NCBI RefSeq assembly: GCF_003966895.1
Contig: NZ_AP018449.1
Coordinates: 37,424-69,423 of the forward strand
DNA from: Methylomusa anaerophila
Lineage (GTDB): Bacteria; Bacillota; Negativicutes; Sporomusales; Sporomusaceae
Length of the DNA stretch: 32,000 bases
Direction: 5' to 3'
Shown here: piece after piece, positions 1-32,000 of the stretch
Numbering within the stretch: the first letter of the stretch is position 1
How the letters are laid out: every line of letters starts with the position of its first letter
Program-made: the position numbers and the translations under genes
The notes under the pieces: model-generated
The model's input: only the letters and a program-made list of their open reading frames with translations
Databases searched by the model: none
Told to the model about the DNA's origin: nothing

Positions 1-1690
1 ATTCCAACCCGTTGACCCTGGCCTCGCCGGAATTTATGAATTGCGACACCGTTCTGCCGGCAGAATTAGTAGAGGTGCGTTTATCAATTGCGTCGGTAAC
101 TTCTGTGTGATAAATATTCAACCGGGCCAGCAAGGTTTTATCAATCTGATAATCACAGCCCAGTTCATAGTTTATGTCTTTCTCCGGCTGTAGGCCAGGA
201 TTGCTTTTATAAATTACGCCGCTGCTGCTTTCCCAGTCTTTGGCCAATTCATAGATATTCGGCGCTCTGAATGCCCTGCCGATGGAAGAACGCAAGGTCA
301 GCTTATCATTCACCTTATGAACCAATCCTAACTTAGGATTAAAGCTGTCGGCTTTTCCTTCCGGCGTATTATTGGTTACATAACTTTTTCTCGTGCTGTC
401 ATAGCCGTAAGTGTAACCGTCGTAAAAACGCCAGTCATCGTAACGGCCGCCCAGATATAGAGTGGTATTGTCCCCCAGTTTATGTTCGTCCTGGATAAAG
501 AATGACTTGGTTTCCGTCTTGCCGCCAATATTGTTGTCACTATTGGCGGTAGCGGCAGCCAAATTCCAGCCCTGGGAAGCGACGGTCAGGGTTTTGGCCA
601 GGGAATCCGATTGTTCAGACCTATAAGTATAACCGATGGTCAATAAGTCTTTGGCGCCGGCTCGGAAGTTATACTGTACTTCCGCCTGGCTGGTTTTGGA
701 CGGATTACGGGTATAAGAATAGGAAGACACATTATTGGTAGTGGAACTGTAACTTGTAGATACGTACCAGCTTTCTATTTCCTTTTCGCCATAGCTGACT
801 TTCAGAGAACTGTCGCCGCTTAATTTTCTTTCATAATTTAAAGCCCAGATATTCTCATTGCGCACGCCGCGGTCGGCAACATTCTCACTGAAATATTTAA
901 ACCGGTTGTCGCCTCCCGACAAACTTATTTTGCTGTTCTCATCCGGGTGATACACTAATTTGCCGTCATACAATTTTCTGTCCATGCCGTTTTTGCCGGG
1001 ATTTCTAGCCCTATCCGATCCCGGTATGGCGGTTTTATAGTCTTCATAAGCTTCATAGCCGTCGGCAGAAGTACCCTGCGCCGTTATGAAGTAATCCAGT
1101 TTGCCGGCGCTGCCGCTGGTAAAAATCGACCTGGTGATTGTTTCCTGGCCGCCGATGCCCAGGCGGACAATTGTTTCTTGCCTGGCTTTTTCTTTGGTGA
1201 TGATATTAATAACCCCGCCCATAGCATTAGAACCGTATAAAGCAGATGCCGGCCCTTTGATTACCTCAATTCTGTCAATATTTTCCGTAGGAATATTCGC
1301 CAGGTTGACGCCGCCGTTATAGCCGTCGTTAATCGGCTGACCATCCATCAGGATGAGGATCTGCTTCTGACTGCCAAAGCCCCGCATGGTGATCGAATCG
1401 GTGGAACCCATGAGTCCTTTAGTTTGGCGGACATAGACCCCCGGAACCGTCGTCAGGGCATCAGCCACCCGTTTAATATTTTTTTTATCCATATCCTCTT
1501 TGGTAATGACTTCTACCGCCGCCGGCACATCCTTCACCTTTTTCTCCGTTTTCGTAGCCGTAACCACCACTTGATCCAGGTCAAACGTCGGTTCCCCGTC
1601 CGCCGCCGCCCCGGCAAGGTTTACAGGAGACAGCGCCACACCTAACGTTATCGCTAAGGCAATACTTTTGTGCTCCCACTTTTTGTTCAT
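1..1690 (-). CDS. TonB-dependent outer-membrane receptor, first ~563 codons (3' end of gene lies beyond window start)
   Basis: Absent from the ORF track because the frame has no stop inside the window. Hand translation of the minus strand from ATG 1690..1688 (GGAGGG 6 nt upstream) stays open to position 2. It reads MNKKWEHKSIALAITLGVALSPVNLAGAAADGEPTFDLDQVVVTATKTEKKVKDVPAAVEVITKEDMDKKNI...IEVIKGPASALYGSNAMGGVINIITK...NPGLQPEKDINYELG..., showing a signal peptide, TonB-box/plug motifs and barrel strands. Clear paralogue of the receptor at 18227..19739. Confidence 0.9.
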   Translation of the reverse strand, partial: MNKKWEHKSIALAITLGVALSPVNLAGAAADGEPTFDLDQVVVTATKTEKKVKDVPAAVEVITKEDMDKKNIKRVADALTTVPGVYVRQTKGLMGSTDSITMRGFGSQKQILILMDGQPINDGYNGGVNLANIPTENIDRIEVIKGPASALYGSNAMGGVINIITKEKARQETIVRLGIGGQETITRSIFTSGSAGKLDYFITAQGTSADGYEAYEDYKTAIPGSDRARNPGKNGMDRKLYDGKLVYHPDENSKISLSGGDNRFKYFSENVADRGVRNENIWALNYERKLSGDSSLKVSYGEKEIESWYVSTSYSSTTNNVSSYSYTRNPSKTSQAEVQYNFRAGAKDLLTIGYTYRSEQSDSLAKTLTVASQGWNLAAATANSDNNIGGKTETKSFFIQDEHKLGDNTTLYLGGRYDDWRFYDGYTYGYDSTRKSYVTNNTPEGKADSFNPKLGLVHKVNDKLTLRSSIGRAFRAPNIYELAKDWESSSGVIYKSNPGLQPEKDINYELGCDYQIDKTLLARLNIYHTEVTDAIDKRTSTNSAGRTVSQFINSGEARVNGLE

Positions 1691-1816
1691 TATTTTCCCT
1701 CCATTGTGTGTGTGCAAATGATCAGTTCCATGGCGCGAATAATAAATTGGCAAGTCCCGGGACCGGTAAACAACCAAATCAATCTACCGGCCTTTACAGC
1801 AAATACCCCCTTTACA

Positions 1817-1879
1817 TAAAAATGCCATGAAAAATAAACATACCCGCATACTGGGACGGGTTGTTCACCTTCATGGCAT
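1817..1879 (-). terminator. Terminator-like (attenuator) hairpin inside the 5' leader of the receptor gene
   Basis: Minus strand: 5' arm ATGCCATGAA (1879..1870) and 3' arm TTCATGGCAT (1831..1822) form a perfect 10 bp stem. It encloses an inner hairpin ACCCGT/GCGGGT and is followed by TTTTAT (1821..1817). It sits about 130 nt upstream of the start codon, so it acts as an attenuator rather than an operon-end terminator. Confidence 0.5.
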
Positions 1880-1970
1880 AAATCTTTCAACAATTCAATT
1901 ATTAATTACAAATTATTATTTAAGATCCACTCGGACTCAGTGGCAGCTTCAGCTGCCGTTACTAAGTAAT

Positions 1971-1999
1971 ATCTTACACAAGCTCGGCTATTTCGTCAA
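1971..1999 (-). promoter_or_regulatory. Sigma-70-type promoter for the receptor gene leader
   Basis: Minus strand TTGACG (1999..1994), a 17-nt spacer, then TAAGAT (1976..1971). It lies in the 345-bp gap after the CobN stop and predicts a leader of about 270 nt. Confidence 0.45.
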
Positions 2000-2035
2000 T
2001 ATATAATAATAATCCCTAATAAAAATCACCGTACC

Positions 2036-3619
2036 CTATTTCGCCATTTTAGCTTTCCAGGCGGGAACGTCTTCCATTGTCAGGATATCAATCGAGCCCC
2101 CCTGGAATTCGCCGTCAATATCGCCCATCCGTTCTTCCATCCAACCTTCAATCTCCATATATGTTTCCTGTATTCCAGCCAATATCTCAGGATCTGCCTG
2201 CCAAAGGCCGCGCTGCGCCGCTTCCAGCAGCCGCCGGGTGATCTCTTCCATGGCCCAGGGACTCTGTTCTTTAAACCAGTCGCGCATTTCATGATCCAGC
2301 ACATAGGTACGGGCGATATCATCAAATATCCAGTCACCGACTGCGCCGGTGGTAGCTTCCCAGCCATAGATGCGGCCGATGCGTTTGGCCATGTCGCCCG
2401 CGCCCTTGTAGCCGTGCCGCTTCATGCCTTCAATCCAGCGGGGGTTCAGAATCTTAATCCTGACGACCCGGTTGATTTCCTCCGCCAGGCTGGTTACCTG
2501 CGCCCGTTCCGGGTCACGGGTGTCGCCATAATAGGTCTGTACTTTCTTGCCGGAAATCATCTGCGCCGCCGCAGTCAGACCGCCATAATTGGAGAAGTGG
2601 CAGCAACAGCCAAACAAATCATATTCATCGGTAGCCACTTTATTATAAGTAACGTCCACTGTTTTCAACTGATACTCAAGCTGCGGCTGAGCCTCCCTGC
2701 CGCCTCTGTCTTTGCCGTAGGCATAGCCGCTCCAGTGCAAATAGATATCCGCCAGGTCTTTTTCCGTCTTCCAGGCCGAAGCGTAAACCGCCAAACTGAC
2801 GCCGGAACCATAGGTTCCCGGTCTGCTGCCAAAAATCCGGGCTGTCGCTTGTTCCCAGTTATTTTGATTGGCAGCCAGGTTTTCCAGCGTATGCTTGCGC
2901 ACATAATTCAGGTCGGACGGTTCGTCCAACTCCGCCACAGCCCTGATGGCCTGGTCAAGAAATTCGGTAATGCCGGGAAAACAATCCCTGAGTATGCCGC
3001 TGATCTTTAACGTTACGTCAATACGGGGACGATTAAGTTCACATAAAGGAATAATCTTGAATCCGTTTATCTTACCGCCGGGCAGCCACTTGGGCTCTAC
3101 TCCGAGGAGAGCAAGAATTTGCGCTACCTGTTCCCCGTCGGTCCACATGCAATCACCGGCATTTAGTATCATGGCGCAATTTTCCGGCAGTTTTCCCGTA
3201 TCCTGCTGATTCCTGGCCAACAGCGCCGCTGCCAGTTGCCGGCCAACCCGCCAGGCGGCCTGAGTGGGAATACGGTCAGGGTCGGCGCTGTAGAAATTCC
3301 GGCCTGTCGGCATGATATCGACACGTCCCCGTGAGATCAACCCGGACGGACCGGCGCTGATATAACCGCCTTGAAACCCATGCAGCAGGCTGTCCATCTC
3401 TTTAGAAGCCGACATTCTATTATCAATATTCAGCGTCTTTTCCTGCCACAAAGCCAATTCCTCAACCTTTTCCGCATTAACCAGATATTTTCCCAATACG
3501 CGCCCGGCAATTGCCAATAAGTTGTTACCAGCGTATTCACGTTGAATAACATGCTGTTTTCCGTCAAGCACCTTATTGGCAATTTCCAACATGGCTTTAT
3601 TATCCTGGCATAAATTCAT
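2036..3619 (-). CDS. cobN: CobN-family chelatase large subunit, C-terminal segment (527 aa) of a gene split by an in-frame TAG
   Basis: The ORF-track protein is collinear with the last ~525 residues of the intact paralogue at 19825..23751 (EMDSLLHGFQGGYISAGPSG vs EMDSLLHGLEGGYIASGPSG; NPRWIEGMKRHGYKGAGDMAKR vs NPKWIEGMKRHGYKGAGDIAKR). ATG 3619 is preceded by GGGAGGGG. It is in the same frame as 3623..5977, separated only by TAG-ATT. Confidence 0.9.
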   Translation of the reverse strand: MNLCQDNKAMLEIANKVLDGKQHVIQREYAGNNLLAIAGRVLGKYLVNAEKVEELALWQEKTLNIDNRMSASKEMDSLLHGFQGGYISAGPSGLISRGRVDIMPTGRNFYSADPDRIPTQAAWRVGRQLAAALLARNQQDTGKLPENCAMILNAGDCMWTDGEQVAQILALLGVEPKWLPGGKINGFKIIPLCELNRPRIDVTLKISGILRDCFPGITEFLDQAIRAVAELDEPSDLNYVRKHTLENLAANQNNWEQATARIFGSRPGTYGSGVSLAVYASAWKTEKDLADIYLHWSGYAYGKDRGGREAQPQLEYQLKTVDVTYNKVATDEYDLFGCCCHFSNYGGLTAAAQMISGKKVQTYYGDTRDPERAQVTSLAEEINRVVRIKILNPRWIEGMKRHGYKGAGDMAKRIGRIYGWEATTGAVGDWIFDDIARTYVLDHEMRDWFKEQSPWAMEEITRRLLEAAQRGLWQADPEILAGIQETYMEIEGWMEERMGDIDGEFQGGSIDILTMEDVPAWKAKMAK

Positions 3620-3622
3620 AAT

Positions 3623-5977
3623 CTATCCCCTCCCATTCACCGTAATAAACTCACGGATAAAACTCTTGGCACAGATATGGATCTCCTGCAGCAAATCGCC
3701 GTAGGTCTTGCCAAACGCTTCATGCCAAACATGGGGCGTTTCATGCAATGCATCATAGTCTAGACCCATCAGTTCAGCTACCAAGCGACCGAATGACCGG
3801 CTTTCTTCCGTATCGTGGCGCAAAACGGAATGGATGAAGTTCACCCTTCCTTCCCCTTGAGGAATAGAGTCAAAAATATGCATGCCGTCTTGATGCATGC
3901 TGCTTTTCATGCGGTTGAGAACGGCATGGGTTTTCTCAACTATTGCCGGGAAATCTTGATTCAAATCAATTTCGACAGTCAAATTGGCCTGGGTAATCTT
4001 TTCTGCGATCAAGTGTTCCAAGGCGTTGGCCCTGGTTTTATCCTGGGTGCAGGCCTGCTGATATTCACCCAGCATAGCTGCCAAATCATCATAAGCGCCA
4101 TAGGCTGCCGTTTCCACCATTACTGTCTGCATATGCCCGACCAGTGTGGCATAGCTGCGCCGTTTGGCTATGGTTCCTTCCGCCGGATTGTCGGTATTAT
4201 AGATGTATAAATGCGGCAACGTACCCAGGGTAAGCTCAGGATAACAGCTTTCCGACAAGCCCAACGCCTTCCCGGGAAGAAATTCCAAATTGCCGTGTGT
4301 CCCGACATGAACCAACGCGTCGGCTCCCCATACATCTTCAAGATAACGATAGGTGGCGACATACTGGTGCGTTGGCGGACATTCCGGATCATGCAGGATT
4401 TTACATACCCTGCCGTCGCAGCGCGGTCCGGCGCAACCGCGTTTGGGTTGAGCGCAAATTACGGCGTTGCCGTATTCCACGCCGGTAATAAGAATATCGC
4501 CCTGATACACCATGGCGGCAGGTACTTCGTCAATTTCTTCACCGGGAGGATTTCCCCATGTGGCAGTCATGGCCTGCCGCGCTTCGGACGGAAAGCCGTT
4601 AAACCAGCGCCGGTATTCATCTGTTTTAAGGTATCGTAATACGCCGCCTTTTTGCACAATCTCCTCAATCGGCGTCCAGCGGAAATCGGAAATGGCTTTT
4701 CTGTCCATGATGGTGTGGATAAGTTCTTCGCCATTTTGGGGCAATTCCTGCAAAGAGTAGCCCTGGCTTTGCATCTCTTTCATAATCCGGGCGACACTTT
4801 CCAGGGTGTCAAGGTTAGCGCCGCCGCCGACCGATAGTTCAGCGCCGACACAAGGATTGTTATGCAAAATAAAAGCGACTTTCCGCCGATCAACCGGTTT
4901 ATTTTTAAGGTCAATCCATTTTTTCACCCGCCGGCACAAGTAACAGATGCGGCCGGCCAGCGGCCGGTGGTATTCCAGGGCGCCGCCGGTATCAGGCTGG
5001 GGCGAACGCTCCTGGCAGGCAATCACGATAGGCTCGATAACTCCGTTCATTTCCGGCATACCGACCGCCCACACCATGCTGGCGCCAGAAATGCCATACT
5101 TGTCGGCCCGCCATTCCTCTTCGGTCTTGCTGTATGTCGTCAAGCCTTTAATAATGGGCACATTCATCCGCTGCAAAAGGTCAAATCCGTCAGTATCGCC
5201 GGTTGCTCCCTGCTCAGCCGGTTTAATCAGCATCGAGGATTGCAGATCAATCAATGCATCAATCACCGGCTGCCCTTGTTGCATAAAATATTCATTGATC
5301 ACATACCGGTTGCCCAGCGATCCGGTATCGGCATCGGCGCTGCCGGTTGCAAACGCCGGCAATGCGTTCAGCCCTAAGCCATCACACTCCCGGATGATGG
5401 AATCAATAATCTCATAGTTCTTATTAATCCAGAGGCTGCGGTAGAATAAAATCCCTACCGTGGGACGTTCCGGCTGATATCCCGGGCATTTTTTCCGGTA
5501 TTCGCCGGCACTGTCCATTATTTCGTCAACACCGGGATAATAGATGCCTTGCCAGGCCAATTCCGCCGGCGGCGCTGCCTCGCAATCCTGTCCCAGCACT
5601 TCTTTCAGCACATAGAACAAAGCGCTGCGGGCGTTTTCCTCACCGCCATAGGTTAGGTATTGCTGCACAGTGAGGGCTACCGGCCCGGGTACCGTATTAT
5701 AGACTAACAAAGCAGGCGCATTGCCAAAGACAACCACCGGTATAACCGTTGATATTTCCTTTAGGTCGCCGGACATGGCCTCCCAAACGGCATTGGCATT
5801 AGCGTATATAACCAGAACATCAGCCTCCTGCCTGGCATACCGGAAGAAAGCTTCCCGGCACTCCGCCTCACCCATGTCTTTCATGCTGTAGATTTTGAGT
5901 TCCAGACCGTCGATTTCCCTGGCGGCCGCAACTAGCGCCTGCATATAGGAACCCCACATTATCGACGCAATTTTCAT
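3623..5977 (-). CDS. cobN: CobN-family chelatase large subunit, N-terminal segment (784 aa), ends at an in-frame TAG
   Basis: Collinear with residues 1 to ~790 of the intact paralogue (HNNPCVGAELSVGGGANLDTLESVARIM vs NNNPCAGTELSVGGASHLDSLESVARIM; KILHDPECPPTHQYVA in both). I chose ATG 5977 (MKIASIMWG, matching MRIAFLTWG of the paralogue) because AGAGGTG lies 6 nt upstream. The ORF-track start at 6055 has no RBS. Confidence 0.88.
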   Translation of the reverse strand: MKIASIMWGSYMQALVAAAREIDGLELKIYSMKDMGEAECREAFFRYARQEADVLVIYANANAVWEAMSGDLKEISTVIPVVVFGNAPALLVYNTVPGPVALTVQQYLTYGGEENARSALFYVLKEVLGQDCEAAPPAELAWQGIYYPGVDEIMDSAGEYRKKCPGYQPERPTVGILFYRSLWINKNYEIIDSIIRECDGLGLNALPAFATGSADADTGSLGNRYVINEYFMQQGQPVIDALIDLQSSMLIKPAEQGATGDTDGFDLLQRMNVPIIKGLTTYSKTEEEWRADKYGISGASMVWAVGMPEMNGVIEPIVIACQERSPQPDTGGALEYHRPLAGRICYLCRRVKKWIDLKNKPVDRRKVAFILHNNPCVGAELSVGGGANLDTLESVARIMKEMQSQGYSLQELPQNGEELIHTIMDRKAISDFRWTPIEEIVQKGGVLRYLKTDEYRRWFNGFPSEARQAMTATWGNPPGEEIDEVPAAMVYQGDILITGVEYGNAVICAQPKRGCAGPRCDGRVCKILHDPECPPTHQYVATYRYLEDVWGADALVHVGTHGNLEFLPGKALGLSESCYPELTLGTLPHLYIYNTDNPAEGTIAKRRSYATLVGHMQTVMVETAAYGAYDDLAAMLGEYQQACTQDKTRANALEHLIAEKITQANLTVEIDLNQDFPAIVEKTHAVLNRMKSSMHQDGMHIFDSIPQGEGRVNFIHSVLRHDTEESRSFGRLVAELMGLDYDALHETPHVWHEAFGKTYGDLLQEIHICAKSFIREFITVNGRG

Positions 5978-6073
5978 TTTCATCACCTCTTTTTTATTTT
6001 GCCATTGGCGATTATGAGCGAGCACTAAGCAATCCTGTTGCTCGTTTGTTATCACCTCATCCTCCTGCGCATC

Positions 6074-6808
6074 TCACTCACTATACCGTGTATATAACCA
6101 CACTCCCCAGCCGTAAAATATGCAAGTTAAACCCGTCATCACTCCTGCCGCCCACCAAACATCGCCCTGCCAGCTGGCGGCCCGCAGCATGGTGTTTAAC
6201 GAAGCAATGGGCGTTAATTTCATAATAGCGGCCAGCCAAACCGGCAGATTATGCAGCGGAAAAAACGAGCCGCCAAAGAAAGTCATGGGGGTAATAAAAA
6301 AATTGTTGACAATGGAAATGTCATCCGGATTATTAACCAGCATGCCTACCACTACTCCCAAAGAAGAAAAACACAAGGCTCCCAGGATGACGCCGGCAAC
6401 TGCCGGCATACTGTTTAACCCAATCACGCTGAATGCCAGCAGGGCAACCAGGAACACCAAAGCGCCAAATAGCAAACTGCGGACCACCCCGGCCAATATG
6501 ATCCCGAAAATTACCTGACCTACCGGAATCGGACTGACGATAATATTTTGAAAATGACGAAAGTACTTGCCGGAGCTGATGGAAGAGGCTGTTTGCTGAT
6601 AGGCGTTCAACATGACGGTCACGCCGATGATACCGGCGGCTAAAAAAGGCAGATACCCGCCGTCGACGTTGACCCTGCCTCCCAGCCCCAGCCCGAAAGC
6701 AAACAGATAGATAAACGGAGAAACAAGAAAAGAGAACACATAGCCCATTTTACCGACCTTTTTCCAGAGCAGCTTCATTTCCCGCCGGAATACGGCATAC
6801 CAACCCAT
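6074..6808 (-). CDS. ABC-2 type transporter permease
   Basis: 244 aa with about 6 hydrophobic helices and an N-terminal FRREMKLLWKK motif typical of ABC-2 permeases. Its start overlaps the stop of the upstream ATPase (TGATG at 6806..6810). Confidence 0.85.
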   Translation of the reverse strand: MGWYAVFRREMKLLWKKVGKMGYVFSFLVSPFIYLFAFGLGLGGRVNVDGGYLPFLAAGIIGVTVMLNAYQQTASSISSGKYFRHFQNIIVSPIPVGQVIFGIILAGVVRSLLFGALVFLVALLAFSVIGLNSMPAVAGVILGALCFSSLGVVVGMLVNNPDDISIVNNFFITPMTFFGGSFFPLHNLPVWLAAIMKLTPIASLNTMLRAASWQGDVWWAAGVMTGLTCIFYGWGVWLYTRYSE

Positions 6809-7590
6809 CAGAATTCACCGTTTCTGGCCAGTTGAATAAACACTTTTTCCAAAGCGGCCGCCGTACTGACCCCGGCCTCAGCGCCAAACCGCTCCCGGAT
6901 TGCCGCCGGCGTATCCAACAGCGCCAGCCGGCCGGAGCGCAGCATGGCTATCCTGTCGCATAACTGCTCAGCCTCTTCCATATAATGAGTGGTAATAATC
7001 ACCGTAATGCCCTGGTCAACCAGTTGCCGGATAATCGTCCAGATATCCTGCCTAATATCCGGATCAAGTCCCACGGTCGGCTCATCCAATAAAAGCAGTC
7101 TCGGTTCCGGCATCAGCGCTCTGGCAATGAGCGCCCGCCTTACCATCCCGCCCGACAGTATGCCGACTCTTTTATGGCACATTCCCTCCATAGCAAATGC
7201 GGCAATGGTCTGTTCAACCTTTTGTTTTAGTGGTTTGACGCCAAACAGCCGGCCATAGACTTCCAGCGCTTCCTTGATCGTAAGTTCCCGTTCCAGATTA
7301 TGGTTTTGCGGCACCAACCCCACTAATCGCTTCACGCGGTCGTTAGCATTGGCTATATTATGGCCAAAAATCCGGATCGTGCCGGCGCTAGGCCGCACCA
7401 GGCCGGCAATGGCTTTCATCAGCGTTGTTTTGCCGGCGCCGTTAGGTCCCAGCAGGCCAAAAACCTCTCCGGTCCGCACGGTCAGCGATACATCATTCAA
7501 TGCTTTATAATGCTCATACATCTTGGAAATTCCGCTAATCTGAACTCCATACGGCGTGGCAGGCATTTTGCCCCGATCCGCTGTCTCCAT
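6808..7590 (-). CDS. ABC transporter ATP-binding protein
   Basis: Walker A GPNGAGKTT, signature LSGGMVRR, Walker B LLLLDEPTVGLD. Start placed at ATG 7590 (GAGGT 6 nt upstream); the ORF-track start at 7608 lacks an RBS. Confidence 0.9.
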   Translation of the reverse strand: METADRGKMPATPYGVQISGISKMYEHYKALNDVSLTVRTGEVFGLLGPNGAGKTTLMKAIAGLVRPSAGTIRIFGHNIANANDRVKRLVGLVPQNHNLERELTIKEALEVYGRLFGVKPLKQKVEQTIAAFAMEGMCHKRVGILSGGMVRRALIARALMPEPRLLLLDEPTVGLDPDIRQDIWTIIRQLVDQGITVIITTHYMEEAEQLCDRIAMLRSGRLALLDTPAAIRERFGAEAGVSTAAALEKVFIQLARNGEF

Positions 7591-7631
7591 ATTGTTACCT
7601 CGCTGCATTTTAGATAGATAATTTTTTATAA

Positions 7632-10600
7632 CTAACGATTTTTATGATAGAGAAACACGATCGGAATAACGATCAGAGTAAAAAAGGTGGAGGTGATGAG
7701 GCCGCCGATCAATACCCAGGCCATACTCACCCGGATTTCCGCTCCCTCGGTCAGGGATAAAGCCGTGGGCAACATGCCGACCACCATGGTCAAAGTGGTC
7801 ATGAAAATCGGTTTCAGCCTGGTCTTTCCCGCTTCAATCAAAGCATCATAGGCGTTGAGGCCCCTGTCCATCAGCGTCAGGGTATAATCCAGCAGCAAGG
7901 TGCCGTTTTTGGCTACCAGGCCATCCATAACCAGAATGCCGATCAAGGAGTACAGGTTGATGGTGTTGTTGGTAAGCAGGAGAAAGAGCAAGGAACCGAT
8001 CAACCCCAGCGGCAGGGAAAACATCCGGATAACGGGGGTGAAGGCCGACTCATAGAGCACAGCCAGCAGAAGATACACCAGCAATAACGACAACACCAGC
8101 GCCTGGCCCAGTTGCCGGTAGCCATTCGCCATAGCGGTCGCCTGGCCGGAAAATTGGTAGGTCACACCTTCGGGCAATTTCTCTTCCTTAAAAGTCTTGT
8201 CAATATCCGACAGTACCTCCTTTAAAGGGCGGCCGGCAACACCCGCCTGCATGATGATGGTCCGCTGCTTGTTCACCCTGGTTATGCCAACCGGACCAAC
8301 CCCTTCCTGAATCTGAGCCACGTCGCCCAGGAACACCGTCCCGTTGCCGCTGACAACCGGAATGGCCTGGATATCGGCGGCCTTAAAGTTGTCGCTCCCC
8401 TGCAAACGCACGATAATATCAGTGTCCAACCCGTTATTGAGGCTGTCGCCGGCCAGCACGCCCGCCTTTTTGCCGCTGATGGCGCCGCCAAACGCATCGT
8501 TTATGTCACTGAGTGCGGTATGAAACACCCGCATGCGCTCCCGGTCAACCGTCAGCTTGTATTCCGGCACCCCTTCCTTGAAGGAGTGGCGGGCATCCTT
8601 AACGCCTTCGACCTTGCTCATCAGTGTCTGGGCCCGGGCGGCAGCCTGTTTCAAAACTTCCAGATCAGCGCAATAGAGGTAAATCAGGACCGGCGTATAT
8701 TCATCCACCCCGCCGGTGGCCACCCCGGCAACGGAAGCCTCGGTTTCATATACCCGCACCGAGCCGTCGGTCACATGCCTGCGCACATAGCCGCGGATTC
8801 CCTCAGTGATTTGCCATACGCTCCGCTCCCGTTTATTCTTGCTGACAAGCTGCACCGTCAGCCGACCCCTGTTGCCGCCTCCCTCGCCGACATAGCTCAG
8901 ACAATGAATCACTTCCGGTATGGTCAATACATGCTGCTCCATTTGCTCAACCACCGCATAAGTCCTGTCGGCTGTACTCCCCACCGGCATTTCCACCGAT
9001 ATGCGTATCCCGTTTTCATCTGTCCGAGGCATAAATTCCGCGCCGATGATTCCGGCCGGAATCAAGCCGACCGCGGCAATGAACAATACCAACACAGCCG
9101 CGATGACCTTTTTGCCGTTGGCAAGACTCCAGCGCAGCATTGTTTCGTACCGGCAAACCATTTGTGCTTCCAGCGCTTCCATAAAGTTCCACAGCCGGCC
9201 GGAGGGTTCGGGCACGCCGTTTTTAAACAGGCGTGCCGTCAGCATGGGCGTCAGGGTAAAGGAAATAAACAGCGAAAATAAAGTAGCGAAAACAATCGTC
9301 AAACCGAATTGACGGAAATATTGGCCGGTAATATCCGTCATAAACGCGATGGGCAAAAAGACGACCACATCGCACAGGGTAATGGCAACAGCAGCCATGC
9401 CGATCTCGTTGCGTCCCTCCTCGGCGGCAACAGCCGGCGGCTTGCCCAGCCGCATATGCCGGTGGATATTTTCCAGAACAACGATGGCGTCATCCACCAA
9501 AATGCCGATACACAGTGTCATACCCATCAGGGACATCATATTGAAGGTAAAGCCGGCGGCATACATTATGAGAAAGGTGGCAATGAGGGAGGTGGGGATA
9601 GCCACCATCACGGCCGCCGTCGAACGCCATCCCCGCAAAAACAGGTATAACACCAGGCCGGTTGTACAGATCCCTTCCACCAGGGTTGCCAGCGTATTCT
9701 TGAGTGAGTTTTCAATGTAATCGGCGTCATTGGCTACGATCAGAAATTGATATTCGGGATACTCGGTCCGCAGCGTCGCAAGTTGTTTTTTTACGCCGGT
9801 TACCGTATTTACAATGTTGGCGTCGCTGTTCTTAAACACTTGCAGTGAAATGGCATCCTCGCCATTCACCTTGCTGAAACGTTTGGCCCGGCTGTCTCTT
9901 TCTTCAACGTCGGCCAGCGCTGACAGGGGAATTTCATTACCGGCGGGACCGGCTACGTAAATATTGCGAATTTCCTCAGGTGTTTGATACCGCGCTACCA
10001 GGCGCACATCCTTTTCCAGTTTGTCGGTGTATATAATACCGGCCGGCAGCATAATGTTCTCGCCCTTGATGCGGCTGACAATCCGGCTCAGCGCCAGCCG
10101 GTACTGCGCCAGCTTGTCCCGGTGCACATCCACGGCCACTTCCCGGTCGCGGCCTCCGCCCACAACCACATCAGACACCCCTTCAGCCCGTTCCAGACGT
10201 TCCTTGAACACCTGATCCGCCTTGCCATAGATGTCGGCAAGAGAGTACTTGGACTTGACCGCGATCTCCATGATCGGGGTAGCGCTTGGGTCCCGGCGCA
10301 TTATCACCGGCTCGCCAATGTCATCGGGAAGCTCCCGCCGCACCCGGTTGACCAGCTTGCTGACATCCACGGCAGCCAAGTCGGCATTGGCGTCAAAGTC
10401 AAACTCGATCATAAGAGTAGCTCTTTCCTGACGGCAGACGGCAATCATTTTCTTTAAGTGGGCCGCGGAAGAAATGGCCTGCTCCAAAGGCTTGACAACC
10501 GCCTGTTCGACCTCTTCCACGCTGGCGCCGGGATATTCAACCGAGACGGCGCAATAGGGATAGTTGTACGTGGGCAGCAGTTCCACCCCGATGCGGAAAT

Positions 10601-10685
10601 AGCTGTAAACACCGAGCACGACAAACAGCAGGACAATCATGGTTATACCGACCGGGCGCTGAATGGAAAAACGGGTAATATTCAT
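7632..10685 (-). CDS. RND efflux transporter permease, AcrB/HAE1-like
   Basis: 1017 aa with 12-TM RND architecture. N-terminus MNITRFSIQRPV and TM4 motif GILVDDAIVVLEN (adjacent Asp-Asp as in AcrB). The start overlaps the adaptor stop (ATGA at 10682..10685). Confidence 0.93.
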   Translation of the reverse strand: MNITRFSIQRPVGITMIVLLFVVLGVYSYFRIGVELLPTYNYPYCAVSVEYPGASVEEVEQAVVKPLEQAISSAAHLKKMIAVCRQERATLMIEFDFDANADLAAVDVSKLVNRVRRELPDDIGEPVIMRRDPSATPIMEIAVKSKYSLADIYGKADQVFKERLERAEGVSDVVVGGGRDREVAVDVHRDKLAQYRLALSRIVSRIKGENIMLPAGIIYTDKLEKDVRLVARYQTPEEIRNIYVAGPAGNEIPLSALADVEERDSRAKRFSKVNGEDAISLQVFKNSDANIVNTVTGVKKQLATLRTEYPEYQFLIVANDADYIENSLKNTLATLVEGICTTGLVLYLFLRGWRSTAAVMVAIPTSLIATFLIMYAAGFTFNMMSLMGMTLCIGILVDDAIVVLENIHRHMRLGKPPAVAAEEGRNEIGMAAVAITLCDVVVFLPIAFMTDITGQYFRQFGLTIVFATLFSLFISFTLTPMLTARLFKNGVPEPSGRLWNFMEALEAQMVCRYETMLRWSLANGKKVIAAVLVLFIAAVGLIPAGIIGAEFMPRTDENGIRISVEMPVGSTADRTYAVVEQMEQHVLTIPEVIHCLSYVGEGGGNRGRLTVQLVSKNKRERSVWQITEGIRGYVRRHVTDGSVRVYETEASVAGVATGGVDEYTPVLIYLYCADLEVLKQAAARAQTLMSKVEGVKDARHSFKEGVPEYKLTVDRERMRVFHTALSDINDAFGGAISGKKAGVLAGDSLNNGLDTDIIVRLQGSDNFKAADIQAIPVVSGNGTVFLGDVAQIQEGVGPVGITRVNKQRTIIMQAGVAGRPLKEVLSDIDKTFKEEKLPEGVTYQFSGQATAMANGYRQLGQALVLSLLLVYLLLAVLYESAFTPVIRMFSLPLGLIGSLLFLLLTNNTINLYSLIGILVMDGLVAKNGTLLLDYTLTLMDRGLNAYDALIEAGKTRLKPIFMTTLTMVVGMLPTALSLTEGAEIRVSMAWVLIGGLITSTFFTLIVIPIVFLYHKNR

Positions 10686-11965
10686 ATGCCTGTTCCTGCC
10701 TTGTCCTTTGACCCGGTTTTCGCTTTTTGTTCCACTTCAACCTGCATGTCCTGCTTCAGCCGGGATACATTGCTGCCGGCAACAAGTTCCCCCGCCTTTA
10801 CGCCCTCCAGTATTTCCACAGCTTCATCATTGGCAAGCCCCAGCCTTACCTGTCGCTGCTCAGCCTGCTTGTTCTCATGAATTACAAATACATACTTCTT
10901 ACCGTTTTTGTCCAGTACCGCCTCCTTGGATACAAATATGGTTTTAGGTTTAAGCAATATTTCAGCATTGGCATGGGCAAACATGCCGCCTTTAATCAGC
11001 AAGTCTCCCTGCAATAAGAGTATCCTCACCGTAAAGGCTTGCGTTTTTTCATTGCTGACCGGACTAATATAGGTTATTTTTCCCGGATAGCTTTTCCCCA
11101 GCGAATCGACCGTTACCGGCAGTTCCATGCCGGTAACGAGATAAGCCGCATTTTGTTCCGCTACCTGGCAGTCAATATATATGCTGCTGTTGTCAACAAC
11201 GGTGAGCAGTTTCTGCCCGTCCTGCACTAAGGCGCCGGCCTCCGCCTGCCGGTAACCGATAATGCCGTTCCTGGGCGCCCGCAGGACCATGTCCTCCCGC
11301 TGTTGTTTATAGGCTTCCAGCATGTATTCGGCCCGGGCGGCAGCCGCCTGCCTGGTTTCCAGCACAGCCGGCGCTCCCTGAGTCATCGCCTGTTCCTTAA
11401 GAGTATCCAACGCTGCCTTGGCATTAACCAATTGCTGCCGGGCGGTGTCCAAATTCTCGCGGGAGACTGCGCCGGCAGCATGCAGCGATTCATAACGCCG
11501 CAGGTTATCCAGGTTTCGCTGATAGTCGGCTTCCGCCTTGCGATAGTTGGCGTCAAAAGCCGCCTTTGTTTCCACGCTTTCAGCCCGTGCCAGCCGCATG
11601 GATTCGCCGGACTGGGCAATAATTAGGTCAATATCCCGCGTATCCTGTATAATCAGGACCTGACCGGCTTCCACCCGCTGCCCCAGTTCAACAGTCACCT
11701 GAACAATGCGTCCGGTATATTTGGCCGCGATGTCCACCTGGGCTGCCGGTACTGTCTGCCCGCTCAATACAATCCGCTTCACCATATCCCGCTTTTGTAC
11801 GGTTTCCACGGCAACCAGCGGTTTAATGGCGGCAGCCTTGCCGGCGTTGCCTGACTTGCCGCCAAAACCTTTCATATACCCCCATATGCCGGAAACAATA
11901 AGCGCCAAAGCGACAACTCCGCCCAAAAGCCATATTTTTTTTGTTAACCGGATCTTTCTAATCAA
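10682..11965 (-). CDS. RND efflux periplasmic adaptor (membrane fusion protein, HlyD family)
   Basis: 427 aa with an N-terminal membrane anchor, a coiled-coil hairpin region (AEADYQRNLDNLRRYESL...ARQQLVNAKAALDTLKEQ) and beta-barrel segments. TTG start at 11965. Translationally coupled to the RND permease. Confidence 0.88.
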   Translation of the reverse strand: MIRKIRLTKKIWLLGGVVALALIVSGIWGYMKGFGGKSGNAGKAAAIKPLVAVETVQKRDMVKRIVLSGQTVPAAQVDIAAKYTGRIVQVTVELGQRVEAGQVLIIQDTRDIDLIIAQSGESMRLARAESVETKAAFDANYRKAEADYQRNLDNLRRYESLHAAGAVSRENLDTARQQLVNAKAALDTLKEQAMTQGAPAVLETRQAAAARAEYMLEAYKQQREDMVLRAPRNGIIGYRQAEAGALVQDGQKLLTVVDNSSIYIDCQVAEQNAAYLVTGMELPVTVDSLGKSYPGKITYISPVSNEKTQAFTVRILLLQGDLLIKGGMFAHANAEILLKPKTIFVSKEAVLDKNGKKYVFVIHENKQAEQRQVRLGLANDEAVEILEGVKAGELVAGSNVSRLKQDMQVEVEQKAKTGSKDKAGTGI

Positions 11966-12011
11966 AATGCCTACCCCATTCCCTCGTGGCTGCCTGTGCT
12001 TACTGTTCCTG

Positions 12012-13682
12012 CTACTGCAGAATATGCAGGCGGTGCTGCCCTGTTACCGTATCTCCCTTCATGCGGATGGGAGCCTCGCAACCGGCAATCGTTGTGCCGT
12101 CGGCGGCGATATCCGCCACTGACGCTACCCCTTCCACCGGATAGAACCAAGCGAGACTATCCGGGCCTTCGGCCCTAAGATCAAAACAATAGATGCCCGC
12201 CCGGCTGTTGCTTTGGCTGATATAATTATGATACACGGCGGCTACCATAAACCGGTTGTCGGCGGAAAAACGCACCTTCCCCACGCCGCCTTCGGTTTGC
12301 CAGCGCCACAACAACTCCCCGTTTTTATTGTAAGAAAATAACGTGGCCGAGTCGGGATGAAGGAATGGCGGCGCACTGGCGGCCGTCTTATCGGCAACAA
12401 AGGTGTTGCTGGTCATGAAATAAAGCTTCCCTTCATCGGTAACACGCGCCGCACTGCCTGACGCATATACCGGCACGCCGCCTACCGCATGCACCTTGCT
12501 GACCTGCCTGATCCATTCAGGTTCCATAGCCTGACCTGTTTCCGCCATATTTACTTTGCCCAGATCAAACAGCATGGCCTGATTATCACTGGCGAAAATG
12601 GCCAGGTATCTGCCGTTGGCGGAAATGTCGATCCCCTCATGAATGCCCACCCAGGCAAAATAGGGGTTAATGACACTGGCCTGAAAGAATGCCGCCATCT
12701 TTCCGGTTCCGCCGTTCAAAACGCGAATGCCGCCATCCGGATATTTTTCCGCCGGACTCCAGGATTGATTACCAAACGCCACCTTTTCCCCGTCAGCGGA
12801 TACCACAATTTTGGACACCCCGGTATCCATCGTTTCATTCTCCGGATACCGCCAGCGTTTCTGTCCTGTTTTTATATCAAAAGCGATAATCACGCTTTGG
12901 GTTGGATAAAGAATAAGCGAGCGTTCGCCGTTTTTTTCCACAACCCGCTGCCGGTGTTGTCCGGCGGCAATCACCGCATCGCCGTTGACCACCAGTGAAC
13001 GAACATTGGGCCGGTTGCTCCACTGGGCGCTCATGCCCTTGCCAATGTCGGCGGCAAACGCGTAATCCCAGAGGATTTTTCCTGTGAGGCGGTCAAAGGC
13101 ATACAACTTGCCGTCAGAACTTGACTCTCCCGCCAAAACAATGCTCCCGTCGGCGGAAAAGGCGACGCTGACAGGCATGCCGCTGGGAACCCGGTAATCC
13201 CAGATTTTTTTTCCGCTGCGGTCAAATAAGTACACCGTATGATCAAAAGACGCCACCGCCACAAATTGTCCGTCCGGCGCTACCGCCACACCCTCATTGA
13301 CTTCCACCGCCCACTGGTTGATGGTCGGCATTGCCTCCAGTTCGCCGGTGGGAACGACGGCGCTGAGCCAGGCTGCCGGTTTTCCCGGCGCCGCCGAGTT
13401 CCATTTTTCCTTGTCAAAAATTACCTGATAATTGTCGCCGGCCTGCCAGTTTAGCGGTAAAAGAACGGTATTTTTCCCCATACTGCGGGCGCTAACCGCC
13501 TGGTCTTGCTCATTGACCCGGATGTGCACCTCAGCTACGGCCGCCTCACGCCCGCTTTTCACAATGATGCCATTCTTGGTGAAGAACCCCTGTACTCCGG
13601 AGTTTTCCGTTTTATTCAAGCAGCCTGTTGTGGCAAGCAAAACAACGAGCGCCAGCCAGCCAGCCAAAATTTTGTTGTCCAT
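12012..13682 (-). CDS. Lipoprotein with PQQ-like beta-propeller repeats (BamB-like fold), paralogue 1
   Basis: Signal peptide plus lipobox (LLATTGC). Repeats of the type DGKLYAFDRLTGKILWDY and HTVYLFDRSGKKIWDY. About 45-50% identical by eye to 23866..25551, and both end HRLHILQ. Start uncertain: ATG 13682 is preferred over GTG 13703, which lies inside the GGAGGTG motif. Confidence 0.85.
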   Translation of the reverse strand: MDNKILAGWLALVVLLATTGCLNKTENSGVQGFFTKNGIIVKSGREAAVAEVHIRVNEQDQAVSARSMGKNTVLLPLNWQAGDNYQVIFDKEKWNSAAPGKPAAWLSAVVPTGELEAMPTINQWAVEVNEGVAVAPDGQFVAVASFDHTVYLFDRSGKKIWDYRVPSGMPVSVAFSADGSIVLAGESSSDGKLYAFDRLTGKILWDYAFAADIGKGMSAQWSNRPNVRSLVVNGDAVIAAGQHRQRVVEKNGERSLILYPTQSVIIAFDIKTGQKRWRYPENETMDTGVSKIVVSADGEKVAFGNQSWSPAEKYPDGGIRVLNGGTGKMAAFFQASVINPYFAWVGIHEGIDISANGRYLAIFASDNQAMLFDLGKVNMAETGQAMEPEWIRQVSKVHAVGGVPVYASGSAARVTDEGKLYFMTSNTFVADKTAASAPPFLHPDSATLFSYNKNGELLWRWQTEGGVGKVRFSADNRFMVAAVYHNYISQSNSRAGIYCFDLRAEGPDSLAWFYPVEGVASVADIAADGTTIAGCEAPIRMKGDTVTGQHRLHILQ

Positions 13683-13724
13683 AATTCGTTTCGTGGTCGT
13701 CACCTCCGCTGTTTATATACCTAT

Positions 13725-14516
13725 TTAATGACCGTACCGCCCTTGTGAATTCAGCCGTACCCTGCGCATACTCCAGACGGCCCCGGCCGACAGAACAACC
13801 ACATATGCGAATAAAACTGCCAAATCGGCCATTGGCGCCGGTTGACCGGCGCCAATGGCCCGCAGGGCATAACCGGCATGCGTCAGCGGCAGACACTCCA
13901 GCATTGCTCTCCCTGTTGCCGGCAAAATATCGATGGAAAAAAAAGTCCCGCAAAAGAAAGACATTGGCAGCAGCACAAATGTATTTACATTGCCAATATC
14001 CTCAAAATCATCAATCAGCATGGCGGCCATAAACCCGGTTGCCGCGAAGATCATGCAGTTGAGGGCCAGCGTCAGAAGAAACCAGCCGTTCATCACAAAG
14101 CGTATGCCGAACATATACGCCAACAGGCAAATAACGGCGGCGGACAGCAGGCCCTGCAGGGTGCCGGAAATCACTTTTCCGGCTACAAAAGAGCCTGCCG
14201 CCATTGGCGCGATTAAATATTCATCCAGCGTTTTGTGGTACAGCCGTTCCAGGTGCAGAGAAAAACCGCAGGAATTAAAGCTGATATTCATGGTGTTCAG
14301 GACCACAATCCCCAGAGCCAGAAATTCATAATAACCGGGCTTTCCCTGACTGGCGATGACTCCCAGCCCCCAGCCGAAGGACAAAAAATAGAGCAAAGGC
14401 GCCATCATGCGGGAAAACATGTACCGGTTTAAATGGCGGCGGAAAACCTGAAAATCCCGCCAAACGACTGTCCGGATATCAAATAATTGTTTACGGACGA
14501 TGGCTGTTTGCAGCAT
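13725..14516 (-). CDS. ABC-2 type transporter permease (no adjacent ATPase gene)
   Basis: 263 aa. Close paralogue of 27733..28476 (VVWRDFQVFRRHLNRYMFSRMMAPLLYFLSFGWGLG vs TVFWRDWLVLHRRMTKFILSRMVTPVLYLVAFGWGLG). AAGGAGGAG lies 5 nt upstream of ATG 14516. Confidence 0.88.
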   Translation of the reverse strand: MLQTAIVRKQLFDIRTVVWRDFQVFRRHLNRYMFSRMMAPLLYFLSFGWGLGVIASQGKPGYYEFLALGIVVLNTMNISFNSCGFSLHLERLYHKTLDEYLIAPMAAGSFVAGKVISGTLQGLLSAAVICLLAYMFGIRFVMNGWFLLTLALNCMIFAATGFMAAMLIDDFEDIGNVNTFVLLPMSFFCGTFFSIDILPATGRAMLECLPLTHAGYALRAIGAGQPAPMADLAVLFAYVVVLSAGAVWSMRRVRLNSQGRYGH

Positions 14517-14543
14517 TATCTCCTCCTTGACTCTGCGGGACTT

Positions 14544-15142
14544 TTAGAATTTATAGCTGTACTCCAGGAAGGCGCTGCGGGTCGGCGCCAGGTAGTAGGA
14601 CCAGTATCTGCGGTTAAATAAATTATCAATGCTTAAAGAAACGGTAGAATGTTTATCCGGCAAATAAGATATTTTCATATCCACCAGGAAGACCGGATCA
14701 TACGAACCGTATTGGCCGGTTTTCACTCCGTCCTCTTTTGTGTCGCTGATTCTGCGTCCGCTGATGCTGCCCAGCCACTTTTGGCTTTTGTAGTCGAACC
14801 CGACGTTAAGCATGCATTTGGGAATATCGTCCATCTGTCGGCCGATAACGGCCGCCGGATTTTTGCTTTCGGTTATTCGGGCGTCGGTGTACGTATAATT
14901 AATAAAGCTGGTCCAATTTTTGCTCAATTGCTTATTTAATCCGATTTCAAAGCCTTTCATTACCGCTTTGTCCGCATTGCTCTGCCTGGATTCCGTAGTT
15001 ATGCCGGGTATGGTTCCGATATTGGGAACATAGCCGTCGGTCACGGCATATTTCATGGTGGTAATGGCATCCTCTAACTGCGTATAGAAATAGGACACGT
15101 TGAATAAGGTTTTGGAATCCAAACGGTAATCCAGGTTCAAAT
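14544..15142 (-). pseudogene. TonB-dependent receptor, C-terminal fragment (last ~199 codons) cut off by the transposon
   Basis: The ORF-track 203-aa product ends in the canonical barrel terminus ...AFLEYSYKF. It has no signal peptide or plug. The frame joins exactly to 18227..19739 once the element and one TSD copy are removed. Confidence 0.9.
15137..15142. repeat. Target-site duplication, left copy (TCAAAT)
   Basis: The identical hexamer TCAAAT directly abuts both element termini (15137..15142 and 18227..18232). The flanking bases differ, so the duplication is exactly 6 bp. Confidence 0.85.
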
Positions 15143-15167
15143 TGTTAGCTTGCAAAAAATCTAATCC
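15143..15167 (+). repeat. Left terminal inverted repeat
   Basis: TGTTAGCTTGCAAAAAATCTAATCC compared with the reverse complement of the right end, TGTTAATTTGCAAAATAAATCATCC: 19 of 25 positions match. Confidence 0.8.
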
Positions 15168-15209
15168 TTGGCCGGGGAAAATATTGCAGAATCATACGGA
15201 CGAAGCGTT

Positions 15210-15238
15210 TTTTCAGATCCGTTCCAATTTGCTATAAT
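15210..15238 (+). promoter_or_regulatory. Possible promoter for the transposon genes
   Basis: TTTTCA (15210..15215), a 17-nt spacer, then TATAAT (15233..15238), just inside the left end and upstream of the first gene. Confidence 0.35.
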
Positions 15239-15274
15239 ATATTGCACATTACAACAGCAACGGGAGCGGATTTT

Positions 15275-15853
15275 TTGCAGATTCTGATTACAGTTAAAGA
15301 AACTATTACGCAATACATTACCCGATTTCAGGCATTAGAAATTGTTCGACCGGAAAAGTGTCCCGTCTGCGGAGCCGTTCACTCGATTCATCGGCATGGC
15401 AGCTATTGGCGCAATATCTTGAATGAGCAATGGGAAAAACGGATTCCGGTAGCCAGGTTCTACTGCAAAACGTGCAAACTGACGATATCGATGCTGCCTT
15501 CCTTTGCACTGCCCTATTTCCAGTATTCACTGGAGTTCATTGTGACCGCGTTGCAACAAATCTTTCTTGCCAAGGCAACCACGTCAAGAATTTGTTCAGC
15601 CCTACTGCGCTTTTATCGAAGACGATTCCATGGCAACTTGCTATTTCTGGAGATGTTTTTCCGCGACCAGGGCTGGCCTGAAGTCACTCCGCAAGATGTA
15701 AAAGAAAAAGCCACAAAAATGGTTTGTATGTTAACTGTCCCCACAGCCGAAACCCTTTCGCAAAGGTTTCATCAACACTACAAACATACTTTTATGGCAC
15801 ATTCATTGTACCATAGGTTCTATCTGAGCGTAAACCAGTGCGTTCCCACATAA
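15275..15853 (+). CDS. Zinc-ribbon accessory protein of the transposon (CxxC...CxxC; DUF6431-like)
   Basis: Contains CPVCGAVHSIHRHGSYWRN...RFYCKTCKLTISMLPSFALPYFQYS. Start taken as TTG 15275 (GGAGCGGA upstream); the ORF track gives TTG 15242. The family name comes from memory of the motif pattern, not from a search. Confidence 0.65.
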   Translation: MQILITVKETITQYITRFQALEIVRPEKCPVCGAVHSIHRHGSYWRNILNEQWEKRIPVARFYCKTCKLTISMLPSFALPYFQYSLEFIVTALQQIFLAKATTSRICSALLRFYRRRFHGNLLFLEMFFRDQGWPEVTPQDVKEKATKMVCMLTVPTAETLSQRFHQHYKHTFMAHSLYHRFYLSVNQCVPT

Positions 15854-15944
15854 CTTTTCGCTGGCGAAGGTCAGAAAGTTGCGGTATGATGGCTTTTGTA
15901 CAAGGTTAGCCGGCTAGCCTCCCCATTTACCGGAGGTGTGTTCA

Positions 15945-17228
15945 TTGACAAATGAAGATCGCGAGCAAGTCGCTCTATTTCGTTATGGGCTGATCGCCCC
16001 GCTTTTGAATGATCAAGTCGATTCTAAACAAGACTACCTGTCCGAAATCTGCGCCAAGTTCCATGAGGTCCCCTATTATGGCCGCAAAGAATTTGCACCG
16101 AAAACTCTGGAGGGCTGGCTCCGCGATTATCGCCGCGGCGGATTTGTGGCCTTAAAACCCAAAGGCCGTTCTGACCGCGGGAGAAGCCGGGTGATCTCAC
16201 CAGAGCTAAAGGAGCAGATTATTGCTTCGCGTCAGAAAAACAGGGAGCTTTCTGTTGTGCTGTTTTATGAAAAGCTGGTTAAGAACACGGTGTTGGCTCC
16301 TGACAAAGTGTCTTACCACAGCGTTTACCGGCTCTTAAAATCACAACAGCTTTTATGGCCGGAGGAGAAAGCATTAAAGGAACGCAAACGCTTTAGTTAT
16401 GATAAGGTGAATATTCTGTGGCAGGGCGATATGTCCATTGGCCCTTACCTTACGATTGGCGGCAAGAAGCTCAAAACTCATTTGTTCGCCTTTATTGACG
16501 ACTGCTCCCGGCTGGTTCCTTTTGCTCAGTTCTCGTTTACGGAGAAGTTTAGTCCCATGAAAGCGGTGCTCAAAGAGTCCATTCTCCGCCGGGGTGTCCC
16601 GAAGATGATTTATGTTGACAACGGCAAGGTGTATCATGCCAGGGAGCTTCATTTAGCTTGCGCCGCTCTTGGTATTACGCTGACTCATACTCAGCCTTAT
16701 GATCCGCAGAGCAAAGGAAAAATTGAGCGTTTTTTCGGCACAGTGCGCCGTCGTTTTTACCCGCTCCTTGCCAACAATATGCCTAAATCCCTGGATGATT
16801 TAAATGCTCAGTTTTGGAAGTGGCTGGAGAGCGATTACAATCGCAAACCGCATTCCGCACTGGACATGTCTCCTTTTGACTTATTTTTGTCACAGCCGTC
16901 TTCTGTCCGATTATATACGGATCCCTATGCTTTGGAACGACTCTTTTTTAAGCGGGAATACCGTAAGGTGAAGCACGACGCAACGATCACGCTGTCAAAC
17001 CGTTTGTTTGAAGTCCCGGCCAAGCTAGTCGGGCAACGGATTGAAGTACGCTATGATCCGGAGTCGCCCGAGCAAGTCTATATCTATGACAATGACATCC
17101 AGGTAGGTGTGGCTGCGCCGGTATCGTTTCGGGACAACTCCCAAGTCAAACGGGAACGCAGGGACTTTCCCAAAGAGACTGCGATTTCTTTTGGCAGTTT
17201 ACTGGCCTGCCAAAAGGAGGATGTGTGA
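15945..17228 (+). CDS. DDE transposase (rve integrase core plus Mu-transposase-like C-terminal domain)
   Basis: Catalytic triad contexts are LWQGDMS, IYVDNGKVY and SKGKIERFF. N-terminal HTH-like REQVALFRYGLIAPLL and a C-terminal beta-barrel region ATITLSNRLFEVPAKLVGQRIEVRYDP. Start TTG 15945 lies 8 nt after GGAGG; the ORF-track GTG 15936 overlaps the RBS. Confidence 0.9.
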   Translation: MTNEDREQVALFRYGLIAPLLNDQVDSKQDYLSEICAKFHEVPYYGRKEFAPKTLEGWLRDYRRGGFVALKPKGRSDRGRSRVISPELKEQIIASRQKNRELSVVLFYEKLVKNTVLAPDKVSYHSVYRLLKSQQLLWPEEKALKERKRFSYDKVNILWQGDMSIGPYLTIGGKKLKTHLFAFIDDCSRLVPFAQFSFTEKFSPMKAVLKESILRRGVPKMIYVDNGKVYHARELHLACAALGITLTHTQPYDPQSKGKIERFFGTVRRRFYPLLANNMPKSLDDLNAQFWKWLESDYNRKPHSALDMSPFDLFLSQPSSVRLYTDPYALERLFFKREYRKVKHDATITLSNRLFEVPAKLVGQRIEVRYDPESPEQVYIYDNDIQVGVAAPVSFRDNSQVKRERRDFPKETAISFGSLLACQKEDV

Positions 17229-18028
17229 TGTTCCAATCCTTTTATTCTCTCTCGTCGGTGCCCTTTCGCAAAGAGCTTGAAACCAAACACTTCTTTTCCT
17301 CGCAAGGATTCTCCGAAGGCACGGCCAGACTGGAATATTTAAAGTCGACTCGCGGTATGGGCGTTGTGATTGGCGAGGCTGGCGCAGGAAAAACTTCGCT
17401 GATGAGAAATTTCGCTGCCTCGCTCAATCCTTCGTTGTTTAAGGCCATCTACTTTCCCTTGTCTACTGTCACCGTATCTGACTTTTACAGGGGGTTGACC
17501 GTAGGGTTAGGACAGGAGCCGAAGTTTCGCAAGGTCGACCTGTTTGCTCAAATCCAGCAGGCCACGCTTCATCTGTTTCACAACCAAAAGATGACACCGG
17601 TTTTCATTCTGGATGAGATGCAAATGGTCTCCAATCAGTTTTTAAACGACATTAGCTTGTTGTTCAATTTTGCGATGGATTCTGCCAATCCGTTTATACT
17701 GATTATGGTTGGCCTTCCTCATTTTATGGAACGGTTACGGTTAAGTCACAATCAGCCCCTGGCCCAACGGGTGGTGATGCGTTATCAGATGAATTCCCTT
17801 TCGAAAGATGAGGTCAGGCACTACATCCTGCATCAGCTTAAGTTGGCTGGCGCTCTTCATGATATTTTTTCTCCCCAGGCCATTGAGGCCATTACTTCAC
17901 GTTCTCGTGGGTTTCCTCGCTTGATTAACAATCTGGCAACCAATTGCTTGCTTTACGGCTGTGCCAAAAAACTTGAATTAATTGATGACGAGGCCGTTTT
18001 CGCAGTCGCTTCGGAATCCGGATTGTGA
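17228..18028 (+). CDS. AAA+ ATPase transposition helper (ExeA/TniB/TnsC-like)
   Basis: Walker A GEAGAGKTS and Walker B PVFILDEMQ. The ATG overlaps the transposase stop (GTGTGATG) and GGAGG lies 7 nt upstream. Confidence 0.88.
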   Translation: MFQSFYSLSSVPFRKELETKHFFSSQGFSEGTARLEYLKSTRGMGVVIGEAGAGKTSLMRNFAASLNPSLFKAIYFPLSTVTVSDFYRGLTVGLGQEPKFRKVDLFAQIQQATLHLFHNQKMTPVFILDEMQMVSNQFLNDISLLFNFAMDSANPFILIMVGLPHFMERLRLSHNQPLAQRVVMRYQMNSLSKDEVRHYILHQLKLAGALHDIFSPQAIEAITSRSRGFPRLINNLATNCLLYGCAKKLELIDDEAVFAVASESGL

Positions 18029-18045
18029 TTTTACTTCTCTATTTT

Positions 18046-18075
18046 CCCGCAACCACGTTGTTGCGGGCTTTTTTC
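18046..18075 (+). terminator. Rho-independent terminator of the transposon operon
   Basis: CCCGCAAC (18046..18053), loop CACGTT, GTTGCGGG (18060..18067), then CTTTTTTC. It lies 18 nt after the ATPase stop. Confidence 0.8.
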
Positions 18076-18201
18076 TGCGGATGAATGAATGGGCAAACTC
18101 ACGTTGTATCAATTTGCAAAACCGCTTTTTGCTCTGCTGCATGATTCCTCTTGGTTTGTAAATTAGACCAAATTTCCGGCTCTTTTATTCTGCTATATCA
18201 C

Positions 18202-18226
18202 GGATGATTTATTTTGCAAATTAACA
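18202..18226 (+). repeat. Right terminal inverted repeat
   Basis: GGATGATTTATTTTGCAAATTAACA, the reverse complement partner of 15143..15167 (19/25). Confidence 0.8.
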
Positions 18227-18232
18227 TCAAAT
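18227..18232. repeat. Target-site duplication, right copy (TCAAAT)
   Basis: See the left copy at 15137..15142. Confidence 0.85.
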
Positions 18233-19739
18233 CATAGGAAGTGCTTTTTTCCGGCTTCAAATTGATATTGGACGTCGTTATATCCGTCGTAGTGGTTTGA
18301 GAAGACCGATACAACTCATAGAATGAGGGGGTGCGAAACCCCTGGCCGACATTAAATTTCCAGGTCGCTTTCTCGTTGGCCTTATACACCATACCGATTC
18401 TGCCGCTGAAATTGCTTTCCTCCCTGTCGCCATACTGGCTGAAAACCGGAGGGGAGGCGGAAGTTCGCCGGAAGCTGTTCCAACCGCCGGTGGTTTCCCA
18501 TCTAACATATCTGCCGCCGATAAAGGTGGTGAATTTATCATTGAATTTGTGCTCGTCCTGGAAATAGAAGGAATCACTCCTGGTTTTGCCGCCGGATTTC
18601 CGGTCTATCTGGTCTTCAGGCTTAACGAAACTCCAGGTGTGTTCCGGATAAAATCTCCTCAATTCCCGTTCATCATACGCCGTCCCTTGTTCGCTGCGCA
18701 GGGAATACCCCAGGGTAAGCAAATTCTTCCGGTCCACTTGCCAGTTCACATGCATATCCCCGTCAGTGGTTTCAAAATAATTTAACTGATGCATGAGATT
18801 TTGCGTCTGGACGGTGCCGCTCCAACCGCTGTAATACCAGTTGTCGGTCTTTTTCTCGCCCCAGGTGATTTGATAATCCACCTTGTCATTTACTTTTCTC
18901 TGATAATCCAGATTAAGGCCTTTGCTCACTTTGTCGGCCTGATCCGTTCCCAGTTCGTATTTATACGAACTATTGCCCCTGTAGCTGTTGACAGACAGCT
19001 TACTATCCTTATCCCAGCGGTAGATCAGTTTGCCGCTGTAATGCTCCTGCCCGCCGCTTTGGTGACCGCGATAATTGGTTTTATCGTCGGGATAAGCGGT
19101 GATAAAACCATCGGAATCAATTTTGGAGTAATCAAAATAATAATCGAGTTTTCCCACCGAGCCGCTGTGGCCGAAGGTCACTTTTCCCGTCCCCTGCGTC
19201 CCGCTCCCCAGCTTCACCACCGTTTCATTGGCGGCCTTGCTTTTGGTAATGATGTTGATGACTCCCGCCTGGGCGCCGGAGCCGAATAATGATGATCCCG
19301 GTCCTTTCACTACTTCGATTCGCTCAATATTCTCTATCGGAATTTGGCTCCAGGTAATCTGACCGTTATAACCGTCATTTTGACTTTGACCATCCACCAG
19401 AACCAAAATGCCCTTAAATTTAAACCCCCGCATAATGACGGTGGGCTCGCTGCTGCTTAGCCCGGTATTGCGCTTGATCATAATGCCGCTGATCCCTTTT
19501 AAGGCATCATCCAAATTTTGCACATTCTTTTTTTCCAGGTCTTCTTTGGTAATTACCTCAACCACCACCGGCACATCTTTTATTTTCTTCTCTGTCCTGG
19601 TTGCCGTAACCACCACTTGATCCAGCTGAAAACCGGGAGCATCCTCCTCTACTTCTTCACCGTAAGCCACCCCCAGGGAAGATAATATTATTCCTGTCGT
19701 CAGAGCTAATACCCAGCCTTTTTTATGGGACGTTTTCAC
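18227..19739 (-). pseudogene. TonB-dependent receptor, N-terminal fragment (504 native codons) truncated by the transposon
   Basis: GTG 19739 has GGAGGAG 7 nt upstream. Signal peptide, then DQVVVTATRTEKKIKDVPVVVEVITKEDLEKKNV and IEVVKGPGSSLFGSGAQAGVINIITK. The ORF-track product ends ...NLKPEKSTSYDL followed by 9 element-encoded residues (MLICKINHP) and a stop inside the right IR (18198). Confidence 0.9.
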
Positions 19740-19773
19740 AACTCTACTCCTCCAAATTTTATTGCTTCATTCC

Positions 19774-19837
19774 TTACTACCCTTACTACCTTACTGCACT
19801 GCATTACTGCATCACTGTACTACCTTACTGCTTTACT
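19774..19837. repeat. Cluster of six TTACT pentamers including a 14-nt direct repeat
   Basis: TTACT occurs at 19774, 19783, 19791, 19804, 19825 and 19833. TACTACCTTACTGC occurs at 19784..19797 and 19818..19831. The cluster spans the CobN stop codon and the 85-bp gap before the receptor start. Confidence 0.7.
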
Positions 19838-22800
19838 CCGGCATGTATTTTTTGTCTGACGCCCTGCATTTTTTGCGCCCACTCTTTTACATCATCCATG
19901 TTCAGCATATCGACGGACCCGCCCTGGAATTCGCCGTCGATATCGCCGATGCGTTCTTCCAGCCAGCCTTCGATCTCCATATAGGTCTCCTGCAGTTCTT
20001 GCAGCACCTGGGGATCGGCCTGCCATAAACCCCGCTTCTCGGCTTCCAGCATGCGGCGGCTGATGTCCTCCAGCGCCCAGGGGTTGTTCTCTTCGAAGAA
20101 TTGCCTGTTTTCCTCGTTCAGCACAAAGGTTCGGACAATGTCGTCAAAGATCCAGTCATCCACTTCCTGGGTGGTTGCCTCCCAGCCATAGACCCGGCCA
20201 ACGCGTTTGGCTATATCACCGGCGCCTTTGTAGCCATGCCGTTTCATGCCTTCAATCCATTTCGGGTTAAGCACCTTGGTGCGCACTACCCGGCGAATCT
20301 CGTCAGCCAAATCAACAACCTGAGGCAATTGCGGGTCGCGGGTGTCGCCATAGTACGTTTTGGCCTTCCGGCCGGATATCACATTGGCCGCCAGCGTCAT
20401 GCCGCCCTGATAGCTGTAGTAGCAGCAACAGCCCAACAGGTCATGCTCATCGGTCGGATTGTTGCGGAAGGTGACGTTCAGCGTCTGGAGTTGGTTGACC
20501 AGTTGATCGGCGGCCTCGGCGCCCTGACTGTCCATCCCTTCGCCATAGGCAAAGCTGTTCCAGTACACATACACCTCGGCCAGGTCCTTTTCATCCTTCC
20601 AGGCGCTGGCATAGACCGCCAGATTAACACCTGAACCATACGTACCCGGCCGTGTGCCGAAAATCCGGAAGGTGGCCTGCCGCCAAAGCTCGGCTTCAGC
20701 GGCTGCGGTTTTTTCCAGTTTTAGCTTCTCCATGTTTTCCAGCGTATGCTTTTTGACATAATTGTGCTCGCTTGGCTCGTCAAGAGCGGCCAGCTCTTTT
20801 ACCGCCCGGTCAATGATTTCCACAATCATCGGGAAGCAATCGCGCACCAGGCCGCTGATATGTAAGGTTACGTCAATACGGGGGCGGTTTAGTTCCGCCA
20901 GTGGTATGATCCGGTAACCTTTAATGCGCCCATTTGGCTCCCATTCCGGTTCCACACCAAGCAAGTAAAGGATCTGAGAGGTTTGCTCCCCGTTCGTCCA
21001 CATCATATCCGTGCAGGAAAGGACAATGCCGCAGTTTTCCGGCAGGCAGCCTTCCTCGCTTTCGTACTTCTCCAGCATGCGGGCGGCCAAAACCCGCCCC
21101 ACCCGCCAGGCGGCCTTGGTCGGTATGGTAAAGGGGTCCATGCTGTAGAAATTCCGTCCGGTAGGCAGTACATCAGGACGGCCCCGGGTCGGACAGCCGG
21201 AAGGACCGCTGGCGATATACCCGCCTTCCAGGCCATGCAGTAAACTGTCCATTTCCCGGCTGCAGCCGGCGATTTTTTCTCTGAGGCTGTCAATTATTTG
21301 TTTAAACCCGGCAAATACCTCTAAAACTCCGGCATTCCTAACACGCTCGCCCAGCAGTTCACAGGCAACTTCTTCGCCGCTCAGTGTCTCCCCGTTCAGG
21401 AACAATTCCACCGCTTTTTGGGACAACAGATAGGCTTCCTGCAACAGTTCCCCATTGCTGACGGCATAGCCTGGCGGATATTCGCCGGGATTGGCTTTGA
21501 GCTCCAGATAATTCAGTCCTTGTAATGCCAGGATAACGCCGCGCAGCGACTGGGTTTCATCGCCGGCATATTTCAACATGGAGGCAATGAATTCTACCAA
21601 TTCATCGCCTGCCGGCGCCTGCCCGAAAATATGCATGCCGTCGGCAATGGAAGTATCGCGGATACGGGTCAGCGCCTCATGGGCTTTTTTTACAACCGCC
21701 GGGAAATTCTCGGCCATGTATTTGGGGTCGTGCAGCGTTGCCGGCGGAATGTGCATCTCCTGGTGCAGGTTGGCTTTTTCTATCGCCTCGACAATCAAGT
21801 GTTCCAGGGAATGAGCCCGCGCCGGGTCATTTCCCCGGGCCGTTCCATACTCCCCTAACAGCTGCTCAAGTTCCTGGAGTTCATCATAAGTGCCGCTGTG
21901 GGTCATAACCGGCAGCAGATAATCAATAAGCACCGCTGCCGCCCGCCGTTTGGCTATCGTCCCTTCCGAAGGATTGTCCACGCTGTACAGATATAGATGC
22001 GGCATTTCGCCCAGAGTCAGGTCCGGATAACATTCCCGGGACAACGCCAGGGATTTTCCCGGCAGGAACTCCAGGTTGCCATGTGTGCCGACACTGATTA
22101 ACAGGTCGGCGCCCCAAACCTTTTGCCAATACCAGTAGCTGGCGACATATTGATGAGTAGGCGGGCACTCCGGGTCATGGAGGATTTTACACACCTGACC
22201 GTCACATTTTGGTCCGTAGCAGCCCCGTTTGGGCTGCACAACAACCAGTGCATTGCCGTATTCCACCCCGGTCAGCACCAGTTTGTCCTGATAGACCATG
22301 GATTGTCCGGGAGGTTCGCCCCAGGTTTCAGTCATTTTTTGGCGGACATTTTCCGGAAACTGCCGCCACCATTCCCGGTACTGTTCGGTCGGGAAAAGGG
22401 TTAGCGCCCCTTTTTTCTCCACAATCTCCTCCACCGGCGTCCAGCGGAAGTCCGATATGGCTTTTCTGCCCATTATGGTTTCAATGAGTTCTTTGCCTGT
22501 GGCCGGCATATTGTCAATGCTGTAGCCCTGCTCCTTCATAACCGCCATAATCCGGGCCACGCTTTCCAGGGAATCCAGATGCGAGGCCCCGCCGACACTA
22601 AGCTCGGTACCGGCGCAGGGATTGTTGTTGAACAGGAAGACAACCCGCCGGTCCTGGGGCAGCTTGCTTCTGAGCGCCACCCAGCGTGTCAGCCGGGCGG
22701 CGGCTTTCTCAATTCTTTCGGCGAGCGGAACAAATTTCTCCACCGTGATGCCGGTAGTCTCGTCCCGGGGAGTCTCATAGCTGGCCAGGATAATCGGTTC

Positions 22801-23751
22801 AATCATGCCGTAAAACTCAGGCATGGCCACATACCAGATGGCCGATGACCCCAGACCATGGGGGTTTTTCTCCCATTCCTCCCGGCTGATGTGATAAGGC
22901 AGGAAACCTTGGATGACGGGAACATCCAGCTTTTGAAACAGCGCAACCACCTGGTTGGTCTCCCGGTCGTCCCAGTCCTCGGTCCCTTCGGTGAAGCGGG
23001 ACGCCTGGATATTAAAGAACAAATCGATGACCGGTTGGCCGTCGCGAAAAAAGTAGTGATTAACGATTTGTTCATTAGTCCAGCTGTCAGAGGTGACCTT
23101 GTCATGGGCCTGATAAGAGAATACCGGCAGCAGATCCATCCCCTTCCTGCCAAAAGTTTCGATCAGGGCGTCAATGACTTCCACATTGCGGTTCATCCAT
23201 AATTGCCGGTTAAATAACAAGCCTATTTTCTTGTTATCCGCAGACCAGCGTCCTTCACGCCGCGCCCAGGGAATATACTCCTCCATGGTGCTGAAACACT
23301 TAAGTCCGCGGCCGTAGATCCCCTGCCACAACTGTGCCCGGGGTTGCCCGTAATCCACATTGATGCCGGCCAGTTCCTTGGCAACGTAGGAAAACAGTCC
23401 AACCATGTTTTCCACACCTTCCAGGTCCATGTACTGCTGGATCCGGGCCACATGCTCGCCGGCAATGCTTGACAGCAGGAAATAGGCCGGTTCCTTGCCC
23501 CAGCAAGCCACCTGCTTTTTTCCCCGCAGTGCTTCAATCACAGGTACGAGACTATGCCAGTGCTCATTGTCCTGCGGCTGCAGAAGAATGATATCGGCCT
23601 CCTCTTCCATATAGCGCACAAACCGGCTGCGTTTGCCCTCATTCTCCAAATCCTTGACGGCGCAAACGTGAAGATCCAAAAAGCCCAGCAGTTTTTTGGC
23701 CTCCACAATATTGAGCAGCCTGGTTCCCCACGTCAGAAACGCGATTCTCAT
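19825..23751 (-). CDS. cobN: CobN-family chelatase large subunit, intact (1308 aa)
   Basis: Full-length CobN/BchH-family architecture with conserved blocks NNNPCAGTELSVGGASHLDSLESV, GTHGNLEFLPGK, PTGRNFYSMDP and WIEGMKRHGYKGAGD. Start at ATG 23751 (AGGAGGG 8 nt upstream) rather than the ORF-track 23769. Confidence 0.93.
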   Translation of the reverse strand: MRIAFLTWGTRLLNIVEAKKLLGFLDLHVCAVKDLENEGKRSRFVRYMEEEADIILLQPQDNEHWHSLVPVIEALRGKKQVACWGKEPAYFLLSSIAGEHVARIQQYMDLEGVENMVGLFSYVAKELAGINVDYGQPRAQLWQGIYGRGLKCFSTMEEYIPWARREGRWSADNKKIGLLFNRQLWMNRNVEVIDALIETFGRKGMDLLPVFSYQAHDKVTSDSWTNEQIVNHYFFRDGQPVIDLFFNIQASRFTEGTEDWDDRETNQVVALFQKLDVPVIQGFLPYHISREEWEKNPHGLGSSAIWYVAMPEFYGMIEPIILASYETPRDETTGITVEKFVPLAERIEKAAARLTRWVALRSKLPQDRRVVFLFNNNPCAGTELSVGGASHLDSLESVARIMAVMKEQGYSIDNMPATGKELIETIMGRKAISDFRWTPVEEIVEKKGALTLFPTEQYREWWRQFPENVRQKMTETWGEPPGQSMVYQDKLVLTGVEYGNALVVVQPKRGCYGPKCDGQVCKILHDPECPPTHQYVASYWYWQKVWGADLLISVGTHGNLEFLPGKSLALSRECYPDLTLGEMPHLYLYSVDNPSEGTIAKRRAAAVLIDYLLPVMTHSGTYDELQELEQLLGEYGTARGNDPARAHSLEHLIVEAIEKANLHQEMHIPPATLHDPKYMAENFPAVVKKAHEALTRIRDTSIADGMHIFGQAPAGDELVEFIASMLKYAGDETQSLRGVILALQGLNYLELKANPGEYPPGYAVSNGELLQEAYLLSQKAVELFLNGETLSGEEVACELLGERVRNAGVLEVFAGFKQIIDSLREKIAGCSREMDSLLHGLEGGYIASGPSGCPTRGRPDVLPTGRNFYSMDPFTIPTKAAWRVGRVLAARMLEKYESEEGCLPENCGIVLSCTDMMWTNGEQTSQILYLLGVEPEWEPNGRIKGYRIIPLAELNRPRIDVTLHISGLVRDCFPMIVEIIDRAVKELAALDEPSEHNYVKKHTLENMEKLKLEKTAAAEAELWRQATFRIFGTRPGTYGSGVNLAVYASAWKDEKDLAEVYVYWNSFAYGEGMDSQGAEAADQLVNQLQTLNVTFRNNPTDEHDLLGCCCYYSYQGGMTLAANVISGRKAKTYYGDTRDPQLPQVVDLADEIRRVVRTKVLNPKWIEGMKRHGYKGAGDIAKRVGRVYGWEATTQEVDDWIFDDIVRTFVLNEENRQFFEENNPWALEDISRRMLEAEKRGLWQADPQVLQELQETYMEIEGWLEERIGDIDGEFQGGSVDMLNMDDVKEWAQKMQGVRQKIHAGVKQ

Positions 23752-23865
23752 TGTTGTTACCCTCCTCATCTATTCATAAGTCAGGCACCGTCCTTCAGAA
23801 TGCTTCACGACGGCTGTTCTCTCATTCTGAATCCCGGCTCCTGGCTTTCGGCCCCTTATGTTTTT

Positions 23866-25551
23866 TCACTGCAAAATGTGCAACCGGTGTTCCCCCGTCA
23901 GCGTCCCGTCTTCCCGGCGCAGCGGCGACTCGCTGCCGGCGATCGTCGTGCCGTCCGCGGCAATATTGCCGCAGATCGCAACCCCGCCGGTAGGATAAAA
24001 CCATACCAGCTTATCCGGACCGGCAGCCTGCAGATCTAGGCAGTAAAGTCCGGAACGCTCCTTTTTCCGGGCCACATAATTATGATATATGCCGGCGACC
24101 ATATAGCGGCTGTCGGCGGAAAAACGCGCTTTTCCCAAACCGCCCTCCGTTTGCCACTTCCAGAGAATATTGCCTGAGCGATCATAAGCAAATAGGGTGG
24201 TGGCGTCAGGATGAGTGAAAGATGGCGCTAAAGCAAAGCTCTTATCCGCCATATAAGTTGCCGTTGTCATAAAATAGACCGTACCGTCGTCCCTGACCCG
24301 CGCCACATTGCCGGACGCATACACCGGGACGCCGCTGACCTGGATAATCTTGCTGACCTGATACAACCATACCGGCTTGATGTTGCCGTTCTTTTTGTTA
24401 AGATCAACCTCCGACAAATCAAATAACATGCCCCGGTTGTCGCCGATGAACACGGCTGCATACTTCCCGTTGGGCGACATATTAATGCCTTCATTAATTC
24501 CGACCCATTTGAAGGTAGGCCGGGCCGGCCGCAATGTATAAGCAGCAGCCAGTTCTCCCGTTTTCCCGTTTATGAGCCTGATCACGCCGTCCGGATACTG
24601 CTGGGTGTCAATCGAACCCGGATTAGCATGAATGTAGTTGGCAAAAAGCACTTTCTGCCCATCGGCGGAAACTGAGATCCTGGATATAGTTGTATCCATC
24701 ACCCCGGCTGCCGGATACCGCCAAAGGGTATTGCCGGTAGAGGTGTCAAACGCCATCATAATGCTCTGGGTCGGGTTGGTTACAACCACTTTTTCACCGG
24801 CTTTTTCCACCACCCGCTGCACATACTCGCTGCCGGCCACAATCATGTTGCCGCTGACGGCGAGATTTCTCACCTTGGGCCGGTTGCTGGGATTCCGGTT
24901 TGTCCCTTGTCCAATGATAGGAGAAAAAGAGTACTTCCATAATAAATTTCCCGATAACGTTTCAAAAGCGTAGAGATTGGCGTCGGCGCTGGCCTCGCCT
25001 ATGAACAGTGTCTTACCGTCGTCGGCAAAGACCGCACTGATGGGCGTACCGTTGGGAACGCCGTAATCCCAGAGCTTCTTGCCGGTCCGGTTGTAAACAT
25101 ACACCCGGTTATCATAAGAGGCCAGCGCAATATATTTCCCGTCCGGCGCTACGGCTGCGTCGTCAAATACTGTCGAACCCGATTCATTAATGGTCGGAAA
25201 CTCCTCAAACTCATCGAGCCTGGCCACACCGCCGACCAATATTCCGGGCCGGGCCGGCGCCGCATCCGACCAGGATTTCCCCGCCATTTTCACTTCATAT
25301 CTGGCGCCGGTCCGCCAATTCCCGCCAAAGAGGACGGTACGCTCCCCCAATACTTTTCCTTTATCAGGCTGCACATCGCCATTAATACTCAATTGAATGT
25401 CCGCCGCCGCTACTGTCTTGTCGGCAGTTACCGCCAGGCCGTTTTTGGTGAAGACGGCCTGCAGCCCGCCCGGCAAACCTTGGTCCTTGTCACTGCAGCC
25501 TGCCGTTACTAACATCAGCGCCAATAGCAAGCCGCATATCCATAACCGCAT
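23866..25551 (-). CDS. Lipoprotein with PQQ-like beta-propeller repeats, paralogue 2
   Basis: Lipobox LVTAGC. Repeats NRVYVYNRTGKKLWDY and ANLYAFETLSGNLLWKY. Ends GEHRLHILQ like paralogue 1. AGGAGGAGG lies 5 nt upstream of ATG 25551. Confidence 0.88.
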   Translation of the reverse strand: MRLWICGLLLALMLVTAGCSDKDQGLPGGLQAVFTKNGLAVTADKTVAAADIQLSINGDVQPDKGKVLGERTVLFGGNWRTGARYEVKMAGKSWSDAAPARPGILVGGVARLDEFEEFPTINESGSTVFDDAAVAPDGKYIALASYDNRVYVYNRTGKKLWDYGVPNGTPISAVFADDGKTLFIGEASADANLYAFETLSGNLLWKYSFSPIIGQGTNRNPSNRPKVRNLAVSGNMIVAGSEYVQRVVEKAGEKVVVTNPTQSIMMAFDTSTGNTLWRYPAAGVMDTTISRISVSADGQKVLFANYIHANPGSIDTQQYPDGVIRLINGKTGELAAAYTLRPARPTFKWVGINEGINMSPNGKYAAVFIGDNRGMLFDLSEVDLNKKNGNIKPVWLYQVSKIIQVSGVPVYASGNVARVRDDGTVYFMTTATYMADKSFALAPSFTHPDATTLFAYDRSGNILWKWQTEGGLGKARFSADSRYMVAGIYHNYVARKKERSGLYCLDLQAAGPDKLVWFYPTGGVAICGNIAADGTTIAGSESPLRREDGTLTGEHRLHILQ

Positions 25552-25600
25552 AGCATCCTCCTCCTGCCGGCGATTGCACCGCCCTTCGTCGCTGCTGCCG

Positions 25601-27487
25601 CTAATCCATCGCCGTCCGTTTCAAAGAATCTCCCAACCGGCAGCCTATAGCCGCCCCGATGGCACAGTAGACAAATCCGGCAGCCAGCACCGTCCAAATG
25701 TACCAGTCGGCGTAATACAGCCGGTACAACATCATGTACGCCATCATGCTCATATAGGAGGTAATGATGTCCACCACCCCGCAGACCACAGCCAGAATGA
25801 CAATGCTGAGACGGCTCCGGCAGCCTCTCCCTCTGGTAACGCCGGTAAAGAAGAGACCGGCTTCCAGAAAAACCGCCAAGGCCGCGTACAGCAAAATGTT
25901 CATCGGCGAGAAATGTCCAAAAATAAACCCGTTGAGAATAAACCTGACAACGATCATCAGGCTGACGGCTCCCGGCCTGGGCAGTACAACAGCCAAGGCT
26001 ACCATCAGCGCATACAGGACCGTTTGGCTGAAAAATCCGGTAAACAAAAAACTGAACGGACCAAAAATTACGTGAGCAATATCCATGAGTACCGTTGCCG
26101 GCAGATTAACGGTAACAAAGGTGACCGTTCCGAATAGAGCGACAATAACCATTTCCTTGCTGGACACCCGCCTGAGCGCCGACTCCTGCCGCCAAACAAA
26201 CCAACTGACGCCCAGCACCGCCACCAGCGTCATAAACAGTGTCGCATACAGGGGCTTGTTGTCATGAACGGTCAACGTCACCGGTTGTTTCGACGTGCTT
26301 ACCACCTGACTGACGCCGAATATCCTGGTTTCCGTCTGCAATTCATATTTGCCGGCGACGGCCCTATTTTCATCAAGATAAATGGGAAGAATCACCTGGT
26401 TGCTGGAATGGGCGGGTACGGCCGCTATACCGTAACTATAGCCCAGTCCGCCGTTTTTGTTTTGCGGCGCGGTAAAAGCCGGCGACATCTTGCCCGTAAC
26501 GATATCCGTCATTTTGGCCGTGACCAAGGCTAAAACCTGTTGATCACCGTCGTTGCTGATTCTTATGGCGGCAAAAGTAAGCGGATCTTCATCAAAACGC
26601 CGGTCTTCGCGTTCCCCTGTAAAAAACTGCAACAAACGGCTGGGCGGCTGATAGGCCAGAGCACCCGTCTGAACTTTCGGCTCCAGGCGGCCGGAAGCAT
26701 CCACCGGCAAGTCGACTTTGGCAACCTTGACATTATTGCTGATGTCGGCGAGGGAAGAGATTTGGATTACCGCCTGTTTGTCCCATTCCCGCTGTTCCCG
26801 GCCATTATCCAAATGCAAGCGGGCGGTTATCGTTGCCTTCCGCCCCGCTTCACCGGCTTTTACTTGGATCTGTTCATTCCATATCTCGTTTTCCGCCGTC
26901 AGACTGGCCGGTCCGAGCACATGGTTTACGCCATCGCGCCGTTCCAGTCTCATGACGGGAGGAACGGCTGCCACTTCAAGCTCAGGCGGAATGGAAACAT
27001 CCAAGATCCCGCCAACCTTTTGATCAGCATGATTGGTGATCAGAAGGTTAATGGCAAAAGTACTGCCATTGGTAACCAGACCCACATTTTCCTCGCTGTT
27101 TAGCCCATAGGGAGCTTGCAGAAAAAATGATATTGTCGCCGGCGGCTTGTCCGGGCTCCTGGCAGACAAGCGGATCTTGCCGCCGTCCCGCAGGCAAATC
27201 TCAAACTCATATTCATGCCCCGGCCTCCAGGGAATAAACACTGGGAGGACTTTATGACCGCCTGGTCCCGTATCGCTGGCGATAACCGTTTCCCCCGGCT
27301 TATCCCTGACGCGGATTTGCCTTATTTGCTGCTCCCGGTCAAATGTAATTTCGACTCCCTGCCGGGTAAACTCAATCTGTCCCCCCGGCGCTTCCTGCCC
27401 GGCTCCCAACAGCCGCCAGGCGCCATAGACCAGACCAATGACCAGCAATACGAGGCCAAATTTCTGCAACTTGTTATAGTGGGGCAA
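25601..27487 (-). CDS. 628-aa membrane protein: N-terminal anchor, ~400-aa extracytoplasmic region, C-terminal ~7-TM domain
   Basis: The only possible in-frame start is TTG 27487 (a TAA lies 18 nt upstream in frame). Hydrophobic segments are FGLVLLVIGLVYGAW at the N-terminus and six to seven from residue ~415 to the end. No family is recognised with certainty. Confidence 0.75.
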   Translation of the reverse strand: MPHYNKLQKFGLVLLVIGLVYGAWRLLGAGQEAPGGQIEFTRQGVEITFDREQQIRQIRVRDKPGETVIASDTGPGGHKVLPVFIPWRPGHEYEFEICLRDGGKIRLSARSPDKPPATISFFLQAPYGLNSEENVGLVTNGSTFAINLLITNHADQKVGGILDVSIPPELEVAAVPPVMRLERRDGVNHVLGPASLTAENEIWNEQIQVKAGEAGRKATITARLHLDNGREQREWDKQAVIQISSLADISNNVKVAKVDLPVDASGRLEPKVQTGALAYQPPSRLLQFFTGEREDRRFDEDPLTFAAIRISNDGDQQVLALVTAKMTDIVTGKMSPAFTAPQNKNGGLGYSYGIAAVPAHSSNQVILPIYLDENRAVAGKYELQTETRIFGVSQVVSTSKQPVTLTVHDNKPLYATLFMTLVAVLGVSWFVWRQESALRRVSSKEMVIVALFGTVTFVTVNLPATVLMDIAHVIFGPFSFLFTGFFSQTVLYALMVALAVVLPRPGAVSLMIVVRFILNGFIFGHFSPMNILLYAALAVFLEAGLFFTGVTRGRGCRSRLSIVILAVVCGVVDIITSYMSMMAYMMLYRLYYADWYIWTVLAAGFVYCAIGAAIGCRLGDSLKRTAMD

Positions 27488-27515
27488 ATGCCAACACCAT
27501 CCTTACTAACGATTG

Positions 27516-27576
27516 AAAAAAACCATGAAGAATTGCCGGACGCTGCGCCGCCAGCACCGGTCAATAACCTTCATGG
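27516..27576 (-). terminator. Terminator-like/attenuator hairpin upstream of the 628-aa gene
   Basis: Minus strand: CCATGAAG (27576..27569) pairs with CTTCATGG (27530..27523). Nested inside are CCGG/CCGG and GCTG/CAGC pairs. It is followed by TTTTTTT (27522..27516) and ends 28 nt before the TTG start. Confidence 0.55.
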
Positions 27577-27644
27577 CTACTGTTTTATAAATTCATGTTA
27601 ACTTTGCTGCTCTTAAACAGACAAATATATGGTATTCCACATTC

Positions 27645-27690
27645 ATAGGGAAATCCATAAGGAAATTCATAAAGAAATCCAAAGAAATCC
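27645..27690. repeat. Tandem imperfect 12-mer repeat (ATARRGAAATYC), three full units plus one 10-nt unit
   Basis: ATAGGGAAATCC, ATAAGGAAATTC, ATAAAGAAATCC and AAAGAAATCC are read directly head to tail. Confidence 0.85.
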
Positions 27691-27732
27691 ATTGTTAATT
27701 GTTAATTGTTAATTGTTAATTGTTAATTGTTA
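27691..27732. repeat. Perfect tandem heptamer repeat (ATTGTTA) x6
   Basis: Six exact copies that end one base before the stop codon (27733..27735) of the ABC-2 permease. Confidence 0.95.
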
Positions 27733-28476
27733 TCAATCGCGTACATGCAATAAGGTCCAAATCCCCGCCCCGGTCAGAATGACCGCATAGGCGCCCAGGA
27801 CGGCCACCGACGGCCAGGGGGTATGGCCGCCTGCTCCGAGGATGCGCAAGGCATAGGTTGCATGGGTCAGCGGCAAAATTTCAATGATCCACCGCAACAC
27901 AAGGGGAAATTTGTCAACGGTAAAAAAGGTTGCACATAGAAACGACATAGGAAGGAGAAAATAAGTGCTGAAATTCCCCATATCCTCATGGGAATCAATC
28001 ACCATAGCAGCCACAACACCCATGGCGGCAAATAAAGCGCATATCAGCATAAGCACCAATAAAAAACCGGCATGAATTGCAATCGTGGCGCCAAAAAAAT
28101 GCGCCAGCAGGAAGATAACCGCGCAGGATATCATCCCCCGCAAGGTGCCTGCCAATATCTTGCCAATCACAAAGGCTGCCGGACCAACCGGAGCAACCAG
28201 GTATTCCTCAAAGGATTTATGATACAGCCGCATCATATTGAGCGGTGAGGCTACAGAGTTAAAGCTGATATTCATGGCATTCAGGGCCATAATTCCCGGA
28301 ACGATAAAATTAAGATAGCTCCCGCCGTTCATCTGGATGCCGCGGCCAAGTCCCCAGCCGAAAGCTACCAGGTACAATACAGGGGTCACCATCCGCGACA
28401 GGATAAACTTGGTCATGCGGCGGTGCAGCACCAGCCAATCCCGCCAGAATACCGTGTAAATATCGTTGAAGAACAT
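27733..28476 (-). CDS. ABC-2 type transporter permease
   Basis: 247 aa with 6 predicted helices. Paralogue of 13725..14516. The start overlaps the ATPase stop (TAATG at 28474..28478). Confidence 0.9.
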   Translation of the reverse strand: MFFNDIYTVFWRDWLVLHRRMTKFILSRMVTPVLYLVAFGWGLGRGIQMNGGSYLNFIVPGIMALNAMNISFNSVASPLNMMRLYHKSFEEYLVAPVGPAAFVIGKILAGTLRGMISCAVIFLLAHFFGATIAIHAGFLLVLMLICALFAAMGVVAAMVIDSHEDMGNFSTYFLLPMSFLCATFFTVDKFPLVLRWIIEILPLTHATYALRILGAGGHTPWPSVAVLGAYAVILTGAGIWTLLHVRD

Positions 28477-29315
28477 TATCCTGCCACCTTTCGCCCGGTC
28501 AACTCGACAAAAACATCTTCCAGGTTGGACCGGCGTATGACTGTGTCTGCTGTTAAGTTGCCGGCAAAAGCGCCGGCATCGTTCCGGTGGGAGAAGAACC
28601 GGTATTCGGTTACGCCTGTTTCATTCCATTCCACCACATATTCCCCCAGACGCCGGCACAGCTCCACCGGGCTGTCGAGGGCAATCAGCCTGCCTTTGTC
28701 AAGGATGGCCACCCGCTGGCAGAGGTTTTCCGCTTCTTCGATATAATGAGTGGTCAGGAGCACCGTAATGCCATCCCCGTTCAACCGGCGCACCAAATCC
28801 CACAAGCGCCGCCGCACCTGCGGGTCCAAACCGACGGTAGGCTCATCCAGAAACAATATCCGGGGACGGTGCAGGAGGGCTCTGGCAATCATCAGGCGGC
28901 GCTTCATGCCGCCGGAAAATTTTTGCACCATGTCATGGCTCCTGTCAGTCAGTTCCACATACTCCAGCAGTTCATCAATGCGCTTGCGCCGGTCATCACG
29001 CGGCATATGGTGCAAACGGCCATGCAGTTCCAGGTTTTCCCGCGCCGTCAAATCAATGTCCAGATTCAAATGCTGCGGCACCACCCCAATGGTGTTCTTT
29101 ATCTCCAAATCATTGTCCGGCAGTTTCCAGCCATTGATGGTGACCGTTCCGGCAGTCGGCTTGGTCAACATGGTCAAGATGCGGATAGTCGTCGTTTTGC
29201 CCGCACCGTTCGGCCCCAACAGGCCAAACGTTTCCCCTTGTTCAATGTGCAGGCTGAGTTTGTCGACTACGGTGCGCTCCTCAAATTTCTTAACCAGTCC
29301 GTCGATCACGATCAT
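28476..29315 (-). CDS. ABC transporter ATP-binding protein
   Basis: Walker A GPNGAGKTT, signature FSGGMKRR, Walker B ILFLDEPTVGLD. Start ATG 29315 (MIVIDGLVKKF; GGGAGAAG upstream) is preferred over the ORF-track 29333. Confidence 0.9.
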   Translation of the reverse strand: MIVIDGLVKKFEERTVVDKLSLHIEQGETFGLLGPNGAGKTTTIRILTMLTKPTAGTVTINGWKLPDNDLEIKNTIGVVPQHLNLDIDLTARENLELHGRLHHMPRDDRRKRIDELLEYVELTDRSHDMVQKFSGGMKRRLMIARALLHRPRILFLDEPTVGLDPQVRRRLWDLVRRLNGDGITVLLTTHYIEEAENLCQRVAILDKGRLIALDSPVELCRRLGEYVVEWNETGVTEYRFFSHRNDAGAFAGNLTADTVIRRSNLEDVFVELTGRKVAG

Positions 29316-29329
29316 ATACGCTTCTCCCA

Positions 29330-30430
29330 TCATTTATGCCCATGAGCATGCGAATGCGTATGCGTATGTTGGTGGGAATGATCGTGACTATGGGCATGCT
29401 GATGTCCCAGAATTTCCTGTAGTTTTTTCTGCTCCGAACCGATTTCCTGGAAGGGTTTTTTTCGCATACGGTGCATAAGGGCCAACTCGACGACTTCAGA
29501 AACGTCCGAACGTTCAACTTTATCCCGGCCGTTAAGTGCGGCCAAAGCCTTGGCGGCCTTTAGCATCACCAGGTCGGCGCGATGTCCGTCAACTCCCATT
29601 TGAATGGCGATATCGGCAATATTGAACAGCACATCGTCATCATGGCTAACAGCGGCCAACAAGTTTTGCGCCGCTGCTATCTTGTCCCGCAGCTTGCTTT
29701 GTTCTTCTTCCCACTGCGCCGCGAATGCTTCCTGGTTCTCTTCAAAGGCCGTCCGGCGTTTAATGACATCCACGCGTTTGGCGGTGTCGGCAATGCCCTC
29801 AATGGTTACGCACAGCCCGAAGCGGTCCAGGAGCTGCGGTCTCAGCTCGCCTTCTTCCGGGTTCATGGTGCCGACAAGGATAAACTGGGCCGGATGGGAG
29901 AAAGACACGCCTTCCCGTTCGACGGTATTTACCCCCATGGCGGCGGCATCGAGAAGTACGTCAACAATATGATCATCCAGGAGATTGACCTCATCCACAT
30001 AGAGAATTCCCCGGTTGGCCTCAGCCAACACTCCTGGTTCGAATTTTTTCTCGCCGTGTTTAATAGCGTGTTCAATGTCAAGAGTGCCGACAACCCGGTC
30101 TTCAGTCGCCGATACCGGCAAGTTCACCACTTTCATCGGGCGTTTGGACCGCGGCAGTTTTTCGCCTTTTTCAACGCGCTCATGGCACTGCGGACAATAC
30201 ATCAACGGCTGATCGGGATCACAGTGGTAAGGGCAGTCGGCCACCACATCAATTTCCGGCAGCAATTCGGCCAAGGCCCGCACTGCCGTTGATTTGGCGG
30301 TTCCCTTTTCCCCCCGGATCAGGATACCGGACAGGCGCGGATTGATTACATTCAGCATCAAACCTTTTTTCATGCTTTCCTGGCCGACAATGGCTGCAAA
30401 CGGATAGTTCATCGGTTTATGATTATGCAT
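29330..30430 (-). CDS. chlI: ChlI/BchI-like AAA+ chelatase ATPase subunit with C-terminal (HX)11H tail
   Basis: FAAIVGQESMKKGLMLNVINPRLSGILIRGEKGTAKST (Walker A), ILYVDEVNLLDDH (Walker B), FILVGTMNPEEGELRPQLLDRFGL. Ends HQHAHSHDHSHQHTHTHSHAHGHK. AAGAGGAGAG lies 6 nt upstream of ATG 30430. Confidence 0.92.
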   Translation of the reverse strand: MHNHKPMNYPFAAIVGQESMKKGLMLNVINPRLSGILIRGEKGTAKSTAVRALAELLPEIDVVADCPYHCDPDQPLMYCPQCHERVEKGEKLPRSKRPMKVVNLPVSATEDRVVGTLDIEHAIKHGEKKFEPGVLAEANRGILYVDEVNLLDDHIVDVLLDAAAMGVNTVEREGVSFSHPAQFILVGTMNPEEGELRPQLLDRFGLCVTIEGIADTAKRVDVIKRRTAFEENQEAFAAQWEEEQSKLRDKIAAAQNLLAAVSHDDDVLFNIADIAIQMGVDGHRADLVMLKAAKALAALNGRDKVERSDVSEVVELALMHRMRKKPFQEIGSEQKKLQEILGHQHAHSHDHSHQHTHTHSHAHGHK

Positions 30431-30454
30431 GGTACACTCTCCTCTTTAAGATGG

Positions 30455-30488
30455 GAACTGCTTATATCTGACGATTTCTAAGCAGTTC
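30455..30488. other. Perfect 10-bp inverted repeat (stem-loop) in the chlD-chlI intergenic gap
   Basis: GAACTGCTTA (30455..30464), a 14-nt loop, then TAAGCAGTTC (30479..30488). No U-run follows on the transcribed (minus) strand. Confidence 0.7.
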
Positions 30489-30518
30489 GCGGCATTTGGC
30501 AACCTGAGTAGCAGTACA

Positions 30519-32000
30519 TTAAGCCAGGGCGCCGCGAACTATATTTACCAGACTATCAACTTTCAACTGATCAATTGTATAGCACTCAGCTCCCAGACGG
30601 GTTGCCAGCTCTTGCGCCTTGCCGAAGGACAGCAGGCCTTTCTGTTCGGTGTCAACCACAATATACTTAATATCAAACTCTTCGCGCATGTTCGCGGCCG
30701 CCCGGTGAGCCTCCGCCAGCGGTTTGTCCTCAGCCATGGCGACATTCGCCTTGCCGTCGGACAAAATCACGACAATGGGGCGCATGTGCGGACTGCGTTT
30801 AAGGTGCTGTCTTACGACTTCCTGCGCTTTAATCAGTCCTGCCGCTAACGGCGTCTTCCCGCCAACCGGCAGCTCAACCAGACATTTTTGCGCCAATTCG
30901 ACGCTATTGGTCGGCGGCAGCAGCACCTCAGCCTGATCCCCTTTAAACGCCACCATGGCAACCCGGTCCCGTTTTTGATAAGCGTCCTGCAATAAAGACA
31001 ATATCGCGCCCTTGGTCTCGATCATGCGTTGCTTGGCCCCCATCGAACCGCTGGCATCGACGACAAACAACATAAAGTTGCCGATGCGCTTCTCCCGGAC
31101 TTTTTCCCGGATGTCACCGGTTTCAATGACCAGCGCCATGCCGTTTGAGCGGCGGCTGCGCTGGAAAGGCGCCGCGGCCCGGATGGTGGCGTCAATAGCC
31201 AGGTCATCCCGTTCACGGTGGCTGGTGCTGCGTACATAGCGGCCGGTGCTGGAATCGGTTTTGGTGCGCGAACGCCGGCCTGAGCCGCGTCTGGGCTGAC
31301 GGTCTTTGTTCAGGGTAATGCGCTTGACGGCAAAAGGTTTGCCAAGGGCAAAGACTACCTCGGTAGACGGTTTGGCCTTGCTGTTGTTATCTTTTTCGTC
31401 CCTTTGATCCTCCTGCCGCTCCTCTTCCTGCTGGTTCTCAGGCGGAGGCGGCGGCGGATTGCCCTGCTCTTCCTGTTCCTGATCTTCATTCTGATCCTCA
31501 GGCGGCTCAGGCTGCTCCTGTTCCTGCGGCTGCGTTTCCGACTCTTCCGGCGGCTGACGGCGGCGGTGCGCCAGCACCAGCGGCGCTATCGCCAGCACAT
31601 CCGCTTCCGTTACCTCCCGGTGCCCAAGCCACGCGGCATAAGTTACGGCGGCCCGCACCAGCACGATATCCGCCCGGTGGCCGGCGGCATGGGCTTCGGC
31701 GCAGAGCCGGCCGATCAGGGAATACCGTTCTTCCGGCAACGCCACTGCCGGCAGCAGTTTCCGGGCCGCGCCGACCTTTTTCCGCAATATATCCTGCTCT
31801 TGCCGCCAGTGTTCCCGGAACCGGGCCGGATCGGTTTCAAAAGCCTCGCGGCGCTTAATGATTTCCACCCGCGCCTCCCGGTCGGTAAGACCGGTTACTT
31901 CAACACAAAGGGCAAAACGGTCTAATAGCTGCGGCCTTAAGTCACCTTCCTCCGGATTCATGGTTCCCACCAGGATAAATTCCGCCGGATGGGTAATGCT
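30519..32000 (-). CDS. chlD: ChlD/BchD-like chelatase subunit (AAA+ remnant, acidic Pro-rich linker, vWA domain); 5' end outside window
   Basis: The frame is open to the window end (..ITHPAEFILVGTMNPEEGDLRPQLLDRFAL..). Linker PPEESETQPQEQEQPEPPEDQNEDQEQEEQGNPPPPPPENQQEEE. vWA/MIDAS region MLFVVDASGSMG...VVILSDGKANV. Confidence 0.92.
   Translation of the reverse strand, partial: SITHPAEFILVGTMNPEEGDLRPQLLDRFALCVEVTGLTDREARVEIIKRREAFETDPARFREHWRQEQDILRKKVGAARKLLPAVALPEERYSLIGRLCAEAHAAGHRADIVLVRAAVTYAAWLGHREVTEADVLAIAPLVLAHRRRQPPEESETQPQEQEQPEPPEDQNEDQEQEEQGNPPPPPPENQQEEERQEDQRDEKDNNSKAKPSTEVVFALGKPFAVKRITLNKDRQPRRGSGRRSRTKTDSSTGRYVRSTSHRERDDLAIDATIRAAAPFQRSRRSNGMALVIETGDIREKVREKRIGNFMLFVVDASGSMGAKQRMIETKGAILSLLQDAYQKRDRVAMVAFKGDQAEVLLPPTNSVELAQKCLVELPVGGKTPLAAGLIKAQEVVRQHLKRSPHMRPIVVILSDGKANVAMAEDKPLAEAHRAAANMREEFDIKYIVVDTEQKGLLSFGKAQELATRLGAECYTIDQLKVDSLVNIVRGALA

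Follow-up and report, generated by a model that had tools for sequence, protein, structure and literature searches.

The window analysed here, a 32,000-nucleotide stretch of the Methylomusa anaerophila genome, holds the greater part of one gene cluster of more than 40 kb whose genes share a direction (Table 1). This cluster may constitute a conserved machine in which importers of the outer and inner membranes and an exporter are coupled to a cytoplasmic tetrapyrrole metal-chelatase, a reading that we rate a little below even. Our tentative proposal for its function, possible rather than probable, is that it serves under nickel or cobalt limitation, importing a bulky metal chelate that is probably a tetrapyrrole, transferring the metal at the expense of ATP and exporting the ligand; we infer the substrate, the direction of transfer and what the exporter does. 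Nickel and/or cobalt is the most likely metal, more so than haem iron, which a first-pass annotation of the same DNA had named among its options.

Table 1. Features of the M. anaerophila window, in order of position.
Feature	Coordinates	Strand	Remarks
TonB-dependent receptor 1	1..1690	-	Plug and barrel domains; 563 intact codons, C-terminus off window start
Receptor 1 leader	1691..2035	-	345 nt; fold z-score -2.4
Terminator-like hairpin, copy 1	1819..1877	-	-30 kcal/mol, z -6.6; exact pattern match
CobN1, C-terminal part	2036..3619	-	527 aa; CobN-Mg_chel profile positions 647-1088
CobN1, N-terminal part	3623..6055	-	810 aa; profile positions 2-654; junction sequence
ABC-2 permease a	6074..6808	-	ABC2_membrane
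ABC ATPase a	6808..7608	-	ABC_tran
RND (AcrB-type) pump	7632..10685	-	ACR_tran, 777 bits
HlyD-family membrane-fusion adaptor	10682..11965	-	HlyD_D23, HlyD_3
Beta-propeller lipoprotein 1	12012..13703	-	PQQ_2/WD40; lipobox LATTG/C (slash, cleavage mark)
ABC-2 permease b	13725..14516	-	ABC2_membrane; no ATPase adjoining
Receptor 2, C-terminal fragment	14544..15142	-	TonB barrel profile positions 272-436; junction sequence
Transposon in receptor 2	15143..18226	+	Mu/Tn-like, 3,084 bp; Pfam, terminal repeats, target duplication
Transposon DUF6431 gene	15242-15853	+	Pfam
Transposon rve/Mu-type transposase	15936-17228	+	Pfam
Transposon AAA_22 ATPase	17225-18028	+	Pfam
Receptor 2, N-terminal fragment	18227..19739	-	Plug and first barrel part, profile positions 36-277
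CobN2, class I chelatase large subunit	19825..23769	-	CobN-Mg_chel, 1246 bits
Beta-propeller lipoprotein 2	23866..25551	-	Profile search; lipobox LVTAG/C
X628	25601..27487	-	N-terminal anchor, three beta-sandwich ectodomains, C-terminal helical membrane domain (6-7 TM helices); AlphaFold models
Terminator-like hairpin, copy 2	27517..27577	-	-32 kcal/mol, z -4.4; exact pattern match
ABC-2 permease c	27733..28476	-	ABC2 family profile search
ABC ATPase c, DrrA/NodI-like	28476..29333	-	Pfam/NCBIfam
ChlI-type AAA+ subunit	29330..30430	-	His-rich C-terminal tail; Pfam/NCBIfam
ChlD-type subunit	30519..32000	-	AAA lid and VWA; N-terminus beyond window, full protein 668 aa

Profile searches with Pfam and NCBIfam returned CobN-Mg_chel, Plug and TonB barrel, PQQ_2/WD40 propeller, ABC2_membrane, ABC_tran, ACR_tran, HlyD, ChlI, and ChlD with VWA, and all of the earlier gene family calls hold. 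The first-pass annotation had described two tandem modules with homologous partners. The partners are true paralogues with 38-50% identity (CobN1 and CobN2 48%, propellers 49%, receptors 38%, permeases b and c 50%, ATPases a and c 43%), permease a being more distant from b and c at 28-29%; the modules themselves are not equivalent, the cluster having a single ChlI/ChlD pair and permease b lacking its own ATPase. The peptide motifs quoted at that stage are present in the sequence, as are the gene overlaps of 4 nt or 1 nt at 10682-10685, 6808 and 28476. It was also correct that the window contains no cob, cbi or hem genes, and profile searches of the 9 kb lying upstream found none either. Beyond position 32000 the operon goes on to encode CbiQ, a double ABC ATPase, X625, which is a 625-aa paralogue of the 628-aa protein X628, and a TPR protein.

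Two genes that had been taken as single and intact are interrupted. Receptor 2 is cut by the transposon, which is bounded by 15-nt terminal inverted repeats, TGTTA(A/G)(T/C)TTGCAAAA, and a 6-bp target duplication (ATTTGA at 15137-15142 and 18227-18232); excising the element joins the 513-aa N-terminal fragment to the remainder and restores a 701-aa frame. The element is foreign to the uptake system and inactivates receptor 2. Same-strain assemblies break at the transposon end. CobN1 consists of two ORFs parted by an in-frame TAG (3623-3625), with GGGAGGGGA preceding the second ATG, and the split is common to S. carbonis and loci L008 and L013.

Propeller, X628, EcfAA', CbiQ and CobN genes are found clustered together in 33 genome loci, which span archaea and four or more bacterial phyla, and the linkage of CobN to uptake and export genes, which the first-pass annotation had proposed to look for among Negativicutes, thus reaches far beyond them. 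About 22 Methanosarcina genomes have the propeller-X628-ECF-CobN-ABC2 set, as do Methanococcoides, Negativicutes, Syntrophobacteraceae and Omnitrophota, and L167, a monoderm Firmicute, has it complete; short Nitrospinota, Tectomicrobia and deltaproteobacterial contigs carry the ECF and propeller part only. Diderm loci have TonB-dependent receptors and ExbB/ExbD/TonB genes integrated into the cluster. Neighbours with a metal link include CooT in L008 and CbiZ, NikBC-like permeases and DUF4198 in L167. The searchable literature yielded no description of the propeller, the 628-aa protein or the exporters of this system, in line with the earlier view that they are not part of cob and hmu loci as described.

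It is very improbable, in our estimate, that CobN, ChlI and ChlD form a standard late cobaltochelatase or corrinoid salvage enzyme whose proximity to transporters is coincidental. The NCBI protein names in the cluster (cobaltochelatase subunit CobN) and the presence of CbiZ or CobO near the system, albeit in single loci, would fit such a role, but the transporter linkage is kept across archaea and several bacterial phyla, no cob or cbi genes flank these loci, and no cobalamin riboswitch was found in the seven loci scanned, so that the loci do not look like orthodox B12 loci, as had been supposed. Anaerobes of this kind are also expected to follow the early-insertion pathway. A 2025 paper on HmuS describes the role of this CobN group as unclear and finds it without linkage to cob genes (PMC12583661).

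HmuS itself, a CobN-like protein whose gene is linked to that of a TonB-dependent receptor, has been proven to dechelate haem and requires NADH and membranes and not ChlI/ChlD (PMC12583661); the first-pass annotation had leaned on this analogy, which is weak. If haem or another iron porphyrin were imported, CobN/ChlI/ChlD would act in the cytoplasm to free its iron, leaving protoporphyrin for the ABC-2 and RND exporters to expel, and the system would be a cytoplasmic, ATP-driven counterpart of HmuS. We regard this as distinctly unlikely, although several observations agree with it. The best NCBIfam matches of receptor 1 are haemin, B12 and siderophore receptor families, all under cut-off, with the haemin family on top (202 bits; cut-off 317), and both importers and exporters are kept in the cluster. 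The system's hosts include many anaerobes that contain cytochromes. Moreover, CobN-like proteins named 'BtuS' change with the iron or sulfur source in M. barkeri proteomics, a change that a function in iron or haem use could account for as well (PMC10846266). However, in comparison with PDB entries the window CobNs resemble CobN (586 bits) and ChlH (521 bits) more than HmuS (371 bits, over the C-terminal part only), and a search of their termini revealed none of the TM segments that anchor HmuS in the membrane; they are cytoplasmic. ChlI/ChlD, dispensable for HmuS, accompany CobN in every locus with a long enough contig, and profile searches found no HmuY or other haem-specific gene in the window.

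An ECF importer had gone unrecognised, its ATPase (EcfA-A') and T subunit (CbiQ) genes lying just beyond position 32000. X628, which adjoins EcfAA'-CbiQ wherever flanking sequence reaches, has no Pfam or NCBIfam match, and sequence searches gave no similarity to known S components. Foldseek nevertheless places ECF S components at the top for its membrane domain (5edl, probability 1.0, TM-score 0.51/0.57; then 5kbw, probability 0.97), using a moderately confident model (pLDDT 69). Fold-level likeness and gene position together suggest that X628 is most likely a putative atypical S component. It has a homologue in M. mazei (alignment E 2e-81) and shares an N-terminal beta-sandwich domain with the propeller (hhalign 93.8%, E 1.7e-7); propeller 2 has full-length homologues in Methanosarcina at 28-29% identity. 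The invariant residues of the X628 family are mostly aromatic, Arg, Asp or Glu.

The leader before receptor 1, noted at first pass, has a promoter-like site (1971-1999, TTGACG-17-TAAGAT) and no Rfam match even at E <= 10. It also contains a conserved hairpin that had been missed, as had its second copy, which lies 29 nt ahead of the start codon of X628. The motif consists of GCCAUGAAGG, a variable upper stem, UCAUGGC and then a U run, and has two exact matches in the window against 0.00 expected in shuffles. Five further Negativicutes loci have copies ahead of exbB, propeller or X62x genes. In metagenomes it occurs at at least 120 loci, counts that include related contigs and are therefore not independent. 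Among the matches listed for the 65 loci scanned, the downstream genes encode LarB-like AIRC (11, three of them exceeding the LarB cut-off), SBP_bac_5 (7), ExbB (5), Plug (5), CbiM (4), DUF4198 (3) and CobN (2); the hairpin thus precedes larB, nikA-like, cbiM/nikM and exbB genes, and not iron genes as import of haem would lead one to expect. Expression of the cluster is probably tied to nickel/cobalt limitation through this hairpin, the mode of sensing being our supposition, although the motif could be a plain conserved terminator without sensing. Since the archaeal loci lack it, the nickel/cobalt link is documented for bacteria alone. Because two motif-bearing contigs also have cobalamin riboswitches, nickel and cobalt are inseparable here, and the regulon that the motif marks could be a broader one.

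The genes that share the hairpin are one of two reasons for preferring nickel or cobalt over haem iron; the other is the ChlI tail, with 12 His in its last 40 residues, which is kept in S. carbonis (9 His) and hence in two genera. Both could also be explained if the ECF importer and receptors took up free or loosely chelated Co2+ or Ni2+, with no tetrapyrrole import, and CobN/ChlI/ChlD inserted it into an endogenous tetrapyrrole, such as a corrin or sirohydrochlorin-type intermediate, where metal is too scarce for the ATP-independent enzymes CbiK/CbiX or CfbA. The tail resembles those of metallochaperones, the motif is common to the metal-ion importers CbiM/NikM and NikA-like proteins (among the matches listed), and CobN2 passes NCBIfam cobaltochelatase models (NF004646, 1533; cut-off 1468). 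The hosts are heavy corrinoid users, and methanogens also use F430. One study further reports class I chelatases with chaperones to be active at lower cobalt availability than class II enzymes (PMC10206600). We nonetheless consider such a backup chelatase rather unlikely. It leaves the conserved ABC-2 exporter and the HlyD/RND additions without a role, and there are no cob/cbi genes or, in the seven loci scanned, B12 riboswitches to accompany it. CbiM/NikM bind metal through His, whereas the X628 family alignment has no family-wide conserved His. Finally, other relatives of the window CobN clade, in sister loci, adjoin Peripla_BP_2/FecCD importers, which are typical carriers of bulky chelates.

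These relatives, and the receptors with ExbB/ExbD/TonB in diderm loci, are the reason that we prefer a bulky substrate. In the pathway we propose, TonB-dependent receptors energised by ExbB/ExbD/TonB, as encoded in related diderm loci, would carry the metal chelate across the outer membrane, and the propeller lipoprotein would pass it to the unusual ECF importer, with X628 or X625 as S component and EcfA-A' and CbiQ supplying the energy. Cytoplasmic CobN, ChlD and His-tailed ChlI would then use ATP either to free the imported ligand of its metal or to load metal onto a tetrapyrrole, and the ABC-2 transporter would expel or recycle the ligand, with the RND pump and adaptor in M. anaerophila and an HlyD adaptor in Syntrophobacteraceae as possible additions for export.

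ABC-2 transporters are not universally exporters, and we suggest an export role because in Syntrophobacteraceae HlyD adaptors adjoin the ABC transporter. In archaeal and Omnitrophota loci the cluster is joined by the ABC-2 ATPase and permease, and the pairing of permease c with an ABC ATPase is kept in Methanosarcina, Methanococcoides, Omnitrophota and L167. The RND pump, earlier counted as part of the system, has a counterpart in none of the related loci compared, and the HlyD adaptor has no close counterpart there; judged by this comparison, both appear to be lineage-specific additions, and the Syntrophobacteraceae adaptors are unrelated to that of the window.

Every gene of the system within the window of Methylomusa anaerophila, a methanol-using Negativicute, lies on the minus strand, and the general features of the region are listed in the table below. 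Pfam and NCBIfam profiles bore out the family assignments of the first-pass annotation, and the peptide motifs and overlapping gene junctions it quoted were found in the sequence as described. It had also described two modules with homologous partners. These partners are real but old paralogues, sharing 48% identity between CobN1 and CobN2, 49% between the two propellers, 50% between permeases b and c, 43% between ATPases a and c, and 38% between the receptors, with permease a 28–29% identical to b or c; only one ChlI/ChlD pair, though, serves both CobNs. Three features had escaped the annotation: a transposon in receptor 2, the split of CobN1, and the continuation of the cluster past position 32000. 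On a metagenome contig with identical genes, the region upstream of ChlD (668 aa when complete, as in loci L003 and L009) encodes CbiQ (286 aa), the T subunit of an ECF importer, and a double ABC ATPase with two ABC_tran domains (552 aa; EcfAA'), both directly upstream of ChlD and just beyond the window, as well as a 625-aa paralogue of the 628-aa membrane protein X628 and a TPR protein.

Coordinates of the features in the window and of the leader hairpin in related loci (L-numbers; L011 is Sporomusa carbonis)
Feature	Position	Strand	Remark
ChlD	30519 to beyond 32000	-	
ChlI	29330-30430	-	
ChlI His-rich tail	29330-29410	-	C-terminus
ABC ATPase c	28476-29333	-	
ABC-2 permease c	27733-28476	-	
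Hairpin copy 2	27517-27577	-	29 nt upstream of X628
X628 (628-aa protein)	25601-27487	-	
Shared N-terminal domain, X628 residues 37-117	27137-27379	-	hhalign
Shared N-terminal domain, ~110 propeller residues	25230-25460 and 13380-13600	-	hhalign
Propeller lipoprotein 2	23866-25551	-	
CobN2	19825-23769	-	
Receptor 2, two fragments	18227-19739 and 14544-15142	-	
Transposon	15143-18226	+	interrupts receptor 2
ABC-2 permease b	13725-14516	-	
Propeller lipoprotein 1	12012-13703	-	
HlyD adaptor	10682-11965	-	
RND pump	7632-10685	-	
ABC ATPase a	6808-7608	-	
ABC-2 permease a	6074-6808	-	
CobN1, two ORFs	3623-6055 and 2036-3619	-	
CobN1 split	3617-3640	-	
Receptor 1 leader, 345 nt	1691-2035	-	
Hairpin copy 1	1819-1877	-	upstream of receptor 1
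Second conserved leader stretch	1770-1812	-	past the U run
Receptor 1	1-1690	-	runs off window
Hairpin	L011 9853-9920		
Hairpin	L008 838-905 and 96-152		
Hairpin	L013 5268-5340		
Hairpin	L014 8175-8245		
Hairpin	L015 3170-3216		
Hairpin	L038 19795-19841		

Both receptors contain a Plug domain and a TonB barrel domain (Pfam). A 3,084-bp Mu/Tn-like transposon cuts through receptor 2, and its genes, on the plus strand, code for a DUF6431 protein, an rve/Mu-type transposase, and an AAA_22 ATPase (Pfam). Automatic repeat finding did not detect the ends of the element, and these were placed by reading the junction sequences; the termini, TGTTAATTTGCAAAA and TGTTAGCTTGCAAAA, form 15-nt imperfect terminal repeats, and a 6-bp target duplication, ATTTGA, flanks them. 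In silico excision of the transposon with one ATTTGA copy restores ...SYDLNLDYRL... and regains a 701-aa receptor 2. Short-read assemblies with identical genes break at the transposon, whose insertion probably exerts polarity on downstream genes. The receptors did not resolve to a substrate class by profile comparison, with CirA, BtuB, and PhuR all matching at similar weak levels and every NCBIfam match falling below its cut-off.

An in-frame TAG divides CobN1, and one codon beyond it lies a restart ATG that is preceded by the Shine-Dalgarno-like GGGAGGGGA. We considered that CobN1 might be a pseudogene and rejected this, as the same division is found in three further genomes or MAGs. A two-gene CobN of 780–810 aa plus 507–527 aa is present in S. 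carbonis (L011) and in two metagenome-derived Negativicutes (L008 and L013), and because of this recurrence CobN1 is best regarded as a natural two-gene form.

CobN2, which is 100% identical to an M. anaerophila protein named cobaltochelatase subunit CobN in NCBI, matches PF02514 (CobN-Mg_chel) at 1246 bits over profile positions 2–1089, corresponding to a full-length large subunit, and scores 1533 against the NCBIfam CobN model NF004646 (cut-off 1468); TIGR02257 is just passed and BchH just missed. Against PDB profiles it scores 586 bits with M. tuberculosis CobN, 521 with Synechocystis ChlH, and 371 with HmuS (9d26), the last having its best stretch at residues 817–1267 in the C-terminal third; affinity is judged here by bit scores against PDB and NCBIfam models. 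Both an AAA+ ChlI and a VWA-bearing ChlD are present (Pfam, NCBIfam) and accompany CobN wherever contigs reach. The set shares its full-length CobN/ChlH fold and both partner subunits with the class I chelatases (CobN-CobS-CobT, ChlH/BchH-ChlI-ChlD), and its reaction is presumably ATP-driven as in those enzymes. In contrast to class I chelatase operons, the genes here lie outside cob/cbi or bch operons and always beside transport genes. No cob/cbi genes flank the cluster, none being found in the window or in 9 kb upstream (Pfam, related contigs), and the cobalamin riboswitch RF00174 has no match in the window or in six related loci (Rfam). Ordinary B12 biosynthesis, to which the NCBI name of CobN2 would point, is in our judgement very improbable.

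The first-pass annotation proposed that the receptors import a metallated tetrapyrrole, that CobN, ChlI, and ChlD remove or exchange the metal, and that the exporters expel the macrocycle. In its haem-iron form this model finds parallels in the Hmu locus of Bacteroidota (HmuY-HmuR-HmuS-HmuTUV) and in BtuS1/BtuS2 of Bacteroides fragilis, where a CobN-superfamily gene is likewise coupled to a TonB-dependent receptor and ExbB-type energisers. HmuS and BtuS are membrane-anchored and face the periplasm (PMC12583661, PMC6460266); HmuS, at ~1,460 aa, is anchored at both ends, and works with NADH and membranes but without ChlI/ChlD (PMC12583661). In contrast, neither CobN1 nor CobN2 has a signal peptide or a hydrophobic or terminal membrane segment at either end; both are predicted to be cytoplasmic, are accompanied by ChlI/ChlD, and match HmuS weakly. 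Relative to the Hmu locus, an ECF importer, propellers, and an ABC-2 exporter are added, and no HmuY-type match was found among the window products (Pfam, NCBIfam). We consider the haem-iron model unlikely.

X628 has no Pfam or NCBIfam match. Its AlphaFold model has an N-terminal anchor helix, three beta-sandwich domains (residues 36–407), and a C-terminal helical membrane domain. Foldseek with the whole model returned generic Ig-like and integrin matches only, and because these are driven by the ectodomains, the membrane domain (C-terminal 225 aa) was modelled separately (pLDDT 69, pTM 0.69). The best PDB match of this domain is the ECF S component 5edl (probability 1.0, TM-score 0.51/0.57, 192 columns aligned), and the S component TmRibU (5kbw) matches with a probability of 0.97. 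No sequence-level match was obtained by Pfam at E <= 10, by a PDB profile search, or by hhalign against one ECF S component, and the assignment of X628 as the putative S component of an ECF importer consequently rests on fold and gene position. The CbiQ/double ABC ATPase pairing is kept in related loci, and the neighbour of CobN in M. mazei is an X628 homologue with 30% identity over 525 residues (E 2e-81). The family forms 401 representative clusters among 1.84 billion proteins.

As in the group I ECF importers (CbiMNQO, NikMNQO, LarMNQO), genes for a CbiQ-type T subunit and ABC ATPases adjoin a substrate-capture subunit gene, although here the putative S component is ~540–640 aa long with three beta-sandwich ectodomains, and both ATPase domains are fused in one protein. 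We know of no S component with a 400-aa ectodomain. X628 shows no similarity with CbiM or NikM, and its family lacks a conserved His; the positions that do not vary between archaeal and bacterial members hold mainly aromatic residues, Arg, Asp, Glu, and Cys, which would fit an organic ligand better than a bare ion. The first beta-sandwich domain of X628 is homologous to the N-terminal domain of the propellers (hhalign 93.8%, E 1.7e-7), and this common domain suggests that X628 and the propeller belong to one apparatus. In Bacteroides, B12 is captured by BtuB with the beta-propeller surface lipoprotein BtuG, and here too a propeller lipoprotein is encoded with a TonB-dependent receptor for what may be a tetrapyrrole-type ligand. 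However, no sequence similarity to BtuG was found for the window propellers, a PDB profile search with their family returning generic WD40 proteins only and nothing like BtuG, and there is no B12 riboswitch.

A first scan of genome contigs with CobN2 alone as query found no relative, and a scan with the X628 family yielded 33 loci, the content of which was established by matching the window proteins to their ORFs. The linkage of CobN to transport genes that had been pointed out in the window is conserved far beyond the Negativicutes, in archaea and several bacterial groups. About 22 Methanosarcina species and Methanococcoides share the order propeller-propeller-CobN-X52x-EcfAA'-CbiQ-ABC ATPase-ABC-2 permease (X52x and similar names denote X628 homologues by length), with a fused ChlI-D gene near the system in M. 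mazei and one related MAG. The order is propeller-X62x-EcfAA'-CbiQ-CobN (single or split)-receptor-ChlD in Negativicutes and ABC ATPase-permease-receptor-EcfAA'-CbiQ-propeller-X56x-CobN-receptor in Omnitrophota. Syntrophobacteraceae (L038, L039) have the same core, where a different HlyD adaptor adjoins a fused ABC protein, and a monoderm Firmicute has every part of the set, with CbiZ, NikBC-like permeases, and DUF4198 on its flanks. ExbB, ExbD, and TonB genes also occur in diderm loci. The RND pump and HlyD adaptor of the window lie with permease b and propeller 1 on one side and ATPase a and permease a on the other; no related locus has a counterpart of either, and they look like a lineage-specific insertion.

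The same CobN clade adjoins Peripla_BP_2/FecCD importers in other relatives; importers of this kind transport large chelates, for example siderophores, haem, or B12. At 10001-23882 of the Ammonifex degensii locus (L166, CP001785), a CobN with 48% identity precedes two Peripla_BP_2 proteins and an ABC ATPase, after which come a 446-aa protein consisting of the CobN C-terminal part only, ExbB, DUF2149, FecCD, and an ABC-2 permease; here a different importer is paired with the same CobN clade. We also note a conserved ~196-aa protein with no Pfam match that precedes both propeller genes in Methanosarcina/Methanococcoides loci (L006 7829-8422; same place in L016, L022, and L026), where an S-layer protein gene adjoins it.

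A portion of the receptor 1 leader shares 77% identity with the sequence that precedes the X624 gene in S. carbonis, and this portion also resembles the sequence ahead of a propeller gene in another Negativicute. These leaders contain a terminator-like hairpin with a conserved base, GCCAUGAAGG paired with UCAUGGC, a variable but stable upper stem, and a U run thereafter. Folding of seven copies gave energies of −24 to −36 kcal/mol and z-scores of −4.3 to −7.1, and the pattern occurs twice in the window, with none expected in shuffled sequence. More copies lie upstream of exbB and propeller genes in related loci. The hairpin matches no family in Rfam 15, which includes the cobalamin and NiCo riboswitches, either in the window at gathering scores or at 1600-2100 with E <= 10, and Rfam scanning of six related loci likewise gave no match.

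An exact-pattern scan of metagenome contigs gave at least 120 hairpin loci; some of the contigs are related, so this and the counts below do not represent independent cases. Among the matches listed there are 92 distinct cores, the three bases left free by the pattern complement AGG in 58 cases (~6 expected), the consensus base stem has 11 pairs, and folding of the variable inner part is more stable than that of shuffled versions (median z −2.6). Pfam scanning of 65 downstream ORFs, again among the matches listed, identified AIRC (LarB-like) in 11, SBP_bac_5 in seven, ExbB and Plug in five each, CbiM in four, DUF4198, PDGLE, and ECF_trnsprt in three each, and CobN in two. By NCBIfam, three downstream ORFs among these matches are LarB above cut-off, one is NikA-like below cut-off, and one is a CbiM/CbiN fusion; upstream ORFs of the listed matches belong to far more mixed families. 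The location upstream of larB, nikA-like, and cbiM-type genes suggests that the hairpin marks genes for nickel and/or cobalt supply, and it is a candidate nickel/cobalt-related attenuator or riboswitch. A distant CobN-like gene (26–34% identical) is present in six of the 120 hairpin loci listed, four of them with a receptor. Two hairpin contigs carry a cobalamin riboswitch elsewhere (L118 1364-1552, plus strand; L047 3885-4054, minus strand), with the hairpin further downstream near CobN-like and NikA-like genes, which suggests that signals from B12 and from metal could act together at certain loci.

We examined two other explanations of the hairpin. A leader peptide starting at the AUG inside it was rejected, as neither frame nor peptide sequence is conserved. 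A DNA operator such as a NikR box is disfavoured by the arm spacing of 24–44 nt, the upper-stem pairing kept while sequence changes, and the U run.

The ChlI C-terminus has a His-rich tail, HQHAHSHDHSHQHTHTHSHAHGHK; 12 of the last 40 residues are His, and the tail of the S. carbonis orthologue has nine. Tails of this kind are characteristic of nickel and cobalt chaperones and, to our knowledge, have not been seen in characterised ChlI/BchI proteins; the tail and the occasional two-gene CobN set this system apart from class I chelatases. CooT, a nickel-binding protein family, is encoded just upstream of the system in L008, after DUF3842; like the tail, this neighbour points to nickel or cobalt. 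The reading we favour, albeit tentatively, is uptake of a bulky nickel or cobalt chelate, the metal of which is transferred by the chelatase and the ligand removed or recycled by the ABC-2 transporter; the ligand, which may be made by the cell or scavenged, is most plausibly a tetrapyrrole because CobN-type enzymes bind tetrapyrroles. The TonB-dependent receptor would take in the chelate and pass it to the propeller lipoprotein, and the putative X628-ECF importer would move it inward. CobN, ChlD, and the His-tailed ChlI would then transfer the metal in the cytoplasm in an ATP-driven removal or insertion, and the ABC-2 transporter, joined in diderms by an adaptor or RND pump, would remove or recycle the ligand. 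Such a cycle is analogous in logic to siderophore recycling, in which pyoverdine is imported, stripped of iron reductively in the periplasm, and re-exported by PvdRT-OpmQ, an ABC pump with its adaptor, although entirely different proteins are involved.

Alternatively, CobN, ChlI, and ChlD could form a biosynthetic chelatase that is induced by starvation and supplied by an importer of metal ions, a possibility that we consider doubtful; it would agree with the hairpin that this system has in common with cbiM/nikM-type genes, and the invariant residues of X628 speak rather for an organic ligand. Returning to import of a metal chelate, its broadest form would be a hitherto undescribed, ancient machine of methanogenic archaea and anaerobic bacteria that uses a tetrapyrrole-type chelate as nickel/cobalt carrier or source, with capture by a surface propeller, passage through a novel type of ECF importer with an ectodomain-bearing S component, stripping or re-metallation by an ATP-driven CobN/ChlI/ChlD complex, and pumping out of the ligand, controlled in bacteria by a new class of terminator RNA that responds to nickel/cobalt and acts on larB, nikA, and nikMN as well. 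We regard this full version as rather unlikely.

The individual parts are of known kinds, namely a class I chelatase, an ECF importer, a TonB-dependent receptor, and an ABC-2 transporter. In the searchable literature we found no description of their conserved combination, of an S component bearing an ectodomain, of the domain common to X628 and the propeller, of the occurrence of the system in lineages ranging from methanogens to diderm Firmicutes, or of the hairpin motif. Methanogens, ANME archaea, and anaerobic bacteria commonly carry CobN-like genes that belong to neither a B12 nor a chlorophyll pathway. Metalloporphyrin salvage was proposed for CobN-like proteins beside receptors (Rodionov et al. 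2003, as cited in PMC6460266), and archaeal and anaerobe 'CobN' sequences form separate clusters of unclear function (2025 HmuS paper, PMC12583661). The locus gives these proteins concrete conserved partners (a putative ECF S component, surface propeller, ABC-2 exporter, ChlI/ChlD, and diderm receptors) and turns their open function into testable hypotheses. Trace metals limit methane and acetate production in sulfidic habitats, and a nickel/cobalt link, if true, would bear on the metal supply of methanogens and acetogens there and give class I chelatases a second reaction type. The known NiCo riboswitch controls efflux, and the hairpin, if it senses metal, would be its uptake-repressing counterpart.

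We note a second conserved stretch past the U run, AAAGGGGGnGUnUGCCGUAAAGGCYG, which also lies just downstream of the hairpin in L011, L008, L014, and L015. DUF3842, with CooT after it, is encoded just upstream of the hairpin in L008 (203-816), and DUF3842 is also encoded by five of the 51 upstream ORFs scanned among the metagenome matches listed.

Follow-up and report, generated by a model that had tools for sequence, protein, structure and literature searches.

A homologous Ig-like module at the N-termini of beta-propeller lipoproteins and of a candidate ECF-type membrane protein in the Methylomusa anaerophila CobN-ChlI-ChlD region

In CbiM and NikM a six-helix core is preceded by an extra helix with its N-terminal side outside the cell, and Nik systems include extracytoplasmic accessory proteins. 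To our knowledge, ECF importers as a rule operate without extracytoplasmic capture domains, and we know of no S (substrate-capture) component with an Ig-like ectodomain of roughly 380 aa and a second anchor helix, or with a beta-propeller partner; a literature search brought up no S component with either an Ig-like ectodomain or a propeller partner. The metal-type systems CbiMNQO and NikMNQO are reported, in work attributed to Rodionov et al. of 2006 and 2009, to have extra components (CbiN, NikK/NikL). As in these two systems, homologues of the 628-aa membrane protein described here (M) are directly followed by genes for a fused EcfA-A' ATPase and for a T component of the CbiQ family. By AF2 and hydropathy M is also predicted to share with CbiM/NikM the six-helix core and, ahead of it, an extra helix with an external N-terminal side. 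In its sequence, however, M resembles none of the known S-component families (Pfam, PDB sequences).

A second point of comparison is provided by Bacteroidota, where the haem locus HmuYRSTUV includes the CobN-like de-chelatase HmuS, and the B12 locus BtuB-BtuG includes the CobN-like BtuS together with the beta-propeller lipoprotein BtuG, which serves BtuB by capturing B12 (PMC12583661, PMC6460266, PMC6977713). The stretch of 32,000 nucleotides analysed here (the window, Table 1) likewise combines genes for a TonB-dependent receptor, lipoproteins and a CobN-family protein. Unlike the Hmu loci, it lacks HmuY, and unlike HmuS/BtuS, its CobN scores as a cobaltochelatase CobN (Pfam CobN-Mg_chel, 1246 bits; NCBIfam equivalog NF004646, 1533 against a cutoff of 1468), has no signal peptide and is accompanied by ChlI and ChlD. 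With the Pfam domains Mg_chelatase and AAA_lid_2 in the former and AAA_lid_2 and VWA in the latter, the large, AAA+ and AAA-VWA subunits of a class I (ATP-dependent) CobN-ChlI-ChlD set are all encoded. In contrast to the Btu loci, no cobalamin riboswitch was detected (in the window and in loci L001, L003 and L004, no Rfam family reached the gathering score), and import across the inner membrane would here use an ECF transporter. The propeller itself is PQQ/WD40-like by sequence: its profile matched generic WD40 proteins among PDB sequences, and no homology to BtuG emerged from this purely sequence-level comparison, no BtuG chain being present in the best 60 of 427 matches. The TonB-dependent receptor gene of the window is present but interrupted; convincing terminal repeats or a target duplication were not found at the ends of the insertion.

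Table 1. Features of the window relevant to the shared module and its gene neighbourhood
Feature	Coordinates	Strand	Basis
Lipoprotein 1 gene; numbering from GTG 13703 puts the lipobox Cys at residue 28	12012..13703	-	Translation, BLASTP
Lipoprotein 1 module copy, residues about 37-110	13374..13595	-	Six-frame scan, E=3e-21
Large subunit of a CobN-family chelatase (1314 aa, signal peptide lacking); next gene downstream of lipoprotein 2	19825..23769	-	Pfam, NCBIfam
Lipoprotein 2 gene (P); lipobox ...TAGC at Cys19, module, PQQ/WD40-like propeller	23866..25551	-	Translation, family searches
Lipoprotein 2 module copy, residues about 30-105 (FTKNG ... W79 ... Y85 ... A98-P99-ARP)	25237..25464	-	Translation, profiles
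M gene, 628 aa; anchor helix, Ig-like ectodomain, 1+6 membrane helices (candidate ECF S-type)	25601..27487	-	Translation, AF2, hydropathy, context of homologues
M polytopic membrane domain, residues 408-628; re-entry helix and six-helix core	25604..26266	-	AF2, hydropathy, conservation
M further all-beta tandem Ig-like ectodomain, residues about 119-407	26267..27133	-	AF2 strands, Foldseek
M module copy, residues about 36-116 (FTRQG ... W87 ... Y93 ... P112-DKPP)	27140..27382	-	Translation, profiles, AF2
M N-terminal membrane anchor, residues 6-29	27401..27472	-	AF2 helix 5-28; hydrophobic core 6-29
ABC-2 permease (27733-28476) and DrrA-like ABC ATPase (28476-29333), adjoining M on its upstream side	27733..29333	-	Family searches
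ChlI-like AAA+ gene (29330-30430) and ChlD-like AAA-lid+VWA gene (from 30519), the latter incomplete at window end	29330..32000	-	Pfam

The initial annotation had claimed that both beta-propeller lipoproteins and M carry the same N-terminal pattern ahead of unrelated domains. All of the motif strings it quoted were found in the translations of the three genes, and recounting the F-to-W spacing gave the same 46, 46 and 48 residues for lipoprotein 1, lipoprotein 2 and M, respectively. In each of them the FT(K/R)xG motif begins 12–14 residues past the anchor helix or lipobox cysteine. Lipoproteins 1 and 2 are full-length paralogues (49% identity); the start of the former is likely the ATG at 13682. 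The domains that follow the module are indeed unrelated in the lipoproteins and M. Pairwise BLASTP gave a borderline answer, with the top match of M falling on the module of lipoprotein 2 at E=0.003 and alignments to the module of lipoprotein 1 at E about 1. Since this was too weak to decide, profile methods were used instead. The comparison of 11 membrane-protein with 11 propeller-protein modules in hhalign was significant (probability 96.5%, P=7.8e-10, 81 columns, score 53.6), some 20 standard deviations above column-shuffled controls (10.9±2.1, maximum 17.9, n=200) and far from the 12.8 of a reversed-profile control and from the 12–16 that the module scores against the other domains of the partner protein. 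Further to that, a module HMM built from the propeller family only detects M of the window at E=2e-13 and matched none of the unrelated ORFs among 4544 at E<=10; M-type and propeller-type HMMs each detect the other family with no false matches. A six-frame scan shows exactly three module copies in the window (E of 5e-28, 3e-21 and 9e-18; next match at E=1.4), and the propeller modules of Methanosarcina bridge the two families (e.g., FDWEPNTQYKFEVITGDG compared with IKWEPGxKYxFELTLxDG). We conclude that the three N-terminal segments are truly homologous, the profile evidence being decisive.

An AF2 model of the M module alone, made from 29 aligned sequences (pLDDT 90, pTM 0.76), has six DSSP strand segments, which we read as the seven strands of a predicted Ig-like beta-sandwich of ~85 aa, in keeping with the Ig-like/FN3-type layout of about seven strands in two sheets and roughly 80–100 residues. 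Foldseek returned sandwiches of similar size and seven-strand fold (FN3, DUF3244, MG, CopC and T9SS C-terminal domains) at TM of about 0.5–0.65, the best PDB fold match reaching only E=1.4e-3, with no specific structural relative emerging. What sets the module apart from these sandwiches is a signature of its own, FT(R/K)xG ... WxP...Y ... (A/S)PxKP, which is common to both families and persists in bacteria and archaea, with F, W, Y and P invariant, as well as a nearly exclusive tie to two protein architectures. Pfam gave no meaningful match for 16 module sequences at E<=10 (best: DUF4249, E=9e-4, in 2/16 sequences), and no named Pfam or NCBIfam family covers the module region of the whole proteins. 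Among 1.84 billion representative proteins there were 67 matches; full-length single-copy matches are limited to module plus propeller, module plus M, or short fragments, and three unnamed proteins carry tandem copies. The module HMM also matched several stretches of giant proteins. These are repeat proteins of the cadherin, fn3 and Flg_new types in which weak partial matches add up, and we treat them as an echo of the fold and not as family members. The specificity to this system that had been proposed for the module is thus essentially borne out at the sequence level, and a ubiquitous generic linker can be set aside there, but the fold is that of a generic Ig-like sandwich. The module is a new, as yet unnamed sequence family with a common fold, a modest discovery in itself.

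In M, an AF2 model of the whole protein (pLDDT 76.7) and hydropathy place one helix at 411-433 and six more between 444 and 619. The loops 436-448 and 547-560 and the C-terminus are K/R-rich, consistent with a cytoplasmic location, and a small six-helix core with both ends cytoplasmic, as in S components, is predicted. No other part of M is as well conserved as this membrane domain (408-628). Foldseek matches to the whole model are dominated by Ig-like tandems of integrin, alpha-2-macroglobulin, transglutaminase and PrgB, the membrane core not being visible. Neither the ectodomain nor the membrane core has a Pfam or NCBIfam match. Among 10 diverse M members searched at Pfam E<=10, the only match was to ABC_cobalt in one member (E=0.14), and the membrane-core profile found nothing among all PDB sequences at E<=10. 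S-component families often cannot be detected by sequence, and the missing similarity is therefore weak negative evidence.

As to the genetic context of M homologues, a propeller gene lies near M in 63 of the 69 loci examined and is directly adjacent in 37. Such loci span at least eight phyla; among the lineages represented are Negativicutes, Desulfobacterota, Nitrospirae, Poribacteria, Planctomycetota, Omnitrophota and Methanosarcina. Genes for EcfAA' and EcfT (CbiQ) are found in 43/69 loci, that is, in every locus outside the Poribacteria-type group, where none occur within 10 kb of the M-P pair. The fused EcfAA' gene follows M, starting within 300 bp of its end, in 33/69, and CbiQ is within 2.5 kb in 41/69. 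S components of group I are encoded together with EcfA, EcfA' and EcfT, whereas those of group II share such a module. The arrangement makes M look like the substrate-capture component of an ECF transporter, and we consider it most likely that M, with its large Ig-like ectodomain, plays the S-component part in an ECF-type ABC importer. In the window, M is itself flanked by ABC-2 and ATPase genes and not by ECF genes; on a near-identical metagenome contig (L003), CbiQ, EcfAA' and a 625-aa M paralogue (P0009) that has the arrangement just described lie past the point where the window ends. Genes for CobN, ChlI/ChlD and TonB-dependent receptors are also often present in M loci. TonB receptors (29/69) and ABC-2 permeases (13/69) are less consistent neighbours than the propeller or the ECF module, and with CobN within 10 kb in only 23/69, M and P form a more constant core than CobN.

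The initial annotation had called the module portable. This is not supported: in the tree, M-type modules form one clade and propeller-type modules another without exception, and their identity (~19%) is the same within a locus (18.8%) as between loci (19.0%). The domain has therefore been shared since ancient times and is no cassette that has been shuffled, and recent duplication or gene conversion between the two types was rejected on the same grounds. In both proteins the module is the fastest-evolving and least conserved folded part, with 33% identity in M against 46% and 65% in its other parts, and 32% in P against 53% elsewhere. Both partners carry it in 37 loci and neither does in 21 (Phascolarctobacterium and Veillonellaceae-type loci lack it in both proteins, and one 18-member Negativicutes clade supplies most of the 21), while eight loci are discordant, with the module only in P (Methanosarcina, whose M homologue lacks it, L011 and L016) or only in M (L032, L055, L062, L063 and L070). 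The co-occurrence gives p=1e-9 in a Fisher test, a value that we do not accept at face value as only 4–5 independent changes inferred on the tree underlie it. As all four combinations of presence and absence exist, pairing of module with module cannot be obligatory.

We suggest, at somewhat under even confidence, that M and a lipid-anchored P work as a pair in an ECF-type importer and that their modules hold them together close to the membrane. The partnership is argued from the propeller's presence in nearly all loci, the identical position of the module and its correlated presence. As the first extracytoplasmic domain of either protein, tethered ~12 residues from the membrane, the two modules would stand next to each other, equally high, at the outer surface of the cytoplasmic membrane and keep the propeller against the M ectodomain, either module-to-module or by way of a single shared contact. 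The propeller could then hand the cargo it has caught to the membrane core of M, which would join EcfAA'-EcfT as the S component so that the cargo enters through an ECF-type ABC importer. Genes for cytoplasmic CobN-ChlI-ChlD and, in diderms, for a TonB-dependent receptor often accompany the system, which suggests that a metal or metal-tetrapyrrole is taken up and then processed by the chelatase.

Alternatively, and this we regard as a possible but doubtful account, the module could be a passive membrane-proximal spacer that does no more than keep propeller and M ectodomain at a distance from the membrane, its likeness in the two proteins reflecting descent from one Ig-like domain and no shared binding. 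The generic fold, the low conservation and the dispensability evident from the Phascolarctobacterium, Veillonellaceae-type and Methanosarcina loci would all agree with a spacer, as would the invariant F, W, Y and P, residues of a kind that usually builds a sandwich core. Yet in a pure spacer one would expect sequence drift or exchange for another Ig-like domain, whereas the signature is kept in both families from bacteria to archaea, and gain and loss of the module tend to coincide in M and P.

The initial annotation read the module as a docking or ligand-binding unit for a partner or ligand common to the three proteins, with the TonB receptor face and the ABC-2 permease as suggested partners. 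That each module separately binds the same third component (EcfT, the ABC-2 permease, the TonB-dependent receptor on its periplasmic side, or else the ligand being transported) seems unlikely to us. Three proteins of one locus do carry the same domain, and from the predicted strand order the FTRxG, WxP and APxKP turn/loop motifs would cluster at its membrane-distal end. The candidate partners are inconstant, however, with ABC-2 and TonB genes in a minority of loci, the receptor impossible in Methanosarcina and ECF genes absent near the Poribacteria-type pairs. The weak resemblance to the copper-binding CopC (Foldseek E=2e-3) might hint at a bound metal, but CopC and SoxYZ match no better than FN3 and other sandwiches, for which reason a metal-binding reading drawn from CopC was rejected. 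The module alignments contain no conserved His, Cys or Met typical of metal sites. Low conservation, together with loci in which only one partner has the module, leans against a conserved ligand pocket. Chance or compositional likeness between unrelated beta-rich segments, to which the weak BLASTP values and the partial cadherin/fn3 matches might be thought to point, is refuted beyond any practical doubt by hhalign and its controls and by the reciprocal HMMs; the bridging Methanosarcina modules also speak against it.

With considerable reservation, the proposal of membrane-proximal coupling can be extended: M and P may be central to a class of ECF-type importers not described so far, in which the module couples an S-like M to its propeller and a metal or metal-tetrapyrrole is supplied to orphan CobN-ChlID. 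Were this so, the class would occur in bacteria as well as archaea, in no fewer than 216 genomes at species level, some of them from Phascolarctobacterium, a genus of the human gut (a profile of the M membrane domain, A7, gave 216 loci in species-representative genomes), and orphan CobN-ChlID chelatases would gain their first physiological context. An S component of this kind would also be an exception among ECF importers, which as a rule lack extracytoplasmic capture domains. The module is already valuable as a marker, as it links two uncharacterised proteins, annotated at present as 'hypothetical' (M) and as 'BamB' or 'PQQ-binding' (the propeller proteins), and exposes a conserved gene pair beside ECF transporter genes in many phyla. 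A literature search found no published description of the M-P system. The function of archaeal (methanogen) CobN homologues is described as unclear in PMC12583661, where the neighbouring M and P proteins and their shared domain are not described; the M-P neighbourhood offers a testable way into the role of these homologues in methanogens and other anaerobes. The locus of Methanosarcina mazei carries the same gene set as the window system, namely ChlID, two propellers, CobN, an M homologue, EcfAA', CbiQ, ABC and ABC-2.

The N-terminal strings quoted in the initial annotation for the two beta-propeller lipoproteins and the 628-aa membrane protein are all present in the translations, with 46, 46 and 48 residues separating F from W, and the window holds exactly three copies of this module. 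Lipoproteins 1 and 2 are full-length paralogues (49% identity). Pairwise sequence evidence for the 628-aa protein is borderline: its best BLASTP match is the module of lipoprotein 2 (E=0.003), and its module alignments to lipoprotein 1 reach E ~1. Homologues were collected for both protein types, 12 sequences for the membrane protein and 14 for the lipoprotein, the latter set including 572-aa Methanosarcina proteins with the same N-terminal segment. This Methanosarcina version (FDWEPNTQYKFEVITGDG...YAPEKP) is a bridge between the propeller family and the membrane-protein family, in which the module consensus reads IKWEPGxKYxFELTLxDG...SPA.

The evidence from profiles is decisive. Profile-profile comparison of the trimmed segments gave a probability of 96.5% (P=8e-10, 81 columns), with a score of 53.6 against 10.9±2.1 for column-shuffled profiles (maximum 17.9, n=200), 12.8 for a reversed profile and 12–16 when the module was compared with other domains of the partner protein. 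Further to that, an HMM built from propeller-family modules alone recovered the window 628-aa protein at E=2e-13 together with 44 membrane proteins, and in a set of 4544 ORFs it picked up nothing unrelated at E<=10; the reverse test, from membrane-type modules to propeller proteins, also works. The shared N-terminal module is thus confirmed, and we regard its homology as established; the check proposed initially as a way to refute it does not do so.

A module HMM produced 67 matches at E<=1e-3 among 1.84 billion representative proteins, which were sorted with HMMs of the downstream domains. Every full-length single-copy match was module plus propeller (about 540–700 aa), module plus membrane domain (573–640 aa) or a short fragment. 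Named carriers belong to Desulfatibacillum, Ca. Oleimmundimicrobium, Dehalococcoidia, Desulfobacteraceae, Methanosarcinales and Ca. Hecatellaceae, and are annotated in databases as hypothetical, 'BamB', 'PQQ-binding-like' or 'dehydrogenase'. Matches with many stretches, in proteins of up to ~4800 aa, were cadherin, fn3 or Flg_new repeat proteins; they give only partial alignments, within the profile's second half, and we read them as a fold-level echo and not as family members. Three metagenomic proteins, P0049 (405 aa), P0052 (279 aa) and P0063 (792 aa), contain between two and four module-like repeats in tandem, each showing W...Y...(S/A)P; none of the three matches a Pfam family. The system-specificity proposed at the outset is therefore established for the full-length single-copy module, although these tandem repeats mean that the family is not absolutely confined to the system and show that a few members occur outside the ECF/CobN context. 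P0063 also has an extra C-terminal region of roughly 450 aa.

An AlphaFold2 model of the isolated module, the structure prediction suggested initially, was built with a 29-sequence alignment and is all-beta (pLDDT 90, pTM 0.76), its six DSSP strand segments being read as seven strands. Foldseek against the PDB returned generic sandwiches alone (E>=1.4e-3, TM about 0.5–0.65), among them the T9SS C-terminal domain, CopC, FN3, DUF3244, SoxYZ and the MG domain. Since no Pfam or NCBIfam model covers the module either, it represents a new sequence family with a common Ig-like fold. Modelled at full length (pLDDT 76.7), the 628-aa protein resembles integrin legs, alpha-2-macroglobulin, PrgB and similar assemblies of tandem Ig-like domains. 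In its membrane domain, a single re-entry helix is predicted to precede a core of six helices, and the K/R-rich loops would face the cytoplasm. Both the module fold and this topology are confident predictions.

Features of the window and of related loci
Feature	Sequence	Position	Strand	Remark
ChlD-like AAA-lid+VWA gene	window	30519 to window end	-	incomplete
ChlI-like AAA+ gene	window	29330-30430	-	
DrrA-like ABC ATPase	window	28476-29333	-	
ABC-2 permease	window	27733-28476	-	
628-aa membrane protein	window	25601-27487	-	no Pfam hit
N-terminal anchor helix	628-aa protein	residues 5-28		full-length model
Module, first sandwich	628-aa protein	residues 36-110		full-length model
Further beta-sandwich domains	628-aa protein	residues 119-407		full-length model
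Membrane helices	628-aa protein	residues 411-626		full-length model
Beta-propeller lipoprotein 2	window	23866-25551	-	
CobN	window	19825-23769	-	1314 aa
TonB-dependent receptor gene, split	window	14544-19739	-	interrupted
Receptor Plug + N-terminal barrel	window	18198-19739	-	
Insertion in receptor gene	window	about 15156-18197	+	~3 kb
Receptor C-terminal barrel	window	14544-15155	-	
Second ABC-2 permease	window		-	listed between split receptor and lipoprotein 1
Beta-propeller lipoprotein 1	window	12012-13703	-	
RND pump (1017 aa) + HlyD-type adaptor	window	7632-11965	-	inside second CobN cluster
Another ABC ATPase/ABC-2 pair	window		-	after HlyD/RND pair
Two-gene CobN	window	2036-6055	-	
Module-less propeller (506 aa)	Methanosarcina mazei, L001	8476-9996		
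Module-less membrane-protein homologue (524 aa)	Methanosarcina mazei, L001	15655-17229		
P0009, then EcfAA' + CbiQ	metagenome contig L003	1295-5698		

The membrane-core profile, with one genome per species, found 216 loci, the best 80 of which were annotated with local HMMs. Neighbours were counted around the 69 membrane-protein genes from these 80 loci for which the downstream sequence extended over 3 kb or more. A propeller gene occurs in 63 of the 69 loci and is directly adjacent in 37; ECF genes (EcfAA' or CbiQ) occur in 43, with the EcfAA' start within 300 bp in 33. Less frequent are a TonB-dependent receptor (29/69), CobN (23/69), ChlI/ChlD (22/69) and ABC-2 (13/69). The 43 ECF-bearing loci are every locus outside a Poribacteria-type group. 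Near the Poribacteria-type pairs of membrane protein and propeller, no ECF, CobN or receptor gene lies within 10 kb (L034, L039, L042 and ~20 others), and the module is present in both partners; either an ECF module is shared from elsewhere in the genome, or these pairs function independently of ECF.

We suggest that the membrane protein is a candidate ECF S component. Its predicted membrane domain has the size and topology of one, with an additional helix at the N-terminal end like that of CbiM/NikM. Sequence searches linked the core to no known S family, so gene context and topology form the whole basis of this assignment. The same gene context suggests that the cargo may be a metal, or a metal-tetrapyrrole, on which CobN-ChlID acts. 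A recent paper on the haem de-chelatase HmuS (PMC12583661) calls it unclear what the many CobN homologues of archaea and anaerobes do, and our literature search found no earlier description of a transporter set of this membrane protein, propeller, ECF and CobN.

Individual loci illustrate the arrangement. In Sporomusa carbonis, ExbBD-TonB, a receptor, a 624-aa homologue, EcfAA', CbiQ, a split CobN, ChlD and ChlI are found together. The Methanosarcina mazei locus contains a ChlID fusion, a module-bearing propeller, CobN, a fused EcfAA' ATPase, CbiQ (EcfT), an ABC ATPase and ABC-2, plus a second propeller and a 524-aa protein, both without the module; the latter is clearly homologous to the 628-aa protein, its signal peptide leading directly into an FMIQVPHG motif. 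Also encoded there are an S-layer-domain protein and one of 197 aa that matches no family. Just past the high end of the window, ~5 kb upstream of the 628-aa gene, lies a module-bearing paralogue (P0009, 625 aa), followed directly by fused EcfAA' and CbiQ genes. In the near-identical contig L003 the order is 625-aa paralogue, EcfAA', CbiQ, ChlD, ChlI, ABC, ABC-2, 628-aa protein and lipoprotein 2. A single supercluster of the Methylomusa anaerophila genome thus contains two copies each of the membrane protein and the propeller.

A neighbour-joining tree of 50 membrane-type and 28 propeller-type modules separated the two types perfectly, and cross-type identity was 18.8% within loci versus 19.0% between loci. 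Module sharing is thus ancient and vertically inherited and does not stem from recent shuffling or gene conversion; the description of the module as "portable" is not borne out. Both partners carry it in 37 loci, only the membrane protein in 5, only the propeller in 3 and neither in 21, so mutual dependence is not absolute. Presence is correlated between partners with a raw Fisher p of 1e-9, but on the membrane-core tree this shrinks to 4–5 changes for each character, and most loci lacking both come from a single Negativicutes clade of 18 members. In either protein, no other folded part is conserved as weakly as the module: identity between the window membrane protein and its homologues is 33% in the module, 46% in the rest of the ectodomain and 65% in the membrane core, and between the two lipoproteins 32% in the module and 53% in the propeller.

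In all three window proteins FT(K/R)xG starts 12–14 residues past the anchor helix or lipobox cysteine, so the module copies would stand equally high above the membrane. Our first-ranked reading, a tentative one, is that the shared module helps to pair membrane protein and propeller; at the membrane surface, its copies would help to keep the propeller pressed to the ectodomain of the ECF S-like protein. That the module is a passive pedestal seems to us rather unlikely, and the original proposal, a common third partner or ligand for the modules, more doubtful still. Chance resemblance is excluded for practical purposes by the profile-profile P=8e-10, the shuffled and reversed controls and the cross-family HMM match at E=2e-13.

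Methylomusa anaerophila is a diderm Firmicute of the Sporomusaceae, and, apart from the inserted genes, every window gene discussed lies on the minus strand. The insertion in the receptor gene encodes a DUF6431 protein, an rve/Mu-type transposase and an AAA_22 (TniB-like) ATPase; its ends were looked for and not found. This strain has probably lost the outer-membrane step of the locus through inactivation. The RND pump and HlyD-type adaptor are flanked by lipoprotein 1 on one side and an ABC ATPase/ABC-2 pair on the other, and their position in the second CobN cluster means that export machinery is interleaved with an apparent uptake locus. No riboswitch was detected with Rfam families at gathering score in the window, L001, L003 or L004, and no signal peptide was seen in the sequence of the window CobN. 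The 1314-aa CobN scores above NCBI's CobN equivalog threshold. The second CobN consists of two tightly spaced genes (810 aa + 527 aa) with the junction at Pfam model position ~650. The same split is found in Sporomusa carbonis and several MAGs of other phyla (781+507, 810+506, 786+516, 805+456), and this recurrence rules out a frameshift artefact and indicates a natural two-gene CobN.

Follow-up and report, generated by a model that had tools for sequence, protein, structure and literature searches.

The window, the whole 32,000-nt stretch of the Methylomusa anaerophila genome that was analysed, carries on its minus strand a gene at positions 25601-27487, whose uninterrupted reading frame runs from a TTG at 27487 to the stop codon at 25601-25603 and encodes 628 amino acids. 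An earlier note, made from the letters alone, had reported this reading frame without giving its strand; it is real and intact, and the amino acid strings quoted there were all located in it (FGLVLLVIGLVYGAW at residues 10-24, RRVSSKEMVIVALFGTVTFVTVNL at residues 439-462, and ...GCRLGDSLKRTAMD at the C-terminus). A ribosome-binding site, AAGGA, lies 12 nt ahead of TTG 27487. Translation could also begin six codons further on, at an in-frame TTG (27469), and would then yield 622 amino acids; the public cluster representative has 622 residues, a length compatible with this start. Throughout the text, S* is the label used for the protein family of this gene.

The neighbouring genes described here are all on the minus strand. 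Upstream of the S* gene lie chlD, which occupies the window from 30519 onward and is cut by the window end at 32000 (the full ORF, of 668 aa, reaches window position 32525), chlI (29330-30430), and an exporter-type pair consisting of a DrrA-type ABC ATPase (28476-29333) and an ABC-2 permease (27733-28476). ChlI and ChlD form the AAA+/VWA partner set of CobN, the 1314-aa product of a gene downstream of S* (19825-23769). CobN scores above the NCBIfam cut-off for cobaltochelatase CobN and ChlD above its cobaltochelatase cut-off. No signal peptide or membrane anchor was found in CobN, and it is therefore considered cytoplasmic. Between S* and CobN there is a propeller lipoprotein (23866-25551; lipobox LVTAGC, PQQ_2/WD40-like), and CobN is followed by the N-terminal part of a TonB-dependent receptor (18198-19739), whose gene has been split by an insertion element (15242-18028), with a C-terminal fragment remaining at 14544-15155. 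The placing of the S* gene between the end of the ABC-2 permease at 27733 and the start of the propeller lipoprotein at 25551 was thus correct.

The 245-nt gap between the permease and the S* gene contains the strong, terminator-like hairpin that had been noticed before (27515-27577, minus strand), with a 5' arm GCC-AUGAA-GG, a 3' arm UUCAUGG and a U7 tail, located 28 nt before the start codon. When the whole 213-nt leader was compared with the genome by DNA similarity, it matched only itself, and just the hairpin motif recurs, with four copies in the genome; an ACGAA variant of the hairpin is absent from it. The hairpin is conserved ahead of orthologous operons, and in the Negativicutes it is found in front of genes for exbB, propellers, S* and TonB receptors, and of no recognisable nik genes. 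Rfam searches of the target leader, the region upstream of exbB and seven CobN-linked loci returned no known RNA family and, in particular, neither a cobalamin nor a NiCo riboswitch. A cobalamin riboswitch is located upstream of 37 of 55 family loci, including that of the third copy of this genome; it is present in sister clades, while the clade of the target is devoid of it and has the GCC-AUGAA-GG terminator hairpin instead. This terminator leader probably gates the expression of a unit comprising the target, the propeller, CobN and the receptor.

Hydropathy and the AF2 model agree with the layout proposed earlier, in that an anchor helix at the N-terminus is followed by an exported region of about 380 residues and then by seven helices. 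The anchor (residues 9-30; 27398-27463, minus strand; helix at residues 6-28 by hydropathy and AF2) has a cytoplasmic N-terminus and no lipobox, and a lipobox-like motif is found at its position in about 40 of 134 full-length relatives. The beta-rich residues 36-407 are predicted to form three beta-sandwich domains, likewise encoded on the minus strand. D1 (residues 36-110; 27158-27382) is a small sandwich that remotely resembles the N-terminal module of propeller lipoproteins and is missing from the short members of the family (about 545-560 aa). D2 (residues 119-244; 26756-27133) is an Ig-like sandwich of the pilin, macroglobulin-MG or cohesin type. The membrane-proximal D3 (residues 253-407; 26267-26731), with its motifs PVDxxGxxD, NDGD and HKNxGxGYSYG, is the best conserved exported part and is kept even in relatives of about 380 aa. 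A linker transmembrane helix (residues 411-440; 26168-26257, minus strand) brings the chain back to the cytoplasm, and six more helices follow at residues 443-626. The loops 432-446 and 546-562 (four K+R each) and the C-terminal tail are rich in basic residues, a pattern that fits a six-helix core with both ends in the cytoplasm and residues 31-410 outside the cytoplasmic membrane. No cytoplasmic signalling domain was found in the protein.

Foldseek with the whole protein retrieved generic Ig-domain arrays only (integrins, macroglobulins and transglutaminases, for example), and for this reason the C-terminal domain was folded separately. This domain, whose six-helix core spans residues 441-628 (25604-26167, minus strand), was modelled with a pLDDT of 94.9 and a pTM of 0.90. 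In an exhaustive VIA-align comparison of this model with 48,161 PDB chains, ranks 1 to 15 are all occupied by S components or S-component-type transporters, RibU, FolT, BioY, ThiT, NikM, CbiM, PanT and BtuM among them, with Z scores from 15.4 to 8.7 over 154-188 aligned residues; beneath them there are partial matches only, of at most 77 residues. The best match is YkoE (5edl; Z 15.4, rmsd 2.9 over 173 residues), and other scores include 13.6 for 4huq_S, 13.1 for RibU, 11.0 for NikM and 8.7 for BtuM. The top two Foldseek matches of the domain, 5edl and TmRibU, are also S components, and in the whole-protein model residues 440-628 return the same S matches.

The homology behind this fold is remote. 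The hidden Markov model of the YkoE-type family, PF09819, matches neither the target nor 11 close relatives even at an E value of 1, so that the gathering cut-off is not reached, and gives no match in the whole genome at an E value of 10. More generally, Pfam and NCBIfam assign the target and these 11 relatives to no family, and neither collection has a model for S*; the earlier note, too, had left the protein without a family name. Searches of PDB sequences with the single sequence or with a 149-sequence S* profile gave chance Ig-like matches only and none to the membrane domain. When that profile was aligned by hhalign with an alignment of 18 PF09819 proteins, the two matched over 173 columns with a probability of 96.6% and an E value of 6.1e-10; the profile-profile check that had been proposed thus leads to the YkoE family and not to an unrelated one. 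Weak, sub-threshold matches to the PF09819 model are also present in 7 of 82 distant relatives (best E value, 2.2e-4), and a protein-atlas search listed a 364-aa archaeal cluster with PF09819 on 28% of its members.

Helix 1 of the core carries the small-residue motif A450-L-F-G453-T454. Among the members of the family, A, S or G occupies position 450 in 98% of sequences, G, A or S follows at position 453 in 99%, and A, T or S at position 454 in 93%; the exact AxxxA occurs in about 40% of the family at most, and the target has AxxxT, with threonine replacing the second alanine. An AxxxA-type face on helix 1 has been tied to EcfT binding (PMC11109136). Other features conserved throughout the family are R589 and W595 (both in the motif LYRLYYADWYI), E542, and the motifs GPF and PRPG.

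Clustered at 50% identity, the S* family yields at least 430 representatives; it has matches in 267 of about 186,000 species genomes, from Negativicutes, Desulfobacterota, Nitrospirota, Poribacteria, Omnitrophota and others, many of them anaerobes; where sources name its members, they do so as "hypothetical protein". Its architecture comprises an anchor helix (a lipoprotein signal in some members), one to three periplasmic beta-sandwich domains, an extra transmembrane helix and a YkoE-like six-helix core. The gene context was evaluated in 33 loci from several phyla, Poribacteria excluded, with at least 4 kb of flank on each side. EcfT adjoins S* in 32 of these 33 loci, a fused EcfAA' in 29 and the propeller in 31; CobN occurs in 19 of them, and 24 have a TonB receptor. 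The linkage to CobN and ChlI/ChlD that had been put forward as a check therefore exists elsewhere, in these 19 loci and in 5/5 of the target's own clade. Counted over all 55 well-flanked family loci, the propeller lipoprotein adjoins S* in 52. Two natural fusions of an S domain with an AA' ATPase were also found (P0126, 1204 aa; L019, 813 aa). The DrrA/ABC-2 pair recurs in many family loci together with the ECF module; as a substitute for the module of the target it was rejected because of this co-occurrence with AA'T.

The earlier statement that the gene has no paralogue in module 1 is true within the window; the genome has two S* paralogues outside it. After paralogue 2 come a fused ATPase, which scores above the ECF_ATPase_1 and ECF_ATPase_2 cut-offs, and a CbiQ-family T gene, and paralogue 3 has the same order, with a fused EcfA-EcfA' ATPase and EcfT/CbiQ. 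The paralogue P0010, 52% identical to the target and 9 kb away, belongs to the same gene string: directly upstream of chlI/chlD, outside the window, are the genes for EcfT, fused EcfAA' and P0010, so that an EcfAA'-EcfT pair is located four genes upstream of the target without adjoining it. The genome encodes six EcfT proteins in total.

What is directly supported by these results is the fold, the remote homology to YkoE, the topology as predicted and, across the family, the close neighbourhood of EcfAA' and EcfT genes. Fold, PF09819 profile homology and gene context together support the proposal of an ECF S component in the C-terminal polytopic domain, the top matches of the fold search recommended for it being S components without exception, and the protein is very likely the S subunit of an ECF-type ABC importer from an unnamed family with exported domains. 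No module belongs to this copy alone, and most likely it uses the upstream EcfAA'-EcfT pair jointly with P0010; we infer this sharing, because the gene does not adjoin EcfAA' and EcfT and a terminator hairpin stands in between.

The lack of an adjacent module would be explained if the protein were a solitary S-component-type transporter that, in the manner of BtuM, moved its ligand over the inner membrane without EcfAA'T. Its position behind its own terminator and leader, with no adjacent AA' or T, agrees with this reading, as does the presence of BtuM (8ovv, Z 8.7) among its structural matches, and the Poribacteria copies of S* likewise have the propeller as their sole adjoining partner and no adjacent module. 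However, the four closest relatives, including the paralogue 9 kb off, each have AA'-T immediately downstream, the small-residue docking face of helix 1 is kept, an AA'T module is encoded four genes upstream, and both Poribacteria genomes checked still encode one EcfT each elsewhere, which provides a precedent for a distant module; on balance, a solitary transporter is improbable. We consider it somewhat less probable still that the S fold serves no translocation, and that the protein is a scaffold or receptor comparable to MreD or 5TMR proteins, organising the propeller and the TonB receptor, or a ligand sensor. S folds are present in non-transport proteins such as MreD (PMC12625996) and have been recruited as scaffolds and sensors (PMC12625996, PMC11109136), and the first module of the ectodomain, common to propeller lipoproteins, suggests protein-protein contacts; against this, the helix-1 motif missing in MreD and sensor kinases (PMC11109136) is retained in S*, the family adjoins ECF ATPases and is sometimes fused to them, and the protein is without a signalling domain in the cytoplasm.

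Only a very slim chance is given to a redundant, drifting copy, left non-functional after a P0010-type gene was duplicated, its operon rearranged and the module lost. The gene order does depart from the canonical propeller-S*-AA'-T-CobN of loci L006 to L008, the TonB receptor of the module is broken by a transposon, and the ortholog search found no sequence closer to the target than about 53% identity. Yet the reading frame is uninterrupted and of full length, the branch of the target is no longer than usual (0.33, within a clade range of 0.24-0.34), the conserved leader hairpin and the ribosome-binding site are retained, and all invariant or near-invariant residues are kept, though these were defined on the target's own positions.

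For the S subunit of an ECF importer, the following route can be proposed. The ligand would cross the outer membrane of this diderm Negativicute via the co-encoded TonB-dependent receptor; the propeller lipoprotein and the ectodomains would probably pass it on to the pocket in the S core; the core would dock on EcfT via the small-residue face of helix 1 and topple, powered by ATP hydrolysis in the fused EcfAA'; in the cytoplasm, the CobN-ChlI-ChlD chelatase would then act on the ligand or its metal. ECF transporters work by definition without extracytoplasmic binding proteins, and for this reason any role of the ectodomains and the propeller is a conjecture.

The compound carried over the inner membrane is probably related to cobalt or B12. 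If the protein is indeed such an S component, the chance that its substrate is a corrinoid-type or other metal-macrocycle chelate is somewhat below even, cobalt or nickel, as an ion or a small complex, is a distinctly less likely candidate, and something else accounts for the rest. This class of substrates is favoured by the riboswitches at 37/55 loci, the cobaltochelatase scores of CobN and ChlD, and a CobN without an export signal; counting against it are that a complete corrinoid needs no chelatase and that the clade of the target has no B12 riboswitch, and the evidence does not separate cobalt, nickel and a chelate.

A more far-reaching scheme, which we regard as speculative and unlikely, is a trans-envelope salvage line in which the TonB receptor, the propeller and the S ectodomains would relay a metal-macrocycle (a corrinoid or related chelate) to the ECF importer, CobN-ChlI-ChlD would be an ATP-driven de-chelatase harvesting cobalt or nickel as HmuS does with haem iron, and the DrrA/ABC-2 pair would expel the emptied ring, all under a new terminator-type RNA switch with the consensus GCC-AYGAA-GG. 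If true, it would break the rule that ECF transporters use no binding protein, in diderm anaerobes.

ECF transporters have mostly been studied in monoderm bacteria, and in literature searches neither an S component that carries an extracytoplasmic domain nor this set of genes was found. The S* family presents an S subunit with fused periplasmic domains, a near-obligatory propeller partner and wiring to TonB-dependent receptors. Strict anaerobes make B12 by the early-cobalt route, which makes the role of CobN-ChlI/ChlD in them puzzling, and the S* family offers a testable context for these chelatases. In Geobacter lovleyi, the biochemical role of a cobN-exbBD-tonB cluster has been described as unknown (PMC3403914). 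Naming the family would also improve the annotation of B12-riboswitch regulons, both in gut Negativicutes (Phascolarctobacterium) and in sponge symbionts (Poribacteria).

Among known systems, as far as the cited accounts go, the hmu/btuS loci of Bacteroidota resemble the target locus in that a TonB receptor, an ExbB/D-TonB set and a protein of the CobN family occur together (PMC12583661, PMC6460266). HmuS and BtuS are presented in these accounts as membrane-anchored, periplasmic proteins and are not described there with ChlI/ChlD partners, whereas the CobN of the target locus lacks an export signal and is accompanied by ChlI and ChlD; an HmuS-like periplasmic de-chelatase was therefore rejected as a direct analogy for this CobN. 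BtuG, a beta-propeller lipoprotein partner of the B12 receptor, provides a precedent for the propeller (PMC10404256, PMC6143338). A BtuG-like identity of the window's propeller was rejected, and the likeness is one of analogy only, since a search of PDB sequences at E values up to 1 gave no BtuG match. Neither the hmu/btuS nor the BtuB-BtuG systems have an ECF module.

The B12 importers ECF-CbrT (6fnp) and BtuM (8ovv) share the S-component fold with the target, with VIA-align Z scores of 6.5 and 8.7, respectively, a weaker match than those to YkoE, RibU and FolT; PDB sequence and profile searches found no sequence similarity to either, and both lack the ectodomain and the propeller partner. 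B12 importers are usually located behind cobalamin riboswitches, and so are large parts of the S* family and the third copy in this genome, in contrast to the target's clade.

CbiMNQO and NikMNQO (with their NikK/NikL accessory variants) belong, like S*, to the group I ECF systems and are connected with the supply of cobalt or nickel, and both they and S* are found close to a chelatase. CbiM and NikM have a seven-helix layout, and the linker helix of the target superposes on their additional N-terminal helix (4m5c, Z 11.0; 5x3x, Z 10.1; from model residue 12), although the CbiM model gives no match to the target. According to the published structures of CbiM and NikM, the metal is bound by residues of the free N-terminus; the equivalent end in the target is continuous with the linker helix and the ectodomain and is thus fused to 400 residues, and the TonB receptor and the propeller suggest a bulkier ligand than the metals of CbiM and NikM.

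The closest counterpart is YkoE, from the dedicated group I system YkoEDC (PF09819, "ABC_cobalt"; 5edl), which is the best structural match to the target and belongs to the only family with detectable profile homology to S*. YkoE-type proteins have about 190-230 aa and no exported domain, whereas the target is extended at its N-terminus by the anchor helix, the three ectodomains of beta-sandwich type and a seventh helix, receives no score from the PF09819 model, and lies beside a TonB receptor, a propeller and CobN, where YkoE is accompanied by thiamine genes. YkoD is a fused ATPase and, as in YkoEDC, the operons of S* family members also encode a double ATPase, fused into one protein, and a T subunit dedicated to the system.

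The target gene occupies 25601-27487 on the minus strand as one ORF without interruption and encodes 628 aa when counted from the TTG at 27487; its public cluster representative has 622 aa, which agrees with translation from an in-frame TTG that lies six codons further downstream. The sequence strings cited in the earlier note all occur in this ORF, and hydropathy and an AlphaFold2 model of the entire protein (pLDDT 76.8) show the parts described there, namely one N-terminal helix, a long region and 6-7 C-terminal helices. The N-terminal helix spans residues 6-28 and is followed by three beta-sandwich domains, D1 to D3 (residues 36-110, 119-244 and 253-407), a helix preceding the core (411-440) and six more helices that extend to residue 626. 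Two loops (432-446 and 546-562) as well as the C-terminal tail carry basic residues, so that residues 31-410 are expected to face the periplasm; judging by its relatives (Sporomusa, Veillonellales, Selenomonadales), M. anaerophila is probably a diderm Negativicute. Every functional statement made here about the protein is derived from fold, homology and gene context.

As in the earlier note, which could not assign a named family, searches of the target against Pfam, NCBIfam and PDB sequences gave no family or match. An exhaustive profile search nevertheless recovered at least 430 representatives at 50% identity (E up to 1e-3), 212 of them below 1e-30, which define the family called S* here. 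Residues 405-628, folded separately with an alignment of 148 S* relatives, gave a confident model (pLDDT 94.9, pTM 0.90), and each of its best 15 matches among 48,161 PDB chains is an ECF S component or a transporter of S-component type. The closest is YkoE (5edl; Z 15.4, rmsd 2.9 over 173 residues), followed by the S chain of ECF complex 4huq (Z 13.6), RibU (5kbw, 13.1), the S chain of 4hzu (12.3), NikM (11.0), FolT, BioY, ThiT, CbiM and PanT (10.7 to 9.5) and BtuM (8.7); after these 15, the matches cover at most 77 residues. Foldseek concurs, with 5edl first and TmRibU second, as does the structure search with the whole-target model. A profile-profile comparison of the S* core with 18 genuine PF09819 (YkoE family) proteins, taken from genomes of the target's phylum, gave a probability of 96.6% (E 6e-10, 173 columns), and weak direct PF09819 matches were found in 7 of 82 distant S* members. 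From the fold matches and the profile alignment, the S* core is a remote YkoE-type S component missed by current HMMs, which bears out the earlier suggestion of an S component at the C-terminus.

The helix-1 AxxxA motif sets ECF-docking S components apart from MreD and sensor kinases, where that place is taken by bulky residues (PMC11109136). Of the S* members, 98% have A, S or G at position 450, 99% have G, A or S at 453, and 93% have A, T or S at 454. The corresponding stretch of the target, A-L-F-G-T, retains the small face and not the literal motif.

A scan with one genome per species confirmed 267 S* loci, 80 of which were retrieved with flanks and typed by BLAST, with ORFs called mechanically; since the queries all came from the window and neighbourhood of this one genome, divergent partners may be missed. 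In 55 loci both flanks reach 4 kb or more, and the propeller lipoprotein adjoins S* in 52 of these. Excluding Poribacteria, 33 such loci remain, from Negativicutes, Desulfobacterota, Nitrospirota, Omnitrophota, Planctomycetota and one actinomycete MAG. Within this set the T subunit EcfT is adjacent in 32, the fused double ATPase EcfAA' is adjacent in 29, and a TonB receptor is present in 24. CobN lies within 10 kb in 19, so the association with chelatase genes proposed for checking in the earlier note does extend to other genomes. Two natural fusions join the S part to the double ATPase: P0126 (1204 aa) and an 813-aa ORF of Anaerospora hongkongensis (locus L019:8958-12361), where a separate 320-aa ectodomain ORF stops where the S-core-plus-AA' ORF starts, a division that may be genuine or may reflect a frameshift. 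A radical-SAM/SPASM gene is present between ChlI and CobN in loci of Nitrospirota and relatives (L038, L039, L040, L049, L059, L061).

Three S* copies are present in M. anaerophila, together with six EcfT genes, none of them inside the window. Copy 2, on the target's strand and 9 kb upstream of it, is 52% identical to the target. Directly after it come a fused double ATPase, whose scores exceed the curated cut-offs of both ECF_ATPase_1 and ECF_ATPase_2, and a CbiQ-family T subunit, and then full-length ChlD, ChlI, the exporter-type pair DrrA and ABC-2, the terminator-leader, the target, its propeller, CobN and the receptor. The ChlD gene (minus strand, from 30519) is cut by the window end at 32000; its full ORF reaches window position 32525, encodes 668 aa and passes the cut-off of TIGR02442 ('putative cobaltochelatase'). 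Truncation at the window end is what produces the artefactual 483-aa ORF with a GTG start. Copy 3 (545 aa, 34% identical to the target) opens an operon with EcfAA', EcfT, a propeller, a BtuB-like receptor and a radical-SAM gene, preceded by a cobalamin riboswitch; the radical-SAM/SPASM gene of this locus follows the receptor, at L005:17308-18369.

In a FastTree phylogeny of the 400 C-terminal residues common to the members, the target groups with copy 2 and the members of loci L006, L007 and L008 (local support 100%, no bootstrap). Each of the five is linked to CobN and ChlI/ChlD, and B12 riboswitches are absent from the whole clade. The order in the other four is propeller-S*-AA'-T-CobN-receptor-ChlD, except that in copy 2 a TPR protein stands where the propeller would be. 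Of the five, only the target lies apart from a module, an arrangement that is not unusual in the family, since the Poribacteria copies have the propeller as their only adjoining partner and the two Poribacteria genomes checked each carry a single EcfT gene located away from S*. Because the target retains all family-wide conserved residues and its branch is not long, we infer that it is a working second S subunit, which would share the upstream module.

Cobalamin riboswitches (Rfam and a covariance model built in this analysis) lie upstream of S* on the same strand in 37 of the 55 well-flanked loci, including the Negativicutes short-form clade, nearly all Poribacteria loci and some operons that also hold CobN (L024, L028, L030, L052 and L055). 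They are unusually dense in L013, L016, L019 and L072, where each 20 kb has four to five, without exception on the S* operon strand; this suggests that uptake units in Sporomusa-type genomes are strung together, each under its own B12 gate. In the target's clade and other CobN-linked clades, Rfam detected no known element; these clades have a terminator hairpin with a 5' arm GCC-AUGAA-GG and a 3' arm UUCAUGG(C), followed by a U run, a motif absent from Rfam.

The motif pattern matches five sites in this genome and none in the reversed control; the one at 2.35 Mb, a short match, may be due to chance. The other four each precede a TonB-type uptake gene or operon: the target (27515-27577, minus strand), the last TonB receptor of the window (1825-1876, minus), the exbB operon holding copy 2 (L004:13291-13339, minus), and a TonB receptor with a binding protein, divergent from a CbiM-Q-O operon (G000:C1:140146-140191). 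Propeller, exbB or receptor genes of L006, L007, L008, L009, L017 and L065 are likewise preceded by this motif. It occurs in further Negativicutes genomes too, and it stands in front of orthologous operons in other Negativicutes and in Desulfobacterota MAGs. Outside the window, a group II intron on the plus strand, opposite to the operon (L004 ~10750-13183, G000:C1 ~76.7-79.2 kb), has a reverse transcriptase/maturase ORF (11321-13126) and an Rfam Intron_gpII match (13109-13183), and separates the hairpin from exbB of the copy 2 operon. Directly upstream of that hairpin and operon, on the same minus strand, is a NikABCDE/Opp-type ABC importer (L004:13602-18765) with every NCBIfam score under the nickel equivalog cut-offs.

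Ahead of the target, the hairpin, with its U7 run, is the terminator-like structure described earlier. It lies in a 245-nt gap that begins, right behind the stop codon of ABC-2, with TAACAAT repeated exactly six times in tandem (27691-27732, minus strand) and then has short GGATTTCTTT-type repeats. The TAACAAT/GGATTTCTTT repeats overlap the only promoter-like hexamers preceding the target and may form an operator or promoter array.

Of the exported domains, D3 is the conserved core, found in every length class of S*, and D1 is restricted to long forms. D2 and D3 resemble generic Ig-like modules (Z 11-12.7; pilin CnaB-type, macroglobulin MG, cohesin and GH2 Ig-like domains), which yields no lead on function. 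D1 (27158-27382, minus strand) remotely resembles, and appears homologous to, the first post-lipobox module of both propeller lipoproteins (~25280-25480 and ~13400-13620, minus), with a common pattern FT+xG ... WxPGxxY (BLASTP E 0.003; hhalign 83%, E 8.6e-6); this hints at a docking partner common to both. A lipobox-like motif opens the N-terminus of about 40 of 134 full-length S* relatives, and the target lacks it.

The evidence on the substrate pulls in several directions. Control by B12 riboswitches fits corrinoid and cobalt uptake alike, and the adjoining chelatase fits metal delivery as well as a macrocycle substrate. The TonB receptor, propeller and ectodomains fit a bulky ligand, and the covalently blocked N-terminus of the S core argues against ion binding in the style of CbiM/NikM. 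Provided that the protein is indeed an S component of the ECF type, we tentatively give slightly less than an even chance to a chelate, corrinoid-type or with another metal-macrocycle, about one chance in four to cobalt or nickel as an ion or small complex, and the rest to other substrates.

S* has no model in Pfam or NCBIfam, and both source names displayed for its entries are 'hypothetical protein'. Our literature searches found no account of an exported domain on any S component, nor of this gene set, and a 2024 survey of the S-component fold makes no mention of periplasmic or extracellular fusions. We classify the target as a YkoE-lineage ECF S component to which periplasmic domains are fused, which has a propeller as partner, and which is tied to CobN chelatases and to uptake through TonB. 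The CobN of this locus has no export signal, and in that respect it differs from HmuS/BtuS of Bacteroidota, which are periplasmic (PMC12583661, PMC6460266).

Follow-up and report, generated by a model that had tools for sequence, protein, structure and literature searches.

Two long hairpins on the minus strand of the window (the whole 32,000-nt stretch that was analyzed, positions 37424-69423 of a 4.78-Mb genome) are, with a probability that we put at roughly 0.55, copies of a conserved attenuator that would terminate transcription by default and be opened by a trans-acting factor binding NGAA loops. Leaders of the same type precede a set of genes whose content looks like a regulon for the uptake of nickel, cobalt or metal chelates (metal-tetrapyrroles). 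The attenuator family is previously undescribed in the sources searched: Rfam 15 returned no relevant match at gathering thresholds or at E ≤ 10 for both window gaps, their flanks and three foreign leaders, and the motif was not described in the literature on DUF3842, Sporomusa riboswitches or nickel riboswitches. The Term-seq tables of Sporomusa sphaeroides KIAC list many "Novel" cis-regulatory units (PMC12456013).

The 11-mer GCCATGAAGGT is present in exactly two copies in the window, at 1867-1877(-) (site B) and at 27567-27577(-) (site A). Both had been described by the sequence-only reading as the 5' arm of a long hairpin with a U-run behind it, and this description was borne out by folding. 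At site B, the hairpin at 1879-1822 is followed by a U5 run at 1821-1817 (1817..1879, minus strand; -30 kcal/mol, z -3.7), and at site A, the hairpin at 27578-27522 is followed by a U7 run at 27521-27515 (27515..27578, minus strand; -32 kcal/mol, z -4.4). Each is a stable stem-loop directly followed by a U-run, the arrangement of an intrinsic (Rho-independent) terminator.

A gap of 345 nt, flanked by a CobN-type gene and a TonB-dependent receptor gene (2..1690, minus strand, running past the window end; Plug and TonB_dep_Rec_b-barrel domains), contains site B; the receptor gene starts with a Shine-Dalgarno sequence GGAGGG at 1702-1697 and an ATG at 1690. The placement of site B in the receptor leader was confirmed, since the terminator stands between a sigma-70-like promoter (1971..1999, minus strand; TTGACG-17 nt-TAAGAT) and the receptor gene, and similar promoters were present in paralogous leaders. 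We infer that the receptor gene is controlled by site B. A first hairpin, H1 (1942..1957, minus strand; GGCAGC-UGAA-GCUGCC), is placed approximately 8 nt past the predicted transcript start, and a mini-hairpin, P3 (1866..1878, minus strand; (U)GCC-AUGAA-GGU(G)), encloses the 11-mer at 1867-1877 and is predicted to form when the 3' arm is blocked. The promoter spacers of paralogous leaders (for example L028:1370-1400, L032, L052, L054 and L056) have AAGTGAAATTTGG in common, or TTGTGAAAAA in others; they recall the operators of Rex-type regulators, and control at the DNA level may be added as a second layer at the leader promoters. A CobN-type chelatase gene in the window (3617-3625(-)) is split by an in-frame TAG at 3625-3623, with ATT ATG directly after it in the same frame and GGGAGGGGA just upstream. 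Possible explanations are a gene that is naturally in two pieces with coupled restart, a recent nonsense mutation, or read-through.

An ABC-2 permease gene and a gene for a 628-aa membrane protein without a Pfam match (25601..27487, minus strand) flank site A, and the hairpin does end about 28 nt upstream of the start of this ORF (27487), as had been read from the sequence. Orthologs of the 628-aa protein in two other Sporomusaceae genomes have the same hairpin upstream; a search for related loci using the 628-aa protein as the query found nothing. The site A P3 (27562..27582, minus strand; CAGUAGCC-AUGAA-GGUUAUUG, 8 bp) encloses the 11-mer at 27567-27577. Further upstream is an H1-like hairpin (27637..27650, minus strand; CCCUA-UGAA-UGUGG) with one C.U mismatch; it is degenerate, yet its AUGAAUGUGGAAUA sequence is kept in a Sporomusa ortholog (L051), where UUUACA-UGAA-UGUGGA stands at the matching position. 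No convincing promoter was found in the site A gap, in which the only promoter-like matches fall inside a heptamer array. Tandem repeats, (CAATTAA)x6 and a ~12-mer x4, occupy window positions 27645-27732, from the permease stop to the H1-like hairpin. With its degenerate H1 and no good promoter, site A is a weaker case than site B, and it may attenuate the operon upstream of it from an internal position.

The 11-mer repeat was not significant inside the window alone, as 15 of 100 shuffles gave at least two matches (≤ 1 mismatch), and its significance derives instead from whole-genome counts. Genome-wide, 8 copies were found versus 4 of the reversed control, and a hairpin of the same type was present at five of the eight (39300, 65000, 79339, 140192 and 899801). 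The arm pair GCCATGAAG...CTTCATGGC, with at most one mismatch per arm, was found at 9 genomic sites versus 3 for the control. A sixth hairpin, with the stem base GCCATGAAGAT..., lies at genome position 37009, directly after the receptor stop codon. When the genome was scanned for the design xyz-AYGAA-z'y'x' with a matching 3' arm and a T-run, 20 matches were obtained versus 6-18 for three control cores, and an NGAA-loop hairpin was found upstream at 8 of these sites versus 0-2 for the controls. Approximately 13 members in the genome were considered convincing, 10 of them at 21-150 kb. With this genome-wide family in hand, the two window hairpins can be regarded as related cis-regulatory terminator elements and not as a chance repeat. 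They are not the locus-specific element that had been suggested, given that the motif was found across the genome, the family Sporomusaceae and the class. The whole-element conservation and function-blind spread of REP- or MITE-like repeats were not seen, and the motif is restricted to genes of a single functional set.

Most copies sit in leaders of ~130 nt consisting of a promoter, H1, often a second hairpin (H2), a variable linker and the terminator. H1 is a 5' hairpin with an NGAA loop (leader hairpins have UGAA, CGAA, AGAA or AUGAA loops) and is located 42-90 nt upstream of the terminator arm; H2 is frequent, for example as CCGU-GUGAAGU-ACGG or GCAGU-CGAA-ACUGC, and the linkers vary from 20 to 70 nt. 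Conservation in the terminator is limited to the stem base, and hairpin interiors are unrelated. Two covariance models were used, one of the stem base (R1) and one of the full leader (R2). Across 41 distinct leaders aligned to R2, all 6 pairs of H1 and 5 of the 11 terminator pairs were changed on both sides; 98% of cells were paired, and the observed values were reached by 0 of 500 shuffles and not approached by slid registers, in alignments that were fitted to the covariance model itself. The most enriched 5-mer in the leaders was UGAAG (76 observed versus 9.2 expected), and NGAA-loop hairpins averaged 1.6 per leader versus 0.43 in shuffles.

The 5' arm of the terminator follows the pattern xyz-AYGAA-z'y'x' (consensus RCC-AUGAA-GGY) and can either pair with the 3' arm or fold on itself as P3, a mini-hairpin with an AUGAA loop, so that the two predicted folds are mutually exclusive. 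This arm is invariant even where the 3' arm has mismatches and is therefore constrained beyond pairing. The flanks of AYGAA are self-complementary, which is not needed by a plain terminator, and they covary across 69 distinct members (position 1: C-G 54, U-A 7, U-G 5; position 2: C-G 52, G-C 10), with the observed count reached by 0 of 5000 shuffles at either position. Within the CCAYGAAGG sub-family alone the covariation did not reach significance, since its flanks hardly vary, and significance was obtained only with other sub-families added. The P3 covariation rests on few sub-families, and shared descent could be part of its cause. P3 was present in the predicted fold of most leaders when these were truncated before the 3' arm. 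At site A it reaches -8.7 kcal/mol alone with 8 bp, and the alternative state is predicted at -23.3 versus -32 kcal/mol for the terminator; at site B it is weak (-1.9 kcal/mol, 3 bp), and the alternative state is predicted at -14 versus -30 kcal/mol. No upstream antiterminator strand complementary to the 5' arm was found by eye or in folds. The inverted repeat was also considered as a DNA-level operator, and this was rejected because the spacing between the arms varies from 10 to 40 nt.

Relatives in the family of this genome, the Sporomusaceae (among them Sporomusa acidovorans, S. silvacetica and S. ovata), had R1 matches in 18 of 20 genomes, clustered in homologous gene islands. R2 matches were obtained in 14 of 151 sampled Negativicutes genomes, including members of families f1, f2, f23, f24 and f27, with doubtful matches in f10. 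In one Dehalobacter genome, three leaders follow this design as well. Tandem motif terminators 60-160 nt apart were observed in two Sporomusaceae genomes, at L053:4975-5105 (G019) and L050:4210-4438 (G007), where they stand before orthologs of window genes.

A search of the genome and its relatives, with the following genes recorded, had been proposed as a check on the motif, and it returned a functionally coherent set of genes. Downstream of the motif in this genome are TonB receptors (39.3 and 140.2 kb), NikA/NikB-type ABC operons (21.5 and 95.4 kb), NikMN (CbiM+PDGLE; 140.6 kb), a Rex-like protein with a methyltransferase (28.5 kb), DUF3842 (899.8 kb), the 628-aa protein and an AraC regulator. 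An ExbB-TonB operon at 79.3 kb is also downstream of the motif and is now interrupted by a group II intron. The intron (L017:7921-9783; genome 77.3-79.2 kb, plus strand) has an ORF for a reverse transcriptase and maturase and a domain matched by Rfam Intron_gpII; it lies ~100 nt downstream of motif copy 79339 and separates the leader from the presumed ExbB-TonB target genes. A CRISPR array (L016:37-404; genome 25.0-25.4 kb; CRISPR-DR2, at least six repeats) adjoins the metal-uptake island. In relatives, DUF3842 was downstream of the leader in 9 of 10 cases tested in one set, and other motif-preceded genes encode ExbB, SBP_bac_5, BPD_transp_1, CobN and beta-propeller lipoproteins, as well as a methyltransferase accompanied by FmdE or CGGC proteins.

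The organisms concerned, acetogens and organohalide respirers, have a heavy demand for nickel and cobalt. Neither this genome nor any of seven sampled Sporomusaceae gave a NikR_C match (0/7), and NikR is rare among the sampled Negativicutes (10/151). The cobalamin riboswitch (RF00174) had 15 genomic matches, none at motif sites and none in the window or its flanks; the NiCo riboswitch (RF02683) had a single genomic match, at 3.36 Mb, and none in the window. This gene content, in genomes that gave no NikR match, points to nickel, cobalt or metal-tetrapyrrole supply as the putative signal. Two motif-associated proteins were considered as the trans factor and rejected. DUF3842 is far more widespread than the motif (67/151 genomes), and outside Sporomusa its upstream regions are without the leader. 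Extra copies of the Rex-like protein were restricted to Sporomusaceae, and in family f24, where the motif is present, the query used gave no Rex match. These extra paralogs (48-53% identical) are themselves preceded by the leader.

We propose that the terminator forms by default, as its stability exceeds that of the alternative fold by 9-16 kcal/mol, and the P3 alternative would therefore need stabilization from outside. In the open state, the 5' arm RCC-AUGAA-GGY would fold on itself into P3 and display its AUGAA loop; the 3' arm and the U-run would be left unpaired, and RNA polymerase would continue into the gene. Upstream, H1 and H2 would display the same NGAA loop, and a putative trans-acting factor that recognizes the loops of H1, H2 and P3 would hold P3 closed and so bring about antitermination. 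This factor is most likely an RNA-binding protein and less likely a small ligand or metal bridging the loops. A protein is favored because the conserved positions are terminal loops, and because a metal that stabilized P3 would give the wrong sign, with uptake turned on when the metal is abundant.

The mechanism proposed here would work by analogy with ANTAR antitermination. The targets of the ANTAR proteins EutV, NasR and AmiR have a recruitment hairpin and a second small hairpin made within the terminator 5' arm; stabilization of the second hairpin blocks termination, and conserved terminal loops carry the specificity (PMC8934654). Both hairpins end in a hexaloop whose first position is A and whose fourth is G, and they must be joined by a short linker (PMC8934654). 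As in those targets, P3 is made of the terminator 5' arm, so that the second hairpin overlaps the terminator. Unlike them, the motif has tetra- or pentaloops of the NGAA type (in CUGAAG, taken as a hexaloop, position 1 is C and position 4 is A), the linkers are 20-70 nt long and variable, and a third hairpin is often present. Identity with ANTAR targets was rejected on the loop and linker rules, and the genome has a single ANTAR gene, which at 3.27 Mb is distant from the motif loci.

An unlikely explanation is that the hairpins are unswitched constitutive terminators or 5' stabilizing hairpins, whose likeness arose from duplicated operons or gene conversion in one island. The islands do contain paralogous modules, and some members at gene 3' ends (genome 37009, L054:753) resemble ordinary terminators, which counts against the attenuator reading. 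The ortholog in G019 of the hairpin after the receptor stop (L054:753-818) keeps GCCAUGAAGG...CUUCAUGGC and has no U-run; because the U-run is absent, its stem base appears to be kept for a reason other than termination. An ordinary Rho-independent terminator shares with the motif a stable hairpin and a following U-run. In contrast to such terminators, the motif has a stem-base sequence that is conserved across genera in 5' leaders and an alternative predicted fold, and it is tied to one regulon. Copying within an island fits poorly with a stem base that alone is conserved around an unrelated interior, and with retention of the motif across families and in Dehalobacter before non-homologous genes. 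The 5' arm is also constrained more than pairing explains. Finally, a strong terminator between a promoter and a gene would silence that gene, so that a terminator of -30 kcal/mol in this position, before the first gene, needs a way of read-through.

The NGAA loops of H1, H2 and P3 might instead contact one another around a metal ion or small ligand and stabilize P3 without any protein, a riboswitch reading that we regard as doubtful. The contacts might be, for example, U-A pairs with tandem G.A pairs, by analogy with the ACGR loops of guanidine-II. The guanidine-II (mini-ykkC) riboswitch, which acts on translation, consists of simple tandem hairpins that share an identical conserved ACGR loop and are joined by a linker of variable length. 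The motif resembles it in its two or three simple hairpins, which likewise share one conserved loop and are spaced by variable linkers, but its loops are NGAA and not ACGR, and no Rfam match was obtained at E ≤ 10. Conserved nucleotides inside the terminator stem are a feature of the HMP-PP (thiS) riboswitch, a terminator-embedded aptamer, and are likewise present in the motif, although the motif sequence and regulon differ and no Rfam match was found. A regulon centered on metal uptake fits a riboswitch, and no co-distributed protein was found, as neither DUF3842 nor the Rex paralogs track the motif. Against this reading are the wrong sign of a P3-stabilizing ligand for a metal, noted above, and the lack of a conserved junction or pocket. 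A protein-free sensor, whose ligand could be a metal ion or a tetrapyrrole with or without bound metal, is an improbable case; if true, it would be a new riboswitch class for nickel/cobalt and TonB-dependent uptake genes and a metal-uptake regulator in Negativicutes where NikR was not found.

It is quite improbable that the units are genes for small RNAs of ~130 nt whose exposed UGAAG loops pair with CUUCA targets and from which read-through is incidental. The units are complete, with promoter, hairpins and terminator, and the enrichment of UGAAG would suit such a role; on the other hand, they always have the sense orientation and stand immediately before genes that form a functionally coherent set, and no target set was identified.

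Attenuation by a leader peptide, in which translation of an M-K-V mini-ORF through the hairpin would control termination, can practically be set aside. ATG-started frames do run through both window hairpins as the sequence-only reading gave them, but the Shine-Dalgarno sequence that it had already found wanting is absent from all 51 distinct members (0/51), 10 of the 51 have ACG in place of ATG, compensated by CGU in the 3' arm, and the frames range from 3 to > 38 codons and encode unrelated peptides with only M/T-K-(V/A/P) in common. The conserved, translatable ORF and ribosome-binding site of a leader-peptide attenuator were not found. M-K-V is AUG-AAG-GUN read from the conserved RCC-AUGAA-GGY, and the frame arises as a by-product of this conserved sequence.

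For the Sporomusaceae, the attenuator that we favor bears on how metal uptake is organized. The genomes that gave no NikR match nevertheless have numerous Nik-type, NikMN, TonB-dependent and CobN-type chelatase clusters of unexplained role. The ~130-nt element is a compact test object for a new RNA-binding antiterminator or riboswitch. A shared RNA switch would define a regulon and would place CobN-like chelatases, DUF3842, the 628-aa protein and the beta-propeller lipoproteins under one signal.
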